NCBI GenBank assembly: GCA_021792255.1
Contig: JAJYUZ010000004.1
Location: 32,001-96,000 of the forward strand
Reading direction: 5' to 3'
DNA from: Thermoplasmata archaeon
GTDB lineage: Archaea > Thermoplasmatota > Thermoplasmata > Thermoplasmatales > GCA-001856825
DNA: 64,000 bases
Position numbers and translations under genes: made by a program. This document shows positions 1 through 64,000 of the stretch, one piece after another. The notes beneath the pieces were generated by a model. The model searched no databases and was not told where the DNA came from. It was given only the letters and a program-made list of their open reading frames with translations. Numbering within the stretch: position 1 is the stretch's first letter; each line of letters starts with the position of its first letter.

Positions 1-720
1 CGACTCAGAATCCAGTAATTTCTTGAGCGAGTTCTTCTGTAAGGAATCAAAGGACTTGTTCTCTATAAGAAACCCCTTTGCTCCAATGGTCTTCTGAAAC
101 ATCTCCTTCAGTGAATTGGAGGTAAGTGAGGCAAATCTGTACTTTGAGGCGATGTGCCCTAAAGCTATTCCTTCGTCTATAGCCATCTTGGTGAACTTGC
201 TGGAGTAGTGCAACCCTCCGATACCACAGTATATCTCCGCGTCTTCGTCAAATGACTCGTATATCGATCTCGCCATCATGTAGCCAATCTCTTTGTCTCC
301 ATACTCTAAGTCACTCGAACCTATCTCAACGAATATGAGCGGGTTCTCCGAAAAAGGACCGTGATGGGTTGCTTCGTAGGTGACTTCAAAATTCATACCT
401 TTGCTGTATTTATTGATATTAAGGAGGACCCCTCTTGCGTACTTTGCATCGTAGCGGGTCATCTTGTTTTTTGCTCCACCGTATTCATTGGCTTCAAAAT
501 TTCCTGCAGCGTGAACGGTGAGACTCCTTATGTTCTTCAGACTCTTGTGCTGACTCGGGATTATTATCAGCTCATCCTTTTTTGCATTTGCGTCCTTCTC
601 CGGATAATCGTGATAGATAGGATGTTCGTTGAGGCCAATGACGTCGACTGAGAAGTTCTTCTCCAGAAAATAACTGATATTCTTACCAGCTACGTCATCG
701 TTGCCGTAGACAACTTTCAT
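1..720 (-). CDS. dtdA: D-aminoacyl-tRNA deacylase (archaeal DtdA/GEK1 family), 3' end runs off the window
   Basis: Not in the ORF track; manual translation from ATG at 720 gives MKVVYGNDDVAG...SLTVHAAGNF...YEATHHGP...IFVEIGSS...IGGLHYSSKF...LGHIASKY, the family motifs. Confidence 0.9.
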   Translation of the reverse strand, partial: MKVVYGNDDVAGKNISYFLEKNFSVDVIGLNEHPIYHDYPEKDANAKKDELIIIPSQHKSLKNIRSLTVHAAGNFEANEYGGAKNKMTRYDAKYARGVLLNINKYSKGMNFEVTYEATHHGPFSENPLIFVEIGSSDLEYGDKEIGYMMARSIYESFDEDAEIYCGIGGLHYSSKFTKMAIDEGIALGHIASKYRFASLTSNSLKEMFQKTIGAKGFLIENKSFDSLQKNSLKKLLDSES

Positions 721-818
721 CGAGCTTTATCACAGTTTTGATTTAAACTCTTTCTCAAGTTAAAGGACGAACAATTTAACAGAGTCGAAAGAACTTAAAT
801 AAAGCGAGACACTACGAA

Positions 819-1478
819 ATGATAATAATGGACTTCCAAAAAGTTCCAGCTCAAATTGTGAGCTGGGAAGAGATCGAAAGATGGGCAGAAATTATCGTAG
901 AAAAAATTGGCGACTTAGAATTCGATTGTGTAATTTCAGTTATCAGAGGGGGACTTGTACCATCAAGAATAGTTGCAGACTATCTGAGCATAAAGGACAT
1001 ATTCACTCTCAAAACGGAACACTGGGGGATCACGGCAACTCCGGACGGAAAGGCAGCTGTCACCTATCCCATAGTGAAAGATCTGAGTGGAAGATCCGTG
1101 CTCCTAGTTGATGACATAACGGATACGGGACAATCCCTGAAACTAGCACTTGATGCCACCAAGCAAAAGAACCCGAGGATAGTCAAGAGTGCGACTTTTC
1201 TTCACATAAACAAAGCAGAAATTGTACCCGATTATTTCGCAGAAGAGGTTACCGCAGACAATTGGAAATGGTTCATCTTCCCGTGGAACAGGAGGGAAGA
1301 TTTCAGAAATCTGATTCTAAATTGCATTGACGTGCCAAGAACAAGGGACGAGATTACCTCGTGTCTGATCAAAAAGAATGATCTGCACATATCTAGGAGG
1401 GAATTCGAGGAGACAATCTCGTGGCTGGAGTATCACGACAAGATCAAGAACGGCAATGGAAAAATATCAAAAGCCTAG
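819..1478 (+). CDS. type I phosphoribosyltransferase (purine PRTase-like)
   Basis: PRPP-binding motif VLLVDDITDTGQSL, IRGGLVP, WFIFPW. Confidence 0.88.
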   Translation: MIIMDFQKVPAQIVSWEEIERWAEIIVEKIGDLEFDCVISVIRGGLVPSRIVADYLSIKDIFTLKTEHWGITATPDGKAAVTYPIVKDLSGRSVLLVDDITDTGQSLKLALDATKQKNPRIVKSATFLHINKAEIVPDYFAEEVTADNWKWFIFPWNRREDFRNLILNCIDVPRTRDEITSCLIKKNDLHISRREFEETISWLEYHDKIKNGNGKISKA

Positions 1479-2404
1479 GTAGTAACTATAGTGCCTGCCT
1501 TATCCTTCAGAGCATCGTTCATATTTTCTGCGTTTGTCACGATCGCCTTTCTTCCGGTCTTCTCAACGAAGTTTACCGCTGCGTCAATCTTAGGAAGCAT
1601 ACTCCCAGCTGCAAAGTGACCCTCCTTTCTCAACTTCTTTAGCTCATCAACACCGATTAATCCGAGCTTCTGTCTCTCTGGTCTGTTGAAATTTATGTAA
1701 GCCGCATCGACTGCGGTCAATATTATAAAACAATCGACATCGAGTTCGACTGCTATGAGTGAAGAAGCTAAATCCTTATCTATCACAGCCTCGACTCCAG
1801 AATAACCTCCATCTGTCTTAACGACTGGAATCCCTCCCCCGCCCGCAGCGATGGGAACGAAATTTCCATTCATCAGATATCTAATCTGTTCTATCTCAAC
1901 GATGTCGACCGGGGCTGGAGATGGCACGACTCTTCTGTACCCTCTCCCAGCATCCTCCTTCATCACAAATCCGTTGTTCATTTCCAGTATCCTAGCTTCA
2001 TCTCTGGTGTAGTACTTTCCGACAGGTTTCGTAGGGTTCTTGAAAGCCGGATCATTTCTTTCCACTACTGTCCTAGTAATTAGAGTCACAACTTTCTTTT
2101 GGATCCCCATATCGTTGAAGATTTTCTGGAAGGATGTCTGCAGGAAATAACCAATGTTTCCCTGAGACATTGCTCCGCAAACGTCAAGAGGCATAGCAGG
2201 ACTCACGGAACTCGAAAACTCGTTTTGAAGTAATATTGCCCCGACCTGTGGACCGTTTCCATGTGTCAGTACTACTTCATTGTCTCTAAAAAATTCATAC
2301 GTCTTTTTGGCCGTGATTTCTGCACGATAGATCTGTTCTTCGGCAGTTCCTCGGTCATATTTTTCCAGAAGTGCATTACCTCCCACAGCCAAGGTAGCTT
2401 TCAT
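1475..2404 (-). CDS. arcC: carbamate kinase
   Basis: VGGNAL, THGNGPQVG, DPAFKNPTKPVG, RRVVPSP, EAVIDKD, GSMLPK. Confidence 0.95.
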   Translation of the reverse strand: MKATLAVGGNALLEKYDRGTAEEQIYRAEITAKKTYEFFRDNEVVLTHGNGPQVGAILLQNEFSSSVSPAMPLDVCGAMSQGNIGYFLQTSFQKIFNDMGIQKKVVTLITRTVVERNDPAFKNPTKPVGKYYTRDEARILEMNNGFVMKEDAGRGYRRVVPSPAPVDIVEIEQIRYLMNGNFVPIAAGGGGIPVVKTDGGYSGVEAVIDKDLASSLIAVELDVDCFIILTAVDAAYINFNRPERQKLGLIGVDELKKLRKEGHFAAGSMLPKIDAAVNFVEKTGRKAIVTNAENMNDALKDKAGTIVTT

Positions 2405-2795
2405 TAGTCTACTCCAGAGAAGAGTGAAGTTCTTCCGACCTTATGAAAATTACCATAGATCCAGGCTGAGACGTACAGAGTGCATACAAGGAGTGGGTGC
2501 AGACCCTCGCAACGCCCTGGCACTCGGAATATGCAACGGATCCGGGAGTGCAGACTGAAAATTTGACAGCCTAAAGAGCGCTCCCCTCATTTGTACTGAT
2601 AGTGGAGGCGATGCAAACGAAATTGTATCAGAGAGGTGAAGGAAGATAGAGGGAAGATACAAGACAATCGAAGCCGGTCGCATTCCAGTGGTCACCAAAC
2701 CTGATGAAACGGTCCGAGCCATTTTAGACCTGTCAATTGGGTGAACCTAGAGCATGAATTACAAAGTCCTTAAAGACAGGCTTTAGCCCATGGTC

Positions 2796-3410
2796 TCACT
2801 TTAGAATCCTTCCGGTCATCAAGTACCAGATAACGAGGTCCATTATTCCGGGTTCCAGACCATACTTAGTCGAAATATGGAGAAACAGTTTTTCTTCCCT
2901 TTCATAGTCCTTCTTGCTTTTGATTTGAATGTCCTTGTCAAAGTAGCTTGAAAGAAAGCTCTGAATGTGCTTATCCAGGATGGGATAGTCAAAATATCCA
3001 ATGTTCCTCAGAAAATGTGAAGATTCTTTCATCCCAATTCCCATATATCTTTCCATAAGCAGGCTCCTCCTATCTTTCGACTTCAGTATTTCTTCAAGCG
3101 AGGTTCTGTTCTCGTAGTTCATCGCAATGAATCGCGATCTTGTGTTTGGAAACCTATAATGACAGCCCACTAGAGCTTTCCTCAGGCTGGCTTCGTCAAA
3201 TCTACTGAGTCTATCCAGAGCTTCTTGGCATCTCAGTCCCATTTCGGCTGAGGTGTTAGCGGTCAGAGTACAGAATGTAAGTTCCGAGAATTTCTCGGCA
3301 TTGCTTGCCCGTCCTTTACTGGAAAACTCTTCTTTCTTTTTGAGAATGATAGCAAAAATTTTCTCGTCATTGATGACGGAATCAATCTTTCCGTCGAGAG
3401 ATTGGAGCAT
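2796..3410 (-). CDS. ogg: 8-oxoguanine N-glycosylase/DNA lyase (archaeal Ogg2 type)
   Basis: ELTFCTLTANTSA, YRFPNTR, HhH motif GIGMKESSHFLRNIG, ILDKH, DLVIWY. Confidence 0.92.
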   Translation of the reverse strand: MLQSLDGKIDSVINDEKIFAIILKKKEEFSSKGRASNAEKFSELTFCTLTANTSAEMGLRCQEALDRLSRFDEASLRKALVGCHYRFPNTRSRFIAMNYENRTSLEEILKSKDRRSLLMERYMGIGMKESSHFLRNIGYFDYPILDKHIQSFLSSYFDKDIQIKSKKDYEREEKLFLHISTKYGLEPGIMDLVIWYLMTGRILK

Positions 3411-3577
3411 CCAAAAAGTTATGCGTTCTATAATCTATACTTTACGTTGATCTGCACCTCTCTGTAGATCTATTATGCTTTCACTAAAAGAAATTGCTTG
3501 TTTGCCATCAATAGAATTTGTCTACAACACAAATCATATTTATATTTAATAGTTATACATTATAACGGTGAATATAA

Positions 3578-3793
3578 ATGGGCGATCTTACACCACCCGC
3601 TCAAAAAGTTTATGATACCCTTAAAAGACTTGGGTCAACCACAGAAGACAAACTGAAGACCGCAGACGACATTATGAAGGGAAGTGCAATGGGCAAAGGT
3701 CTGGTAACCAATGCGCTTCAGGAACTTCAGAACAAGGGATATGTAAAGAGGGTCGTTAGGCAAAAGAGTGCAGGGTACTTCGTTGTCAAATGA
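3578..3793 (+). CDS. small basic winged-helix DNA-binding protein
   Basis: 71 aa, helix-helix-wing pattern (TADDIM...VTNALQELQNKGYVKRV...YFVV); AT-rich promoter and GGTGA upstream. Confidence 0.75.
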   Translation: MGDLTPPAQKVYDTLKRLGSTTEDKLKTADDIMKGSAMGKGLVTNALQELQNKGYVKRVVRQKSAGYFVVK

Positions 3794-4962
3794 ACAAGAC
3801 ACTAGTCCTGTGCGTTGACCGGGACAATGATTTTGGAGAGAAAGCGGGAGTAAAATCTCCCATTATGGGAAGAGGTGCAAATCTAGATGCGGCAAACTCC
3901 CTCATCCTGAGAGACGCAGAGGATTCTGACTCTAATGCACTTTTTTCAGCTATTTCCACATACGATTCTTTGGTCAAGGGGGGAGAGAACGTTGAGATCG
4001 CAACGATATGCGGAAACAAGAACGTTGGAACGGTTTCTGACGAAATCTTGGGTAGACAGATAGACGAAGTGATTTCATCTCTAAATCCGAACGACGTCGT
4101 AGTTGTCTCCGATGGAGCTGAGGACGATTTTATTCTACCTTTGATTCAAAGCAGGATCAAGATTCGAGCGATCAAGAGAGTCACCGTAAGGCAAGCACCC
4201 CAAATAGAATCGCTGTATTACATAGTAATCAAAGCATTGAAAGAAGAAAAGTTTCTTAAAAAGGTGCTTGTGCCAATTGGAGTAGCTTTCTTGGTGCTGG
4301 GGCTCACAATACTTTTTGTCCTCGGGTTGAGAGTTTACTTCTATGGGCTAAATAGCCTGGATCCAGCTACTACGGGGTTCATGACCGTTGTTTCGGCAAT
4401 CGGAATTTATTTCATAAACAAAGCATACTCGATGGGAAAAAGGATACGAGACGGAGTTTCAAAGCTGGTCGAAGAATTCGTAAACACGAGGGTGACGGTA
4501 TTTTCGCTGCTCATCTCTATCGCTGTTTTCGCCTATGGCATTTACAGCGGTCTTGTTGTGGCTTTTAGTACAAAGTTGGCAATCCTAGGTATCATCTACT
4601 TGATCTACAGAATCGTTCCTTTCACGATAGCAGCTATTTTGATATTTGATACGGGAAGAATAGTAGAGGGATTTCTGATATATGAAAAGGGGAAGAGGTC
4701 AGAAGTGATTAAGTCCTACCTACTCTCGGCATCGTTTTACATTAGTTTCTTTGCTGCAGTTCTCGGTCTCCTTTCGTTCGTCATTTTCGGATATCAGACG
4801 GGGACGATAAAAGCTGACTATCTGGTGCTTGCAATTGTCTTGACGGTGCTTGGAGTGGGCCTCGGTGTGATAATATCCATATTTAGAAGGAAATATGCAA
4901 AAGGACTTCAGGATCTCAGCGAAGAAAGTGGAGCTTCACAAAAGGATAGTCGCGACCTTTAG
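3790..4962 (+). CDS. DUF373 family membrane protein
   Basis: LVLCVDRDNDFG, EDSDSN, VSDGAEDD, VRQA N-terminal domain followed by several TM segments. Confidence 0.9.
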   Translation: MNKTLVLCVDRDNDFGEKAGVKSPIMGRGANLDAANSLILRDAEDSDSNALFSAISTYDSLVKGGENVEIATICGNKNVGTVSDEILGRQIDEVISSLNPNDVVVVSDGAEDDFILPLIQSRIKIRAIKRVTVRQAPQIESLYYIVIKALKEEKFLKKVLVPIGVAFLVLGLTILFVLGLRVYFYGLNSLDPATTGFMTVVSAIGIYFINKAYSMGKRIRDGVSKLVEEFVNTRVTVFSLLISIAVFAYGIYSGLVVAFSTKLAILGIIYLIYRIVPFTIAAILIFDTGRIVEGFLIYEKGKRSEVIKSYLLSASFYISFFAAVLGLLSFVIFGYQTGTIKADYLVLAIVLTVLGVGLGVIISIFRRKYAKGLQDLSEESGASQKDSRDL

Positions 4963-5518
4963 GTTCAATCCATATAGAGATTTTCTAGCCGGGATTGAAC
5001 TGAACAGCATAATTGCAGAGAATCTATGGCACAAGCTTCCAAAGAAGAGAGTCGTAAGCGTCATAGGACCTTCCAATCCTTCCAGCGGGCCAGAAGGATA
5101 TGTGATAGTGGCAGACTCGGCCCTCGATCATTACGATGGAAGGTGCGATATGATCGTTTCAGACTTGGATGGGCCAGTTGACAAGATACTGAATCACGAA
5201 GAGAGCATCAAAGTAATTCACGCTCATGGAGATAACATTGAAAAACTTAGGGAACACGTCCCAAGCATGAAGGGGACCGTCCTGGGAACTACTCAGAGCA
5301 TTCCTCTCAAGAGAGTAAGGAACATAGGGGGATTCACTGATGGTGACCGGAGTGTGATCATGGGCACTTTGGTCGGTGCAAGCCTGATATATGTTCACGG
5401 TTTTGATTACGCTCATCCGGTGGATACTCCCTCTGAAGAAAAACTGAAAAAAATGCAATTTGGGAAAGAAATAATCGATAACATAAAAAGCGCAAAAGTT
5501 GTATACGTCCGAGGATGA
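4895..5518 (+). CDS. mptE: 6-hydroxymethyl-7,8-dihydropterin pyrophosphokinase (MptE/DUF115); start may be GTG at 4928
   Basis: IVADSA, IVSDLDG, HAHGDN, GGFTDGDR, GFD, KLKKM motifs. Confidence 0.85.
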   Translation: MQKDFRISAKKVELHKRIVATFRFNPYRDFLAGIELNSIIAENLWHKLPKKRVVSVIGPSNPSSGPEGYVIVADSALDHYDGRCDMIVSDLDGPVDKILNHEESIKVIHAHGDNIEKLREHVPSMKGTVLGTTQSIPLKRVRNIGGFTDGDRSVIMGTLVGASLIYVHGFDYAHPVDTPSEEKLKKMQFGKEIIDNIKSAKVVYVRG

Positions 5519-5952
5519 TTATCGCTGATAGTATGCTCGGCAAGCTGTCAAGGTACCTGAGAATGATTGGCTATGACGTCGAGTACGTAGAAAGTGACAA
5601 GGATGATTCTTATATAGTCAACAGATCCGAAAACAACTTGATTCTCACGAGGGACAAACAGCTGCACGAGAAATTGAGGAATTCGGTTCTCATAAAATCC
5701 TACAGTCCTATCGAGCAGCTTGAGGAGCTTAAGGACAAATTGCCAGCTCCACAGCATCGCTTCATGGAATTGTGCAGCATCTGCGGCGCGGTCCTTGAAA
5801 AAACTGAAGTCAAGGAAGGTTTACCGGATTACGTCAATAGAGATGCGATAGAGATATTCTACTGCAGAAATTGTGACAAATTTTACTGGAACGGAAGTCA
5901 CACCGAAAACTTCAGAAAAATTGCGGAGAGGGCGGGCATTGAGATTCTCTAG
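5515..5952 (+). CDS. Mut7-C RNase domain protein (DUF82, PIN plus zinc ribbon)
   Basis: ADSMLGKLSRYLRMIGYD, ILTRD, CxxC...CxxC, FYWNGSH. Confidence 0.92.
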   Translation: MIIADSMLGKLSRYLRMIGYDVEYVESDKDDSYIVNRSENNLILTRDKQLHEKLRNSVLIKSYSPIEQLEELKDKLPAPQHRFMELCSICGAVLEKTEVKEGLPDYVNRDAIEIFYCRNCDKFYWNGSHTENFRKIAERAGIEIL

Positions 5953-6934
5953 CCAGAAAGAACTTTTGAATATCGAGGTCGCAAGCGGAGAAGATCTCTG
6001 GTACCTTTCTCTTCTGATTAAAGAAGGCGACGTTCTCGTTGCTGAAGTGCTGAGGAGAGTAGAACGGAAGGAGGACGTCATTAGAAGCAAGAAAACGGAA
6101 CGAGAACGGATAAAAGTATCTATCAAGATAGAAAGCTTAGAGTTCGAAGAAATCTCCTCGAGGTTACACATCTTAGGGCAGATAACGAGTGGGCCGGAAG
6201 ATTATCTTGGAGAACACCAGTCTATAAATGTTGAACCTGGGTCCAACCTCATTATCCTCCCACATGACAGAGATGGCTTCATCAGAAACTTGGAAGAGGC
6301 ATCAAATTTGACAAACTCGACCGTACTTGTCCTTTCCACAGACGATCAAAATATCACACTGTTCGGAATCAACGAATCGAGTAATGAAATGATCTGGAGG
6401 ATTCCGACAGGTTCGGGTAAAATGTACGAAGGAAAGGAGGCCAACAACCGTTACGAGTTCCTCGAGAGACTGGAGGGCTATAGACAGTCAGAGATCTACG
6501 TAATTGGGCCATCGATATTCAGGGATTCGACCTCCAAGCTGCTATCGCAGAACGGCTACAAGGCGATCAACACGCAGGTCGGGAGCTCTGAAGAGGACGG
6601 GATAAGGGAACTCCTACAGGAAGGGATCATAAATCTCAGGAGAAGTGTAGAAAGCAAGCTCGTCACCGATTTCTTGAAGGGAGTTGGAAGTGGCATGTCT
6701 TCCTACGGAAAGAAAGAGGTAGAAAGAGCTCTGGACATTCGTTCCGTATCTACACTGCTGATGTCGGATAAATTCTTCAAGAGCTCACGAGTGACCGACT
6801 ACTTGACAAAGTGCTATAATGGTGGGTGCAAGCTCTTCGTTGTCCACAGCTCTTGGGAAACAGGGAAAGTGATAGAATCCTACGGGGGTATCGTAGCTCT
6901 ACTCAGGTTCAGGACCGACTTTTCATCCGCCTGA
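5939..6934 (+). CDS. pelA: pelota/Dom34 ribosome-rescue factor (start refined to TTG 5939)
   Basis: EDLWYLSLLIKEGD, RLHILGQI, GEHQSINVEPG, YGKKEVERAL, YGGIVALLRF. Confidence 0.92.
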   Translation: MRFSSQKELLNIEVASGEDLWYLSLLIKEGDVLVAEVLRRVERKEDVIRSKKTERERIKVSIKIESLEFEEISSRLHILGQITSGPEDYLGEHQSINVEPGSNLIILPHDRDGFIRNLEEASNLTNSTVLVLSTDDQNITLFGINESSNEMIWRIPTGSGKMYEGKEANNRYEFLERLEGYRQSEIYVIGPSIFRDSTSKLLSQNGYKAINTQVGSSEEDGIRELLQEGIINLRRSVESKLVTDFLKGVGSGMSSYGKKEVERALDIRSVSTLLMSDKFFKSSRVTDYLTKCYNGGCKLFVVHSSWETGKVIESYGGIVALLRFRTDFSSA

Positions 6935-7120
6935 AAACGATTTGATTATGGTTATATCGTCTTCATCTCCGAGCTGGATATCCTCTGGAATGGGTCTCCC
7001 ATTTCTCATTATGATGGCGGAGCTGGAGCTCAGGCCTAGCTGTTTCAAAACGGTCTGACCGCTCTTGTCTCCTTCGATTTGAATTTCTCCATTTTCTCCG
7101 AAAATCTTTATCCTCACCAT
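6923..7120 (-). CDS. ubiquitin-like small archaeal modifier/sulfur carrier (SAMP/MoaD/ThiS)
   Basis: 65 aa beta-grasp pattern (RNGRPIPED...DDITII) ending in C-terminal GG. Confidence 0.85.
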   Translation of the reverse strand: MVRIKIFGENGEIQIEGDKSGQTVLKQLGLSSSSAIIMRNGRPIPEDIQLGDEDDITIIKSFSGG

Positions 7121-7502
7121 TCTCTAAGCAAGTGGTAATTGGAAGGTGCGATAAAACCTTTGATAACCTTCATTTATTCTTCTTTGCCTTTCCAAGTTCC
7201 CACTAAAGATGGTAAAGTTAGCTTCGTTCCCATTATTATCTTCTTTATCCCGACATGGACCCCTCACCTCTGTTCTTCACACCCTCAAGGGGGTGAGGAT
7301 AACCTTCCTTGTCAGTGGCAGTAATGTGGTGAAGAGACTGGATGCAAAGGGTGATAATGAAATTAGGGAGAATTTCTAAGAACTTTATGGACTAGTAGTT
7401 GTGCTTGCAAAAAAATGTTGTTTACAATCGTTAGAAATTTACTGTTTTGGCCCTTTCTTCTGCGTAAGGTTTATTTTTGGCCATCAATTATTAAAAGCAC
7501 AG

Positions 7503-7688
7503 ATGAAAGTGACTCCTGTAGTAACTAGCGCAGTTCTTATGGTGGTGGGAGTAGCGTTGTATTTCCTAGCCAGCTTTACGATATTTGGATGGATAGGGAT
7601 ATTTTTAGCAATAGGAGGGCTCGTCTTACTTGTCAGAGCCTTGAACCAAGGGACTCCAAAGAAGAAGGAAAAACTTCTCAAAAATTAG
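7503..7688 (+). CDS. small two-TM membrane protein
   Basis: ATG 7503, two hydrophobic helices, lysine-rich tail. Confidence 0.6.
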   Translation: MKVTPVVTSAVLMVVGVALYFLASFTIFGWIGIFLAIGGLVLLVRALNQGTPKKKEKLLKN

Positions 7689-7704
7689 TTCTTTGAATTT
7701 TGTA

Positions 7705-7720
7705 GAGGATTTCGAAAACC
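7705..7720 (+). repeat. left terminal inverted repeat of IS5 element
   Basis: GAGGATTTCGAAAACC matches the reverse complement of 8836-8852 with one mismatch and one gap. Confidence 0.82.
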
Positions 7721-7780
7721 CTCTTGTTTGACCAAGTTTGATAACAGAAATCTTTATCCATGCTATGGCCATTAAACGGC

Positions 7781-8710
7781 ATGGCCAGCTTACTTGATGA
7801 ATCAATCAAGGAGAAGTACAGGCAGTACTTCATCAACGATCCCCTCAAGTTCATGAAGGAGTCAATAGACTGGCGCGTCTTTCCGCCTTTATTGAAGGAT
7901 CTATACCACAACGACACAGAAGAGGGAGGAAGGCCCAACATTCCCATAATCAACATGGTCAAGATACTCTTCCTCCAGTCTCTATACAACCTCTCTGACC
8001 AGCAGGCAGAGAAGGAGATTCATTACAGGACATCCTTGATGAACTTCCTTGACTACCCTGACATTCTTCCAGACTCAAAGACCATATGGTTCTTCCGTGA
8101 GAGGCTGTCGAAGACGGGAAGGGATAGAATCGTATGGAACGAGCTGCAACGGCAGCTTGATTCCAAGGGCATAAAGATAAGAAGGGGAACCATACAGGAT
8201 GGCACTTTCATCACCTCCGATCCCTGCCATGAGAAGCACAAGGAAACGAGAGAACTGGCAAAGACAAGAAGGTCAAAGGATGGAACGTTCACCAAGAAGA
8301 ACAACAAGACCTTCTTTGGTTACAAGGGTCGTATTCTGACGGACGACAATTCCGTACCGTTTATCAAGTCATATGCAGTGACATCAGCATCCGTTCACGA
8401 CTCAAGGATAGACCTATCAAGAAAGGGCATACCCGTTTACAGGGATTAAGGCTACTTCCGAGTTAGGCCAAAGGGATACGATGTCACTATGGCAAAGGCT
8501 CTCAGAGGTTTCAGTCTCAGCATAAGGAGCATCCTCAGGAATAGAAGAATATCTAGGAAGAGAGCATTGGTGGAATATCAGTTTGCCATCATCAAAAGGG
8601 TATTCCACTTCTCACACACCTTGGTAACTCTATCCAGAAGAGTTAGAGTCAAATTCATGTTCTCATGCTTCGCTTACAATCTCTTCGCACTGAATATTAT
8701 GAAGGGATAG
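7781..8710 (+). pseudogene. IS5 transposase with in-frame nonsense codon at 8447-8449
   Basis: GGRP, LQSLYNLSD, IQDGT, GYKG, YRD-TAA-GY (expected DKGY), RALVEYQFAIIK; ORFs 7760-8449 and 8489-8710 are in the same frame. Confidence 0.88.
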
Positions 8711-8835
8711 CTATGGCTATCCATAATATCTAAAAAATAGGGAGAAAATAGAGCAAAAAGAGGTTATTCTACGGACACTGTAACAAGAATATCGGTCTCT
8801 CTGCCCTAACATCAATTTACTCTCTAAAACTGATA

Positions 8836-8852
8836 GGTTATTCGGAATCCTC
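8836..8852 (-). repeat. right terminal inverted repeat of IS5 element
   Basis: Reverse complement GAGGATTCCGAATAACC. Confidence 0.82.
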
Positions 8853-8982
8853 TAGGGTGTATGAGCATCTAGATATAACGGCATAGTTTTGGCACTACAG
8901 AAGACTTAATCGGTCAATACCGAAAAATACGCTGTCGCAAGGCATTATTAGTGCACATCCACGTAAAGTCACGGCAGTAACA

Positions 8983-8990
8983 TTTATATA
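8983..8990 (+). promoter_or_regulatory. TATA box upstream of exported protein gene
   Basis: TTTATATA, 22 nt upstream of the in-frame ACG that begins a signal-peptide-like stretch. Confidence 0.5.
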
Positions 8991-9012
8991 TTGTATTTCA
9001 AGTCTTTCATTC

Positions 9013-9981
9013 ACGAAAGTCAAATTCTTACTCATAGTTTTCGTAGGGGCAACAATGATACTGTCAGCAGGATTCATCGGAATGGCTAACGCAACTAGCG
9101 AGCCAGGGACTGCCGCAATTCTGCATGAAACTCTTAACGCAAACGCTTACAACCTTAATGGCCATCAACAGCGGGCTCCTCCTAGCGGTTATGGAGCATG
9201 GGAGAGCATAAACGGTGGCCCTTGGATCAAACAGAAACTTTTAACCCAAAATGGCAGCAATTACACTGGACCGGTTCTGACTCCAGGTCAGGGTGGAGAA
9301 GGAGGAAGTAACGGGATCGAAGGCGTTTATGCATCTTCTGGAGTCATAAATAATGTGGAAGAGACAGTTGCTTTCTCTCAATATTCTGGGGAATATGACA
9401 GCATCACGGGCACATCCAATACGTGGAGTGTTCAGGTAAATAGTAACTATTTCGGTAGCAGTAACGACCGCTGGGTTCAGTGGGGTCTAATAAACAACTA
9501 CGATAGTTACTCTCAATTCACGGTCGTCGAATGGTACGATATCAATCAGCCTGGAGCCAATATAAATAATTTCGTTTACATACCTACACAAACGCTCTCA
9601 ACTTCCATTGATATTATAATAACCGCCAGTGCTGAGAACGGCAATCTTCAAGGAATTCTAGACATTGTTACACCGTCTGGTAGTAATGAATGGGTGGTGA
9701 ACCTGCAGGACAAGTACAACCTAGAAGGAAATTGGTCATCGGTCAGCGGTACTATCCTTGGTGCCGCCCAAGGAAGTACAGCAGAATTTACAAACCCTAC
9801 AACAGATATGAAATGGATTAATGCAAGTGCCCCATCGCCCATGAACGCATATCAGAGTCCTACATTCATAACCGGGGAACAGAACAACTTAAGCATCGAA
9901 TCGATCACAACGAACTGGGATAACTATCCAGGATTTTACGAGTTTAACCTGGGCGTAGAATCAAGTACGGAGGTACAATGA
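9013..9981 (+). CDS. exported beta-rich protein, possible thermopsin-like or glutamic-type peptidase (first ATG at 9055)
   Basis: Signal-like KVKFLLIVFVGATMILSAGFIGMANA; S/T/N/G-rich; WSVQVNSN...WVQW and TGEQNNL motifs. Confidence 0.6.
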   Translation, partial: TKVKFLLIVFVGATMILSAGFIGMANATSEPGTAAILHETLNANAYNLNGHQQRAPPSGYGAWESINGGPWIKQKLLTQNGSNYTGPVLTPGQGGEGGSNGIEGVYASSGVINNVEETVAFSQYSGEYDSITGTSNTWSVQVNSNYFGSSNDRWVQWGLINNYDSYSQFTVVEWYDINQPGANINNFVYIPTQTLSTSIDIIITASAENGNLQGILDIVTPSGSNEWVVNLQDKYNLEGNWSSVSGTILGAAQGSTAEFTNPTTDMKWINASAPSPMNAYQSPTFITGEQNNLSIESITTNWDNYPGFYEFNLGVESSTEVQ

Positions 9982-10466
9982 AACATCAAAAAATGTTGAT
10001 AGCTTTAATAGCAGTGACCGTAGTAGTCTTGACTGTTTCTGGATTTGCAGTGACATTTTACCCTGATCAAGAATCTCGAGTACTATTTAGTACTGGAACT
10101 CTAGTTATAGGGAATGGAGGGGAACTTTACGGTTTCACTGTGTATAAAAACATGACCAATGTTCACATCAGTGGGACTTTTGCTTCTAATAGCAGTGTTG
10201 ATTTTGTAATAGGGTACATTGGTCAAAATCTTACGGGTGGCATTCCCGTAAAAGACGCATATATTGCTTACTACGTATGGTCTAGCGGTAACACCACGGG
10301 TAAAAGTATATCCGTCTCTCTTCCGGCTCTTTCGAACTCACAATTTGATGTTGTTTACGCCGTTGGTTTCACCCATGGAAGTGCAATGGCCAATTCTAAT
10401 GGCACTCTCGACATCGTAGAGATAAATGTAACAACTCCGATAGTTCTGACTTATTTATCTTCTTGA
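9978..10466 (+). CDS. membrane-anchored/exported hypothetical protein
   Basis: N-terminal basic plus hydrophobic segment, many NxS/T sequons, ATGA overlap with the upstream gene. Confidence 0.7.
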   Translation: MKHQKMLIALIAVTVVVLTVSGFAVTFYPDQESRVLFSTGTLVIGNGGELYGFTVYKNMTNVHISGTFASNSSVDFVIGYIGQNLTGGIPVKDAYIAYYVWSSGNTTGKSISVSLPALSNSQFDVVYAVGFTHGSAMANSNGTLDIVEINVTTPIVLTYLSS

Positions 10467-10844
10467 AATTTTGCTCGTATCTTCTGATGAGATTCCTGTA
10501 CCGCCCAAATAATCAACTTTTAAGGGGAAAGGGCCGAATGTATAATTCCTTCTAGAGAAGCAGACAAGAGACGAGATAATCAATAAAGAAAGCTATGACA
10601 TAATTCGAGCACGAATCAGGAGACATTAAACAAAATGTGGAGTTCGGTAGTTGTCGAAATAACGGACACCTTTTCTTTACAGATAGTAAGAGTACCTACA
10701 GGTTCTTTGTGCGATTCAAGTGTCATTACCAGGTCTGGATAAAGAGCAGTAGCTCGTTTGTCCACACTAACCCGATACAGATGCTCTGGGATTCTAAACA
10801 ATATTTTTCTTCAAATTCAAATAGGTGGTCAGAATTTCATTCGA

Positions 10845-11651
10845 TTGGTAAAACTCATAGACGATCGTGACAAGGAAGTGAGTGTTCCGGAAGAAATAAA
10901 AAGAATAATCAGCCTTAGTCCCGCAATAACAGAGATTCTCTTCGAACTAGGATTCGGTAGTAAAGTTGTCGGAGTCACCCCATTCTGTGTCAGGCCAGCA
11001 GAAGCGATGAAGAAGAAGAAAGTTGCGAGTTATGGTTATGCGAGCACAGAACAGTTCCAAAAACTCAAACCCGATCTCATACTGACGGTGACGGGATATC
11101 AGAATGCCGTCGCAGACCAGCTCGCTTCACACTTCAGCACATTTTCATTCGGGTTGCCTTCTTCACTCTCGGGGGTGATAGATCTCGTTACCAAAGTAGC
11201 CGTGGTGACGGGGCAAGAGGAGAAGGGAAGAGACATCGAAAGACAACTATGGGAAAGTATGAAAAGACTAAGAGTTGGAAGAAAGAAGGACGTGTACTTT
11301 GAGTGTGATCTAGGAGGATCGGTGACGTTTGGATCCCTTTCGTACATCACCGACGTACTTGGTTTCATGAATTTCAGATCCATCTACTCTGGAGTTCCAA
11401 AAGAATGGCTGCCTCCAGACTTCGATCTGGTCAAAAAAGAAGATCCAGATTACATAATTTTGGAACCCAAGATGTTTTCTAAGAGAGCTGAGGATTTGGT
11501 CGAAAGACTAATAGCCAACAGGGGATGGCAAAATCTGTCCGCATACCAGAATAAAAGAGTTTACCTAACTCCAGGAATGTACGACTTTTTCGCTCATCAC
11601 GGACCATCTCTGATTAGGGAGGTCCTTCCCTGGCTCGAACAGATCGAATGA
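10845..11651 (+). CDS. BtuF/FepB-like helical-backbone metal/cobalamin-binding protein (start refined to TTG 10845)
   Basis: KRIISLSPAITEILFELG, VVGVT, LKPDLIL, EDPDYII, WQNLSAYQNKRVY. Confidence 0.82.
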   Translation: MVKLIDDRDKEVSVPEEIKRIISLSPAITEILFELGFGSKVVGVTPFCVRPAEAMKKKKVASYGYASTEQFQKLKPDLILTVTGYQNAVADQLASHFSTFSFGLPSSLSGVIDLVTKVAVVTGQEEKGRDIERQLWESMKRLRVGRKKDVYFECDLGGSVTFGSLSYITDVLGFMNFRSIYSGVPKEWLPPDFDLVKKEDPDYIILEPKMFSKRAEDLVERLIANRGWQNLSAYQNKRVYLTPGMYDFFAHHGPSLIREVLPWLEQIE

Positions 11652-11914
11652 GTCGATAAAACAATTCCCAGGATGAACAACGATGCCTTCAACCAAAATG
11701 CTTCCATGAGGTTGAAGCTCTCCTGCTTAAATGAGGAAATAATATTTTTATATGAAAATAGCAACAGAAACACAAAGAATATGTATGACAAATAGATAAG
11801 GTTGAGCAATTCCAGAGGTTAAAAATGAGTTTGTATCAAAATTCAACCATAGCGGGGGCTAAAAGCTTTGGATTGCTGGAGGGCTAGATTTTTACGGCTA
11901 AGTACAATATATTA

Positions 11915-12148
11915 ATGCACGAGATGGTTCCGGAGCACTGGTTGATTCCCGTCAAAGAGGAAGAGAAGATTTTGAAGTTACTGGGAGTCGCCAAGGGGCA
12001 ACTGCCAAAAATTAGAAAATCAGACCCAGTTATAAAGACTCTGGAAAAGGTAGAAGGGGAAATTGTTCCCGGCAGAATCATACAGATAGTGAGGAAGAGC
12101 AGGACCAGAGGAATCGCCAAGATATATAGAACCGTGATAGGTGAATAA
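11915..12148 (+). CDS. rpoH: DNA-directed RNA polymerase subunit H (Rpo5)
   Basis: HEMVPEH, QLPKIRKSDP, RKSRT, YRTV. Confidence 0.97.
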   Translation: MHEMVPEHWLIPVKEEEKILKLLGVAKGQLPKIRKSDPVIKTLEKVEGEIVPGRIIQIVRKSRTRGIAKIYRTVIGE

Positions 12149-12151
12149 TAG

Positions 12152-15100
12152 ATGTATAGTATCTTGAACACGTTTTTTAAAGAGATGGAAGTAGTCAACC
12201 ATCAACTAGTTTCTTACAACGATTTTATTCCCACCGATGATAACTCAGATTCTGGAATGCAACGGGTATTCGACACTCTTAGAGTGACGGAAGATGACTT
12301 ACCTGGAGAGATGAAGTTAGACAGGTCCAAAACCGGCGGACTTGACATAAGGATAAGATTTGGACGACCAAAGAACTCAGAGAGTCCAGAACCGACAGTT
12401 TCCATAGAACTGCCAAAAATCAGGGAGCCAACCGGCTCCGAAAATTACATAACTCCGCTCGAGGCAAGACTGAGAGACCTAAACTACATGGCTCCACTAT
12501 TCCTAGATTTCACAGTTCTCGAAGAAGATAATGAAGTCAGGAATGAGAAGATCAAGATTGGGGAATTCCCAGTAATGGTAAGGTCCAAGATTTGCATACT
12601 TCATAAAAACAATACAGACGAGTTCATAAGGAGGATCAATCTAAGAAAAGACGAAAGGATCAGGGGTATGACAGAAGATGAGCTACTTTCCCTTCCATAC
12701 GAAAAGAAGCTTCAGCTCCTGGGAGAGGATCCCCAGGATGCTGGCGGTTACTTTATAATCGGAGGAACCGAAAGGACTCTGATATCGATGGAAGATCTGG
12801 CACCCAACAAGATTATAGTAGAGTACGAGGAGAAGTACGATTCGAGGGTAGAAGTCGCAAAGATATTCTCTCAGAAGGAAGGCTACAGGGCATTGATTGC
12901 AGTTGAGAGGAAGGCAGATGGTATTCTGACGGTTTCAGTACCTTCCATAGCAGGAACTATTCCGCTCGTCGTCCTCATGAAGGCGCTGGGCGTCGACAAA
13001 GATAAAGACATTTATGACTCTATCGTGACGGACGAGAGGATGATCCCGATCGTCCTAGCTAACATAGAGGATTCTGAAAATACAGAGCTGTACCCTCCCA
13101 CCGGTATTATGAGCGAAAGAGACGCTATCAATTATCTTGAGAAAAGGTTCGCAGCAGGACAGGCTAAGGAATTCAGGGAAAAGAAAATGTCTCAGATTCT
13201 GGACAAGAATCTCCTTCCTCATCTTGGTGACAGCTTGCAGGACAGAACAAAGAAGGGAATATATCTGGGAAGGATGGCAAGGGCCTTGCTGGAGTTGTAT
13301 CTGGGAGTTAGAAAGGAAGACGACAAAGATCACCTCGCCAACAAGAGAATAAAACTGTCTGGAGATTTGCTAGAGGAACTTTTCAGAAGCTCTGCTCAAG
13401 CTCTTCTCAAGGACCTCAAAGGACAGCTTGAAAAGACTTACAACAGGAAGAGGGGAATAAGGCTCAACGCTGCGGTCAGGCAGGACGTTCTCAACGAGAA
13501 ATTGAAACACGCAATATCAACAGGAAACTGGATAGGAGGGAGAACAGGAGTTTCACAACTTCTCGAACGAACTTCTTACATAGCTACTCTCTCACACCTT
13601 AGAAGAATATCTTCTCCACTCACGAGATCGCAACCACACTTTGAGGCTAGAGACCTTCACCCCACTCAATGGGGAAGGATGTGCCCCAACGAAACTCCAG
13701 AAGGGCAGAACTGCGGACTGGTGAAGAATGCAAGTTTGGTCATAGATATCACTGAAGGTTATCCAGAAGAAAATATCATAGAAATGCTGAAGAAGATGGG
13801 CCTGGAAGAGATACTTGGTGAGAGACCAGGGCTGTCAAGAATTTATGTAAACGGAAACCTGATAGGTTATCACAAGGACGGGCAAAGCGTTGTTTCTGAT
13901 ATACGCAAAAAGAGAAGATCCGGGAATCTCTCGAGCCAGGTTAACATTAGATTTGATGATACGACCAACGAGGTCATTATAAACACGGACAAGGGAAGGA
14001 TAAGAAGGCCCCTTGTAGTAGCGTACAATGGCAAGATAAAATTCAATTCGACGATGAGGGAAAACCTCATTTCAGGCAAAATGGGAATTAAGGATCTGAT
14101 ATCAAACGGGGTCATAGAATGGCTCGACGCAGAAGAGGAGGAGAATTCATTAGTTGCAATCTATCCTTACGAGAAACCGCTAAAATGTCCAAACTGCGGA
14201 ACCTACCTCTACAGTGATCTCACAGAATGGACCAATCCAGGAGAGGAATCAGTCAAGCTTAAGTGCCTGAAGTGTAACAATCAATTTGAGGGAAAGAAGA
14301 GCTACGGGCAAGAGCACACCCACATGGAGATAGATCCGATGATGATTCAGGGAGTGGTCGTCGGCGTGATTCCATATGCGGAACACAACCAGTCGCCGAG
14401 GGTCACCATGGGCGCGGCGATGACAAAACAATCTCTAGGACTTTCGTCCTCAAATTACCGGCTGAGGCCTGATACAAGGGGACACGTTCTTCACTATCCG
14501 CAGAAGCCTCTCGTGACGACTGGTGCGGCTAGGTACATAAAGTACAACAGGAGACCATCGGGTCAGAACGCGGTAGTCGCCCTGATATCGTACCACAACT
14601 ACAACATTCAGGACGCCGTGATTGTGAACAAGGCATCCGTGGAGAGAGGATTTGGAAGATCCGCCTTCTTCAGGACCTACAAGGCAGAAGAGAAAAGATA
14701 CCCTGGTGGTCAGGAGGATAAATTTGAGATTCCTCCGCCCGAAGTCAGAGGCGTCAGAAGCGAAGAGTCCTACAGGAACATAGATGAAAATGGAATGGTG
14801 TCCCCAGAGACTTACGTTTCAGGAGGAGACGTAATCGTAGGAAAAACTTCTCCGCCGAGGTTCATGGAAGAAGAGCAAAAGATATCGATCCAAAAGAGAA
14901 GGGAAAGCTCTATTACAAATAGGTCGGGAGAAACAGGGCACATAGATTCGGTTATCCTGACGGTATCTGAGAATAACAGCAGGCTACTAAAGGTCAAAGT
15001 AAGGGACGACAGGATTCCAGAGCTCGGTGACAAATTCGCAAGCAGACACGGACAGAAGGGTGTGATAGGGGCTATCATACCTCAGGAAGACATGCCATTC

Positions 15101-15769
15101 ACAGAGGATGGTGTAATCCCTGACCTGATAATCAATCCCCATTCCATTCCGAGCAGAATGACAGTCGGTCACCTCCTAGAGACCATTGGGGGGAAAGTGG
15201 GTGCCCTTGAAGGGAGATCCATTAATGGTACCGTTTTCGAAGGGGAACCTGAGGAATCCCTGAGGGAATCTCTGGAGAGAAACGGATTCAAGTTTTCTGG
15301 AAGAGAGACGATGTACGATGGAGTGACGGGAAGGAAATTCAGGGCCGATATATTCATCGGAGTTGTCTACTATCAAAAACTCCACCACATGGTCGCCGGG
15401 AAATTCCACGCAAGGTCTAGAGGGCCAGTCCAGATTCTGACTAGGCAGCCAACAGAGGGAAGGTCAAGACAGGGAGGACTTAGGTTTGGAGAAATGGAGA
15501 GAGATACTCTCATTGGCCACGGTGCAGCCATGGCAATCAAGGATAGACTACTGGATCAGAGCGACGGATTTGCAGTTTATGTCTGCGGTGACCCAGACTG
15601 TGGTCACGTGGCAGTCTACGACTACAAGACTCACCAACTCAGGTGCCCGGTCTGCGGAAACACAAGCAACATCAGGCCGGTCGAAACGAGCTATGCGTTC
15701 AAACTGATGAGGGACGAACTGATGTCACTTGGTGTTGTCATGAGATTAAGGCTGGGTGATCTTAAATGA
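12152..15769 (+). CDS. rpoB: DNA-directed RNA polymerase subunit B (Rpo2), unsplit
   Basis: [46 protein letters not shown]. Confidence 0.99.
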
Positions 15770-18414
15770 AGGTAGAGATTTCAAAGGGAATTGAGGAACT
15801 AAAATTCGCACTGCTATCCCCAGAAGAGATCAGAAGAATGTCTTCAGTAAAGGTGATAACTCCAGACACCTATGATGACGATGGTTATCCAATAGAAAAG
15901 GGACTTATGGACCCCTCAATGGGAGTGATCGAACCGGGACTGAAGTGCAAAACGTGTGGCGGCAAGGTCGATCAGTGCCCTGGACACTTTGGGCACATTG
16001 AGCTGGCCATGCCTGTAGTGCACATAGGATTCATCAAGGAAATATACTCGATTCTTTCAAGCACCTGTTCTAACTGTGGAAGGATAAAACTTCCGGAAGA
16101 GAAGCTGAAAGAATACTTCCTGAGGATACAGGATACCAATAACAGACTGAGTGACATTGAATACGATGACATAGTATCGGAGGTAGAATCCGACGCCTCT
16201 GAGGTAGTCATATGTCCTCACTGTCATTTTGAAAATCAGAAAGTGGCCCTCGACAAGCCCACGACTTTCAGAGAAGAGGGAAAGAAGCTGACCCCAAAGG
16301 AAATCAGGGAGAGATTTGAGAAGATACAGAAGGACGATCTGCCCCTGATCGGACTTGACCCGAAAGTGGCCAGACCGGAATGGATGATCCTGACCGTTTT
16401 CCCAGTTCCCCCAGTCAACGTAAGACCGACCATAACTCTCGAAACAGGAGAAAGGAGTGAGGATGATCTTACTCACAAGCTCGTGGATGTAATCAGAATC
16501 AACCAGAGACTCAGAGAGAACAGGGATCAGGGAAGCCCCCAACTTATCATTGAGGATCTTTGGGATTTGCTGCAGTATCACGTCACAACTTACTTCGACA
16601 ATCAGACTCCGGGCACTCCTCCCGCAAGGCACAGGTCCGGAAGATCGCTGAAGACACTTGTTCAGAGACTGAAAGGCAAGGAGGGGAGATTCAGGAGCAA
16701 TCTTTCGGGCAAGAGGGTCAATTTTTCTGCTAGGACTGTCATCAGTCCAGAGCCTTTCCTATCCATAAATCAGGTCGGCGTTCCTGCGAAGGCCGCAAGG
16801 GAGCTTACAGTGACAGAAACGGTGACCCAACACAATTTCGAGAAGTTGAAGGAGCTAATCAAGAACGGACCAGGTAAGGAGGAAGAGGTCTATCGTCCAG
16901 GAGTCAACTACGTTTACAGGGCCGATGGAAGTAGGATCAAGATATCCGACAAGAATGCCAGTGAAGTAGCGGAAAAGATGGAACTGGGGTGGCAAGTAGA
17001 AAGGCAGCTGGAAGACGGGGATATAGTTCTGTTCAACAGACAGCCGAGCCTCCACAGAATGTCAATGATGGCGCACGAAGTGAAAGTTCTGCCATACAGA
17101 ACGTTCAGGTTTAATCTCGCAGTCTGCGCTCCATACAATGCTGATTTCGACGGGGACGAAATGAATCTCCACGTTCTCCAGAGTCAGGAAGCGAGGGCCG
17201 AAGCAGAGATACTGATGAAGGTCCAAGAGAATTTCCTCTCGCCAAGATTTGGAGGACCTATAATGGGAGCCATACACGATCACATCACAGCTTTGTTCTT
17301 GCTCACGTACAGGAATCCGTTGATTCCACTCGAAGCCGGACTGCACATTATGAGTTATGTCAATGTAAGTCATACTCCAGAACCAGTGGAGATCGATGGA
17401 AAGAAGTACTTCAGGGGGAGGGACATATTTTCACTGATTCTGCCTGAGGGAGTAAATCTCGAGTTTAGAGGAAAGCTTGGAGACAAGAGCCTCGATCCAA
17501 ATGGTACGGAGGGTACCATAAGGATAGAGGACAGCAAGCTTGTAAACGGCGCAATAGACGAAAATGCAATTGGACAGTCGAAGGGTGCTCTGCTCGACTA
17601 TGTTCTGAGAAAATACGGTAATGCAGAAGGGGCGAAATTCTTGGATAATCTCACCAGACTCGCAGCAGGGGCCATAAGTTACACCGGTTTTTCCACTGGG
17701 ATAGACGACGAAGACGTCCCAGGAGAAGCGAAAGCTCAGCTCAGGGAGGTAGGTAACGAATCTGTTCAAAAGGTCGAAAAGCTGATCGAGAATTATAAGG
17801 CCGGACTAATCGGAATGGAACCCGGCAAGACTCTTGAGGATACATTAGAATCGATGGTAATGAAGGTCCTTTCGCAGGCAAGGGAAAAGAGTTCTGAGAT
17901 CGCTTCACACTACCTGGGAATGGATAACTCGACCGTCATAATGGCAAGGTCAGGTGCAAGGGCTAACATGATGAATCTTGCCCAGATGGCAGGTATCATA
18001 GGTCAGCAGAGTATCAGGGGACAGAGGCAGCACAGAGGTTATACTAACAGGACTCTCCCGCACTTTGAGAAGGGAGACATAGGGGCATATGCGAGAGGAT
18101 TTGTAAGTTCTTCGTACAAGGAGGGTCTCAACCCAACCGAATATTTCTTCCACGCAACAGGAGGAAGAGAAGGTCTCGTCGATATCGCCGTAAGAACGTC
18201 GAGGTCCGGTTATATGCAGAGAAGACTGATCAATGCCCTTGAAGATCTCAAGGTCTCTGAAGATGGAAGGGTACTCGACACGGAGAACTCCGTAATTCAA
18301 CTGGAGTACGGGGAAGATGGAACAGATCCGTCCCGATCTTTCGAGGGAGAATCGGTCAACGTGAACTACCTGATCAAAGAGATGTTTGGCAATAAGTATG
18401 GAGGGAAAAAATGA
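15766..18414 (+). CDS. rpoA1: DNA-directed RNA polymerase subunit A' (Rpo1N)
   Basis: [17 protein letters not shown], catalytic [18 protein letters not shown]. Confidence 0.99.
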
Positions 18415-19952
18415 CGACTCTAGCGTGGAAGGACACACTCAAGAAGGTGAAGGAGATCATAGACAAGGCGCCTATAGGTTACTGCCTTGACTATGAAATA
18501 CCTGCCGAGAAATCGATGAAGGAGGCGCTGATCACCGTTACTGGGAAGACATTTGTCGCAAAGGCAAAGATATCGAAAATTACTCCTTACAAGAACGAGA
18601 AGAATATTCTAAAAAAGAAGAAAGACAAACTGAAGACCCTGGTAATGATAGAAAAGATAGAAGAGATCCAAGACGACATTGTAAACTACGAGGAAGTGAA
18701 TGGAGAATCGATTGACAAGATTCTTTCATTTGCGATTCTCACCCGAAAGGAAGAAGCCAAGATTGAGTTAAGGGAGCCGATGGAGGGGAAGCTGAGCGGT
18801 GAGGTCAAGAGTGTTCTCAGACAAGTCGAAAAGGAGGGAAACAGCCTGCCAATCAAAATTGCAGAGCAACTTGCAAATGCAAAGAAGCAGTACAATATCG
18901 GAGAAAAGGACTTTGACAAGCTGTTGAAGGTCACAGTCGAAAAGTACAAAGAGACGGAAGTTGACCCATTTGAGGCCGTAGGAATCGTCGGAGCGCAGAG
19001 TATAGGCGAACCAGGTACGCAAATGACGATGAGAACTTTCCACTTTGCAGGAGTAGCTGAAATGGACGTGACTCTAGGTCTTCCCAGACTCATTGAAATC
19101 GTGGATGCCAGAAAGACTCCGAGCACTCCATCTATGACAATCTATCTCTCAGAGAAGGCAAAGGGCGACGAAGACAGGGCCGTGGGTCTCGCAAGATCGA
19201 TCGAAGCCACTACCCTCCTAGACATAGCAGACATCGAGGTCAACACGACAGAAGGCTTTGTTCTCATAATGCTCGACAAACAGAAAATGCAGGAGAGGGG
19301 ACTTAAGAGAGAAGAAATCCTTCCAAAGCTGAAGAAGATCAGGATGCAGAAGACGACCATCACGGAAGAAGAAAATGAGATAAAACTCTCGTTGGACGAG
19401 CCTTCATTCAAGAAAATATACCAGCTCTACGAGAGTCTGAAGACGTTCCAGGTCAAGGGCCTCGATGGTATTAGGAGGGCAATCGTCAAGTTCGATCAAA
19501 AGGCCAAGGAATGGGTTCTATATACTCAGGGATCGAATCTAGCAGGAGTACTCGAACTCAAGGATGTTGACTTTGCAAGGACCAAGACCAACGACATCAT
19601 AGAGATATCACAGGTTCTTGGAGTTGAAGCCGCACGAGAGGCAATAATAGAAGAGAGCACATCTACTCTTCACAATGCGGGGCTCAATACGGACATAAGG
19701 CATCTCATGCTCGTTGCCGACATGATGACTTTTTCAGGAACGGTGGAGGCGATTGGCAGGCACGGCATATCGGGGAAGAAGGCATCAGTCCTGGCGAGAG
19801 CAGCTTTCGAAATCACGAGCAAGCACCTTCTGAATGCTGGATTGATCGGGGAAGTGGACAGGCTTAACGGTGTCGCAGAAAATATTATAGTGGGACAACC
19901 GATAACCCTTGGCACAGGTGCAGTAAAACTTGCGTATAGGAGAGAGGAATAA
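18411..19952 (+). CDS. rpoA2: DNA-directed RNA polymerase subunit A'' (Rpo1C) with N-terminal extension
   Basis: [43 protein letters not shown]. Confidence 0.98.
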
Positions 19953-20228
19953 ATGGACTACAACTGGGAACTTGGAAGATTAAAGGAAACGGGAAAGTTT
20001 GTGCTTGGAGAAAAAGCTACTGAAAAATTGAGGAAGAAGGGAGGACTGAAGGCAGTCGTCTTTTCAAACGAACCACATCTCAAATCAAAGTTTGAAAACG
20101 TCGACATGGCAAAGTTCGTTGTTCCGATGAACTCGGTTCAGCTGGGCAATATTTTCGGTAAGCCATTCTCTGTTTCTGTCGTCGGGGTAGTAGATGCAGG
20201 CAGCTCTAAATTCCAGGAGAATGAGTAG
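19953..20228 (+). CDS. rpl30e: 50S ribosomal protein L30e
   Basis: TGKFVLG, LGNIFGKPFSVSVVGVVDAGSS; conserved position after rpoA''. Confidence 0.9.
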   Translation: MDYNWELGRLKETGKFVLGEKATEKLRKKGGLKAVVFSNEPHLKSKFENVDMAKFVVPMNSVQLGNIFGKPFSVSVVGVVDAGSSKFQENE

Positions 20229-20230
20229 AA

Positions 20231-20662
20231 TTGGGTGAAATAACACTCGATACCCGAAGTCTAGATCTTATACAACACTTTGAGAAGTCTATCGGTCTAC
20301 CTGTCAAGGACGTGATGGAGACCGATGACGTAATTTTTTACGTTCTGGAAAAGGGGGGAACATATAAGCTCTTCACGAACGATGACAAAAAGAAAGGACT
20401 GGAGAGAATAAAAGAAAGCGTCAAGAAGAGGGTAAACGTACTCGACTTCTCTCCGGAACCAGAACAATTTTTCAGGAACCTTTTTTATAGGTACAAAGTG
20501 GTCTCGCTCAACATCACGGCAGGAGAAAGCGGTTACGTTGTGAACGTGAAAGTAGACCCCAACTATAAGGCGTCTGCAATCGGGAAAGAAGCAAAGAACC
20601 TGAAGACTGCCATGCAGCTCGCAAAGAGACATTTCACCATCGCTCGACTTTTCATAGAATAG
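20231..20662 (+). CDS. nusA: archaeal NusA (KH-domain transcription factor)
   Basis: AIGKEAKNLKTA...KRHF; conserved position after rpl30e. Confidence 0.88.
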   Translation: MGEITLDTRSLDLIQHFEKSIGLPVKDVMETDDVIFYVLEKGGTYKLFTNDDKKKGLERIKESVKKRVNVLDFSPEPEQFFRNLFYRYKVVSLNITAGESGYVVNVKVDPNYKASAIGKEAKNLKTAMQLAKRHFTIARLFIE

Positions 20663-20705
20663 ACCTTTCCTACAGATTCCAGCCGAACCAAGAGACGAAA
20701 GCTCT

Positions 20706-20936
20706 CTATTTTGTCGATAAAGAATCCTCCAATATTTCTATAATCTTCTTCTGAGAGGTGGCGCCAGTGACGATTCTTATTCTCGACTGTGACACAGAAT
20801 AATATCTCGAAAGCTGCTTTATCACATCCATGTTTGCCCTGTTGTTTTTTCTTTTCTCCTGAGTATGAACGATCAAGATTCCGTTCCTCTCTTCTATTGG
20901 ATCGTTCCCCGGACGTACCAAGACTCTGTGTCTCAT
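20706..20936 (-). CDS. DUF167/YggU family protein
   Basis: NNRANMDVIKQLSRYY, IRIVTGATSQKKIIEI. Confidence 0.85.
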   Translation of the reverse strand: MRHRVLVRPGNDPIEERNGILIVHTQEKRKNNRANMDVIKQLSRYYSVSQSRIRIVTGATSQKKIIEILEDSLSTK

Positions 20937-21130
20937 TTTATCACAATCTGGAACGGATATATCCTCTTTTCAGATTTCAATACAAGTCTGCATACTTGAC
21001 CGGCCCAATTGCGTACCCATACCGGATCATTTAATTGCATCGTATTTCCGCCGTCTTTACCATACAATGAGACAGTCAAGAAAGGACGGAACGGAATCCA
21101 AGAGGTCGATGTTCGAATGAGGATTGGCAC

Positions 21131-22315
21131 TTATGCTTTCTTTGTCATTGGTCTTCCTATGAGATAGAACTCTGAACTTCCCACGATCTTGACTCTCGTA
21201 TTGTCTCCCAGCTTTCCCTTATTCAAAATCACTGGATGATAGCTCTGATCCCTTGCGATAAAAGTGTTGTTCTTTCCAGGCTCCATGAGTCTGACTTCAG
21301 TTTTCCTGTTGACAAAGCGCTCGAGTGACTCTTTAGAAATATCTCTGTGGAGTTCCGTAAGTATTTGAGTCCACAGTGCGGTCTGATTGCTAGGGGGAGT
21401 TTTCCAGGCATAAGCAGCCGTACCTGGTCGAGGTGAATACTTTGTGACATTGAGAATTTCCGGTTTAACCTCCCTTACCACATCCGCCGTTGCTCTGAGG
21501 CCCTCTACGGTCTCGTATGGAAAACCCACTATGACGTCAGTGCTCAACATTCCCTCGGGGAATGAATGTCTGAACTTCCTCACGATCTCAACAAACTTCT
21601 CCACTTTGTACTGTCTTCCCATCTTCCTTAAAACCAATGGATCACCGCTCTGAAAAGGAATGTGTAGGAACCTGTACACCTTTTCGGATCTCATCACCAT
21701 TAACAATTCGTCTATGATAGAACTCGCGTTTTCGGGCTCCATCATTCCCACTCTGACTCTAAAATCACCCTCTAGATCGGTAATTTTGCGAACCAAACGT
21801 GGCAAAGTTTCGGATTTATCTTGCCCGTAAGACCCCGTATCCAACGCCGTCAGGCGTATTTCCTTTGCCCCTTTTTTGACGATTTCCTTTATACCTTGTA
21901 GTATAGTTTCTTCATCGAAGCTCTTGAGTCTTCCCCTAGCAATTCTAGAAATGCAGAATGAGCATCCTCCATCACACCCTTCAGCTATTGGTACTCCAAC
22001 ACTCAGATTTCCTTCCTTCAGAACTGGAAGTTTTCCATAGGATTCGGAAAAATCAATCTTCCTCACTTCCTTCAAAGGGAAATGCGTCAGGCACCCAGAG
22101 ACAAGAACCTCTTTTCCACCTCTCCTTATCTCTTCTATCCTTCTCATCATTCTGTCCTCGGTGTGTTTAATGACTACGCACGTCGATAGAAGGACAGTAT
22201 CCGCGGATTCCATATCCCACACCAGCTGATTCCCCTGAGAAACGAGCGAACTGGCTATCATCTCGCCCTGTGCCTGGTTGAGAGTACAACCGTAGTTCTC
22301 TAGGAAGAACTTCAT
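21131..22315 (-). CDS. tRNA t6A37 methylthiotransferase (MtaB/CDKAL1-like radical SAM)
   Basis: NYGCTLNQ, STCVV, CDGGCSFC, HIPFQSG, STDVIVGFP, YSPRPGT, C-terminal TRAM. Confidence 0.92.
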   Translation of the reverse strand: MKFFLENYGCTLNQAQGEMIASSLVSQGNQLVWDMESADTVLLSTCVVIKHTEDRMMRRIEEIRRGGKEVLVSGCLTHFPLKEVRKIDFSESYGKLPVLKEGNLSVGVPIAEGCDGGCSFCISRIARGRLKSFDEETILQGIKEIVKKGAKEIRLTALDTGSYGQDKSETLPRLVRKITDLEGDFRVRVGMMEPENASSIIDELLMVMRSEKVYRFLHIPFQSGDPLVLRKMGRQYKVEKFVEIVRKFRHSFPEGMLSTDVIVGFPYETVEGLRATADVVREVKPEILNVTKYSPRPGTAAYAWKTPPSNQTALWTQILTELHRDISKESLERFVNRKTEVRLMEPGKNNTFIARDQSYHPVILNKGKLGDNTRVKIVGSSEFYLIGRPMTKKA

Positions 22316-22424
22316 TTATGATCACTTGATTGTGAGGTAAGCAACAATTGATAGAAAATTCTAACGACAATTTTGGAGTGAAAATCGTGAAACAAGATTA
22401 TAAGTCAAGAACGAGTAAACATTC

Positions 22425-23984
22425 ATGAGAACCAGGCCAAGTACATTCTCAAAGAAGGGAGTGGTATCATCTGCTAGCATTCAGTCGTCGATCGCTGGAG
22501 CAAAAGTGCTTGAATCTGGGGGAAACATCGTTGACGCTGCGATCGCCACCAGCGCGGTATTGTGCGTCACGCAGAATAATATGTGCGGGTTGGGTGGAGA
22601 CACATTTCTTCTGTTAAAATTCAATGAAAAGCCAGTCATAGATCTCAATGGTAGCGGGAGGGCATTCAACAGTGTATCTATTGAACGGTTCACTAATAAT
22701 GACATGAAAAATATTCCAACGAAAGGAAAAGATTCAGTTTTGACAGTTCCAGGTCTCGTCAGGGCTTGGGAGGACCTTCACAAGAGATATGGGACCAAAG
22801 AAGTCAAGGACTTGTTAAATCCCGCATACGAGTACGCAAAGAATGGGTTTCCCATCACTCAAAACTACTCCGAATCGATAGAACTGAGTTCAAACCATTT
22901 GAGAGAATTTGCAAACTGGAGGGAAATATTCGTAAAAGATGGTTCTTTCCCTCTTCCCGGCACTATATTTAGACAGGAAGATCTAGCGAACACCATAGAG
23001 TCGCTGATTTCTGACGGGCTATCGTCATTCTACGAAGGCAATCTAGCAGACAAAACAATTCAAGGTCTCAACAAACTAGGTGTTGATATTTCTTCGGATG
23101 ATCTTAGCAAACACGAATCCACCTTTCAGGAACCACTCAAGACACAATTCAACGGGTTCGATGTTTATGAAACCGCTCCGAACAGTCAAGCAGCAACCGT
23201 GATCCTGTGGCTAAATATGCTGAGTTTTAAACAACCAGACCTTACTCTAGAGGATATTTTGACAACAGGGTACATCGCATATTCTCAAAGGGATAAATTC
23301 ATTGCAGACCCTGCATTCTTTCCATTACCAGGAAATTTCATCACGATGGAGCACGCTAAAGAGATATCTGAAGATAACAAATTCCCCAAGATCGCGGGTA
23401 ACAAAGCTGGAGACAGAGGGGATACAACCTATTTTTCGATTACAGACACGGAAGAAAACAGTATTTCGATGATTCAAAGCAACTACATGGGGTTTGGTTC
23501 AGGCATCGTTCCCAAGGGTACAGGCTTCGTTATGCAAAACAGAGGTAACTACTTCAGTTTGGATCCAAAGCATCACAATGCCCTGAGGCCAGGAAAACGG
23601 ACCTTTCATACGTTGTGTGCCGGGATGCTAGAAGATGAATCAGGATATCTTGCTTCAATTGGATCGATGGGTGGCGATATTCAGCCTCAACTTCACGTTC
23701 AACTGATCCTCGGACTGATGAAGCAGCAGGAGGATCCACAGGCGGTGATTGATACACCAAGATGGGCTTTCCCTTATACTATTTATGATAAACCTGCCAC
23801 TTTTCTCGTCGAATCAAAAATTTACTCGAATGATATCAAGAAGACTTTTCCAGACAGGGGATTAAAAAACATAGGATTCTCAACACAGCTTGGAAATGCA
23901 CACATAACGGCAAGGCTGAAGAACGGAGTGGTCGTCGGTGGGTCGGATCCGAGAGGCGATGGGATTTCCATACCCGCGACCTAG
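22425..23984 (+). CDS. ggt: gamma-glutamyltransferase family Ntn hydrolase
   Basis: GGNIVDAAIA, CGLGGD, GD/TT autocleavage site, QNRG, PGKRTFHT, SDPRGDG. Confidence 0.93.
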   Translation: MRTRPSTFSKKGVVSSASIQSSIAGAKVLESGGNIVDAAIATSAVLCVTQNNMCGLGGDTFLLLKFNEKPVIDLNGSGRAFNSVSIERFTNNDMKNIPTKGKDSVLTVPGLVRAWEDLHKRYGTKEVKDLLNPAYEYAKNGFPITQNYSESIELSSNHLREFANWREIFVKDGSFPLPGTIFRQEDLANTIESLISDGLSSFYEGNLADKTIQGLNKLGVDISSDDLSKHESTFQEPLKTQFNGFDVYETAPNSQAATVILWLNMLSFKQPDLTLEDILTTGYIAYSQRDKFIADPAFFPLPGNFITMEHAKEISEDNKFPKIAGNKAGDRGDTTYFSITDTEENSISMIQSNYMGFGSGIVPKGTGFVMQNRGNYFSLDPKHHNALRPGKRTFHTLCAGMLEDESGYLASIGSMGGDIQPQLHVQLILGLMKQQEDPQAVIDTPRWAFPYTIYDKPATFLVESKIYSNDIKKTFPDRGLKNIGFSTQLGNAHITARLKNGVVVGGSDPRGDGISIPAT

Positions 23985-24162
23985 GTAGATCGGAAAAGGC
24001 GAACTGAGCCTAAGAAAAATGTCCTTAATTCTCCAAAATTAGTCCGGTTGGGTCCCACTACTTTCTCACAAACCCTTAGCTCTGTGCAGAATTCAAGGAG
24101 GCTTTCGGGAAAGGATCTTCCGAATTAGCAAATTAGATATATTTGAGACCATTGCTTTTCCT

Positions 24163-26118
24163 ATGCTGATCAGGCTGCAGACTAAGGAAATGCAAAAGGA
24201 GATGAACTTTGAGAAGGGTAAAAAGGCGATCGATATTCTGAAGTCATTCGGTTCTCTCACAGCAACGACGGTCGCAGCCAAATTCAATGGTGAATTGATA
24301 GATCTTGAAAGGGAAATCGGAGGAGATGGTGAGATCTCGCCAATAGACTCGAACAGCCCAGACGGGCTTCACATACTGAGACACTCCGGAGCTCACCTTC
24401 TGGCCCAGGCGGTCACCGAATTATATCCAAATGCGAAGCCAGTAATAGGTCCAGTCACAGAAGATCCTCCAGGATTCTACTATGACATCAGGATGGAGGC
24501 CCTAAACGAAGGGGATATTACAAAAATAGAGGAGAAGATGAGGGAGTTGGCCCACAAGAATTACAAAATCGATAGAAGGGAACTCTCAAAGAATGACCTC
24601 GTAGAACTTTTCAGGTCTAACCCTTACAAAGTTGAGCTGATCCGGGAAAACGTCCCTGACGGTGCCAGTTCTTCCGTTTACGTTCAAGGAGATTTCACAG
24701 ATTTTTGCCGCGGACCACACGTTCCGTCAACAAACTATGTCAACGCTTTCAAATTGCTTTCCACATCGACGGCTTACTGGAGAGGAAAGGAGGAAAACGA
24801 TAGTCTGGTCAGAATTTACGGGACGGCCTTCCCCACGATGGACGCGCTCAAAGATTATTTAAGGATGACCGAAGAAGCAAAGAAAAGAGACCACAGAAAG
24901 CTGGGTACGGAATTAGATCTGTTTGTGATGAGACCCGAATACGGACCCGCTTTCCCACTTTACACTCCAAAGGGAACCATACTCAGAAACGAACTCATCG
25001 GGTTTATGAAGGAGCTCAATAAGAAATATGGGTGGGAAGAAATCTGGACCCCTCACGCATTCAAGACCACCCTGTGGCAGAAATCCGGTCATATGGCACA
25101 TTATCAAGAAAATATGTTCCTTATGGAAATAGAGAAGGAGCAGTACGGTATGAAACCGATGAACTGTCCGGGTCATATTCTATTGTTCCAGAGGAAATCC
25201 TGGAGTTATAGAGATCTACCAATACGATTTAGCGAGTTCGGAACGGTATACAGATACGAACGTTCTGGAGTTACGAGCGGATTGCTGAGAGTCAGGTCCA
25301 TGACCCAAGATGATGGGCACGCATTTGTACGGGCAGATCAGATAGAATCTGAAGTCGGAAACCTTCTGGACATGGTCACTGAGGTGTTCATCAATACCTT
25401 CAGAATATCCGAGGTAAAATACAAGCTGAGCACGAGAGACGAAAAGAACAAAGAGAAGTACACGGGTTCAACAGAAATCTGGGAGAGAGCTACTACAGCA
25501 CTTAAAGGAGCTCTGGATAAGAGAAATCTGAACTACGACGTCAAGGAAGGGGAAGCAGCATTTTATGGTCCGAAAATAGACGTGGATGTCAGGGATGCCC
25601 TTGGAAGGTACTGGCAGCTATCGACGATACAGTTGGATTTCTTTATGGCAGACAAAGATCACTTTGACCTCAAATACATAGACGAAAATAATCAACCCCA
25701 ACAGCCAATCATGATTCACAGAGCAATATTTGGAACGCTTGACAGATTCCTTGGAGTCATAATTGAACACTTTGCTGGCTCTTTTCCACCCTGGCTTTCT
25801 CCGGTGCAGGTCAGAGTCCTTAACATTTCCGAAGGAAACAAAGCATACGGAGAAGAAGTCCACAGCAATCTACTGAATAGAGGAATAAGGGCAGAGGGGG
25901 ACTTTTCGGGGGACACGATCAACAAGAAGATCAGAACTGCCCATGGCAGCAAGATACCGTACTTGATTATCGTGGGGGACAAAGAAGCGTCTGAAAAGAA
26001 GATTTCTGTAAGGGACAGGAAGGACAAGCAGAAGAACATGATCGATCTTAATGTGTTCATAGAGAACATTGAAATCGAGATCAAGAGGAAGGATCCTGAG
26101 CTGAACATCTGTAAGTGA
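24163..26118 (+). CDS. thrS: threonine--tRNA ligase (bacterial-type with TGS/SAD editing domain)
   Basis: RHSGAH, DFCRGPH, RDHRKLG, KPMNCPGH, AFYGPKID, IHRAIFG. Confidence 0.97.
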   Translation: MLIRLQTKEMQKEMNFEKGKKAIDILKSFGSLTATTVAAKFNGELIDLEREIGGDGEISPIDSNSPDGLHILRHSGAHLLAQAVTELYPNAKPVIGPVTEDPPGFYYDIRMEALNEGDITKIEEKMRELAHKNYKIDRRELSKNDLVELFRSNPYKVELIRENVPDGASSSVYVQGDFTDFCRGPHVPSTNYVNAFKLLSTSTAYWRGKEENDSLVRIYGTAFPTMDALKDYLRMTEEAKKRDHRKLGTELDLFVMRPEYGPAFPLYTPKGTILRNELIGFMKELNKKYGWEEIWTPHAFKTTLWQKSGHMAHYQENMFLMEIEKEQYGMKPMNCPGHILLFQRKSWSYRDLPIRFSEFGTVYRYERSGVTSGLLRVRSMTQDDGHAFVRADQIESEVGNLLDMVTEVFINTFRISEVKYKLSTRDEKNKEKYTGSTEIWERATTALKGALDKRNLNYDVKEGEAAFYGPKIDVDVRDALGRYWQLSTIQLDFFMADKDHFDLKYIDENNQPQQPIMIHRAIFGTLDRFLGVIIEHFAGSFPPWLSPVQVRVLNISEGNKAYGEEVHSNLLNRGIRAEGDFSGDTINKKIRTAHGSKIPYLIIVGDKEASEKKISVRDRKDKQKNMIDLNVFIENIEIEIKRKDPELNICK

Positions 26119-26249
26119 GCTATCTGCCATTTTCCGGCATTCCGTCTCAGAACTCTGAACTTCTTCTTGGATGAATTCACGAATCCAAAATTAAGAGAGC
26201 CAAAGACAGTGGTTTTGTAGAAGAAGTTAATTCCATCTCAGGTGATCCC

Positions 26250-27572
26250 TTGAATCTCGATGAACAGATTTATGAATACAGCACGGGCATTGATGCTCTT
26301 CTAAAGGATAGTTCTACCAGGGAAGAATTGAAGAAGCGAATCGTGGACTCACTTTTTGTATCTTACGGTGCTAGGGACTCAGAGGCTGTCAGGTTATCTA
26401 AGAGGGGACTCTTGCCATCATCTGGTAAGATGAACGCCCCGATCTACTTTGACAAGCGAACCGCTTCTGTCGACATAGCCACTTATCTAAATGGTTGCAT
26501 GACCAGGTATCTCGACTACAATGATACATATCTTTCAAAAGAAGCGCTTCATCCTTCAGATAATATACCTCCAATTTTGAGCTACGCGTACTCTTTGGGT
26601 GAAAGTGGTTTGCAAGTTCTCAGAGCTCTTGCTACGTCTTATCAAGTAGTGGGTGCATTTGCTGATGCATTTTCTATCAGGGACCGGGGGTGGGATCACG
26701 TGACATATATTTCCATCTCTTCAGCCGCGGGATTGGGAGTATTGAATGGTTTTGACAAGTCCAAGTTCATCAACACGCTAAATCTGGCTATAAACAACAA
26801 CATTTCACTTCGTCAGACAAGAGCCGGCGAGTTGAGCATGTGGAAAGGATGCACGGCAGCAAATGCAACGCGCAATTCCGTCTTTGCATCTCTTCTTGCT
26901 AACGAAGGATTTACTGGTCCATCACCAATATTTGAAGGGGAAATGGGGTTCTTCAAGCAGGTCACAGGTAACGTCAGTATCGATCTAAAAAATAACAGAA
27001 TCCTCAGGACGATGATCAAGAATTTTCCGGTTGAATATCACGCAATGAGTGCTGTTGAATCCGCTTTGTGGATAAAAGATCGGTTGAACGGGGAAATGAT
27101 AAATAGCGTAAAGGTCGACACATTTTCGGTAGCGCAAAAGATCATAGTGAAGGACCCAGAAAAGTTAAGACCAAAAACAAAGGAAACTGCGGACCACAGT
27201 TTACCATACATCATTGCCTACACACTCCTCTATGGTGAACCAGATTTAACTTCGTTCGATTCTAGATTCCTGAACGATCCATTGATCTTGAAACTGATAG
27301 ACAAGATGACTTTCAACGTGACAGAAGAATATGATGCTCTGTATCCAGAGTATCTGCCAGTAAAAATATCAGTAAGTACGAAAGCTGGTAGCTTGGATAA
27401 AGAAGTCAAGGTTCCGAAAGGTCATTTCAAGAATCCCTTCGACTGGAAAGACCTCGAGAACAAGGGATTCAAGGTAATGAAAAACAAAGAAAAGGTGAGG
27501 GAAATCATCGAAATTGGTCAGAAATTTGAAAATTCCTCGAGTAGGGACCTGTTTGATTTAGTCCATTCGTGA
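26250..27572 (+). CDS. prpD: MmgE/PrpD family 2-methylcitrate dehydratase
   Basis: RYLDYNDT, HPSDN, GWDH, LRQTRAGELSMWKG, ETADHSLPY. Confidence 0.9.
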   Translation: MNLDEQIYEYSTGIDALLKDSSTREELKKRIVDSLFVSYGARDSEAVRLSKRGLLPSSGKMNAPIYFDKRTASVDIATYLNGCMTRYLDYNDTYLSKEALHPSDNIPPILSYAYSLGESGLQVLRALATSYQVVGAFADAFSIRDRGWDHVTYISISSAAGLGVLNGFDKSKFINTLNLAINNNISLRQTRAGELSMWKGCTAANATRNSVFASLLANEGFTGPSPIFEGEMGFFKQVTGNVSIDLKNNRILRTMIKNFPVEYHAMSAVESALWIKDRLNGEMINSVKVDTFSVAQKIIVKDPEKLRPKTKETADHSLPYIIAYTLLYGEPDLTSFDSRFLNDPLILKLIDKMTFNVTEEYDALYPEYLPVKISVSTKAGSLDKEVKVPKGHFKNPFDWKDLENKGFKVMKNKEKVREIIEIGQKFENSSSRDLFDLVHS

Positions 27573-27634
27573 GTACCACAGTGTCATAGGAAAATTCGTG
27601 AATGAATTTAATAACATGTGAATCATATTATGCT

Positions 27635-28063
27635 ATGCCTGATGCTCTTTTGTTTCCCTCAGAAGAATGGGTAAAGGAATATTGCAAACGGCTCTGCGAA
27701 TCCCCGGACTACAATAAAACTGGGAAAGGTTGGAAAGACCCGATCAAGTTCAAAATGACGGAAATGGGCGATTTGAAGGGAGGAACCTCTTTTGATTCTT
27801 TCATCCTTAATCTTCACGACGGCAAGTGTGATGGATCTGAGATGGTAACTGACCCTGAAAAAACTTCACCGTTTGAGCTGACCGCGACGTACGCTAACTG
27901 GAAGAAAATTATAAGTGGAAAGATAAATCCCACTCAAGCGATGTTGACTGGACAGATGAAAGTGAAAGGGAATATCGCTCTGCTTTTGAGGTATGCATCT
28001 GCTGCAATAGCAATGGTCAAGACAGCTCAGACAATTCCAACTAAGTACCTCGGAGAAGAATGA
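27635..28063 (+). CDS. SCP2 sterol/lipid-binding domain protein (copy 1)
   Basis: FPSEEW...WKKIISGKINPTQAMLTGQMKVKGN. Confidence 0.9.
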   Translation: MPDALLFPSEEWVKEYCKRLCESPDYNKTGKGWKDPIKFKMTEMGDLKGGTSFDSFILNLHDGKCDGSEMVTDPEKTSPFELTATYANWKKIISGKINPTQAMLTGQMKVKGNIALLLRYASAAIAMVKTAQTIPTKYLGEE

Positions 28064-29175
28064 GTCTATTTCAGTTTCCAAGAACTATATATTTTCAGCG
28101 CGACATTTTTGACAGTTTAGGGGACATATTACAGAAGGAAGGGATAAGAAGAGTACTTATTGTGAGTGATAAAATAATAATGGGATTTATTGGAAACAGG
28201 CTAGAAAAGACCCTAGCCCCAATCGAACGAGAACTTTTCGTCGATGTCACTCCTGAGCCGACGATAAGGCAGATTCAAAATGCCTTAACCGCTCTCAAAG
28301 GAAGACATTATGACGCAGTCCTTGCAATAGGAGGAGGAAGCGTCATTGACTTCTCCAAAGCCTTAGCCGTATTGATATCAAATCCAGGGGCCGATTTGAG
28401 TACTATAAGTCCATTCGAAGTCATTAATCTCAAGACTAAGCTAATCGCTATTCCGACAACTTCCGGAACAGGGAGCGATGTCTCATTCGGAGTTGTTCTG
28501 ACCGATGACGAAGGCAAACTGGCACTTGGCAACTACGCACTTGTTCCAGAAATAGACATCCTAGACTCCTCCCTAGCCCCTACAGACAAGAAGATTACGG
28601 CTGCGACCGGAATAGATGCATTTGTCCATTCCTTTGAAGCTATTGCATCAAATACGTCTACGGTGTTTACGGACGCACTTGCAGAGAGGGCAATCGAAAC
28701 GATTTTTCATAACCTAAAGAGAGCAATGGAAAACGAGGAAAATGCAAAGGATTTAATGCATATTTCTGCAACAATGGCCGGAATGGCTTTTTCAAATAGT
28801 GGGACAGCATCGGCCCATGCTCTAGGTCACAGTTTTGGAGCCACATTCCACATAACTCATGGAACTTCAGTTGGTCTGTTCCTTATTCCTTCCATACTTT
28901 TCAATTCACAGAATCAGGAGGCGAAGGAGAAATATTTGAGAGTATGCAGGATCCTAAATGTTAACGACATCGAAGGGCTTATCGAAGAGATAACGAAATT
29001 CTTTAAAGATGTGGGTCAGCCGTGTCGAGTAAGAGATCTAGGAATCGACAGACAGGTCTATGCATCAAAAATTGAGCAGCTCATCTCTCTTTCCATGAGG
29101 GACAGCGAGCTTGCGTTCAATCCAGTTCTAGCAGGAGAAGATGATCTCAGAAAGATTTTTACAGAAACCTACTGA
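28060..29175 (+). CDS. iron-containing alcohol dehydrogenase
   Basis: AIGGGSVIDFSK, IPTTSGTGS, GIDAFVHSFE, AHALGH, HGTSVG. Confidence 0.93.
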   Translation: MSLFQFPRTIYFQRDIFDSLGDILQKEGIRRVLIVSDKIIMGFIGNRLEKTLAPIERELFVDVTPEPTIRQIQNALTALKGRHYDAVLAIGGGSVIDFSKALAVLISNPGADLSTISPFEVINLKTKLIAIPTTSGTGSDVSFGVVLTDDEGKLALGNYALVPEIDILDSSLAPTDKKITAATGIDAFVHSFEAIASNTSTVFTDALAERAIETIFHNLKRAMENEENAKDLMHISATMAGMAFSNSGTASAHALGHSFGATFHITHGTSVGLFLIPSILFNSQNQEAKEKYLRVCRILNVNDIEGLIEEITKFFKDVGQPCRVRDLGIDRQVYASKIEQLISLSMRDSELAFNPVLAGEDDLRKIFTETY

Positions 29176-29179
29176 GTAT

Positions 29180-30055
29180 TTATGATACTATGAAATTGAC
29201 TCCCTTCTGCATCACATTAACCGTTATAGGCGACGTTCCCACCACTTCTCCATCCATTTCAACTAGGTTTCCCTTTTCAGTAAAACGGATCGATTTTACT
29301 TTACTTTCGAATGAAAAATTCTTCTCTATGTAACTTCCGTTCATCAGGTTCCTTAAGCGGAGTATAGTCGTAAGTCTGGACACTGGTTTCAGAATGTGAA
29401 CATCAAGAATTCCATCACTCAAGATGGAGTGAGGTGATGCCAGCATCCCGCCTCCGAAGTACTTTCCATTAGCAACGATAACTTCTATCGTCTCCAAGTC
29501 TTTCTGATCCCCATTTTCTATTCCGGGCTTGAATCTCTTAAGTTTTCGGACGGTGGAAAGAATTCCACGAACAAATGTATACCGACCTCCCTTGGGGTGC
29601 GAATTGACGTATCTCATCACTTCTGCTCCGAATCCTATCTCCAGAACGTTTATGAAGACTCTACTCTTGCCAGTCTCTTCAAAGGTGACGTTCGGTACAT
29701 CAATTCTTTCAACCTTATTTGCTTTCAACGTGCTTATCGACTCTTCCACGCTCCTGACTCCAATCGACTTTCCAAAATCAGAACCTGTTCCAAGAGGTAT
29801 CAATCCAACCTTGATCTCGGAACCTGCCAAACCATTGATCACCTCGTTTAGTGTCCCGTCTCCTCCGCAAGAAACTATGGCATCGTATCCCTTAAGGACG
29901 GCATTCCTCGCTATCTCAGTCGCTTGCAACGATCTCTGGGTAAATTCGACATCATATTCTGAGAAATTTTCTTGTATCAATTTTGCTATTGCTGGCCACT
30001 CCTTTTCTGCCTTCCCCTTCCCAGCGGCGGGGTTGACTATGAATAAAATGCTCAC
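29180..30055 (-). CDS. diacylglycerol kinase catalytic-domain lipid kinase (YegS/DgkB/sphingosine kinase family)
   Basis: IVNPAAGKG, GGDGTLNEVINGL, IPLGTGSDF, NGKYFGGG, DGEV. Confidence 0.93.
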   Translation of the reverse strand: MSILFIVNPAAGKGKAEKEWPAIAKLIQENFSEYDVEFTQRSLQATEIARNAVLKGYDAIVSCGGDGTLNEVINGLAGSEIKVGLIPLGTGSDFGKSIGVRSVEESISTLKANKVERIDVPNVTFEETGKSRVFINVLEIGFGAEVMRYVNSHPKGGRYTFVRGILSTVRKLKRFKPGIENGDQKDLETIEVIVANGKYFGGGMLASPHSILSDGILDVHILKPVSRLTTILRLRNLMNGSYIEKNFSFESKVKSIRFTEKGNLVEMDGEVVGTSPITVNVMQKGVNFIVS

Positions 30056-30099
30056 AGACTTAAAATATCCCTGAAATTAAATGTTATCCGATGGTCTTG

Positions 30100-31668
30100 T
30101 CACTTTTTGTCAAGGATTCCAGGAACGAGCGAATTCTTTGGATCGAAATATGACTTGACCGTTCTAGTCAGGTCATACATAGTACCCTTGTATTCCTGAA
30201 GGTACTTGGACTGCAAATTTCCAATGCCGTGATGGTGCGAGATAGACCCACCCTTCGCCAATATGTTTTCCATTATTCCATCTCGGACTTGATTCAGAAT
30301 AGCTTCCCTGTTGTCTTGTGAATAGAAGAGAAACGTGAAGTAGAGAGCGGATCCAGTAACGTACTGATGAGAAGAATGACACAAGATCATTCCCTTTATC
30401 CCCAGTGTCTCTATGATTTCACTAAATCTCTTCCTGGTAGAGTTGTGGATTTCATCCAGTCTACCCCATTCTGCAGATGTCTCGATGGTCTCTGCCACTA
30501 TTCCTCTCTTAAGCAATTCGTTGTACATCAGGGGTCGTGAATACCTCTCCTTGTTCCAGTATTTCGCTGGGAGAGATCCAAGACTAATGCTGCTTTCAAA
30601 CTTGATCTCTTCCTTCCGGTCGCTGACAGCTATAAGTATTGCCCCTCGCTGATCGTGCATTCTGAGGGCCACGTACTTCTTGAATGCATTGTTGAGGAAT
30701 GTGTCTTCAATCCCAATCATCGAAAGTTCAGTTTCATCCTCATCCGACAATCTGGTTATGATCGGCACTTCTCCTTCTGTAAATTTCTTTCTTAGCGCTT
30801 CCAGTCCATCGCTAAACGACTCAAACATTTGTGCCCTGTAAAAGAGCTGTTTTGGCTTCTTCTGAACCTTCACCCAAGCTCTTGTGACAATGCCGAAGCT
30901 GCCTTCGCTACCAACAGCTAAATCAAATAACTTGAAGAAAGCTGATTCGCCAGGGACTATCCTGTCCTGGTAGGTTCCGGTTGGAGCTTCCATCCTCACA
31001 CCCAGCACCATCTCTTTCACTTTTCCATATCTGTTTGATTCCTGTCCAGCTGCATTGGTTCCAATCCAGCCGCCGAGTGTAGAAAAATGAAAAGATTCAG
31101 GAAAATTTCCGAGAGTCAGTCCGTACTTTTCAAGCTCTTCTTCGATCTTTGGACCTTTCACTCCACCTCCGGCCTCTAGAACATTGTTGTTTCGGTCGAT
31201 CATTAAATAGTCTAGTTTGGACAAGTCAAGACTCACAGAGAATTTTTTTCTGCCCGTTGGGGTGATACCTCCGGTCACTGAAGTGCCTCCTCCAAAGGGA
31301 ATGATCTCTATTTGGTCGTCTGCCTTCCTAAGTAAACATTTTATCTCCTCCTCTACAGGATAGACGACAGCGTCCACGGTCTTGATTGGTTGCACTTCCA
31401 TCAACCTGATATAATCTAGACCTCCTCTCCCAACTGAATGTTTTAGTCTGTCCATTTCGTCAAATTTCACGTTATCTGGTGAAACGCAGGAGTACAAAAT
31501 TTCCTTGAGTTCTGATGAAACAGGAAGGGGATCAATGTTCCTATATCCAGACCAGATGATCTTATCCTCACCTAGACCAACCTTTCGTCTGATATAGGTC
31601 AAAAGGGGCTTACTCATATCGTATTCTTTTTCACTATCTCCCCACAGGGTATACAACTGGCTGCCCAT
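30100..31668 (-). CDS. FAD-linked alkyl-dihydroxyacetonephosphate synthase-like oxidoreductase
   Basis: PFGGGTSVTGG, FPESFHFSTLGGW, GSEGSFGIVT, ETIETS, CHSSHQYVTGSALYF, ISHHHGIG (AGPS-type HHH). Confidence 0.85.
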   Translation of the reverse strand: MGSQLYTLWGDSEKEYDMSKPLLTYIRRKVGLGEDKIIWSGYRNIDPLPVSSELKEILYSCVSPDNVKFDEMDRLKHSVGRGGLDYIRLMEVQPIKTVDAVVYPVEEEIKCLLRKADDQIEIIPFGGGTSVTGGITPTGRKKFSVSLDLSKLDYLMIDRNNNVLEAGGGVKGPKIEEELEKYGLTLGNFPESFHFSTLGGWIGTNAAGQESNRYGKVKEMVLGVRMEAPTGTYQDRIVPGESAFFKLFDLAVGSEGSFGIVTRAWVKVQKKPKQLFYRAQMFESFSDGLEALRKKFTEGEVPIITRLSDEDETELSMIGIEDTFLNNAFKKYVALRMHDQRGAILIAVSDRKEEIKFESSISLGSLPAKYWNKERYSRPLMYNELLKRGIVAETIETSAEWGRLDEIHNSTRKRFSEIIETLGIKGMILCHSSHQYVTGSALYFTFLFYSQDNREAILNQVRDGIMENILAKGGSISHHHGIGNLQSKYLQEYKGTMYDLTRTVKSYFDPKNSLVPGILDKK

Positions 31669-31763
31669 GAATAGATAAGAGTGTCAGCTTATATTTCAGT
31701 TTCTGGACTAGAAAATTTTAACTGAAACGGATGAAACCTTCCAAAAGACGAGTCTTTTATTGG

Positions 31764-31778
31764 AAAACTGGTAAATAT
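31764..31778 (+). promoter_or_regulatory. BRE/TATA-like promoter of the zinc-finger microprotein
   Basis: A-rich BRE-like element followed by TAAATAT, 27 nt before ATG 31806 (leaderless spacing). Confidence 0.45.
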
Positions 31779-31805
31779 CTGACCGTCATTTACAACAGAC
31801 AAGTT

Positions 31806-31895
31806 ATGCCATGTAAGTGCAAGACGTGCGGAGAAATGTTTCCGAGTGCTAAGCAGAGAGATGCTCACGCGGCTAAGTCCCATGCCAAAAAGTAA
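31806..31895 (+). CDS. 29-aa single C2H2 zinc-finger microprotein
   Basis: Below the ORF-track cutoff; MPCKCKTCGEMFPSAKQRDAHAAKSHAKK = C-x2-C-x3-F-x8-H-x4-H. Confidence 0.8.
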   Translation: MPCKCKTCGEMFPSAKQRDAHAAKSHAKK

Positions 31896-32040
31896 CTTCG
31901 CCGCGCAGTCCCATGTCGACTCTGAAAATGACTGGATTAGGCAGGGAACTGACCTGTAATTAGGCTAGTCCGATCGACACGACATTCTGAGAGTAAATAA
32001 TCAAACTAATGACAAAGAATTTGTACCTCTTTCTGAATGA

Positions 32041-32982
32041 TTGATAGTGAGATTCTTAACAGTTTTGCCTGAATTTATTCCATCTTCTTCCGTGAGAGAA
32101 ACTATCAACCAAATTTTGCCAGAGATGGAAATTGTCAACGGCTTGAACTTTGAAAAAAATGAAGCGGACGTTCTTGTGGCGACGACTTTCACGAGGCTGG
32201 GAAAAGAAGAATTGAGGAAATTTCCAAACCTAAAATATCTACAAATTGCTAGTACAGGATACGACAACGTCGATCTATCATATCTGAAAGAGAAGGGTAT
32301 AATGATTTGCAACGTTCCTGTGGCAAACAAACAAAGCGTTGCTGAACACGTCATAGCTTTTATGCTGATATTTTTGAAAGATATGCTCTTTCTGAACGCC
32401 GAGCTGAAGGAGAGAAAAAGTTGGCCTATTCTTACTGGTTCGAGGGACCTCGAAGGAAAGATGGTGGGGATACTCGGAATGGGAATGATAGGTACTCAAC
32501 TTGCGAGGAGACTCATTGCGTTCGGGCCTTCTCTTCTCTATTACGACCCGAGGAGGCTAAGTCTAGAAGATGAGGAAAAGTATGGCCTTAACTACGTTTC
32601 ATTCGAAGACCTGCTATCAAACTCTGACATAATTTCAGTTCACATGCCGTTGACACCTGCTACTAGTGGCATGTTCAACGAAGATACATTCTCCAAGATG
32701 AAAGACGGAGCGATATTTATTAACACTTCAAGAGGAGAAATTGTGGTCGAAAAGGCTTTAATAAGTGCAGTAAAAAAGAAAGGAATAAAGGCTGGAATAG
32801 ACGTATATGTCAAAGAACCTCCCGATTTTGATTCCGAACTCTTCAAGCTTGATAATGTGATTTGCTCCCCTCATATCGCAGGCGTGACTGCAGAAAGCCA
32901 GCAGAGATTTCTGACTGAAACGATTTCAAATGTACTCAGATATGCGCAGGGTATCGATCCGCTTTACAGGGTGGAACTTTGA
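32041..32982 (+). CDS. D-isomer-specific 2-hydroxyacid dehydrogenase
   Basis: STGYDNVD, VAEH, GILGMGMIG, FINTSRGEIV, DVYVKEPP, SPHIAG. Confidence 0.93.
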   Translation: MIVRFLTVLPEFIPSSSVRETINQILPEMEIVNGLNFEKNEADVLVATTFTRLGKEELRKFPNLKYLQIASTGYDNVDLSYLKEKGIMICNVPVANKQSVAEHVIAFMLIFLKDMLFLNAELKERKSWPILTGSRDLEGKMVGILGMGMIGTQLARRLIAFGPSLLYYDPRRLSLEDEEKYGLNYVSFEDLLSNSDIISVHMPLTPATSGMFNEDTFSKMKDGAIFINTSRGEIVVEKALISAVKKKGIKAGIDVYVKEPPDFDSELFKLDNVICSPHIAGVTAESQQRFLTETISNVLRYAQGIDPLYRVEL

Positions 32983-34520
32983 AAGGTTACGAGACATTCG
33001 CAGATGTCATAAACAGACTTGACCTGCTACCGATATTTGGGAACCCAGGAACGACCGAGCTTAACTCGCTTAAGGCAGTGGATGACTATGTACTAACGCA
33101 GTTTGATGGTCTAGCCGTGGGAATGGCCGATGGTCTCTCTCAATTCTCTTTTCAGCCGCATTTGGTGAACCTGCACACTATACTCGGACTCGGTAACTCG
33201 ATGGCGTACATATACACAGCGAGGATGAACTATTCTCCGGTTATAATAACCGCAGGTCAGCAGGATTTAAGACACATGTCAATGGAGCCGCTGTTATCAG
33301 GTGATCTCCTTGGCTTTATAGGAAATAATGTGAAATTTAAGTACGAGCTAAAGAGTGCATCGGAGATTCCTTCCGTTCTAAGGAGGGCAAAAGTCGAAGC
33401 ACTGACTCCACCAATCGGTCCAGTTTTCGTTTCCATTCCCATGAACGTAATGGATGAGGACTCGTCGTACAGACCACCAGAACCAACCAAAAGAAGTTAC
33501 GAAACGTCGAATGAAGACGCAGTGAATGCGGTCTCGAACCTCCTCAATGAGTCAAGAAATCCTGCGTTGGTATTTGGATGGGAAATAGATCTGTTCGGCG
33601 CGTTCGCAGAAGCTGAGAAAGTCGCTGAAAAATTGGGTTGCCCAGTCTACGGTGAACCGCTCGCTCATCGTTCACCATTTAATTCCACAAGCAAGATGTT
33701 TGGAGGCAACCTGCTTCCTGGGACCACACTAATAAATCTCAAACTGCTCCAGAACGACCTGGTCGTCTTCATAGGAGGAGATGTGACACTTTATCCCTAT
33801 CTCCCTTCCCCACTTCTCGAAGGGAAGAAGGTAGTCTTCGTTGGACTCAACATCAATCCGAAATTCGGTGACTTCTACAGAGCTAACGTGAAGTCATTTC
33901 TTGGTGAACTGGTCGGTAAGATAAGCAAGAAAGGCAATTTCTCGAGGCCAAGTGATTTTCAGATATCCACTAGGATTGCGAACGAAAAGGAAAAGATGGG
34001 TGTCACTTTCGTGATGAGCAGGGTAAAGAAATTGTTCTCGGACTACGTAATAGTCGATGAGGCGATTTCCTCCTCCACTATACTAAGAGATGTACTGGGT
34101 TATTCACCCGGAAGGTACTTCTTTTCCAAGAGTGGTCAACTAGGTTGGGGTTCTCCAGCGGCATCTGGAATTTCAATGAAGACAGAGAAGGTACTAGCTA
34201 TAGTTGGAGAGGGTTCATTCATGTATTCTCTTCAAATCCTCTGGACAGTCCAAAAGTACAACCTTCCTGTCAAATTCCTGATACTGAGAAATGGAGGCTA
34301 TTCCATTCTGAAAAGCTATTCGCTGAGCTATACGCCGGGCATGGAAAAGAAGGACTATTTGAGTTTCGACTTGCCAACTGAGAAATTTGCAGAATCGTTC
34401 AAAATTGAATCTATGGTTGCGGGAAAGGAACTCGACGAGCTAAAATGGTTGAGAGAAGGGAACGATTCAAAGCTCCTAGTGGTGGACGTCGACAGGACGA
34501 TTCCTAAACTGTTCCTATGA
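32979..34520 (+). CDS. ThDP-dependent 2-oxoacid decarboxylase (benzoylformate decarboxylase-like)
   Basis: FGNPGTTEL, VGMADG, NLHT..GLGN, GQQD, GEGSFMY...RNGGY ThDP motif. Confidence 0.88.
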   Translation: MKGYETFADVINRLDLLPIFGNPGTTELNSLKAVDDYVLTQFDGLAVGMADGLSQFSFQPHLVNLHTILGLGNSMAYIYTARMNYSPVIITAGQQDLRHMSMEPLLSGDLLGFIGNNVKFKYELKSASEIPSVLRRAKVEALTPPIGPVFVSIPMNVMDEDSSYRPPEPTKRSYETSNEDAVNAVSNLLNESRNPALVFGWEIDLFGAFAEAEKVAEKLGCPVYGEPLAHRSPFNSTSKMFGGNLLPGTTLINLKLLQNDLVVFIGGDVTLYPYLPSPLLEGKKVVFVGLNINPKFGDFYRANVKSFLGELVGKISKKGNFSRPSDFQISTRIANEKEKMGVTFVMSRVKKLFSDYVIVDEAISSSTILRDVLGYSPGRYFFSKSGQLGWGSPAASGISMKTEKVLAIVGEGSFMYSLQILWTVQKYNLPVKFLILRNGGYSILKSYSLSYTPGMEKKDYLSFDLPTEKFAESFKIESMVAGKELDELKWLREGNDSKLLVVDVDRTIPKLFL

Positions 34521-36260
34521 AGTCCAGTTTCTGATCTTCCTGTATTTAGTCATCAGGGAGTTCATCTCATCATCACTCGTTTCACTATCTTCCGGCTCGC
34601 CTTCTATCTTTCTTCTTACCATTTTCGGAAGGTAATCGTCTTCAGCCTTGAGCCCAAACTTCTCATTTAATCTCCTCTTCTCTTGAATAATATTACTTCC
34701 GATCCGCATCATTTCCTCGATCGTATAGTCAAATCCGGTGGAGAGATTCAGGGCTTCAACAACGTCATCTGGACTGATCTTTGCGTACGTACAAATGATA
34801 GCGGAGTTGTAAATTTGTCTATAGTTTTGAGCATTAGCCAAGGTTTGGACTCTCTCTTCTGTGTTTACGATCCATCTGTCTCCGCTCACTATTCCGATCT
34901 GACGATCATCAACTCCCATATCTACCTCAAATATTTCCGCTTGGAGGTGATCCGCCCCTCTCGAAGATGTTGCATAACCAATTCCCTGAAGCTTGAATGC
35001 CCTTGGGTCATGCATGGGTATCTCCATTTTCTTCACAGTGGCGATCTCATCCCTGGGAATTCCTCTTGAAAGTGCAAACCTTTCAAGACCTTTTTTGAGC
35101 GATTCCCCCGCACCTCTAGATTCCGCAATGTCCTCAATTAGTTGCCCGACTCTTTTGAATCCGTCGCCGAAATACCACTTTATCGATGAATCGGTTATCT
35201 TTCCTTCTTTTACAAAGTGATTTAGGGCTGAGATTATTACGCCGGCACTGATAGTATCCATTCCCTTATCGTTTAGCAGATCGTTCCATTCCAGTATGAG
35301 GTCGAAGTCCGTATTTCCAAGCAGGGGGCCGAAGCTTGCGACGGTTTCATATTCGGGACCATCTATCTTTCTGCTGTCTTTCGTTACAGTCCTCCCGCAT
35401 CCTATAACACAATTCGCACAGTGATAGCTCGTCACACTATACACGTCGTGAAATTTCATGGAACTCAAAGAATCATAATCAAAATTGTGATCGCTGAAAT
35501 AGTGGGCTGGGATGTCCCCCATTCCCTGGCCCATATCCATCCAGATCATACTCCCATTGCTCTTCAATCCCTGCGTAAGGGGAGATTCGATCAGATATTT
35601 GGACACTTTTCTAACAAGTTCAAAGTATTTCTTCCTGTCATGAATCGGGACCTGCAGATTTCCCTTTACTACAATCGCTTTAAGATTCTTCGAACCCATT
35701 ACAGCGCCTAATCCAGTCCTGCCAGCCGCTCTTCCTTCGTCATTCATTATTGACGAGAAAAGGACTCTGTTTTCACCAGCTCTACCGATTCCCATCACGC
35801 TATATTTTTTCTCTTTTGTGAGATCTTCTCTAAGAGCGTAGAAATCTTTTCCCCACAAATCCGGTCTCTTTTCAATTTTGACTAACTCGTCAATTTTGAT
35901 TACCTTTGGGGTGTCTGCTCTGCCTTTAATGATTAGACCATCGTAACCCGCCTTTTTGAGTTCATTCCCAAAAAACCCTCCCGAGTTAGCTTCAGCCAAA
36001 AATCCAGTTTGCGGACTCCTAGAGACTATCTCGTGTCGCCCGCTGTTTGGGAAAGGAGTGCCGGTGAGTGGACCAGTCGTCAAGATTAGTAGATTGTCAG
36101 GAGAGAATGGCTCCTGAGAACCGCCAATTTTATTATAAAGTCTTTGTCCGATACCGACTCCGCCCATCCAGTTTCTCCAATCCTCTTCTGACAGAGACTC
36201 GGTCCAGACATCATCTGAGGATAGGTTGACAAATAGAAACCTGTTCCAGTTTCCTTCCAT
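34515..36260 (-). CDS. aldehyde:ferredoxin oxidoreductase family (W/Mo-pterin)
   Basis: GPLTGT, ANSGG, LKKAGYDG, AAGRTGLGAVMGSKNLKAI, CxxCxxxC, GPEYE, GMDTIS, HDPR, RGADH. Confidence 0.93.
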   Translation of the reverse strand: MEGNWNRFLFVNLSSDDVWTESLSEEDWRNWMGGVGIGQRLYNKIGGSQEPFSPDNLLILTTGPLTGTPFPNSGRHEIVSRSPQTGFLAEANSGGFFGNELKKAGYDGLIIKGRADTPKVIKIDELVKIEKRPDLWGKDFYALREDLTKEKKYSVMGIGRAGENRVLFSSIMNDEGRAAGRTGLGAVMGSKNLKAIVVKGNLQVPIHDRKKYFELVRKVSKYLIESPLTQGLKSNGSMIWMDMGQGMGDIPAHYFSDHNFDYDSLSSMKFHDVYSVTSYHCANCVIGCGRTVTKDSRKIDGPEYETVASFGPLLGNTDFDLILEWNDLLNDKGMDTISAGVIISALNHFVKEGKITDSSIKWYFGDGFKRVGQLIEDIAESRGAGESLKKGLERFALSRGIPRDEIATVKKMEIPMHDPRAFKLQGIGYATSSRGADHLQAEIFEVDMGVDDRQIGIVSGDRWIVNTEERVQTLANAQNYRQIYNSAIICTYAKISPDDVVEALNLSTGFDYTIEEMMRIGSNIIQEKRRLNEKFGLKAEDDYLPKMVRRKIEGEPEDSETSDDEMNSLMTKYRKIRNWTS

Positions 36261-36393
36261 TTTGGTACTATATGAAATGCAGAGATAATATATGTTTGTA
36301 GCTGAGTCGGTGTTTGAATTCCGGCTATCTAGCGGGTTTCAGATGAAGAATTCTATTGGAAATATATAAGTAACCCTCACAGCATACTAATCT

Positions 36394-37680
36394 ATGCAAC
36401 AGCAGCCAGAAAATCTGGCGCCAAGCAACAGAAGATGGCTTGTTCTTGTTGGGTACATGCTAATATCCATGTCGTCTCAGATCATCTGGCTAAATTTTGC
36501 CGGGATCGTTTCACCTCAAATGGAAAACATTTTCAATGTGGGTCTAGGACCAATCAGTCTCATGTCAGGTCTCTGGCCACTAGTGTTCATTCCTATTTCG
36601 ATTCCTACAGGCCTCATGGTCGACAGGTGGGGATTCAAGAAAGTCGTTTCCATAGGTGGAGGAATATTGGTAGTGTTTTCGTGGCTGAGGTTACTTAGCG
36701 GTGGGAGTTTTGAGCTGTTGTTCGTGTTTCAAAGCTTGGCTTCGGTGGGACAGCCATTCGTATATAATGGAATTTCTAAGCTCGCAGGAAACTGGTTCCC
36801 GGAGGGAGAACAAGCTCTTGCAAACGGAATTGCTACCATGGGTCAGATAATTGGTATGATCATTGCGCTTGTGCTTGTCCCCATAATGGTTCCTAGTGCC
36901 AGCTTTGCTCTCCTGCAAACCAACATGGTCGTGGTATCCCTCATCGTCACAATATCGGTTGTATTCTTCCTCGTCTTTTCAAAAGAAAATCCGGGCACTA
37001 TGGTTGTCAGTCCCGTGGTTCAGGAGAAGGTCAGTTTTCAGATTAGACATCTACTCAAGATGAAGAACATGATCCTTCTTATGATTCTCTTCTTGATCGG
37101 GGTAGGAATATTCAGTGGTCTGATACAGTGGGTGGAGGCAATTCTGTTTTCAAAAGGAATCTCTTCCCTTTACGGCGGCCTCATCGGAGCAGGAATGCTA
37201 ATTAGTGGTATCTTTGGGATGGTGATCATACCTCTACTCGCCGATAAGTATTCGAAACTGAAACAGGTGGTGATAGTGAATGCTTTACTGGTTGCAGTAC
37301 TTCTGTTCCTATTCAGTCTCAGGGTAAATCTACTGTACTACGCAATAATAGGAATCATTCTTGGATTCACTCTGCTCTCTCTGGCTCCGGTCGTCCTTCA
37401 GATATCTCTAGAGACTGCTGGAAAGGAACGAGCAGGGACTGCTGCGAGTGTCATCTGGCTGACATCTCAGGTGGGAGCGTTATTCTTCATCCTAATCATG
37501 CCTGCTCTCAACACCTTCCAGCTGAGCATGAACATCCTGGTCTCTGATCAGTGGTTCATAGCACTCGTATTCTCCGGAATCACGATGCTGGTGGCGGTGT
37601 TACTAGGTGCCATGTTAAATGACACCAGAAAAGGAAAGAGCATCAGACAAGGATCAGAGTCCCCGAAATCTAACTCTTAA
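36394..37680 (+). CDS. MFS transporter, FLVCR/SLC49-like
   Basis: About 12 TM segments; RRWLVL...IWLNFA, VDRWG, GQPF, WFPEGEQALA, LADKY. Confidence 0.85.
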   Translation: MQQQPENLAPSNRRWLVLVGYMLISMSSQIIWLNFAGIVSPQMENIFNVGLGPISLMSGLWPLVFIPISIPTGLMVDRWGFKKVVSIGGGILVVFSWLRLLSGGSFELLFVFQSLASVGQPFVYNGISKLAGNWFPEGEQALANGIATMGQIIGMIIALVLVPIMVPSASFALLQTNMVVVSLIVTISVVFFLVFSKENPGTMVVSPVVQEKVSFQIRHLLKMKNMILLMILFLIGVGIFSGLIQWVEAILFSKGISSLYGGLIGAGMLISGIFGMVIIPLLADKYSKLKQVVIVNALLVAVLLFLFSLRVNLLYYAIIGIILGFTLLSLAPVVLQISLETAGKERAGTAASVIWLTSQVGALFFILIMPALNTFQLSMNILVSDQWFIALVFSGITMLVAVLLGAMLNDTRKGKSIRQGSESPKSNS

Positions 37681-37697
37681 TTATCTCCTTGGAGGTC

Positions 37698-39242
37698 TCA
37701 AGTCGAGTTGCTTTGTCTCAAACTCTTTCTGTTGTTTCGGTAGTAGTCGATGAACTGATGGAATTCTCTTTCGTATAAAGAATTCTCTTCCATGTCTGGT
37801 AGATGATCCACAAAAGGCGCTCCCAGGTCAGAAAGATCGGAAAACTTCAATTTATCTAATCCCACAGCCGAGATCATAGCTGCGCCATTCACGGTCGAGA
37901 ATCTCTGATCACTGACCACCCTTATCTTTCTACCGAGCACGTTCGCAAATATCGTCGCCCTAAGGGAAGACAATGCACCTCCGCCGCTCATGTACAATTC
38001 TTCTATCCTCTTTCCAGTGAATTTTTCGACCGTGTTCAGGAGCCACTTAGAGTTAAGCGCAACTCCTTCCATTGTCGACCTAACGACGTCGGCCTTGTTG
38101 TTTTCCAAGGAAAGATTATAGAAACCTCCTCTGACATATGGATCTTCGATCGGGGCCCTTTCTCCGAACAACCAAGGAAGAAACATAAGGCCCCTAGAAC
38201 CAGGCTCTGACTTAGAGACCAGGTCATCGATGACGGAATACTTATCTTCCCCTGTAATGTTTAAGAGATCTGAGACGAAGTCCATGCTATTACACGCACT
38301 TTCTTGCTCTGCTGCAACGAAGTATTTACCAGTAATTCCGCTTGGAAGGGATGCAACATTATGGAATATGTCAGTTTTTTTGAAAGATACGTGAGAGGTT
38401 ATCCACGATGAGGTACCCAAATAGATGAGAGATTTGTAATCCTCAATGCACCCTGCTCCTATCAATGAACAGGCGACGTCTCCGCAACCCGAAACCACTT
38501 TCACACCTTTCACCCCGAGCTTGGATTCCACCTCTTCCTTCAACGATCCAACCAAATCAGTAGGCTTGATCACTTGAGGAAGTTTTTCCTTTAAAATCCC
38601 AGACATCCTCAGCAATCCGTCGTCGTAGGTCACGTTCCACGGATCTCTGTTGTCCGTCGACCAAAGCAGGGTCAGATTGTCCCAGGAGGCCTTGAAATTT
38701 CCGGTCAGTTTTGCAGCAATGTAATCTTTTGGTTCCAAGAACTTGTACGTCTTTTCATAGATGTCGGGGAGGTTGTGCTTTATGTATAATATATGGGCGA
38801 GAGAATCCTTTCCCGAATGGGCTGGTGCGCCTCCCGTTTTTCTCAACCATTTGATCAGCTTGTCGAGCCTGTATCCAGAAATCGAGGGAAAGCCAGATGT
38901 CAGTTTGCTGATTTCATCGCTACCTCGTGTATCCATCCAAATGATTGCATTGCTGATTGCATCACCGTTTCTGTCCACCGGGACTGTTCCGGACCACTGT
39001 CCCGTCAACCCAATTCCCTTTATCTCTAAGCCGTCAGATTCAGCGACTATTTCTTCCATTCCATCCATCACAGAATTATACCACTCTGCCGGGTTCTGCT
39101 CAGCCTCTCCTCCATTTCCTATTTTAAGGCCGTACTTTCTGGTTACTCTCCCCCTAGTCACCCTTTCCTCGTCGACGAGGGAGATCTTCACAGAAGATGT
39201 TCCGAGATCAATTCCTATAAAAGCATCTTTCATTTTCAACAC
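37698..39242 (-). CDS. FGGY-family kinase (xylulokinase-like)
   Basis: IGIDLGTSSVK, EQNPAEW, TGQWSG, WMDTR, YLGTS, PWLFGERAP, EGVA, SGGGA. Confidence 0.92.
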   Translation of the reverse strand: MLKMKDAFIGIDLGTSSVKISLVDEERVTRGRVTRKYGLKIGNGGEAEQNPAEWYNSVMDGMEEIVAESDGLEIKGIGLTGQWSGTVPVDRNGDAISNAIIWMDTRGSDEISKLTSGFPSISGYRLDKLIKWLRKTGGAPAHSGKDSLAHILYIKHNLPDIYEKTYKFLEPKDYIAAKLTGNFKASWDNLTLLWSTDNRDPWNVTYDDGLLRMSGILKEKLPQVIKPTDLVGSLKEEVESKLGVKGVKVVSGCGDVACSLIGAGCIEDYKSLIYLGTSSWITSHVSFKKTDIFHNVASLPSGITGKYFVAAEQESACNSMDFVSDLLNITGEDKYSVIDDLVSKSEPGSRGLMFLPWLFGERAPIEDPYVRGGFYNLSLENNKADVVRSTMEGVALNSKWLLNTVEKFTGKRIEELYMSGGGALSSLRATIFANVLGRKIRVVSDQRFSTVNGAAMISAVGLDKLKFSDLSDLGAPFVDHLPDMEENSLYEREFHQFIDYYRNNRKSLRQSNST

Positions 39243-39250
39243 TACCCTGT

Positions 39251-40645
39251 CTAATGGCTATAAAGCCATTCAACGACACTCTTCAAGAAGACGTCAGTAG
39301 ATTCCTTCGGCAACACAGAAGCCATCCCATAGATCGGTGCCATCGATGAGGCCTTGACGCTCCCTTTCTTCACCGAGTCCACTGCACCGCTAAGGTCTAT
39401 GACAAATTTCTCCTTAACATCTTCTAAGGTATGCCTGTGAGTAAGAGCAATATGGAATCCTGCAGGATTTGAGAGTCCGTTCAGCATCCATCCCCTCTTC
39501 GACATAGCCTCCCAGACCAGATAAGGGTCGAATTCCCCAGATGATATTGCTATTACCCAGAGCGGATTTCCAATGTACTTGAGTCCTGGAATCTTTTCAA
39601 TAGATTTCTTGATGTAGTCCCCTGCGTCAAGTATCTTCTTTGCTTCTTGAGTGTAACCATTCCTACCCATCAACAGCATGGCGGCCCAAGCAGCCACGAT
39701 AGGGTATCCCGGTCTGCTTCCCAAAAGAGTGGGGGTGAAATATATGCCTCCTTGCCAGGAAGCTGTAGCGTAGATCTGATTTTGGAAATAATCGCCATTC
39801 CTGTACAACACTACAGACGTTCCTTTCGGGGCGTAACCGTACTTATGAGTATCCATCGAAATCGAGGTCACACCGCTGACGGAGAAATCGAAGTCTGGAA
39901 AATCGTAACCAGCATCCCTCACAAACGGATCCATAAATCCTCCCAGACAGGCGTCGACGTGCATCCCTATCTTCTTATCTTCTGCGACTTCCGCCAGTTC
40001 CTCAATCGGATCGAATGTACCGAACGGGAAATTGGGCATAGATCCTACTATTGCGACAGTGTTTCCACTCATCAGTTCCTTTACCATGGCAACGTCTGCT
40101 CTATAATTCTCATCCAGTCCGACTATGACTGGCTTGATAGAGAAATACTCGCACGCTTTCAGAAAGGATGGATGAGCGGTTGATGGCAGAACTATCTCAG
40201 GTTCCGTTATTCCTCTCTTTTTCCTGAAGAAATCCCTGTAGGTCTTCATTGCAAGCAGTATGCTCTCCGTCCCGCCAGATGAAACGGCACCTCTCACACC
40301 ATCGTCACCGTGCATCAGCGATGACGACATGCTGACTATTTCTCTCTCGAATTTCGGAATACTGGGCCAAACATCTGGGTGTAGAGCATTTGTCTGTGAT
40401 ACAAGATGGTATAGTTTCTCGTAGAAAGAAAGTAACGGTTCATCACCATAATAAACTGCCCCTGAAACCTTTCCCTCTTTCCAGGATTGGCTTTCCTTCT
40501 TTGCAAAGCCTGATAAGGTATTTAGCAAGAAATCCTCCCCTAAGCCCTTATCCGGCATCCTGACAAAATTTGATTCGGGTGAGTCGTATGGTTTTAGATC
40601 TTTCTGCAATTCATTTAACACGGAACCAAAATCTATTCCGTTCAT
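39251..40645 (-). CDS. sphingosine-1-phosphate lyase-like PLP enzyme (group II decarboxylase fold)
   Basis: GKVSGAVY, NALHPDVWP, SGGTESILLA, HVDACLGGF, SISMDTHKYGYAPKGTSVVLYR, WQGGIYFTPTLLGSRPG, GWMLNGL. Confidence 0.88.
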   Translation of the reverse strand: MNGIDFGSVLNELQKDLKPYDSPESNFVRMPDKGLGEDFLLNTLSGFAKKESQSWKEGKVSGAVYYGDEPLLSFYEKLYHLVSQTNALHPDVWPSIPKFEREIVSMSSSLMHGDDGVRGAVSSGGTESILLAMKTYRDFFRKKRGITEPEIVLPSTAHPSFLKACEYFSIKPVIVGLDENYRADVAMVKELMSGNTVAIVGSMPNFPFGTFDPIEELAEVAEDKKIGMHVDACLGGFMDPFVRDAGYDFPDFDFSVSGVTSISMDTHKYGYAPKGTSVVLYRNGDYFQNQIYATASWQGGIYFTPTLLGSRPGYPIVAAWAAMLLMGRNGYTQEAKKILDAGDYIKKSIEKIPGLKYIGNPLWVIAISSGEFDPYLVWEAMSKRGWMLNGLSNPAGFHIALTHRHTLEDVKEKFVIDLSGAVDSVKKGSVKASSMAPIYGMASVLPKESTDVFLKSVVEWLYSH

Positions 40646-40774
40646 GATTTTATAATTGATTCTTCCGTATTTTAACCTTGTCTAATATGAAAATATCCTT
40701 CCCGAACACAGACAAATCTCTGATTTAGAGCGTACTGTAAACTATTATATACGAGAGAATACATATTTATTCAA

Positions 40775-42199
40775 ATGAAGAACAAAGTGCTATTTATTGC
40801 GCTCCTAATTTCTATCGTGATACTACTTCCTGCCGTAAGTGGCTCTATTTCCCAGCCGGGAGAAAGAACTCCAATAAAACACGTAATAAACATATATTTT
40901 GAAAATCATACCTTTGACAACTTCTTTGGAACTTACCCCAGAAATCCCTCTTCTTCTGGACAATCCATCATCGCTAACATTTCTAAACCTCTCAACCTTC
41001 TAAACAATTCGTCTCTATTGAACAGCTTGACACCAGTATCAGCGGGAACGTTCAGCACTCCCAATCCAGTCGAAGGTTATACTGCCTATCACTTGGATTG
41101 GAACCACGGTGCAATGAATGGTTTTACAACTGGAAGCGGTCCCTCATCTATGACATATTATACCTCGGCTCAATTGGGCCCAATTTGGGATCTGTCAGAA
41201 GAATATGGAATGGGCGATAGGTACTTCGCATCCACTATTTCTGAAAGCGCTCCAAACACTCTTTATTACCTTGCGGGATTCTCGCCGTTAATAAATGACT
41301 ATGGGCCTCCACCGTCGATTCCAATCAATGAAACTATTTTTGGTGAACTGAACCAGTATAATATCCCATGGGGCGTATACGTAAGCGGAAACTACAAGAG
41401 TTTCGATATGTCCAGCATGATACAGGGAATAGCGTCTTATTCCAGCGATATCAACAGCTGGAGTACTTTCTTACAGCAGCTGGGAAACGGAACACTTCCA
41501 TCAGTAAGTTACGTGTTTTCTCAAGGTGGGAACGGGTACGACACAGGTGCCCCAGGGAGTCTGCTAAAGGGTGAGTTGTGGCTCCTTGCATTGGTAAATG
41601 CAATTGAGGCTAGTCCGATCTGGGACAACACGGTCGTGTTCATAACTTGGGATGATCCGGGAGGATACTACGATCAGCTCTCTCCTCCAGTCGTGGCCGG
41701 ACAACAACTTGGTATGAGACTCCCATTTATCGTGGTTTCACCATTTGCGAAGGAAAACTACATTTCGAACACTGTCCTGACTCACTCATCTATTCTTGCG
41801 TTCATTGACTATAATTGGGGAATTCCGGCCTTGAACAGTTTTGTATCCGGGGTGAACATTCCGCTCGACTTCTTTGATTTCAACGTATCAAGGCCAGCCA
41901 TGACTTTTAATTTTGGAAACACCATCTCGGTCCCAACGAACCTTGATTTCAACCTTACTTCGAGTGATTCGTCATCAAACCTATCCGCCACATTTCCGCT
42001 GAGCCCTCAAATGCCATTCAGTTCTTTGCACTATGCAGCACACGGCGAGATCAATTACACTCTGTCTTCGACAGGGGCTGGTATCCTGGTAAAGAATGAC
42101 GTGACGCTGTCTCCCTTCTACGCTTCGCCATACTTGCTTCTGGTACTGATCCTAGCGTGCGTAGCAGTGGTTGAATATCTGCCAAGGAGGAAGGTGTAA
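40775..42199 (+). CDS. exported phosphoesterase/phospholipase C family protein (AcpA/PlcH type) with C-terminal membrane anchor
   Basis: Signal peptide, IKHVINIYFENHTFDNFFG, MNGF, TWDDPGGYYD, GMRLPFIVVSPFAK, HSSILAFI..NWG. Confidence 0.88.
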   Translation: MKNKVLFIALLISIVILLPAVSGSISQPGERTPIKHVINIYFENHTFDNFFGTYPRNPSSSGQSIIANISKPLNLLNNSSLLNSLTPVSAGTFSTPNPVEGYTAYHLDWNHGAMNGFTTGSGPSSMTYYTSAQLGPIWDLSEEYGMGDRYFASTISESAPNTLYYLAGFSPLINDYGPPPSIPINETIFGELNQYNIPWGVYVSGNYKSFDMSSMIQGIASYSSDINSWSTFLQQLGNGTLPSVSYVFSQGGNGYDTGAPGSLLKGELWLLALVNAIEASPIWDNTVVFITWDDPGGYYDQLSPPVVAGQQLGMRLPFIVVSPFAKENYISNTVLTHSSILAFIDYNWGIPALNSFVSGVNIPLDFFDFNVSRPAMTFNFGNTISVPTNLDFNLTSSDSSSNLSATFPLSPQMPFSSLHYAAHGEINYTLSSTGAGILVKNDVTLSPFYASPYLLLVLILACVAVVEYLPRRKV

Positions 42200-42200
42200 A

Positions 42201-42770
42201 ATGACGACAGCAAGCGAAAAGAAAGGTGCAAAAACACTCTCGGGCATTATTCGGGGAGCTATTCCAGGCTCTTTGCTCACAACGGGCATTTTGCTTTCCT
42301 ATGGATACGTCAGCGGAATTATCTACAGTATAGGAGATACGAGACAACTGATACCAGTTTTTACCGGTATAATCATCGGTGCCATCGTTTTTTCTCTGAT
42401 CGGTTTTATCCTAAGACCAACACAAATAAACATTATTTCACTGACCATCTTTTCTTTGGTTCTCTTGATTGCAGCCTATGTAATCATATCTCTCAACTCG
42501 CTCGTCCTAAATAGCACCAATATGATGATTGTGGCATTTCTTATGGGTTCGCCAGCAATGGCAGTATCACAACTCGTAGGCGACAGTTCTGCTCACTATT
42601 CTTTCATAAAGAGGGTGATCTTCGGATCCGTTCAGGCTGTTCTCGTAATAGTGTTCATCTTTGTCTTTTCACTGGAGTATGAAATGCAAGGGCAGGTGAA
42701 TCTCTATTCCGGTCCGCTACTCTTCCTGGCTCTCTCACTCGCGTATCTAATAGTGTTAAAAACCGTGTGA
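42201..42770 (+). CDS. multi-pass membrane protein, likely co-transcribed with the phosphoesterase
   Basis: About 6 hydrophobic segments; ATG 1 nt after the upstream stop, with AGGTG upstream. Confidence 0.7.
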   Translation: MTTASEKKGAKTLSGIIRGAIPGSLLTTGILLSYGYVSGIIYSIGDTRQLIPVFTGIIIGAIVFSLIGFILRPTQINIISLTIFSLVLLIAAYVIISLNSLVLNSTNMMIVAFLMGSPAMAVSQLVGDSSAHYSFIKRVIFGSVQAVLVIVFIFVFSLEYEMQGQVNLYSGPLLFLALSLAYLIVLKTV

Positions 42771-42880
42771 AAAGATTTCTTGGTGCTTAAGTTGGAACAG
42801 TAAAGTCGATCTTGCTCAAATATTCCAAAAATACCACACGGGCTATCATATTGCTTTGAATAGTTAGAAGCAATCACTCG

Positions 42881-43399
42881 ATGAAAATGATCGAATCTCC
42901 CTGGGTAGTTTTTTTGGACTTGGACGGCACGCTCTGGGATCATCTAGACATTACAGCTGCTAGTCCACCTTTCACAAGAATTTCCGAATCAATAATTTCC
43001 GATTCTCTTGGAGTAAGAATCTCATTACTACCAGGAGCAGTCGATTTCATAAAGTGGGTACGTTCAAGTGGAGGAATTATCTCTACATGTAGCTGGAATG
43101 AATACGACAAAGCTATCGGTGCCCTTGAGGCATACGGCATAGTTCATTTGTTCGATTATCAGAAGGTTTCGACTAATCCAAAAAAATATCTCTTGATGGA
43201 GGAAGTGATAAGTAAGCTTGTCCAGAAAGGGGTCTCTGTCAGGATGGACAGACTCTTCTATTTAGACGATAGGGATATTCACATTAGTGACGTGAAGGTC
43301 AGATTTCCGGAACTGACTTTCTTTCTGATGTGGAAGAACGGGACGAACTACGAAAGCGTAAAGAGTACGATCCTGTCCAAGATCAAAGGAACGCAGTGA
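42881..43399 (+). CDS. magnesium-dependent phosphatase-1 (HAD subfamily IIIC)
   Basis: FLDLDGTLWDH, CSWN, PKK, YLDDR. Confidence 0.88.
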   Translation: MKMIESPWVVFLDLDGTLWDHLDITAASPPFTRISESIISDSLGVRISLLPGAVDFIKWVRSSGGIISTCSWNEYDKAIGALEAYGIVHLFDYQKVSTNPKKYLLMEEVISKLVQKGVSVRMDRLFYLDDRDIHISDVKVRFPELTFFLMWKNGTNYESVKSTILSKIKGTQ

Positions 43400-43511
43400 T
43401 TCTGAGCGGATTGGGCAAGATATCTGATTTTCGATCACGAGAACTCTCTAGATCAGGAACAAACATAAGAGTTACCCCAAAAATTTAATATTGCAAGTTA
43501 ATGAAAAAAAT

Positions 43512-43934
43512 ATGGCCGAGAAACTCCTTTTCCCCTCCGAAGAATGGATCAAGGATTACTGTTCAGTGTTGTCTCAGTCTCAAGAATATAACCGACTGGG
43601 ACAGGGGTGGAAAGACTCAGTCCAGTTCAAGATAACGGACTTTGCTGACAAGAACTTAGGATTAGATTACGAGTCGTTTGTCCTTGACCTAAGGGATGGT
43701 AGGTGTGAAAGATATCATCTCATCAGGGAGGATGTTGAGAGCGCACCGTTCGTTCTGTACTCGTCATACTCTGACTGGAAACGAATCCTAGAAGGAAAAG
43801 TAAATCCTACCCAAGCTATGCTGAGCGGCGTATTGAAGGTAAAGGGAGATATGGTAACTTTGCTAAAATATGCGGCAGCTGCGACTGAAATGGTAAAGGC
43901 AGCAGAAAAAATAGAAACCAGATTCGAAATCTAA
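43512..43934 (+). CDS. SCP2 sterol/lipid-binding domain protein (copy 2)
   Basis: FPSEEW...WKRILEGKVNPTQAMLSGVLKVKGD; clear paralog of 27635-28063. Confidence 0.9.
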   Translation: MAEKLLFPSEEWIKDYCSVLSQSQEYNRLGQGWKDSVQFKITDFADKNLGLDYESFVLDLRDGRCERYHLIREDVESAPFVLYSSYSDWKRILEGKVNPTQAMLSGVLKVKGDMVTLLKYAAAATEMVKAAEKIETRFEI

Positions 43935-44163
43935 AATATTTTCCAATTCCTAGGGGTCATAGAAGTATGAACAGATATGAATCGACATTTCTTTTTCTGA
44001 TTAGTAACAGTAAGTTCCTGTATCTCTTTCTTCCTCTCCACACACCCCTTTTACTGTTGCACGGTGGCGTCAGAGTAGGAGTGGACATCAGTAGAAGGAA
44101 ATCATAAAAAGTAAATTGTTTTTCAGCGACGGAAAATCTCATTAACATACATCAGTTTGCTGT

Positions 44164-45162
44164 TTGATTAAGATGGCCAACAGGTCGGTAGTTATATTCG
44201 CATTCCTTGTTATTTTTATAATGTTGATATCATCTTCTTTCATTATTCCAAGCAGTGCCTACAACAGTGAGGCTCAGCACAGTAATAAGACTGCTATGGT
44301 TTGGATGGGATTGGAAATTACTGGGGAAAACATAACATCGGACCTTTTATCGATTAGCGCACACAAGGCGGAATTGACGGGGGTCTCCTATGAACACTAC
44401 ATCCTTAGCTCTCAAGGTGAACTTGAACCCATCTTGATGATTACTAACGTAACACACTCCATAAAGTCGCTAGGTCTTGAGACTTTTCCAATGATAATAA
44501 GCGCAAATCTGATTGATTTAGAATATCTTCTAAGCCATCCAACAAATTTCATTTCAAGCGCTGTGTCACAGGCAATTACGTTCGGATACACAGGTTATAA
44601 CATTGACTTTGAACCTTCGCAAGAGGCTAACAGCTCGGTCGCACTGCAGTATTCAATTTTTTTGGATACATTTGCCAACGCTCTCCATGAAAAGGGGTTT
44701 GAATTGACGGTCGATATCGCTTCTTGGAATTCCTTCTGGAATTTTGGTGAGTTGAATAACACTTCTGCAGACATACTCTACGATATGGATACCTACGCCT
44801 CTCCTTTATTCAATTTTGGTTACGCATTAGAGAATGCTGTGACACAAATTTCCCTTCACAAGCTCGGAGTTGGTTTAATCACTACGAACGTAAACAATGG
44901 ATCTAATCTTACGAGCGTCTCTGTCCATTCAAGATTTCAATCTCTTGAATCTGACAATGTTTCAAATGTCGCTGTATGGGATATGCCTCTAAACAGCTAT
45001 TGGTGGTCGTATCTTTCACAGTTTCTTGGTGTTAAACACAGCATCATTCCCTTCCCTCTTCTGTACCTTCTTTTTCTAGCGGTTCCCGCGATCATGGCGA
45101 TTGCAGTGTATCTTGGTGTCAAGTCAAATAAACGAAAACGGTTAAACCCTAAAAATATCTAG
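44164..45162 (+). CDS. exported GH18-like glycoside hydrolase with C-terminal membrane anchor
   Basis: Signal peptide, YTGYNIDFEP (GH18 DxE), FANALH, LTVDIA, MDTY, AVW. Confidence 0.72.
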   Translation: MIKMANRSVVIFAFLVIFIMLISSSFIIPSSAYNSEAQHSNKTAMVWMGLEITGENITSDLLSISAHKAELTGVSYEHYILSSQGELEPILMITNVTHSIKSLGLETFPMIISANLIDLEYLLSHPTNFISSAVSQAITFGYTGYNIDFEPSQEANSSVALQYSIFLDTFANALHEKGFELTVDIASWNSFWNFGELNNTSADILYDMDTYASPLFNFGYALENAVTQISLHKLGVGLITTNVNNGSNLTSVSVHSRFQSLESDNVSNVAVWDMPLNSYWWSYLSQFLGVKHSIIPFPLLYLLFLAVPAIMAIAVYLGVKSNKRKRLNPKNI

Positions 45163-45506
45163 GCAGACTCTATCGAGCATAAAAGAGAAAATAAGAAATA
45201 ACGAGGTCTTAAAGTACGATTCGAAGAGTTTAAGGATTCTGAAAAGTCTTCACATTATGAAGTAACGGAATATGCTTGAAAGGTCAAAATTTCAGAGCTT
45301 TGGTTATATCTCCCTGAACTCGATGAGTGGAAAATGTCTTGTCTCCAGTGAGAGGTCGAGATGCACTTGCTTTCTGGGAGACAAAGGACATTACAGAGAA
45401 ACTTATTGCAATCGCTACAAGAAGAATTGCCATCGACAAGGGTTTTTTATTCAATCTTTCTTTACATCTCTGCCAATGTCCACAAATATTGTACCTGTCT
45501 CAGCCA

Positions 45507-46361
45507 TCAGACGACCCCCTCTGGCTGGACTACCTGGTACTTGACGTTATCAAGTATGAAGTAGCTGAATATCCAAAATGAATACATCAAAGCGATGCTC
45601 TGATGTGGTAATGAAGATGCAGCAAACTCACTACCTATTCCAACTCGAAGAATAGAAACATTAGATGATAAATAACTCCTATCTTCCAGATATGATAAGA
45701 ATGGCGTAAATGCTAATTTAAAGCTCATTGAATCAGATGTATTTATCAATGGAACAAACACATAACTGGGAAAGACACCAGATGCGCTATTGCCTATATA
45801 TAGATCCCAAGTCACCTTTTCAGTATCATTATTAATTTGTATGGGGATCACGACAGATACTCCACTAAATGTAGCATTCTGACCTGAATATACCTCTCCC
45901 GACAAATCATCAACCAACATAATTTCAACTTCATATTGGGGAGTGGAATTTTTCCCTAGAAACATATCATACGCTACATCATACCTGACCTGTTGACTTA
46001 CCTGTTTTATACTGAAAGAAACGAAAGAAGAGAAGTTCCCTTTATATATCTCATTCAATGACAAAGGTAAATTATATGTAAAATGAACCGAAGGATAGCC
46101 AAAAATCCCCACTCCATTCCCTGCGTTGTATAAATCAGTTGAAAGATGAATTGAAGAGTTGTTATAAAGATTCATTACCGTACCACCTCCTCCTTTGGTA
46201 AAATCCCACAAATTCGGGCTGACATATCCATAGCTCGAATTATAGTAAGGATGAGGATTTGACAGATTACCAACAAGAGTTGCAAACGGCCGTGTTCCAG
46301 AAGTCGAGTTCGTGACTGGGATTGTGTTATTATTTCCTGAAGGACTTCTTGGGAACTCCAT
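45507..46361 (-). CDS. GH12-like endoglucanase, exported; hydrophobic leader continues in frame to about 46434 without a canonical start
   Basis: PNLWD, FGYP, YDVAYDMFL, YEVEIML, GIGSE (two GH12-like Glu motifs); visibly AT-rich. Confidence 0.65.
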   Translation of the reverse strand: MEFPRSPSGNNNTIPVTNSTSGTRPFATLVGNLSNPHPYYNSSYGYVSPNLWDFTKGGGGTVMNLYNNSSIHLSTDLYNAGNGVGIFGYPSVHFTYNLPLSLNEIYKGNFSSFVSFSIKQVSQQVRYDVAYDMFLGKNSTPQYEVEIMLVDDLSGEVYSGQNATFSGVSVVIPIQINNDTEKVTWDLYIGNSASGVFPSYVFVPLINTSDSMSFKLAFTPFLSYLEDRSYLSSNVSILRVGIGSEFAASSLPHQSIALMYSFWIFSYFILDNVKYQVVQPEGVV

Positions 46362-46552
46362 GTTGACGGCAAAAGCCGATGCTATGACGATTATCGAAAT
46401 TACGGTGACTGTGACCAGTGTTATAGCCTTTAATTTCTCACCCTGTGCAGATTAATGACTGCGGGATTTGATACTGTTTCGGTTTAAAACTTTAGTCGTT
46501 TTATGAACCTCCTTTCTATATAAGATAGGGTCTCATAACGACCTGAACTCGA

Positions 46553-46627
46553 TGGGACCGCCGAGATTTGAACTCGGGTCACCAACACCCCAAGCTGGTA
46601 GGATGGTCCAATCTACCCTACGGTCCC
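46553..46627 (-). tRNA. tRNA-Pro (GGG), intronless, CCA not encoded
   Basis: GGGACCG/CGGTCCC acceptor stem, anticodon arm CCAGC-TTGGGGT-GTTGG, T arm CCGAG-TTCAAAT-CTCGG; directly downstream of rpoN. Confidence 0.96.
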
Positions 46628-46628
46628 T

Positions 46629-46850
46629 CTAATCAAATGGTAAGATTTCCTCGAGAAGCTCTGCGTTAGAAAGAATCATTCTCCTGCAACAATATCTGGT
46701 AACGTCCAGATCGTCCAGGATTTCAGATATCTCTTCTGCAGTGACTTCTCTGTTCTTCGTTTTTTTGATCTCGCCAACTCTGTCTGTAAAGCGGACATAA
46801 TCAGATCCAATGACCCTTCCACAGCTAAAACATCTGACGGGTATAATCAT
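46629..46850 (-). CDS. rpoN: DNA-directed RNA polymerase subunit N (Rpo10)
   Basis: MIIPVRCFSCG...RYCCRRM. Confidence 0.98.
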   Translation of the reverse strand: MIIPVRCFSCGRVIGSDYVRFTDRVGEIKKTKNREVTAEEISEILDDLDVTRYCCRRMILSNAELLEEILPFD

Positions 46851-46854
46851 TTTT

Positions 46855-47250
46855 TCACCTGTACGACTTCTGTTTCTTCTTCCTAGCTCCTGTTCCTCCA
46901 GGTTTCTTCGGGAGCTTCTTTCTTACATCATTTACGAGCAGGGCCCTGTCGTATTCTTTGAATGTTTTTTCAAGATCCTGATCTTTGAAGAAGTCGATGA
47001 TTGCCCTCGAAATAGCGGTCCTAGCAGCTTCAGCTTGGCCTATTACACCTCCACCTTGAGTGTTGACGGAGATGTCTACTACCTTGACTTTATCGCCCGC
47101 TAGCATAACCGGTTCCATCATTTTCAGCTTAGCGAGTTCGGGTTGGTATATCTCGATAGGGGTCCCGTTTATCCTTATTCTTCCTTTGCCTTCTTTTATC
47201 GTCGCTCTCGCGACTGCAGTCTTCCTAGCACCACTAGTCTCAATTACCAT
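46855..47250 (-). CDS. rps9: 30S ribosomal protein S9
   Basis: GARKTAVARA, GGGVIGQAEA, KKPGGTGARKKKQKSYR. Confidence 0.98.
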   Translation of the reverse strand: MVIETSGARKTAVARATIKEGKGRIRINGTPIEIYQPELAKLKMMEPVMLAGDKVKVVDISVNTQGGGVIGQAEAARTAISRAIIDFFKDQDLEKTFKEYDRALLVNDVRKKLPKKPGGTGARKKKQKSYR

Positions 47251-47671
47251 CTAAAATCACTTTTGATCCTAATTCTTTGCAAATCTCGTAAAGGGTCACG
47301 ACGTTTGCAACGTGTTTGTTTTGATACTGTTCAAGCTTTTCCAGTTCTTTCCCGCTGAAATCCTTGGGAACTCCGATGAAGACTCTTAACCTCTTGAGGG
47401 CTTCTATACCTTTGGTGTTCTTCATTGGAAGCATTCCTCTCACTGTCCTCCTAAAGATTCTGTCTGGCTCTTTTGGGAACCTAGGTCCCTTCCTGACAGA
47501 GCCAACATCCCTTTCCATCTTGTATCTTTCAATTGTGTACCTTCTTCTTCCAGAAACTACTGCCTTTTCCGCGTTCACAACTACAATCTCATCGTCCTTT
47601 GTCAGCAGTTCCTTTGCAAGGTATGAGGAGGCCCTTCCAAGTACCAAGTTGCTACCATCGATTATTCTAAT
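47240..47671 (-). CDS. rpl13: 50S ribosomal protein L13 (probable ATT start at 47671; ORF track starts at TTG 47647)
   Basis: (I)RIIDGSNLVLGRASS, VVNAEKAVVSG, RRTVRGMLP. Confidence 0.95.
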   Translation of the reverse strand: MRIIDGSNLVLGRASSYLAKELLTKDDEIVVVNAEKAVVSGRRRYTIERYKMERDVGSVRKGPRFPKEPDRIFRRTVRGMLPMKNTKGIEALKRLRVFIGVPKDFSGKELEKLEQYQNKHVANVVTLYEICKELGSKVILDGN

Positions 47672-47677
47672 TTCACA

Positions 47678-48034
47678 TCACCCTATTATTTTGACCTTGG
47701 TCCCTTTTGAGTTTTCACCCATTAGTTCCCTCAGCGTGATTGCCTTTCCGCCGGCATCTTCTATCTTTGACCTTGCGGATTTAGAGAAATAGAGGGCTGC
47801 GACTTTGACCGGTTCTTCTATTCTTCCCGAACCAAGAACAACGCCAGGAACGAGAACAACGTCGTCACTTGTAGCGAAGCGCGATATCTTTCCAATATTG
47901 ACTTCAACCAAATTGTCCTTCGATTTCCTGATTCTTTTCGCGATATCTCCCCAGAACCTTGAATCGTTCTCTAAAGCTGTCTTCTTCATATCCAACGCAA
48001 GTCTTTCCCTCTCATCCTTTTCATTTACACCCAT
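47678..48034 (-). CDS. rpl18e: 50S ribosomal protein L18e
   Basis: EVNIGKISR, VPGVVLGSG, FSKSARSKIEDAGG. Confidence 0.96.
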   Translation of the reverse strand: MGVNEKDERERLALDMKKTALENDSRFWGDIAKRIRKSKDNLVEVNIGKISRFATSDDVVLVPGVVLGSGRIEEPVKVAALYFSKSARSKIEDAGGKAITLRELMGENSKGTKVKIIG

Positions 48035-48081
48035 TTATCAAGCACCTGGGTCGGAAGGTATGAATTAACTATTAATAAATG

Positions 48082-48888
48082 TTATCTGGACTTTGTAAGC
48101 TCCAAGGCATTCTTTAGGATCTCAGCACTGGTAACTACTCCCACCCCTCCAGGCACTGGAGTGTAATCGACCAAACTGTTCTTCACGTCTGCTTCAAAGT
48201 CTCCCTTCACTTTCCCGTCCTTGACATTAATTCCTATGTCTACAACTATTTTCTTGCTCTTGATTGATGAAGACTTTAGATAACCGGCCCTTCCTACCGC
48301 CAAGAACACGATATCACTTTCGTCTATCAACTCGTCAACATTTTGAGTCTTGCTGTGTGCAACAGTCACAGTAGCATCCCTGTTGAGCAGCATTTGCGAT
48401 AGTGGCCTTCCCACGGTCACCGACCTATTTATCACCAGAGTCCTCTTTCCCTTGAAGTCAACGTTGTAGTAAGCTAGTATGTCTATGGCTCCCTTGGCAG
48501 TAGCTGGGGCAACTCCTTCCACTCCGAAGAACAATTCTCCCATGTTCTGGAAAGTGAGACAGTCCGCATCTTTGTCTGGATCAAGCACAGCAGATACCAT
48601 CTCGTTTGTTATTCCCTTCGGGAATGGCCTTCCAACGATTACGGCAGTGTACGTCGGATCTTCATTCAGACTCCTTATCGTGTCCAACAAATCCTCGCCC
48701 TTTATTACTAGAGACGTGAAGTCGATTCCCACTTTCTCTGCATTCTTCTTTATACTATTGAAATAAACAATCGATTCCAAGTCTTCATCGTAAGCAACAG
48801 ATGCCATCGTTATTTTTCCATACTCTGCAACTCCCTTCTTGACTCTTTCTAGAATTTCTTTGGATAAGGGTCTGCCGTCCAAAAGCAT
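48082..48888 (-). CDS. folD: methylenetetrahydrofolate dehydrogenase/cyclohydrolase
   Basis: LLDG, DPDKDAD, PATAKG, NRSVTVGRP, VDIGIN, TPVPGGVG. Confidence 0.95.
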   Translation of the reverse strand: MLLDGRPLSKEILERVKKGVAEYGKITMASVAYDEDLESIVYFNSIKKNAEKVGIDFTSLVIKGEDLLDTIRSLNEDPTYTAVIVGRPFPKGITNEMVSAVLDPDKDADCLTFQNMGELFFGVEGVAPATAKGAIDILAYYNVDFKGKRTLVINRSVTVGRPLSQMLLNRDATVTVAHSKTQNVDELIDESDIVFLAVGRAGYLKSSSIKSKKIVVDIGINVKDGKVKGDFEADVKNSLVDYTPVPGGVGVVTSAEILKNALELTKSR

Positions 48889-48987
48889 GAGGGTTTATTC
48901 TATTTGAGGATTAAAGCTAATCCAGAAGAATTGAGTATGAAATTAATCAACAAAACACTTAATTAGGGATTTTCACTTGCCAAACGA

Positions 48988-50925
48988 ATGGACGAGTTAT
49001 CAGAATGGATAAAGTCTAAGGGTATTGACACTACCAATGACATCAAGATACCGGACAAATTAGTGGATCAGGTCATTGGTCAGGATCAAGGGGTCGAAGT
49101 CATTAAAAGAGCAGCAAAGCAGAAACGGCATGTCATTTTGATAGGAGAACCCGGAACGGGAAAATCAATGCTCGCCCAATCTATGACAGATTTTATCCCC
49201 AAGGAAGAGCTGGAAGATATTCTGGTTTTTCACAACCCAGAAGATGCGAATCGCCCCAAGATAATCACCGTCCCCGCTGGCAAGGGAAAGGAGATCACGA
49301 AGGACTACCAGAAGAGAGCAGATCAGGAAAAGACCGAAAAACAGAGAAGCGTGAGAATTTTAGTTATTTTTATCGTGATCATAGGACTGATTTTCGCGTT
49401 TATCAACTATCCAACGAGCCACAGCATCGACTCTACTCCAATATTTCTTGCAATAATGGCAGCCGCCTTTCTGTACATCGCCCTTAATATGGGGCCCATC
49501 GCAAGGGAAGACAAGACGATGGTTCCAAAATTGCTGGTGGGACACGACAGAGACGACAAGCCACCATTTATAGACTCGACGGGAGCTCAAGCAGGCGCGC
49601 TTCTCGGAGACGTTAGACACGACCCATTTCAATCTGGAGGGCTGGAAACTCCAGCGCATCTTAGAGTGGAGGCTGGAAATATCCACAAGGCGAACAAGGG
49701 AGTGCTATTCATAGACGAGATCAACACACTTAGGATGGAGAGCCAGCAGAGCCTTCTCACCGCAATGCAGGAAAAGAAATACACGATTGCCGGGCAGAGC
49801 GAAAGATCTGCGGGAGCACTTGTCCAGACAGAAATGGTTCCGTGCGATTTCATTTTAGTGGCGTCAGGAAATCTAGATGCCCTTCAAGGAATGCATCCAG
49901 CACTGAGGTCTAGAATCAGAGGATATGGCTACGAAGTGTATATGAATACAATGATGGACGACACGGAGGAAAACAGGGAAAAGGTAATGAGGTTCGTAGG
50001 ACAAGAGGTCACAAAGGACAAGAAGATCCCTGCGTTCGATTACACTGCAATAGCAGAAGTAATCAGGGAAGCCCAGAAGAGGGCTGGCAGGAAAGGTAAA
50101 ATCACCCTGAGGTTAAGGGAGATGGGCGGTCTGATAAGGATTGCAGGTGACCTTGCAGTCCAATCGGCTTCTTCGGTCGTCACAGGAGATCACGTTATAA
50201 AGGCTAAAATAAAAGCGAGGCCGCTAGAACAGCAGATCGCAGACAAACACATAGAGGCCAACAAGAACTACAAGACTTTCACCAATGAGGGCTACTCCAT
50301 AGGAATAGTCAATGGATTAGCCGTTTTCAGTGCGGGATCAGGAATGGCAGAATATTCCGGAATAGTCATGCCGGTAGCGGCTGAAGTTACCCCCGCTCAA
50401 GAAAAGGAGAGCGGGAAGGTAATAGCAACTGGTAAACTCGGTGAAATAGCAAAGGAAGCAGTTCAAAACGTCTCTGCCGTCATCAAGAAATATACGGGAC
50501 AGGATATAGCGAATCACGATGTGCATATCCAGTTCATTGGAAGCTATGAAGGGGTAGAAGGTGACTCCGCAAGCGTCACTATCGCTACTGCGGTAGTATC
50601 GGCGATGGAAGGTATTCCCGTGGACCAATCCTACGCAATGACGGGATCTCTGTCGATAAGAGGGCAGGTCCTTCCTGTAGGTGGTGTCACGGCAAAAGTC
50701 GAAGCAGCCATTGAAGCCGGCTTCAAGAATGTCATAGTCCCTGAGAGTAATAAGGGGGACATAGTTTTAGAAGAGACGCAGAGAGCCAAGATTCAGATCC
50801 ACGTTGTCAGGACAATCAGTGAGGTCCTGAACCTGGTGCTAGCATCTACAAAGTCAAAGACATCCCTTCTCTCCAAATTCGATTTTTCTGCCTCTACTGG
50901 CCAGGTGATGGTCAATCCCAGTTGA
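48988..50925 (+). CDS. lonB: archaeal membrane-bound Lon protease
   Basis: DQVIGQ, GEPGTGKS, two TM segments, HDPFQSGG, GDSAS and downstream K dyad. Confidence 0.97.
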   Translation: MDELSEWIKSKGIDTTNDIKIPDKLVDQVIGQDQGVEVIKRAAKQKRHVILIGEPGTGKSMLAQSMTDFIPKEELEDILVFHNPEDANRPKIITVPAGKGKEITKDYQKRADQEKTEKQRSVRILVIFIVIIGLIFAFINYPTSHSIDSTPIFLAIMAAAFLYIALNMGPIAREDKTMVPKLLVGHDRDDKPPFIDSTGAQAGALLGDVRHDPFQSGGLETPAHLRVEAGNIHKANKGVLFIDEINTLRMESQQSLLTAMQEKKYTIAGQSERSAGALVQTEMVPCDFILVASGNLDALQGMHPALRSRIRGYGYEVYMNTMMDDTEENREKVMRFVGQEVTKDKKIPAFDYTAIAEVIREAQKRAGRKGKITLRLREMGGLIRIAGDLAVQSASSVVTGDHVIKAKIKARPLEQQIADKHIEANKNYKTFTNEGYSIGIVNGLAVFSAGSGMAEYSGIVMPVAAEVTPAQEKESGKVIATGKLGEIAKEAVQNVSAVIKKYTGQDIANHDVHIQFIGSYEGVEGDSASVTIATAVVSAMEGIPVDQSYAMTGSLSIRGQVLPVGGVTAKVEAAIEAGFKNVIVPESNKGDIVLEETQRAKIQIHVVRTISEVLNLVLASTKSKTSLLSKFDFSASTGQVMVNPS

Positions 50926-51319
50926 CCTAACCTATTATTTTTTAGATCATTTTGATGAAAGAGAACTGGACCGATTCGTCGACTGTTCGCTGATCAGAGA
51001 AGATAGGATACTGGGAAACGTTCATCTCGAAGTCGCGGTAAAATATGCGAAAGAGAATTTTGAGGGTGGAAGGATGATAAGTAAGTCCCTGTGGAATGAA
51101 ATTCTACTATACCTTTCTCTTCAAAGGCAAATATCGAAGGCTTTTGGAATGGTAGGTGTCAAAAATTATTCTGGAATCGTAGTCAAGGTCGAGCGATCCA
51201 AAACTTCAAAGTCTTTACCACGAATAGACGCGTCAACTTCCAAGAAGAAGTACTGGAACGTCAGTTCGGTAGAAGAATTGTTAGAACTTATGGCAATATT
51301 TCATCTAGAGAACCACTGA
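50915..51319 (+). CDS. cgi121: KEOPS subunit Cgi121 (conserved frame extends upstream of ATG 51074; probable non-canonical start)
   Basis: ILGNVHLEVAVKYA...ISKSLWNEILLYLSLQRQISKAFGMVGVK...LLELMA. Confidence 0.78.
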   Translation: MPVDLTYYFLDHFDERELDRFVDCSLIREDRILGNVHLEVAVKYAKENFEGGRMISKSLWNEILLYLSLQRQISKAFGMVGVKNYSGIVVKVERSKTSKSLPRIDASTSKKKYWNVSSVEELLELMAIFHLENH

Positions 51320-51611
51320 TCCGCAAAGGAACCATTGGACGGAAACATTTAGTCCTCAACTCCGACCACCACAAACTTTGTAGTACGCCTCTCTTTCTAT
51401 CGCCATTATTCCTCTAGATTTCACTATGATCTCGTTCTTGGAGAGATCGATTTCCTAATCTAAAATTCCTTACTTCTATGAGCGATTCTTGGTCAAATGA
51501 ATTCCGTTATAATTCACGGTTTGCGGCATCGATTTTGGAATGATCCTCGAAGACGACTCCACATGTTTTTATAGCTTTTCAACATACCTTTCCCACTACG
51601 TAGGAATCTAA

Positions 51612-54600
51612 ATGATAATAAGAGGTAATAATGAGTACAATCTGGAACAATATCTGGATCCGTTGGTCCTGGAATGGTTCACATCCAAGTACAACAACGC
51701 AACAACGGCTCAGAGAATTGGGATTCCTCTTATTCATCAAAGAAAGAACGTCCTGATTTCTTCTCCGACTGGAACAGGAAAGACTCTTTCTGGCTTTTTG
51801 GTAATCATAAATGAGTTGTTCCTTCTCGCCAAACAGAACAAACTTGAAGACAAGATATATTGTGCATATGTCTCGCCATTGAAGGCACTTGCAAACGATA
51901 TTCACAGGAACCTTGAAGTCCCGCTGGAGGAAATCAGGGAACTGGCAGAGGTCAAGGGAATTCACATTCCAAAGATCAGAGTGGGAGTAAGGTCTGGAGA
52001 CACTAGCCAATATGTCAGGCAAAAGATGAATAAAACGCCGCCGCACATCTTCATCACGACTCCAGAGTCACTGGCCCTCGCTCTCTTCTCACCAAAATTC
52101 AAAGAGAAATTCAGAGGGGTGGAATTCCTCATTGTCGACGAGATCCACGATCTTGCCTCAAATAAGAGAGGAGAACTACTCAGCCTGATCATCGAATTTC
52201 TTCAGCACGGCAGGGGTACAATCACCAGAATAGGTTTATCCGCAACGACTGAACCCATCGATGAATTAGCAAAATTCCTGGTCGGAAACGTCGACAACGT
52301 GGATGTGCACATTGTCGAAGCAGAATCGAACAAGAACCTCGATATGAAAGTGATATGCCCGGTCTCTGACCTGTTTTCGGCTCCCCAGGAACAGATAAAT
52401 GAGAGGACCTATGACATAATCGAGTCGATGGTCAAAGAACACACCACGACTCTCGTGTTCACAAACACAAGAAGTGGTGCGGAAAGGGTGTCATCAAAGC
52501 TCATAGAGAGAGGTATTATGGACCTCGAAGCACACCATTCGAGTCTGTCCAAGGAGTCGAGATTCAACGTCGAGGAGAGATTGAAGAAGGGAGAACTCAA
52601 GTGCGCGGTTTCTTCCACTTCTCTTGAGCTTGGTATAGACATCGGGAGCATAGATTTGGTAGTCCAGGTCGGCTCCCCAAAGGGCATCGCAAAGGGGCTT
52701 CAGAGAGTTGGCAGATCGGGGCACTCCGTCTTCGCCACAGCGAAAGGACGTATCATTCCAATGGACATCGACGACCTTGTCGAATCACTCGTCCTAGTGA
52801 AAGCTGCTAAGGCTAAGAGGCTAGATCGATTGACGATACCCAGGAACTCTCTCGACGTCCTGAGCCAGTTCATAGCAGGAATCTCACTGGAAAAGAAGTG
52901 GAGAGATGAGGAAGCTCTCCAGCTCGTGAGGAAGACATACTGCTACAAAGATCTCAAAGAAGAGGATTTCTTGAACGTCCTCAACTATCTCTCGGGAGGC
53001 TTCGAGGAAGGGAACGTTTACTCCAAAATCTGGTGGGACAGGAAGGAACACACCTTTGGAAGGAAAAAGAGCACCAGACTGATATATTTCACGAACGCCG
53101 GCACCATCCCAGAAGAAGCAGACTACGATGCATACTCAGTAGACAACAGGCACCTCGGTGCACTGTCGGAAAAGTTCGTCGAAAAACTGCATAGGGGAGA
53201 CATATTCGTTCTTGGTGCAAGGACGTACGAGTTCCTAAGAATGAGAGGGAACAAGGTGTTCATCAAGGATGCATCTGGTAGAAAACCGACAGTCCCATCC
53301 TGGGTAGGAGAAATGCTTCCTAGGACGTTTGACTTATCAATAGAGATCGGAAAATTCCGGAAGGCACTGGAAGAGAGAATGAAAAATGGGATTGCAGAAG
53401 ACTTCCTCAAAAATGAGTACGCAGCCGACGAGAACAGTGTGAGAAGCGTCATTTCCTACATCACCAACCAGATGGATTATGGAGTGCCTACAAACGACAG
53501 TCTTCTGATAGAGGGCTACATAGACAAGGCGGGCCAATTCTCGATCATATTCCACTTCGCTTTCGGCAGAAGGGTCAACGATGCACTAAGTAGAATTATA
53601 GCATTCAACATCTCAAAGAACTTCTCAGTCAACTCAAGAATATCCCTGACCGACGATGGTTTCATGCTCACTTTCAACAGGCGAGTGGAAGTAGCCAAGA
53701 TTAATGAATTGCTACCAACGATAACGATTGGAGGATCGCTCAGAAGTGCGGTCAAATCGACCGAACTTTTCAAGCAGAGATTTAGACACTGCGCCACTCG
53801 CTCATTTATGGTACTAAGAAGATACAGAGGCAGAGAAGTATCGGTTGCGCGACAACAGCTCAGGAGCGAGAGAGTTCTCGACATACTTTTCTCTATGGAG
53901 AATTTCCCGATAATCGAAGAAACGTTCAGGGAGATTGAGGGGATCGTTATGGACCTTGATAATTCGGGGAAAATAATGACTTCCATCAGAAATGGGGAGA
54001 TAAAGATATTCTCAAGGGACTACACGAGATATCCGAGTCCATTTGGTTTCGGAATCATATCGACCGGGATCACTGACGTAGTTCTCATGGAGGACAAGAG
54101 TGCAATCATCAGGGAACTGCAGGAAGCACTTCTTGCCAAGATGGGCTTGGAGAGCAGTTCAGAAGTAGACATAGAATCACTAATGAATTATCAGGAATCA
54201 AAACAGCTCTTGGACTCGGACGGAGGACTACTTGGTTTCCTCGGCAATGCAGGGTTTGCCGATCTCTACTCGACGGTGTCGTTCTCGCCTCTTAAGAAGG
54301 TTGACGACCCTGAAGAATACTACAGCAAGCTTTCCGAACACCTATCCACTGGAGAAATAGTTCCGGTGTTCACCGGAAAGACGGTGTATACACTGAAAGA
54401 GAACGTTCCCTACCTGGCATCAGTGTTCATACAGGAGAGCGACAGCAAAATCAATTTCAAGGACGGCGAGAGCACAAACGCGATTGCGAAGAACAACAAC
54501 CTGGATCCAGAGTCGACTCTGTTAATTCTCAGAAAGATGGAAAGGGCGTACAAAGCATTCATCCTGAGACACGGAACGAGGGTAAAATGGTACAACAGAA

Positions 54601-56708
54601 CGGTCGAGAAAGCGAATCGAGGGGAATCGGCAGAAAAAGTAGTCCAGTGGCTACTCTGGCAGAATGGTCCCCTGACGTTCAATGAGATTGTCGATAGAAC
54701 GGGGCAGATGAACGAGCTTGAGGAAGCAATAGAGAACCTTACTGCTAAGAAGATAATAGTATCTGGTAGATTTTTCCCGAAGAGGGACAGACAGTACATA
54801 CTCTCCGATGACCTCAAGAAGCTGAGATCTAGTGACGAAGTCGAAATCGGAAGAATAAGGTTGAACAGAGCTCTCGAGAAAAAAGGAGACAGCTATTTCG
54901 ACAAATACCTAGTCGCAAGCAACGTGAATTCCCTCCTTGTCAGGGGATACGCCGATCAAGAAATAAATTCAAAGCGGATAGTTTACGGTCACTTTGCGGG
55001 TTCAATCAGGGGGTACTTCGATGAAAGGTATCTTCCACAATTTATCTCCCTGAACAGGGTAGAGGAGCTGAGCAAGGACGAAAAGGAGACAATCGATCTA
55101 GTTAAAAAAGGAAAGTATGGGATGGAAGACATAGAGGAGAAGACACTGGAGAAATTGGTCAAAGAGAACTATATAGTCTCAAAAGACGGAAGATCGATAG
55201 CTGTAAACGTGGGGCCAGCGGAACCAAAAGAGGTGCTGGAAAAATTTGTCGACACGTACGGACCCATAAGCATCGAGGAAATGGTGCAGACATTTGGAGT
55301 AACTGTCAGGAAATATATTGGAAAACTTGACGTCAAAAAGATGGTGAGCGGGCACTCCACGTACCTCTACTCCAATCTGGCTTTCACCAAGCAGAAGGGG
55401 GTCATAAGCAGAAAGGACCCTCTGTTTTTAATAAACAAGGAAAGGATAGAAGCGGAGACTGGAGAGGGAATGACTTACTTCCTTCTGGAAGATGGAGCCA
55501 TCAAACTGGGGATCGAAACCGCCACGGAGAATGGTATACTTGAGATATTCGAAATTACCGGAGATTATGCCAGCAATTTCGATCAGGTGATGGAAGTAGT
55601 GAACGAGATTTCAAACCGTGAAAAGTTTGATTCTCTCGTGATAAGAAAGATTAGCTTTCCGATTCCAGACAAAGAGAGGATGGATAAAATAGGTTACTCG
55701 ATGATAAGGAATTTCATGGTCAAAGGAACCACAGTTGAAGACTTTTCTCTTGAAGAGGAACAAATGATCCACTACCTTGTCAAGAAGCATCACCTATCAA
55801 ACGGATATAAGCACCCTGATCCAGTGATCGCACTCGGCTCAATCCTGGGATACAAGGGCAACTTTGAACTGATGATGAAGTGCGAAAGGAGCATTGATCT
55901 GGACAAACTGGTGATGAGCAATTTGGCAGTACAGGGGTACCTGATCGATGGTTCGCAGGGGTATCTGAGTAAAGAGAATGTTTCCCTTCTGGCTTCTGTG
56001 AAATACAATTCCCTCAGCGATAATGCAAAGAAGCTCTACGAGATAGTAAAGAAGATGCCGGCGCTCTCGAGAGAGGCGATAGTGGAGCATTCTTGCTTTA
56101 CCATCAACCAGACGCTGAATTATATCAACGAAATGATGAAAAAAAGCATCATTTACAAAGACAATAAGGGAAGATATCGTCTTACCCTCCTACAAAACAA
56201 CAGTGAAGATGCAATGGACAGAGTCACGAGAGAGCTTGGTATTTTCAACGGCAGAATTCTTTCCTCCATACTGGGGCACTCGATAAACGGGAGCTTCATC
56301 TCGGGCTATCTTTCGAGGGGTATGGAGCAAAGCAAATTCCAAAGAATTCTCCCCCTGAAGTCGAGGGACGAGATAATGTACTGCTGGAAAAACGAGACGT
56401 TCTCACCGCCCACGGGGAGTGAGGACGTGGTACTCTTACCAAGAACGCTTGCAATGGAACACGTCTCCTTGATACTTGGATGGAAACCGCAAGGGAAAAT
56501 GGTGCTCCTGAGGGATGGTTACGACCCGATATTCTTCAAGGGAAAGAGATCAGGAAACAAGCTTTCGATAACCACGGAACTGAGGGATGAGACCAAGAAG
56601 AGGATATCGAAGTATTTACAGGCAATTAACATTAAACTCGAGAAACCCGAGAACGACGAAGTCACAGAAAAATGGTACGAACAGATGATTCCGAAGAAAT
56701 ACAAGTGA
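51612..56708 (+). CDS. lhr: Lhr-family SF2 helicase, long form with C-terminal winged-helix repeats
   Basis: SPTGTGKT, SPLKALANDI, TTPES, DEIH, SAT, SLELGIDIG, QRVGRSGH, GTIP, HFAFGRRVN, then about 800 extra residues. Confidence 0.93.
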   Translation: MIIRGNNEYNLEQYLDPLVLEWFTSKYNNATTAQRIGIPLIHQRKNVLISSPTGTGKTLSGFLVIINELFLLAKQNKLEDKIYCAYVSPLKALANDIHRNLEVPLEEIRELAEVKGIHIPKIRVGVRSGDTSQYVRQKMNKTPPHIFITTPESLALALFSPKFKEKFRGVEFLIVDEIHDLASNKRGELLSLIIEFLQHGRGTITRIGLSATTEPIDELAKFLVGNVDNVDVHIVEAESNKNLDMKVICPVSDLFSAPQEQINERTYDIIESMVKEHTTTLVFTNTRSGAERVSSKLIERGIMDLEAHHSSLSKESRFNVEERLKKGELKCAVSSTSLELGIDIGSIDLVVQVGSPKGIAKGLQRVGRSGHSVFATAKGRIIPMDIDDLVESLVLVKAAKAKRLDRLTIPRNSLDVLSQFIAGISLEKKWRDEEALQLVRKTYCYKDLKEEDFLNVLNYLSGGFEEGNVYSKIWWDRKEHTFGRKKSTRLIYFTNAGTIPEEADYDAYSVDNRHLGALSEKFVEKLHRGDIFVLGARTYEFLRMRGNKVFIKDASGRKPTVPSWVGEMLPRTFDLSIEIGKFRKALEERMKNGIAEDFLKNEYAADENSVRSVISYITNQMDYGVPTNDSLLIEGYIDKAGQFSIIFHFAFGRRVNDALSRIIAFNISKNFSVNSRISLTDDGFMLTFNRRVEVAKINELLPTITIGGSLRSAVKSTELFKQRFRHCATRSFMVLRRYRGREVSVARQQLRSERVLDILFSMENFPIIEETFREIEGIVMDLDNSGKIMTSIRNGEIKIFSRDYTRYPSPFGFGIISTGITDVVLMEDKSAIIRELQEALLAKMGLESSSEVDIESLMNYQESKQLLDSDGGLLGFLGNAGFADLYSTVSFSPLKKVDDPEEYYSKLSEHLSTGEIVPVFTGKTVYTLKENVPYLASVFIQESDSKINFKDGESTNAIAKNNNLDPESTLLILRKMERAYKAFILRHGTRVKWYNRTVEKANRGESAEKVVQWLLWQNGPLTFNEIVDRTGQMNELEEAIENLTAKKIIVSGRFFPKRDRQYILSDDLKKLRSSDEVEIGRIRLNRALEKKGDSYFDKYLVASNVNSLLVRGYADQEINSKRIVYGHFAGSIRGYFDERYLPQFISLNRVEELSKDEKETIDLVKKGKYGMEDIEEKTLEKLVKENYIVSKDGRSIAVNVGPAEPKEVLEKFVDTYGPISIEEMVQTFGVTVRKYIGKLDVKKMVSGHSTYLYSNLAFTKQKGVISRKDPLFLINKERIEAETGEGMTYFLLEDGAIKLGIETATENGILEIFEITGDYASNFDQVMEVVNEISNREKFDSLVIRKISFPIPDKERMDKIGYSMIRNFMVKGTTVEDFSLEEEQMIHYLVKKHHLSNGYKHPDPVIALGSILGYKGNFELMMKCERSIDLDKLVMSNLAVQGYLIDGSQGYLSKENVSLLASVKYNSLSDNAKKLYEIVKKMPALSREAIVEHSCFTINQTLNYINEMMKKSIIYKDNKGRYRLTLLQNNSEDAMDRVTRELGIFNGRILSSILGHSINGSFISGYLSRGMEQSKFQRILPLKSRDEIMYCWKNETFSPPTGSEDVVLLPRTLAMEHVSLILGWKPQGKMVLLRDGYDPIFFKGKRSGNKLSITTELRDETKKRISKYLQAINIKLEKPENDEVTEKWYEQMIPKKYK

Positions 56709-56773
56709 CCTGCTTTGTCGTTTTTCGAAAAATCTGTCGTTTTATTTCCAATTTAACGACAAAGTCCGGGCGA

Positions 56774-56893
56774 TCAGAGAACCAGCTGTTTCTCCGATGC
56801 TTCCTTCTTTTGCCTCTTGATGAACTCTTCCAGTCTCTCTCTTGTATCGTCGTCAAAACCGACGATCATTCCCGTAAGCGCAGCCGCTCCTCC
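56774..56893 (-). pseudogene. C-terminal remnant of a purE paralog
   Basis: GGAAALTGMIVGFDDDTRERLEEFIKRQKKEASEKQLVL* aligns by eye to the PurE C-terminus (cf. [24 protein letters not shown] in the intact copy). Confidence 0.55.
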
Positions 56894-57107
56894 TTAAGTT
56901 TATAGTATTCCTTCCAGAGCTCATCGATAATCTCCTGATCCTTTGGTGTTTCTGCAAGGAGTTCAAACATCTTGCAGATATTATGAACAGCTTATATTCA
57001 TGATTTACTGTGATCAAACCCAATAATGCATCATAATCAGGCACACTTCACTGACCTGTAAATCAGAATAAAAGGTGTTAAGTATGGATTTGGCATTTAG
57101 CTGTAGT

Positions 57108-57578
57108 ATGCCCGTAATCTCAATAATAATGGGCAGCAAGAATGACTGGGAGCATATGAAAGAATGTGTAACCGTCTTAGAAGAATTCAATCTGGATTAT
57201 GAAAAAAGAGTGGTATCTGCTCATAGAACTCCTGATTTCATGAAAGAATTCGCTGAAAATGCCGCTAAACGTGGTGTTAAGATAATAATCGCGGGGGCAG
57301 GTGGTGCGGCCCATCTACCCGGCATGACAGCTTCATTCACGACCCTCCCGGTTATTGGTGTCCCCATTGCGTCAAAGAATCTGAACGGTCTTGATTCACT
57401 TTTATCTATTGTTCAGATGCCATTTGGAATACCGGTTGCCACAGTGGCAATTGGGGGTGTAAAGAATGCTGTCCTTCTGGCTGTAAGAATACTATCCCTA
57501 GAGAATGATGACCTTAGACTTAAATTGGAAAAGTTTATGGGCGATATGAAAAATGACGTTCTCTCGGCTACCATCTGA
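57108..57578 (+). CDS. purE: N5-carboxyaminoimidazole ribonucleotide mutase (class I PurE)
   Basis: [38 protein letters not shown]. Confidence 0.97.
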
Positions 57579-58638
57579 CCATACTATAGGAATAATTGGA
57601 AGTGGCCAGCTTGGATTGATGATCGTTCTGGAATCTGCTAGACTTGGTGTCAAATTCAATGTATTAGGTAACAAAAGAGATTATGTTTGCAAATTTGCCA
57701 AGTGTTTCGACAACTCTGAGGACACGAAATTCCTAGACGACTCTACCCTCGTCACGTTTGAGTTCGAGCAAGGAAACGAAGAAGCAATGATTAAGGCCTC
57801 AGATGAAGGGAAATTGGTACCGGAGTACAAAAACGTTTGGATGAAAATAGAGAGAGACAGGGAAAAGCAATTTTTGTTTGAAAACGGCTTCCCAGTAGCA
57901 AGGTTTGTTATCGCTCAGAATGGTAAAGAAGCCCTTAAGATTATCAGAGATGAATTCAACTGGAGCGCTGTCATAAAAAAAGTAAGAGGAGGATATAATG
58001 GTAAAGGCCAATATTATATCAGAAATATGAATTATGACCCACAAATTGAGAAAATCAATGAGAAAGTAGTTGTTGAGGAATTCATAGAATTCGATCACGA
58101 ATCCTCTATTATTGTTACGAGAAGTAATAGTGAATTTGTTTCATATCCAGTGTCTCACAACGTCAATAAGGAAGGTATACTTCTTTACAACTATGGCCCC
58201 ATTAGAAGTTATGGAGAAAAGGAGATCGCAAGAAAACTGGCTGATAAATTAAATTACAGGGGTACTATGGGTATAGAATTTTTTGTGAATAACGGAAAGG
58301 CAATCATCAATGAATTTTCTCCGCGGGTACATAACTCTGGTCATTATACAACGAATTCGTCATTCACTTCTCAATTTGAGAATCACATCCGGGGAATTTC
58401 AAATTCCCCACTAGGCGCTACGAATACGTTGAATTATTTCGGGATGATTAACTTGCTAGGTGTTCCATCTATTGATCCATTGGTAGAAAACTATGGAAAT
58501 ATATTCTGGTATAACAAAGAAAATACCGCACCCAGGCGCAAAGTAGGGCACATAAATATTTCCGGGGAATCTATTGATGAGGTAATTAATAAAATTGAAA
58601 TAATTCAAAAAATGATCTTTACACAACGCACTAGTTGA
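57553..58638 (+). CDS. purK: N5-carboxyaminoimidazole ribonucleotide synthase
   Basis: [48 protein letters not shown]. Confidence 0.95.
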
Positions 58639-58816
58639 CCTCTAAGCCTGCCGATCTTACACAATAGATTCAGATTGAGAGCATATTTTACTATGTCTGG
58701 TGACACAAAAGCTTAGGTTCTATCTTATGAATAATCATAAGCATGGATACACATGTTTCTGATACGGGGTTTGAATAAATACAATAGTCAAGAAAAGGGG
58801 ACTGACCTATTACGTA

Positions 58817-58906
58817 TATTCCAAAATCTTTTAGCGGCTTGTTTATTGCTTTCTTCATCGTTTCCAAATCGCTCGTGCTACCCATCACGACTGAAACTTT
58901 TTTCAT
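58817..58906 (-). pseudogene. N-terminal remnant of a purE paralog
   Basis: MKKVSVVMGSTSDLETMKKAINKPLKDFGI matches the PurE N-terminus, then similarity is lost. Confidence 0.8.
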
Positions 58907-59010
58907 TGTGTTCGTTCGGTTAAGCGCTATGTGAATAAATGGCTAATGTGACCGTCACCTTTAGAATAAAAAGACAAAAAATATGAATACGTTATTTCGA
59001 TTTTCACAGG

Positions 59011-59307
59011 ATGGTAACGAAAGAAGAGGTGCTCGAGGTACTGAAGACAGTCAGCGATCCGGAGATAGGCGTGGATATAGTAAATCTGGGTCTGATTTAC
59101 AATCTAGACATCGATAACGATAAAGTCAACCTCAAAATGACTATGACTGCGCCAAGCTGCCCGGTCACAGACTGGATTCTGGTAGAAGCGCAGAAAAGAG
59201 TAGAGGAAATTCCCGGGGTAAAGGAATGCAATATTGAACTCGTCTGGGAACCTCAGTGGAACTTGGACATGATCTCCGACGAAGCACGAAAGATGTTGAA
59301 TATGTAG
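59011..59307 (+). CDS. metal-sulfur cluster assembly factor (DUF59/SufT/PaaD)
   Basis: VSDPEIGVDIVNLGLIY, MTMTAPSCP, LVWEPQW. Confidence 0.93.
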   Translation: MVTKEEVLEVLKTVSDPEIGVDIVNLGLIYNLDIDNDKVNLKMTMTAPSCPVTDWILVEAQKRVEEIPGVKECNIELVWEPQWNLDMISDEARKMLNM

Positions 59308-59483
59308 TAAAACGGAAAGCAAAATTGCCTTCAATCCCCTCATTCTATTGAACAGAGCTTCAAGGGGAGACGGTTCTCTCTTGATTATGCCCAACCTGAA
59401 ATCGGTACGTCTTAACCAGAACTGTTCATTGGTAGAAAAAGGAGATGCCTTCCACTGACGACATCTTCCTTTTTGGCCTTCTC

Positions 59484-60749
59484 TTAATTTCGTCCGAACT
59501 CTTTTGTAACTACCTTTATGTCCGCTGGTCTCTTGGCGATGTGACCCAGTTTTATACCATAAATCTCTCTGATACCATTCGTATAAGCTGTGTCAAGAAG
59601 TCTCTGGGAAACTATACCGCCCGTTACTATCCTAGAGTATTTCTTGTCGACTGTGTTGAATTTCTCTATGACTTCATTCAGTGGTAATTTGCCGATCAGT
59701 TCCCATGCATCATCATAGAAACGGACTTCTTTGCCTTGTGAAGCCTCTTCCAAAATTTTCATATAGGCCTTCACGCCCTGGGCCTTCTGTCCGTTTTCAC
59801 CAGCTGGTGCTGGTGCGTTCTGACGTGCTTCGGCATTCGCTACTACCAGGGCTGGCTCTTCCTCCCTCTTGCGAGGGGCAGATTCGCTTTTCAAATTTAG
59901 CGTCTTGAGTTCCTCTTGCATCCCGTGTGATGCTAGATATTGATCAAGGGGAGACTTGTCTCTGAGAGCTTTTACGACCTGTTTGTACGTAAGTTCCTCG
60001 ACTTCGAAACCGCTTGGAGCTCTTGCCACGAAGTCAAGATCAGCCACCTGCAGGAGTTCCTTAAGGATTAAGTCTCCTCCCCTGTCGCCATCTAAGAAAG
60101 CCGTCGAAGTCTTCTGTTTTGTAAGTTCAGTAATAGTCTTGGAAATGTTCGTTCCCTCTACCGCTATGGTGTTTTTAATCCCAAATTTCAGTAGATTAAG
60201 AACGTCGTTTCTTCCTTCTACTACGATTATCGATTCGCTCGAGTTGAGGTTTGGACCACCTGGCAACTTATCAGAACCATATGCAGCTATTTCGGCGTTT
60301 TCTACCTTGCTTCTGACGGTCTGAACCAAGTCCTCTCCCAGATTCTTGTTGTTTAACAACATTTTTTCAAGGATTTCCTTGGCTCTCTCTATGACCTTTT
60401 CCCTCTTCGCTACCCTGACATCTTCTACACTGAGAACATCAACCTTTGCCTTGCAGGGACCAATTCTATCTATCGTCTCAAGGCTGGCAGCAACAATGCT
60501 TGTCTCGACCTGATCGACTCCAGATGGAATGTATACGGTTCCTTCGGATTTACCGTTCTTGGATTCTATGTCTACTTCTATTCTTCCTATTTTTCCCGAT
60601 TTTTGCAGATCTCGTAAGTCTAGTTCGTCACCAAGCAGACCCTCCGTCTGGCCAAAAATAGCTCCCACCACATCGGGCTTTTCTACTATCCCGTCGGTGA
60701 CTATCTTTACCTTCATGAGATACTTGGTGATATTTGGATCTATATTCAC
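59484..60749 (-). CDS. dnaG: archaeal DnaG (exosome-associated TOPRIM protein)
   Basis: VEKPDVVGAIFGQTEGLLG, IVVEGRNDV, FLDGDRGG. Confidence 0.96.
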   Translation of the reverse strand: MNIDPNITKYLMKVKIVTDGIVEKPDVVGAIFGQTEGLLGDELDLRDLQKSGKIGRIEVDIESKNGKSEGTVYIPSGVDQVETSIVAASLETIDRIGPCKAKVDVLSVEDVRVAKREKVIERAKEILEKMLLNNKNLGEDLVQTVRSKVENAEIAAYGSDKLPGGPNLNSSESIIVVEGRNDVLNLLKFGIKNTIAVEGTNISKTITELTKQKTSTAFLDGDRGGDLILKELLQVADLDFVARAPSGFEVEELTYKQVVKALRDKSPLDQYLASHGMQEELKTLNLKSESAPRKREEEPALVVANAEARQNAPAPAGENGQKAQGVKAYMKILEEASQGKEVRFYDDAWELIGKLPLNEVIEKFNTVDKKYSRIVTGGIVSQRLLDTAYTNGIREIYGIKLGHIAKRPADIKVVTKEFGRN

Positions 60750-60918
60750 TTTTTATCACCTCTATGTTACTGTGAAAGTAATATTTTGAAACCCTCACGT
60801 CTGGATTAATAAAGAGTGAAATATAATGTTATCGTTATCAAAACCATTAATTTTCCGAGCTAAGAAAGATTAAATAAAGCAAGAGCATAGTCCAGTAAGT
60901 TTTGAAAGGGTGCTAATT

Positions 60919-61542
60919 ATGGAAGAACTTAAAACTGGTACTACGACATTGGCGATGATAGTAAAGGGCGGAATAGTAATTGCCGCGGACAGAAGGGTCA
61001 CAGCTGGTTACATGGTTGCCCACAAGGTCGGGAAGAAGGTCTATAAGATAGATGATTACATTGGTATGACCACAGCAGGACTTGTAGGTGATCTGCAGAC
61101 TTTAGTTCGATATCTAAAAGCCGAAGCAGAACTGTACAAGTTCAAGAAAGGAACGAGAATAACCGTTTCTGGGCTATCGACCCTGCTCGCAAACATGCTA
61201 AATCAGACGAAATTTGCTCCATTCTATGTGCAGGTGATAGTAGCTGGCTACGATACGAATCCTCACGTATTTTCGATAGACGAGGCCGGTGGATCGGTCG
61301 AAGACAAGTACGTAAGCACCGGTTCAGGTTCGCCATTCGTCTATGGAGTCCTGGAGGACGGTTATAAGGAAAATCTAAGCAAGGATGAAGGAATAGACCT
61401 TGCAATAAGGGCAATCTCAACTTCTTTGCAGAGAGACGCTGCTACCGGGAATGGCATAGACATTGTTACTATAACTCCTGAAGAGGGATACAAGGAGTTA
61501 TCCGAAGAGGATGTTCAAAAGAGAATAAAGAAGCTTAAATAG
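60919..61542 (+). CDS. psmB: proteasome subunit beta
   Basis: Propeptide MEELKTG/TTT, AADRR, AGLVGD, TGSGSP, RDAATG. Confidence 0.97.
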   Translation: MEELKTGTTTLAMIVKGGIVIAADRRVTAGYMVAHKVGKKVYKIDDYIGMTTAGLVGDLQTLVRYLKAEAELYKFKKGTRITVSGLSTLLANMLNQTKFAPFYVQVIVAGYDTNPHVFSIDEAGGSVEDKYVSTGSGSPFVYGVLEDGYKENLSKDEGIDLAIRAISTSLQRDAATGNGIDIVTITPEEGYKELSEEDVQKRIKKLK

Positions 61543-61584
61543 TTATAATTTTTATTATTTTTGATTTTAAAGAAGGAATTTTTA

Positions 61585-63507
61585 ATGAGATATGAAGAAG
61601 TCATTTCTATTACGAAAGACAACCTCGAAACAATCTTTCCAGGACTAGGGTACACCAGCCTGGACATGGAGGGGGCGAATGTGGTCCTCTACTCCAAGGA
61701 GAGCTATAAATTTCTGGAAGACCCCGAGAAGATCAAGAAACTCGCACAGTCCATTAGGAAAAGAATAATCATCAGACCGGATGCCTCCTCCCTCATTGGA
61801 GAGAAAGAGGCAGAGGAAAAGATAAGGAAAATAATGCCCAGCGATGTAGCAATCTCAGACATATTTTTCGAGCACGATTCCGGTGAGGTAATCGTAGAGG
61901 TGGATGACCCGGAACGGATACAGGCATACGATTCGCAAATAATAGGTACAATAAGGAAAGAAGTAAAGTGGGCTCCAAGGATAATGAGAACCCCGCCGAT
62001 AAAGAGTGCAACGATCAAGATGGTAAGAGAATTCTTGAAGGCGGAGTCAGAGGAGAGGAGAAAATTCTTGAGGAATCTGGCCAAGAGGATATCGAGGGAT
62101 CCAATTCCCGGAGAGAATTACGTCCGTCTCGCTTGCCTCGGTGCGTGGAGGGAGGTCGGAAGATCATCTTCCCTTTTGATGACCAAGAATTCCAAGGTAA
62201 TGATAGATTGCGGCCTGGACCCGGCAGCGATCGACACCGACGATCCGGCTAGTGGTGCTCCCTACCTGAGCGCCCCAGAAATATGGCCCCTTAACTCTGT
62301 GGATGGAGTAGTTCTTACGCACTCGCACATGGACCACGGAGGATTCCTGCCCTACCTTTTCAGTATAGGATACGACGGTCCGGTCTACCTGACCGCACCT
62401 GCCAGAGACCTGTTACTGCTGTTGCTGATGGACTACGTCAAGCTGGGGATGTCAGAGAACAGGAAGGTTCCCTACAAGATGGAGGACGTCAGGAGCTTGA
62501 TAAGGCACACGGTCACTCTCAACTACAACGAGACCACGGATCTCTCTCCTGATGTCAGGGTGACACTGAGGAATGCAGGACACATTCTAGGTTCGTCGGT
62601 CGTTCATTTTCACGTCGGAGAGGGATTTCATAACCTCCTGATGTCTGGCGACATAAAGTACATGAATTCGTGGCTTTTCAATGCTGCAGACACTAGACTT
62701 CCAAGGGTGGAAACATTCGTCACAGAAAGCACTTATGGTGGAAGAAATGATTTCCAACCGACCCGTCAGGAGGCAGGAGAAAGACTGGCTCAAATTGTGA
62801 GACTGGCCGCGGAGAGAAAGGGGAAGGTTTTGGTACCCGTTTTCGCAGTTGGAAGAAGTCAGGAAGTTATGCTGGTATTGGAGGAAAAATACAGACTTGG
62901 AGAGATTCCAAAAGTACCCGTATACTTGGACGGAATGATTTACGAGGCTACGAGCATACACACAGCATATCCAGAGTTCCTAAACTCTAACCTCAGGGAT
63001 CTGATAACGAGGAAGAAGGAAAATCCATTTCTATCGGACATATTTGTGAGGGTGGATGCGCCGGATACCAGAGAAGAAATCGTCAGTGACGTTGGCCCCC
63101 TGGTCGTGCTTGCGACGTCAGGTATGATGAATGGAGGACCGGTCATCGAATATTTTTCCAACTGGGCGGACGATGAAAGGAACTTCTTGGTGTTTGTAGG
63201 TTATCAGGCTGAAGGCACACTTGGTAGAAAGATACTTTCAGGGTCCAAACAACTCAACGTGAGAAAAAATGACGGAATCAAGGAACTCAAGGTAGGAATG
63301 ACTGTGGAGAGTGTCGATGGATTTTCTGGACATTCTGACAGAAGGCAGTTAATGAAATACATCGAAGCACTCGAGTTCAAACCCAAGAGAATTCTCGTGA
63401 ACCATGGGGATTCTAACAAGGCAGCCGAGCTATCCAGGGCCTTATCGATTAAGTTCGGTGTGGAAAGCTATGCACCCTATGATTTGGAGACAGTCAGACT
63501 CAGGTAA
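61585..63507 (+). CDS. beta-CASP ribonuclease aCPSF1/FttA with KH domains
   Basis: EVGRS, THSHMDH, AGHILGS, ESTYG, FAVGRSQE, GFSGHSD, NHG; conserved position after psmB. Confidence 0.96.
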   Translation: MRYEEVISITKDNLETIFPGLGYTSLDMEGANVVLYSKESYKFLEDPEKIKKLAQSIRKRIIIRPDASSLIGEKEAEEKIRKIMPSDVAISDIFFEHDSGEVIVEVDDPERIQAYDSQIIGTIRKEVKWAPRIMRTPPIKSATIKMVREFLKAESEERRKFLRNLAKRISRDPIPGENYVRLACLGAWREVGRSSSLLMTKNSKVMIDCGLDPAAIDTDDPASGAPYLSAPEIWPLNSVDGVVLTHSHMDHGGFLPYLFSIGYDGPVYLTAPARDLLLLLLMDYVKLGMSENRKVPYKMEDVRSLIRHTVTLNYNETTDLSPDVRVTLRNAGHILGSSVVHFHVGEGFHNLLMSGDIKYMNSWLFNAADTRLPRVETFVTESTYGGRNDFQPTRQEAGERLAQIVRLAAERKGKVLVPVFAVGRSQEVMLVLEEKYRLGEIPKVPVYLDGMIYEATSIHTAYPEFLNSNLRDLITRKKENPFLSDIFVRVDAPDTREEIVSDVGPLVVLATSGMMNGGPVIEYFSNWADDERNFLVFVGYQAEGTLGRKILSGSKQLNVRKNDGIKELKVGMTVESVDGFSGHSDRRQLMKYIEALEFKPKRILVNHGDSNKAAELSRALSIKFGVESYAPYDLETVRLR

Positions 63508-63562
63508 CAATTAAAGTAATTTTTAATAATACTTCTTTATACGGTTAAGGAAGGATGTAGTA

Positions 63563-64000
63563 ATGGTCAATTTCAAGGATATACCACCTGAAATGTTGAT
63601 AATGGAAGTATCAAGCAGGCTGTCAAAGGAAATACCAGAGCCTAAATGGGTCAAAGAAGTGAAGACCGGTCAGCACAAGGAAAGAGGGCCTAGCGACGCT
63701 AACTGGTACTATATTAGAGCGGCTTCATTGCTCAGAAAAGTAGCAGTCAACTCGCCCATTGGAATCGAGAAACTGGCTTCTGAATATGGAGGAAAGGTTG
63801 ATAGGGGCTCGAAGGCGCATCACGCAGGTAAAGGATCTAGGAAGGTACTCAGGACCGCTCTTCAAGACCTCGAAAAGCTTGGATACGTACTCAAGGGCAA
63901 AAAGGGTAGGTCAATTTCGTCTGCCGGGACAAAGCTGCTTAACTCTGCAGCACTAGGCGTGTCTGGCAAGTTGAAAGAGAAGATTCCCGCTATTGAGAAA
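63563..64000 (+). CDS. rps19e: 30S ribosomal protein S19e, runs off the window
   Basis: Not in the ORF track; MVNFKDIPP...PKWVKEVKTGQHKERGP...WYYIRAASLLRK...YGG. Confidence 0.95.
   Translation, partial: MVNFKDIPPEMLIMEVSSRLSKEIPEPKWVKEVKTGQHKERGPSDANWYYIRAASLLRKVAVNSPIGIEKLASEYGGKVDRGSKAHHAGKGSRKVLRTALQDLEKLGYVLKGKKGRSISSAGTKLLNSAALGVSGKLKEKIPAIEK

Follow-up and report, generated by a model that had tools for sequence, protein, structure and literature searches.

Genes of the 18-kb segment

The window analysed here is a stretch of 64,000 nucleotides from an acid-mine archaeon, and every gene family that the original prediction had listed for an 18-kb segment of it was found, by Pfam and NCBIfam searches, at or near the place where it had been put (Table 1). 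A five-TM protein without family was missing from that list. The original observation is thus confirmed, and its interpretation, one archaeal cluster for the catabolism of sphingolipids and other eukaryotic lipids, is partly supported.

Table 1. Genes of the 18-kb segment, with positions in the window, strand and basis of assignment.
Gene product	Position	Strand	Basis or best match
MmgE/PrpD-family protein	26250-27572	+	Pfam/NCBIfam
SCP2a	27602-28063	+	Pfam/NCBIfam
Fe-ADH	28060-29175	+	Pfam/NCBIfam
DAGK_cat+YegS_C kinase (YegS/BmrU-type)	29180-30055	-	TIGR00147, 137 vs cut-off 118
ADPS-like flavoprotein	30100-31668	-	236 bits vs Dictyostelium ADPS; next FAD oxidase 75 bits
2-hydroxyacid dehydrogenase (2HADH)	32041-32982	+	Pfam/NCBIfam
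ThDP enzyme	32979-34520	+	benzoylformate-decarboxylase-like, 213 bits
AOR	34515-36260	-	Pfam/NCBIfam
FLVCR-like MFS	36394-37680	+	sole PDB sequence matches FLVCR1/2, 87 bits
FGGY kinase, 514 aa	37698-39242	-	FGGY_N + FGGY_C domains
S1P-lyase-family PLP enzyme, 464 aa	39251-40645	-	483 bits to StSPL (3mad)
PF04185 phosphoesterase (AcpA/PLC type)	40775-42199	+	Pfam/NCBIfam
Five-TM protein, no family	42171-42770	+	
MDP-1-type HAD phosphatase	42881-43399	+	TIGR01685, 95.5 vs cut-off 53.75
SCP2b lipid-carrier domain protein	43491-43934	+	SCP2, 50.9 bits

The lyase and its kinase

Judged by its sequence, the PLP enzyme is a true member of the S1P-lyase family in an archaeon, as had been claimed. It scores 364 bits against human SPL and 123 against the decarboxylase MfnA, as against 483 for the Symbiobacterium thermophilum enzyme StSPL (PDB 3MAD, 3MAF, 3MAU), to which it is 46% identical. 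Both are of the soluble type, devoid of the N-terminal TM helix that eukaryotic SPLs carry. In the alignment, K268, Y65, N86 and H89 correspond to StSPL K311, Y105, N126 and H129, and K274, S310, H158 and D231 to K317, S353, H201 and D274; all residues assigned to PLP and phosphoethanolamine binding in StSPL (excerpts of PMC10243590) are retained, and they are invariant across 14 diverse homologs. The archaeal protein begins about 40 residues later than StSPL, within the latter's flexible N-terminal region, and so lacks most of that region.

Directly downstream of the lyase, and in one operon with it, lies the FGGY kinase, which a genome search found to be the sole FGGY gene of this archaeon. 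Its best family is xylulokinase, yet its 271 bits fall below the cut-off of 380; its catalytic Asp and ATP motifs align with those of E. coli XylB. Lyase-linked FGGYs form a clade of their own (support 100), whose members have in common a GQWSGT signature and about nine inserted residues. Among the best 80 lyase loci in public genomes, 77 of them bacterial, an FGGY gene adjoins the lyase in 69, and 67 of these kinases belong to the lyase-linked clade, the other two being distant FGGYs. Downstream of the StSPL gene itself (L079) comes an FGGY kinase that has 43% identity to that of the window. Of the 11 loci without FGGY, seven lie where the contig runs on for less than 1.6 kb on the usual kinase side, two, both bacterial, carry a DAGK-type kinase directly upstream (in L045 the order is EEP-family phosphoesterase, DAGK, lyase), and two have neither kinase. 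An MFS homolog adjoins the lyase in 10 of the 80 loci, the Actinomycetota showing an MFS-lyase-FGGY layout, and no HAD phosphatase was found next to the bacterial FGGY-lyase pairs of this sample. In both the lyase and the FGGY tree, a well-supported bacterial clade (100 and 96) excludes the archaeal sequences.

Within the genus, 9 of 17 relatives possess the lyase. FGGY and HAD phosphatase are each present in 9/9 lyase-bearing and 0/8 lyase-lacking members, and orthologues of the MFS and of SCP2b (the latter at 64% identity or more) in 8/9 and 0/8, the single miss of each lying at a contig end. Outside the genus, three loci (G036, G018 and L025) combine lyase, FGGY and HAD, with an MFS homolog near, in three arrangements; the HAD gene adjoins the FGGY-lyase pair in each, and in G036 an SCP2-MFS pair adjoins HAD-FGGY-lyase. 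In family f7 the HAD gene is unlinked to the lyase and is also present in a lyase-lacking genome (G144). Linkage of SCP2 to the module is confined to two archaeal lineages, and the window's genome has five SCP2 genes. The upstream regions of the module genes showed no common operator motif.

The common operon, the pattern of presence and absence, and the deep archaeal/bacterial split in the trees identify the neighbouring FGGY kinase, and not the DAGK-family kinase, as the one coupled to the lyase. The proposed pairing of kinase and lyase was therefore right in that a kinase adjoins the lyase, but wrong as to which. This pair is ancient and widespread in bacteria, includes the gene of the structurally characterised StSPL, and points to an undescribed route of sphingoid-base breakdown. 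A literature search found no paper that describes it, nor did such searches find an archaeal pathway of the kind envisaged, as the prediction had said.

A candidate route for free sphingoid bases

The lyase, the FGGY kinase, the FLVCR-like MFS, the HAD phosphatase and SCP2b make up an accessory five-gene module in 36394-43934, and from sequence comparison I hold with about even confidence that it phosphorylates and then cleaves free sphingoid bases. A free long-chain 2-amino-1,3-diol, presumably a sphingoid base derived from dead fungi, algae or bacteria, would be taken up and held by SCP2b, and its C1 hydroxyl would be phosphorylated by the FGGY kinase, a role suggested by the conserved operon. 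The lyase would then split C2-C3 to give a long-chain aldehyde and phosphoethanolamine, as its orthology to StSPL and the complete conservation of active-site residues imply. The aldehyde would be oxidised by the neighbouring AOR, or in sister species by an NAD(P) aldehyde dehydrogenase, and the product handed on to acyl-CoA ligases and dehydrogenases whose genes lie outside the segment. The HAD phosphatase, which bears a DLDGT motif, is a candidate phosphoethanolamine phosphatase that would free ethanolamine and phosphate, and the MFS would transport ethanolamine or bring in the substrate.

Eukaryotes degrade sphingoid bases by LCB/sphingosine kinase, S1P lyase (Dpl1/SGPL1) and fatty aldehyde dehydrogenase, and the order of steps is matched here, with AOR or ALDH nearby; three Planctomycetota loci offer an analogue, encoding FGGY, lyase and aldehyde dehydrogenase consecutively. 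The archaeal set differs in that its kinase is of the FGGY and not the DAGK_cat family, its lyase is soluble, aldehyde oxidation in the window's genome would fall to a tungsto/molybdo-pterin AOR, and a HAD phosphatase, an FLVCR-like MFS and SCP2 are added. Prokaryotic handling of exogenous sphingoid bases is exemplified by the sphingosine response of Pseudomonas aeruginosa (SphR, sphA, sphBCD, cerN). Its enzymes are of a wholly different kind and are not known to include a kinase or PLP lyase.

The rest of the genome, which is 93.6% complete, narrows the possible substrates. Searches of it found no member of the ceramidase families PF04734 and PF05875, for which the control genomes were silent too, and none of the EEP sphingomyelinase family PF03372, for which the control was valid; at most free sphingoid bases would thus be handled, and not complex sphingolipids. 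Of the functions that the prediction had found wanting in the window and sought elsewhere, ceramidase was accordingly not found, whereas six ACAD and four AMP-binding matches of beta-oxidation type do occur. The sole alpha-oxoamine synthase is Kbl-type and not SPT, and by this check the genome shows no sign of its own sphingoid-base synthesis.

The same chemistry might instead serve a small polar substrate, a short 2-amino-1,3-diol or an amino-polyol akin to serinol, threoninol or aminobutanetriol, imported by the MFS, phosphorylated by FGGY and cleaved to phosphoethanolamine and a short aldehyde. FGGY kinases act on small sugars and polyols, as the xylulokinase match recalls, and small amino alcohols are the cargo of FLVCR transporters, the choline/ethanolamine carriers FLVCR1/2 being the only PDB sequences that the MFS matches; these substrate ranges suit a small polar substrate just as well. 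I know of no FGGY kinase with a lipid substrate, and sphingoid-base phosphorylation, if true, would be a new activity for the family. Moreover, the layout of transporter, kinase and lyase seen in Actinomycetota is typical of imported-solute catabolism. I nevertheless consider this reading rather unlikely. StSPL, itself a member of this FGGY-linked clade, breaks down S1P both in vitro and in blood, and although its natural role was not known to its authors, they thought catabolism of environmental sphingolipids probable (available text of PMC3148216); SPLs also have a narrow hydrophobic tunnel leading to the active site (excerpts of PMC10243590). SCP2 accompanies the module in both archaeal lineages mentioned, and the replacement of FGGY at two bacterial loci is by DAGK-type lipid kinases. 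Finally, no small amino-diol is known to me that is abundant enough in nature to account for so broad a distribution.

Separable units around the lyase

Neighbourhoods of lyase homologs bear out the supposed co-occurrence only in part. That the grouping in the 18 kb exceeds chance is evident from the frequent FGGY-lyase adjacency and from a genome of another family (G164), in which most of the genes cluster around the lyase within about 22 kb in changed order (DAGK, ADPS-like, ALDH, Fe-ADH, SCP2, ThDP, 2HADH, phosphoesterase, five-TM, MFS, FGGY and lyase); in L025, ThDP, 2HADH, phosphoesterase, lyase, FGGY and HAD lie together. One could then regard the whole 18 kb as an integrated sphingolipid/eukaryotic-lipid pathway, with the DAGK-family enzyme as sphingosine kinase and ADPS-like, Fe-ADH, AOR, 2HADH, ThDP, phosphoesterase and PrpD as further steps, 2HADH and the ThDP decarboxylase perhaps shortening 2-hydroxy acids derived from phytosphingosine. 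The distribution of the genes makes this quite improbable. Eight genus members lack lyase, FGGY, HAD and MFS, and all five of the eight that were checked retain at least one other unit. DAGK, ADPS-like, Fe-ADH, SCP2a, 2HADH, ThDP, AOR and phosphoesterase were all traced in relatives without the lyase, often scattered over several places (three in G012), which means that they are not dependent steps of a single sphingolipid pathway; G144, too, has no lyase yet retains DAGK, GlpD-like, ADPS, ALDH, Fe-ADH and SCP2. Even in G164, DAGK, ADPS, Fe-ADH and SCP2 are only 30-35% identical to those of the window, against 48-60% for the other genes, which suggests a different history. The failure to find a ceramidase (controls silent) also counts against a single pathway. 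The 18 kb is thus several separable units, although a looser lipid-scavenging island is conceivable from the reclustering in G164.

The SCP2a/Fe-ADH/DAGK/ADPS-like unit (27602-31668) is intact in lyase-lacking G012, G014 and G015, and the 2HADH/ThDP/AOR unit (32041-36260), which would lead from a 2-hydroxy/2-oxo-acid through an aldehyde to an acid, is found in lyase-lacking G010, G014 and G015. AOR may also accept the lyase's aldehyde. Among 18 genomes of the genus nine have AOR and seven an NAD(P) aldehyde dehydrogenase in its stead, none both, and this distribution is independent of the lyase. Aldehyde-oxidising enzymes and SCP2 carriers do lie near the lyase, as noted originally, but AOR, Fe-ADH and SCP2a persist in relatives that lack it. 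A simple hydropathy scan of the phosphoesterase shows a hydrophobic, signal-like stretch at its N-terminus and a TM segment at its C-terminus, and the protein is predicted to be exported and membrane-anchored. Together with the five-TM protein it is a separate unit inside the module (40775-42770), kept in lyase-lacking G012 and G014 and adjoining the lyase in L025 and G164. PrpD, formerly counted as a cluster member, is unlinked and outside the system: it sits elsewhere in lyase-lacking G010, G012, G014 and G015 (by DNA match only) and is absent from the G164 region.

It is hardly credible that the lyase homolog is a group II decarboxylase in vivo that supplies beta-alanine for CoA or converts phosphoserine to phosphoethanolamine, while the kinase acts on another substrate: fold and PLP chemistry are common to MfnA- and GAD-type decarboxylases and no other group II decarboxylase match in G000 is better than E 8e-4, but SPLs are far closer, every phosphoethanolamine-site residue is retained, lyase-lacking G010, G012 and G015 (90-93% complete) have no substitute either, so that the homolog is not an essential CoA-pathway enzyme, and tight kinase pairing across phyla suits a phosphorylate-then-cleave scheme.

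The ADPS-like gene, which is independent of the lyase, resembles alkyl-DHAP synthase (ADPS/AGPS; PDB 2UUU, 4BBY), and the catalytic residues of the guinea-pig enzyme, R419, Y578 and H615-617, align with identical residues in it. Here the gene is archaeal, with a YegS-type kinase as partner, and its unit possibly performs alkyl-DHAP (ether-lipid) chemistry; I know of no acyl-DHAP pathway in archaea. A GlpD-like oxidoreductase and DAGK accompany the gene in G164, G144 and G178, and in 16 of 20 Thermoplasmata loci its partner is a GlpD-like FAD oxidoreductase.

The lyase and its partner kinase

All the families that the original prediction named in the 18-kb region were recovered at its coordinates by Pfam and NCBIfam scans, and its claim of an S1P-lyase-like enzyme holds. 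The PLP enzyme scores 483 bits against the S1P lyase of Symbiobacterium thermophilum (StSPL, PDB 3MAD; 46% identity by BLASTP), 364 against human and 345 against yeast SPL, versus 123 for MfnA and at most 78 for GAD, and by bit score it is nearer to the SPLs than to group II decarboxylases. In StSPL, according to the structural review PMC10243590, PLP is held by K311, H201, D274, G168, T169, H310 and S353, and the phosphate or phosphoethanolamine group by Y105, N126, H129, K317 and S353. Aligned with StSPL, the window lyase has an identical PLP lysine (DTHK motif) and contacts (K268, H158, D231, G125-T126 and H267) and an identical phosphate/phosphoethanolamine site (Y65, N86, H89, K274 and S310). 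All PLP- and phosphoethanolamine-site residues are invariant across a 14-homolog alignment, down to 48% identity. Judged from its sequence, the protein is a genuine member of the S1P lyase family (EC 4.1.2.27), with cleavage of long-chain base 1-phosphates as its predicted function. The reading as a beta-alanine/CoA decarboxylase was rejected on the scores, the active-site residues and the patchy distribution.

The window lyase has neither a eukaryotic-type N-terminal membrane anchor nor most of the flexible, basic N-terminal region of StSPL (residues 1-57), and a sequence scan found no TM-like segment; its residue 11 pairs with residue 52 of the 3mad chain, so that it starts within this flexible region, some 40 residues later than StSPL. 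Prokaryotic SPLs likewise have no TM helix according to PMC3148216, which also reports S1P breakdown by StSPL in vitro and in blood, and whose authors call its natural function unknown, probably environmental sphingolipid catabolism. Several Thermoplasmatales also carry a second, paralogous clade of lyase-like proteins, which may be lyases or decarboxylases; they are about 465 aa long, share 33-40% identity with the window lyase and have no FGGY kinase ortholog adjoining.

For the neighbourhood comparison I took, from public genomes with one genome per species, the best 80 of some 600 or more lyase loci, 3 of them archaeal and 77 bacterial (Chloroflexota, Myxococcota, Actinomycetota, Thermodesulfobacteriota, Spirochaetota, Planctomycetota, Bacteroidota and others). 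An FGGY homolog adjoins the lyase on the same strand in 69 of these 80; it belongs to one clade, 37-77% identical to the window's kinase, in 67 loci and is a distant FGGY (25-26%) in two (L067 and L070). In the S. thermophilum locus itself (L079) the FGGY gene directly follows the lyase. Eleven loci have no FGGY, and in seven of them the contig runs for less than 1.6 kb on the usual kinase side. A YegS-type DAGK_cat kinase directly upstream of the lyase replaces FGGY in L040 and L045, the latter in the order EEP-family phosphoesterase, DAGK_cat kinase, lyase, and neither kind of kinase stands beside the lyase in L032 and L094. When the 1117 ORFs of 82 loci were clustered all against all, no further gene proved to be conserved alongside the two; ABC ATPases turned up in 10 loci, ALDH in 8 and MFS in 8. 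An FLVCR-like MFS accompanies the pair in 8-10 loci, mostly from Actinomycetota, and an aldehyde dehydrogenase comes immediately after the lyase in three Planctomycetota loci.

The window kinase is the sole FGGY gene of its genome. It contains both FGGY_N and FGGY_C domains (Pfam), and its DLGTSS, GCGD and SGGGA stretches are in register with E. coli XylB, the catalytic and ATP motifs being kept. It reaches none of the NCBIfam subfamily cut-offs (the best is XylB, 271 bits versus 380), and no characterised FGGY subfamily, whether xylulokinase, glycerol kinase or others, claims it by that measure. With the rest of the lyase-linked clade it has in common two features that are absent from non-linked FGGYs, a GQWSGT motif and an insertion of some nine residues, the latter in the region of residues 118-145 (approximate) of the window protein. 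The FGGY matches in G008 and G036, two related genomes, each have one TAA inside, reflecting either a match edge or a real break. The FGGY-kinase/S1P-lyase pair is solid, pan-prokaryotic and apparently undescribed so far; full-text searches, largely of non-subscription journals, brought up no paper on a link between an FGGY kinase and S1P lyase or on an S1P lyase from archaea.

Distribution and descent of the module

Among 17 genomes of the window's genus, with a lyase ortholog taken as 77% identity or more, nine bear the lyase (G002, G005, G006, G007, G008, G009, G011, G013 and G017) and eight, which are 61-93% complete, lack it (G001, G003, G004, G010, G012, G014, G015 and G016). The FGGY kinase (at least 73% identity) and the HAD phosphatase (E <= 1e-5) are each present in 9/9 lyase-bearing and 0/8 lyase-lacking genomes, and the MFS (at least 72%) and the SCP2b type (at least 64%) in 8/9 and 0/8, respectively, both misses falling at contig ends. 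In lyase-lacking G012 the phosphoesterase and a five-TM protein come directly after AOR; MFS, FGGY and lyase are missing from one side, and HAD and SCP2b from the other. G036, G018 and L025, from outside the genus, have also retained lyase, FGGY and HAD; each arranges them differently, with an MFS homolog close by, and in G036 an SCP2-MFS pair adjoins the lyase/FGGY/HAD genes. The lyase is rare in Thermoplasmatota, occurring in 2 of 400 other sampled genomes at E <= 1e-100. In the window's genus, then, three further genes join the pair, for an FLVCR-like transporter, an MDP-1-type phosphatase and an SCP2 carrier.

A PDB sequence search with the MFS gave five matches only, all of them to FLVCR1/2, which are choline/ethanolamine carriers, at 78-87 bits; on the NCBIfam subfamily model it reaches 78 against a cut-off of 392. 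The HAD phosphatase passes the MDP-1/HAD-IIIC model (TIGR01685, 95.5 versus 53.75) and its DxDxT motif reads DLDGT; its PDB MDP-1 match is only 29 bits. Directly downstream of the module are genes for a 332-aa protein of no family, secreted and membrane-anchored, and for a GH12-like glycoside hydrolase with a weak match (28.8 bits versus a cut-off of 27); the stretch is rich in exported hydrolases.

Where did the pair come from? In a quick ML tree with 94 lyases and archaeal paralogs as root (SH-aLRT support only), the window's genus groups with G036 and L025 (99), the 77 bacterial sequences have a clade of their own (100), and two further archaeal sequences lie between the two on long branches. 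A similarly quick FGGY tree, rooted on paralogs and again with SH-aLRT support only, unites 75 lyase-linked kinases (100), which split into 14 archaeal (99) and 60 bacterial (96) sequences with one long bacterial branch outside both. From both topologies, therefore, lyase and kinase share a deep archaeal/bacterial split. A recent transfer from a sampled bacterial phylum was rejected, as in both trees the archaeal sequences fall outside the bacterial clade and no donor phylum is apparent; G018 and L027 are on long branches. Lyase identities to the window's protein do not follow kinship, being 60% for G164 (another family) and 50% for G018 (the same family), an order reversed for ThrRS (about 49% and 65%), which suggests transfer of the lyase within the order Thermoplasmatales, the single-marker ThrRS calibration being weak. 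ThrRS itself gave no match at E <= 1e-50 in same-genus G012 (93% complete), G036 or G081 and was matched in G018 and G164; perhaps this is one of two ThrRS types, or perhaps matches were missed with so long a query.

Neighbouring units that stand alone and regather

The original prediction took the whole 18 kb as one sphingolipid/eukaryotic-lipid catabolic cluster. Its observations are confirmed and its interpretation is partly right: across related genomes the module genes track the lyase, the other units persist without it yet regather in G164, and a single pathway spanning the region is unlikely. The DAGK-family gene, proposed as the pathway kinase, lies 9 kb from the lyase in a different transcription unit and shows no genomic coupling to it, being kept beside the ADPS-like gene in lyase-lacking G012, G014 and G015. 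It is of YegS type (PF00781, 106.7 bits; C-terminal PF19279, 77.7 bits; TIGR00147, 137 versus 118) and matches human SphK1 with only 34 bits over 75 residues. PrpD, another gene of the proposed cluster, is located elsewhere in lyase-lacking members of the genus.

In those lyase-lacking members SCP2a, Fe-ADH, DAGK and the ADPS-like gene remain together; in G012 they form one unit, with AOR and the phosphoesterase far off. Also kept there are the 2-hydroxyacid dehydrogenase (2HADH) and ThDP decarboxylase genes, with or without an aldehyde oxidiser, and the phosphoesterase with its five-TM protein. The aldehyde oxidiser alternates among 18 genomes (AOR in nine, NAD(P) ALDH in seven, both in none, neither in two incomplete ones) whether or not the lyase is present, and in G013 ALDH sits exactly at the AOR position, between the ThDP and MFS genes, which looks like non-orthologous replacement. 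Read most simply, 2HADH, ThDP decarboxylase and AOR/ALDH would make up a route from 2-hydroxy/2-oxo-acid through aldehyde to acid, which may also take the aldehyde from the lyase.

The phosphoesterase has a PF04185 domain (192.6 bits), a hydrophobic N-terminal segment of the export-signal kind and a C-terminal anchor segment. It scores 113 bits against AcpA (2d1g) versus 51-61 against PLCs and, because no domain besides PF04185 was found, is of the short AcpA type. No shared operator motif was found upstream of MFS, lyase, phosphoesterase, HAD, SCP2b, 2HADH, ADPS and AOR in up to 10 genomes, the alignments of these eight regions showing only gene-specific BRE/TATA-like blocks.

The ADPS-like flavoprotein matches Dictyostelium alkyl-DHAP synthase with 236 bits versus 75 for the next FAD oxidase and contains the VAO-type FAD domains PF01565 and PF02913. 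R419, Y578 and H615-617 (the HHH loop), which I take to be the catalytic residues of guinea-pig ADPS (4bby), all pair with identical residues in the window protein, as expected for EC 2.5.1.26. In a class-wide Thermoplasmata sample a GlpD-like FAD oxidoreductase gene (PF01266; 242 bits on the NCBIfam glycerol-3-phosphate dehydrogenase model versus a cut-off of 360) directly follows the ADPS-like gene in 16 of 20 loci, and in G164, G144 and G178 a DAGK gene comes next. The window's genome has its GlpD-like homolog (44% identity) elsewhere, and the YegS-type kinase adjoins the ADPS-like gene instead. The ADPS-like/GlpD-like pair may be an ether-lipid or alkyl-DHAP unit, and its spread in Thermoplasmata is relevant to the unsolved problem of ether-lipid turnover. 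In G164 it shares an operon with YegS-type kinase, Fe-ADH, ALDH and SCP2 genes, and from this gene set one may conjecture a route for alkyl-glycerol-type lipids in which a kinase step would be followed by oxidation to alkyl-DHAP, an ADPS-type exchange freeing the alcohol, and alcohol oxidation. In the spacer that separates the ADPS-like gene from 2HADH lies a 29-codon ORF for a C2H2-type zinc-finger mini-protein (MPCKCKTCGEMF...H..KSH), and the same start is visible in the ortholog region of G008.

G164, a complete single-contig genome from another family, has a comparable gene set within one 22-kb stretch (percentages are identities to the window's proteins). A first block (-) comprises DAGK (35%), GlpD-like FAD oxidoreductase, ADPS-like (35%), ALDH, Fe-ADH (33%), SCP2, ThDP (49%) and 2HADH (58%); a second (+) phosphoesterase (48%), five-TM protein (35%) and MFS (53%); and a third (-) FGGY (51-60% over two pieces) and lyase (60%). 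Its lyase-lacking congener G144 has only DAGK through SCP2 and a 40-residue ThDP remnant, and G032 keeps ALDH, SCP2, ThDP and 2HADH only. Because the units gather repeatedly yet also stand alone, related functions, perhaps in the use of foreign lipids, fit better than a single obligatory pathway. A Mutator-family transposase borders the G164 island.

Positions of the features discussed (window positions unless a genome, contig or locus is named; G, genome; C, contig; L, locus)
Feature	Position	Strand	Related positions
ThrRS	24163-26118		
Region of the original prediction	26250-43934		
DAGK-family kinase	29180-30055		
ADPS-like flavoprotein (ADPS-like/GlpD-like loci at right)	30100-31668		L133-L147; L151; L159:6132-7496
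Zinc-finger mini-protein	31806-31895	+	
Tungsto/molybdo-pterin AOR (AOR / NAD(P) ALDH alternation loci at right)	34515-36260		L014:2983-4476; L021:14604-16097
Module, MFS to SCP2b	36394-43934		
S1P-lyase-family enzyme	39251-40645	-	
Genes directly downstream of the module	44164-46361		
GlpD-like homolog, window's genome (G000)	C6:97991-99235		
Three acyl-CoA dehydrogenase matches and one ligase match, window's genome	C3:400-405 kb		
SCP2a/Fe-ADH/DAGK/ADPS unit, G012	C4:138-143 kb		AOR and phosphoesterase, 464-469 kb
Paralogous lyase-like genes (examples)			G013:C54:16432-17490; G032:C1:791220-792293; G029:C1:156310-157380
FGGY matches with an internal TAA			G008:C82:8059-9573; G036:C21:9937-11472
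Mutator-family transposase	L159:1523-2695		

Substrate and possible role

What does the module act on? Free sphingoid bases have an evenly balanced claim to be its substrate; that it handles a small polar amino-diol instead is rather improbable. Returning to sphingoid bases, I offer a broader reading tentatively and with more doubt than confidence: the lyase-linked FGGY clade would be a hitherto unrecognised family of sphingoid-base kinases, forming with S1P lyase an ancient two-gene module for long-chain-base catabolism or detoxification, common to Thermoplasmatota and at least nine bacterial phyla and, in some Thermoplasmatales, incorporated into a bigger island that scavenges foreign membrane lipids. 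In that island an ether-lipid route would use the YegS-type kinase, the GlpD-like oxidase and the ADPS-like enzyme towards alcohol release, followed by Fe-ADH and by ALDH or AOR; a second route would employ 2-hydroxyacid dehydrogenase and ThDP decarboxylase in a CoA-independent step resembling alpha-oxidation.

Ever since the StSPL structure appeared, with environmental sphingolipid catabolism as its authors' guess, the natural role of prokaryotic S1P lyases has been a matter of conjecture, and a conserved partner kinase from an unexpected family makes the question directly testable. If the pair acts on sphingoid bases, this would be a new enzyme activity for FGGY kinases and the first sphingolipid-related pathway in archaea, and it would explain how sphingoid bases are turned over by many bacteria that are uncultured, and by some archaea, in soils, sediments and acid mine drainage. 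DNA near-identical to the window occurs in mine-drainage, mine-tailings and sediment metagenomes, several of these runs possibly being the assembly's own source.

The window's genome (Thermoplasmatales, 1.59 Mb in 11 contigs, 93.6% complete) has one alpha-oxoamine synthase gene, of Kbl type. Endogenous synthesis of sphingoid bases was rejected, as this sole gene passes the Kbl/BioF cut-offs and not that of SPT (378 versus 640). The original prediction had noted no ceramidase, acyl-CoA ligase or beta-oxidation genes in the window. Neutral (PF04734) and alkaline (PF05875) ceramidase models have no match in the genome, a result that does not establish absence because the control genomes were silent for both. 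The EEP family (PF03372) has no match either, with controls positive in 10/14. Acyl-CoA dehydrogenases (PF00441; controls 9/14) and AMP-binding ligases (PF00501; controls 12/14) are found elsewhere in the genome, with six and four matches, respectively, and three of the former lie together with one of the latter.

Follow-up and report, generated by a model that had tools for sequence, protein, structure and literature searches.

Does an archaeon possess a lyase of the sphingosine-1-phosphate type, and if so, which kinase would make its phosphorylated substrate? Sphingosine-1-phosphate lyase (SPL) is a textbook eukaryotic enzyme. In the archaeal stretch of 64 kb analysed here (the window), the question is raised by two genes:

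39251..40645, minus strand: SPL-type PLP-dependent lyase, sphingoid-base-1-phosphate lyase family (PF00282, 62 bits; StSPL, 3mad, 483 bits)
37698..39242, minus strand: FGGY-family kinase of the 'QWSG/TDNRD' subfamily, the proposed kinase for the 1-phosphate substrate of the lyase (PF00370 and PF02782)

The lyase open reading frame begins with ATG and has 464 codons for amino acids. Judged by its broad set of homologues, with identities between about 40% and 98% (at E ≤ 1e-10, at least 7076 proteins of the 8000 candidates scored), it is a real gene. The five motifs from which the initial annotation recognised the SPL branch are all present in the translation: GKVSGAVY (residues 58–65), NALHPDVWP (86–94), DTHKYGYAPKG (265–275), WQGGIYFTPTLLGSRPG (297–313) and GWMLNGL (385–391). 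Hydropathy bears out the further claim that the protein is soluble and, like bacterial SPLs, devoid of an N-terminal transmembrane helix. Its 19-residue Kyte-Doolittle mean peaks at 1.13 overall and at 0.19 within residues 1–100 (for comparison, the MFS and PLC-like neighbours introduced below have segments above 1.6), and the helix of the eukaryote-type enzymes SGPL1 and Dpl1 is not seen. Since StSPL, the lyase of Symbiobacterium thermophilum (PDB 3MAD/3MAU), lacks the helix too, its absence is not diagnostic of the prokaryotic branch.

The usual archaeal member of the superfamily is MfnA, with which the window lyase has the PF00282 fold in common. Its top NCBIfam match by name is also MfnA, and the gene could on these grounds be a misread group-II amino-acid decarboxylase, either an MfnA Tyr/Asp decarboxylase or a glutamate-type one (GAD). 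However, the scores of 231.4 bits for the MfnA model (TIGR03812) and 114.1 bits for the GAD model (TIGR01788) are both under the equivalog cut-offs, 299.4 and 380.4 respectively. In a PDB sequence search solved MfnA reaches 123 bits and GAD at most 78, whereas StSPL matches over residues 11–462 with 483 bits (E 8e-144). Human SGPL1 (364), yeast Dpl1 (345), Burkholderia SPL (331) and Legionella SPL (245) all come between. The SPL-specific residues that hold the substrate phosphate, Y65, N86, H89 and K274, are kept. A misread decarboxylase is hardly credible.

What the lyase does share with that superfamily is the fold-type I architecture and the H-K-Y-G motif with the PLP lysine: H267-K268-Y269-G270 aligns with H310-K311 of StSPL, which makes K268 the PLP lysine. 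Table 3 of PMC6148460 gives 14 cofactor and substrate positions of StSPL, namely A103, Y105, N126, H129, G168, T169, H201, D274, C276, H310, K311, K317, S353 and Y482. With residue numbers carried over along the motifs of the PDB alignment, all 14 are identical in the window lyase (A63, Y65, N86, H89, G125, T126, H158, D231, C233, H267, K268, K274, S310 and Y439). They are kept in 18 of 18 archaeal rows as well, save for one Cys-to-Ile at the C276 position, and the conservation of the active site is thereby established. Two trees, neither of which contains MfnA or the lyases of Burkholderia and Legionella, place the window lyase inside the StSPL-type clade. The choice of SPL over MfnA or GAD made in the initial annotation stands on these scores, residues and trees, and membership of the sphingosine-1-phosphate-lyase type (EC 4.1.2.27 family) is supported by sequence comparison. 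Cleavage of the 1-phosphate of a long-chain base into phosphoethanolamine plus fatty aldehyde is shown only for StSPL (PMC3148216) and other relatives.

StSPL is the closest point of reference. It belongs to the same clade and length class, is likewise without a transmembrane helix, has the same 14 key residues and is roughly 50–55% identical. The window lyase, however, begins some 40 residues later, without most of the N-terminal flexible segment of StSPL (a proline-rich one, PMC3148216), and is archaeal whereas StSPL is bacterial. The natural role of StSPL is stated as unknown in PMC3148216, and no mention of a kinase neighbour was found for it in the literature searched. The Burkholderia and Legionella S1P lyases are homologous, soluble and bacterial, but are more distant from the window lyase than human SGPL1 is; they are discussed as targeting host sphingolipids (PMC5234717, PMC6148460).

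Where, then, would the phosphate come from? Between the end of the lyase stop codon (TAG) at 39251 and the GTG that opens the FGGY reading frame at 39242 there are 8 bases, ACAGGGTA, exactly the spacing that had been annotated (an alternative in-frame ATG start lies three codons further in). Among the best 80 of at least 589 related genome loci, a same-strand FGGY gene adjoins the lyase in 62, and it does so in 62 of 67 StSPL-type loci vs none of the 13 from a divergent clade. The lyase comes first in 19 loci and the kinase in 43. Of the five in-clade loci that lack the kinase, one (L071) ends 182 nt past the lyase. Besides archaea, eight or more bacterial phyla have the pair, and two distinct FGGY subfamilies fill the position. 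Lyase distances correlate with kinase distances (Mantel r = 0.67, reached by 0 of 999 permutations), a figure to which shared species phylogeny contributes in part. The closest relative of crystallised StSPL among these 80 loci (L033, a MAG labelled Symbiobacterium thermophilum; 677 bits) has the FGGY gene, in the order lyase then kinase. The coupling that the initial annotation proposed from one locus is thus strongly supported, and the conserved linkage of the two genes is established. It suggests that the kinase making the lyase substrate has gone unrecognised.

Fusion proteins were considered as additional evidence. None occurs among the 62 adjacent pairs. An 831-residue FGGY–SPL fusion, P0241, is a single sequence with about 125 residues absent at the junction (some 70 from the C terminus of the kinase and 55 from the N terminus of the lyase); it may be an artefact, and for these reasons it is not counted. 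An amidase–SPL-like fusion from Polyangiaceae (P0258) falls in the divergent clade without FGGY neighbours and is therefore no evidence for the clade of the window.

Could the adjacency be meaningless, the FGGY protein being an ordinary xylulokinase and the lyase drawing its substrate from elsewhere or having no dedicated kinase? Database names for the kinase are indeed 'xylulokinase' or 'FGGY-family carbohydrate kinase'. Against this, the linkage spans two domains of life, both orders of the genes and two FGGY subfamilies, and the kinase scores 271.1 bits with the XylB model (TIGR01312), under its equivalog cut-off of 380.25. Its identity with E. coli XylB is 24% (the best PDB match has just 137 bits), and subfamily motifs replace the XylB/GlpK substrate-loop residues. 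Nor did Pfam scans of the window reading frames and recurrent locus neighbours (most single, non-recurrent neighbours being outside the scan) name a xylose isomerase or pentose-pathway enzyme. Meaningless adjacency is improbable. A kinase 48% identical to it occurs in Vulcanisaeta moutnovskia 768-28. The protein is a member of the FGGY family: FGGY_N (PF00370) scores 128.7 bits and FGGY_C (PF02782) 80.4, and its 'GCGDVAC' aligns with 'IAGDQQA' of E. coli GlpK and 'GGGDNAA' of E. coli XylB. The Asp of this G-D motif we take to be the catalytic base. We know of no FGGY kinase that acts on a lipid.

A second kinase in the window had been offered as the alternative candidate:

29180-30055, minus strand: DAGK/YegS-family kinase (YegS/BmrU lipid-kinase model, 137 bits vs a cut-off of 118.65)

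As the sphingosine kinases of eukaryotes are DAGK-family enzymes (PMC6148460) and this gene passes the lipid-kinase model, it might be the sphingosine-kinase equivalent that feeds the lyase. However, it is about 9 kb from the lyase, beyond five unrelated genes, and of the 80 loci L010, a syntenic relative, is alone in having a homologue no more than 10 kb from the lyase; a conserved genomic association is not found among them. That it feeds the lyase is a distant prospect. The two candidates thus part company, and it is the FGGY kinase that the gene context retains.

The preferred reading, rated as moderately probable, is a kinase-then-lyase operon for the degradation of a 2-amino-1,3-diol; the likeliest such substrate is a sphingoid base with a long chain, acquired from the surroundings. 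As to what the kinase acts upon, how long the chain of the substrate is and what the accessory genes do, we infer the following. The FGGY kinase would transfer phosphate from ATP to the hydroxyl group at C1 of the amino-diol. The SPL-type enzyme would then bind the substrate amine to PLP at Lys268, with the phosphate held by the four residues named above, and retro-aldol cleavage of the C2–C3 bond would release phosphoethanolamine and an aldehyde. Genes nearby are candidates for the remaining steps:

36394..37680, plus strand: MFS transporter, candidate substrate carrier (PF07690, 118 bits)
34515..36260, minus strand: aldehyde:ferredoxin oxidoreductase (AOR), candidate sink for the aldehyde product (AFOR_N and AFOR_C)
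40775..42199, plus strand: secreted, C-terminally anchored phosphoesterase of the PLC/acid-phosphatase family, divergent from the lyase (PF04185, 193 bits)
42171..42770, plus strand: five-segment membrane protein that travels with the PLC-like phosphoesterase (no Pfam match)
42881..43399, plus strand: HAD phosphatase of MDP-1 type, candidate phosphoethanolamine (or substrate-phosphate) phosphatase (TIGR01685, 95.5 bits vs a cut-off of 53.75)
43491..43934, plus strand: SCP2 (sterol/lipid-carrier) domain protein (PF02036, 51 bits)

Uptake and carriage of a hydrophobic substrate may fall to the MFS transporter and the SCP2 protein, oxidation of the aldehyde to the AOR, and dephosphorylation of phosphoethanolamine possibly to the MDP-1 phosphatase. 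In relatives, an aldehyde dehydrogenase (ALDH) or alcohol dehydrogenase would oxidise the aldehyde, joined in some planctomycetes by an acyl-CoA ligase.

These accessory genes are kept in subsets of loci only, 6 to 16 of the 80, which counts against the proposed explanation. Sixteen loci (15 archaeal and one Clostridiales) have an MFS homologue no further than 4 kb from the lyase. The MDP-1 phosphatase is present in 8, all archaeal, and directly follows the FGGY gene in five of them (L004, L005, L006, L008 and L009). SCP2 is present in 6, again all archaeal, and is immediately upstream of the lyase in a Nitrosopumilales locus (L009). The PLC-like phosphoesterase, which has hydrophobic segments at both termini, adjoins the lyase in 6 loci, all from Thermoplasmatota, and in 5–6 loci it has the five-segment membrane protein beside it. 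The latter has no significant match in Pfam, chance-level ones in the Atlas (scores ≤0.83, TM-scores ≤0.53) and, by eye, no His-rich motif of ceramidase type. Neither the window nor the loci yielded a ceramidase, another point against the explanation. In favour of an aldehyde product, 12 loci have ALDHs of three subfamilies a median of about 2 kb from the pair, L004, L005, L006 and L009 have Fe- or Zn-alcohol dehydrogenases, and five Planctomycetaceae loci have acyl-CoA ligases. The AOR lies between the MFS and TPP-enzyme genes, a position with nothing in the close relatives L002 and L010; these have an ALDH beside SCP2, where the window has none. Its recurrence in one of the 80 loci (L005, 8 kb off) is a further point against the explanation. 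In the genome of the window it might conceivably take up the aldehyde product.

The same chemistry could instead serve a short substrate soluble in water: serinol, threoninol, an aminated sugar alcohol or some other 2-amino-1,3-diol or amino-polyol. It would then yield phosphoethanolamine and a small aldehyde. FGGY kinases characteristically use sugars and polyols, and the models closest to this one, xylulokinase (XylB) and gluconokinase, count against a sphingoid base. So does the company the pair keeps: MFS importers, Fe-alcohol dehydrogenases resembling lactaldehyde, sulfoacetaldehyde and choline enzymes, and BADH- or ABALDH-like ALDHs are at least equally typical of small polar solutes and aldehydes. 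L004 and L005 have a threonine-dehydrogenase-like Zn-alcohol dehydrogenase. In three bacterial loci a class-III aminotransferase is beside the pair, alone in L030 and together with a class-II (fuculose-phosphate-type) aldolase in L015 and L021 (Phycisphaerales and Pirellulales); these loci look more like sugar than lipid metabolism. [The logic of kinase and lyase recurs in sugar pairs of the FGGY family. Fuculokinase with fuculose-1-P aldolase, and rhamnulokinase with rhamnulose-1-P aldolase, are pairs in which an FGGY enzyme phosphorylates C1 and the chain is then split next to the activated carbon, with an aldehyde as product. However, their cleavage is metal-dependent at a C2 ketone, whereas that proposed for the window would be PLP-dependent at a C2 amine.] Against a short substrate, the access tunnel of StSPL, from the same clade, is hydrophobic and the enzyme cleaves C18 S1P in vitro (PMC10243590, PMC3148216), the 'substrate entry' Tyr (Y482 of StSPL) is invariant in 67 of 67 in-clade rows, and the pair has SCP2 lipid-carrier genes and acyl-CoA ligases as recurrent neighbours. 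The short substrate is considered unlikely, though it deserves to be kept in mind.

Returning to a long-chain base, its source may be external or internal. An organism making sphingolipid-like lipids of its own could use the pair for endogenous turnover instead of scavenging. The 64-kb window, however, has no gene of the serine-palmitoyltransferase type, in L009 the lyase has a class I/II aminotransferase nearby that resembles alanine/aspartate aminotransferases and not oxoamine synthases, and the transporter and secreted hydrolases nearby suggest uptake. Endogenous turnover is very improbable. Scavenging, the preferred reading, is in keeping with the guess of the authors of PMC3148216 that StSPL catabolises environmental sphingolipids.

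The eukaryotic route runs from SPHK/Lcb4 through SGPL1/Dpl1 to fatty aldehyde dehydrogenase and acyl-CoA synthetase. The order of reactions proposed here is alike, with CoA ligation in some loci, and the lyases are homologous (345–364 bits). The kinases, however, are unrelated, DAGK there and here FGGY, a superfamily with the actin-like ATPase fold; an FGGY kinase would here take the place of sphingosine kinase. The eukaryotic lyase is also anchored in the ER, whereas that of the window is soluble and its genes are clustered in an operon. In one of the trees the eukaryotic SPLs group with another prokaryotic clade, one without the FGGY neighbour (SH-aLRT 90).

Was the lyase gene horizontally acquired, as the initial annotation had it? 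It lies in an archaeal clade with SH-aLRT support of 93 and 99, its neighbourhood is conserved among archaea and its GC content is ordinary (z<1). Any transfer between domains must on this account be old; a possible ancient event survives of the claim, and tree, neighbourhood and GC content give no sign of a recent one. E. coli GadB was tried as root, but its branch length of about 10 and its attachment to the long-branched L078 make it unreliable. The groupings are used unrooted only.

In the literature searched (most subscription journals lie outside it) neither an archaeal SPL nor an SPL–FGGY link turned up, and no prokaryotic kinase supplying an SPL substrate is described. Tentatively, and at a little short of an even chance, the sphingoid-base kinases so far missing from prokaryotes may be the FGGY kinases of the QWSG/TDNRD subfamily. 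Their partnership with StSPL-type lyases would then be a widespread module, mobile by lateral transfer, for sphingoid-base degradation or detoxification in Thermoplasmatota, other archaea and many bacterial phyla, a module also comprising transporter, SCP2 carrier, aldehyde oxidation and phosphatase. The conserved operon is a concrete and cheaply testable candidate, its FGGY kinase being annotated everywhere as 'xylulokinase'. If the proposal is true, thermostable soluble kinase–lyase pairs would be available for biocatalysis or S1P depletion (S1P-depleting applications have already been explored with StSPL, PMC3148216). The FGGY family would gain a new lipid or amino-alcohol class of substrate, and thousands of annotations would be corrected (at E ≤ 1e-20 the kinase has at least 5258 relatives among the 8000 candidates scored). 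Archaea would join the organisms that turn over sphingoid bases, with a sphingolipid-catabolic pathway that has no archaeal predecessor, and long-chain bases would be phosphorylated in a new way, by a kinase outside the DAGK family.

The lyase ORF (39251–40645, minus strand) encodes 464 residues, and all five motifs from which the initial annotation recognised a sphingosine-1-phosphate lyase (SPL) are present (residues 58–65, 86–94, 265–275, 297–313 and 385–391). As was also stated there, it has no segment resembling a membrane helix (over 19-residue stretches the mean hydropathy peaks at 1.13, and at 0.19 within the first 100 residues), and the gene for a 514-residue FGGY kinase follows directly on the same strand, with the lyase TAG ending at 39251, the kinase GTG at 39242 and a gap of 8 bases. 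The lyase was compared with all solved structures.

Solved-structure matches to the lyase (bit scores)
StSPL of Symbiobacterium thermophilum, the best match: 483 bits, E 8e-144, residues 11–462
Human SGPL1: 364 bits
Yeast Dpl1: 345 bits
Burkholderia lyase: 331 bits
Legionella lyase: 245 bits
Archaeal MfnA (Tyr/Asp decarboxylase): 123 bits
Glutamate decarboxylases (GAD): at most 78 bits

With the NCBIfam equivalog models the lyase scores 231 for MfnA (cut-off 299) and 114 for GAD (cut-off 380), below threshold for both. Table 3 of a sphingolipid review (PMC6148460) gives 14 key StSPL residues, of the PLP phosphate cup, PLP sandwich, Schiff-base lysine, substrate-phosphate site and substrate-entry tyrosine. 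At each of these 14 positions, located by register in the PDB alignment, the lyase has the identical residue (A63, Y65, N86, H89, G125, T126, H158, D231, C233, H267, K268, K274, S310 and Y439). Because of these residues and the structure scores, assignment to the SPL branch, as originally proposed, is well supported, and the MfnA/GAD alternative fails.

By gene content the window is archaeal: the RNA polymerase B subunit is unsplit, the A′/A″ subunits are split, and LonB, a proteasome subunit and FttA are present. The nearest relatives of both lyase and kinase are in Thermoplasmatales MAGs, and the GC and GC3 of both are less than one standard deviation from those of the window's genes. Some features elsewhere in the window are recorded in their own right.

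7760–8449, ORF (229 aa) with a DUF772 transposase domain, then ORFs 9055–9981 and 9978–10466 lacking a family match
27602–28063, second SCP2-domain gene, overlapping the start of the Fe-alcohol dehydrogenase gene 28060–29175; these adjoin a YegS-type lipid kinase gene and an FAD-linked oxidase gene, as they do in the related locus L010, and possibly form a second unit for handling lipids or aldehydes
45507–46361, minus strand, GH12-like gene of unusually low GC (0.38, z = −2.7; GC3 0.34)
46553–46627, minus strand, tRNA-Pro(GGG), the window's only tRNA, adjoining the GH12-like gene; a segment gained more recently may have its edge at 45507–46627
51612–56708, Lhr-type helicase of 1698 aa, with Pfam domains at residues 31–812 only and about 880 C-terminal residues free of them

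GTDB, at one genome per species, was scanned with an alignment of archaeal lyase relatives, and the best 80 of 589 confirmed relatives were retained and their loci searched with the window's neighbouring proteins. In 62 of these 80 loci the lyase has an FGGY homologue as its same-strand neighbour. The lyase comes first in 19, namely 15 of the 16 archaeal loci of the clade described below, a Symbiobacterium MAG, a Clostridiales genome, L069 and L078; the kinase comes first in 43, from Planctomycetota, Chloroflexota, Actinomycetota, Pseudomonadota, Myxococcota, Acidobacteriota and Bacteroidota. Three of the 62 pairs (L021, L022, L025) are partial or broken, and none is a fusion. A single public protein, P0241 (831 aa), joins an FGGY kinase lacking its C-terminus directly to an SPL lacking its N-terminus, and arose either through an in-frame deletion or as an artefact of assembly or annotation. 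The DAGK/YegS kinase (29180–30055, minus strand), initially suggested as the other candidate partner, recurs in just one of the 80 loci, L010.

A maximum-likelihood tree of 80 lyase rows (the window and 79 loci, L021 being dropped for an internal stop) splits in two. All FGGY-linked genes are in a clade of 67 rows (SH-aLRT 100), where, with L021 counted, the kinase is present at 62 of 67 loci; among the five others, L071 stops 182 nt past the lyase, and the kinase is present in L069, a relative nearly identical to L071. At the Symbiobacterium locus, L033, the lyase scores 677 bits to the crystallised StSPL and the kinase is present. Pairwise distances of lyase and kinase co-vary (Mantel r = 0.67; 0 of 999 permutations as high), with a contribution from shared species history. 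The other 13 rows, from Promethearchaeota (Asgard), Bathyarchaeota, Natronomonas, Bacteroidota and others, have no FGGY neighbour and depart from the StSPL residue at A103 (L/F/Y), H129 (N/S) and S353 (T or G), all phosphate-site positions, and in 7 of 13 rows also at Y482. Members of this divergent SPL-like clade are L061–L068, L072, L073, L075–L077 and the public protein P0258, some being from Deltaproteobacteria; in Chitinophagales the flanking genes encode an M23 peptidase and a LysE exporter, and P0258 (Polyangiaceae, 1035 aa) carries a fused amidase-signature domain.

The archaeal FGGY-linked lyases form a single group (SH-aLRT 93, and 99 in a tree with eukaryotic SPLs), with the lone Thermoproteota and Nitrososphaerota lyases nested within Thermoplasmatota. 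That second tree (53 rows, 41 of the 80 loci, nine eukaryotic SPLs) has an unreliable GadB root, beside which L078 is basal; the eukaryotic SPLs join the non-FGGY prokaryotic clade (SH-aLRT 90) and the FGGY-linked lyases of archaea and of bacteria, L078 excepted, come out as sister clades (SH-aLRT 92). Horizontal acquisition had been proposed for the lyase. Since its archaeal distribution is patchy, inter-domain transfer is plausible, but it would be old, and the GC and GC3 of the lyase do not set it apart.

The linked kinases are of two motif-defined FGGY subfamilies, four of the 62 (L004, L021, L022, L025) being omitted from the alignment for a best segment that fell short of 400 residues or contained a stop. 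The major subfamily has ‘QWSG’, an inserted ‘TDNRD’, ‘SSW..HV’ and ‘EQE’. The second (L014, L020, L038, L046, L055, L070, L079) lacks these motifs, is 26–32% identical to the window kinase and is hosted by one Chloroflexota/Acidobacteriota lyase subclade and the separately placed Dehalococcoidia locus L020, which suggests that the partner kinase there either was recruited separately or has diverged strongly. The window kinase shares 24% identity with XylB of E. coli and 20% with GlpK, is below the XylB model cut-off, and has a best solved-structure match of only 137 bits. Public labels are ‘xylulokinase’ or ‘FGGY-family carbohydrate kinase’ for the kinase and ‘aspartate aminotransferase family protein’, ‘glutamate/tyrosine decarboxylase-like’ or, at JGI, ‘sphinganine-1-phosphate aldolase’ for the lyase. 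Full-text searches of the accessible literature found no paper on archaeal SPL or on SPL-FGGY association. The StSPL authors give its natural function as unknown (PMC3148216), and where sphingosine kinases are treated in the sphingolipid review they are described solely as DAGK-family enzymes (PMC6148460).

ORFs within 7 kb of the lyase were clustered across the 80 loci and scanned against Pfam and NCBIfam. Aldehyde dehydrogenases (ALDH) of three subfamilies are present in 12 loci: BADH/ABALDH-like in archaea, ALDH3/MdlD-like in Phycisphaerales and Pirellulales, and MMSDH-like, the last a group (L019, L024, L060) that was checked in the Thermoflexus locus L019. Four archaeal loci have Fe- or Zn-alcohol dehydrogenases, and five loci of Planctomycetaceae have acyl-CoA ligases. 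Of the 80 loci, 16 have an MFS transporter by tblastn, 8 have an MDP-1-type HAD phosphatase, 6 have an SCP2 protein and 6 have a PLC/acid-phosphatase-family protein. The SPL-FGGY-HAD-MFS block of Thermoplasmatota is also carried by the Thermoprotei and Nitrosopumilales loci (L008, L009), so that it seems to travel in one piece. Beside SCP2, the window's close relatives L002, L003 and L010 have an ALDH that is missing from the window. In its place the window has a 332-aa protein (44164–45162), hydrophobic at both termini, with no match in Pfam or NCBIfam. Between the window's MFS and TPP-enzyme genes, a spot empty in those three relatives, is an aldehyde:ferredoxin oxidoreductase, which in this single case possibly replaces the ALDH functionally.

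Since a kinase and a phosphate-dependent retro-aldol lyase are kept together in two domains, with aldehyde-oxidising enzymes repeatedly recruited alongside, the simplest account is catabolism in two steps. First, the FGGY kinase would phosphorylate C1 of a 2-amino-1,3-diol, and the lyase would then split the product by retro-aldol cleavage to phosphoethanolamine and an aldehyde. A short polar amino-polyol is a serious rival as substrate, being in the usual range of FGGY enzymes and in keeping with the types of alcohol and aldehyde dehydrogenase at the loci and with the aminotransferase and class-II aldolase at a few bacterial ones. Of these, L015 and L021 (Phycisphaerales, Pirellulales) have an FGGY-SPL-ALDH unit, then a class-III aminotransferase and a class-II (fuculose-phosphate-type) aldolase; the actinobacterial L030, which has no FGGY neighbour, has the aminotransferase only, about 3 kb downstream. 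Such neighbours hint that in those lineages the pathway is a variant or the substrate resembles a sugar. A long-chain (sphingoid) substrate for the kinase and lyase is indicated by three observations: StSPL is active on C18 S1P (PMC3148216), the entry tyrosine is invariant in the FGGY-linked clade, and SCP2 and acyl-CoA ligase genes recur nearby.
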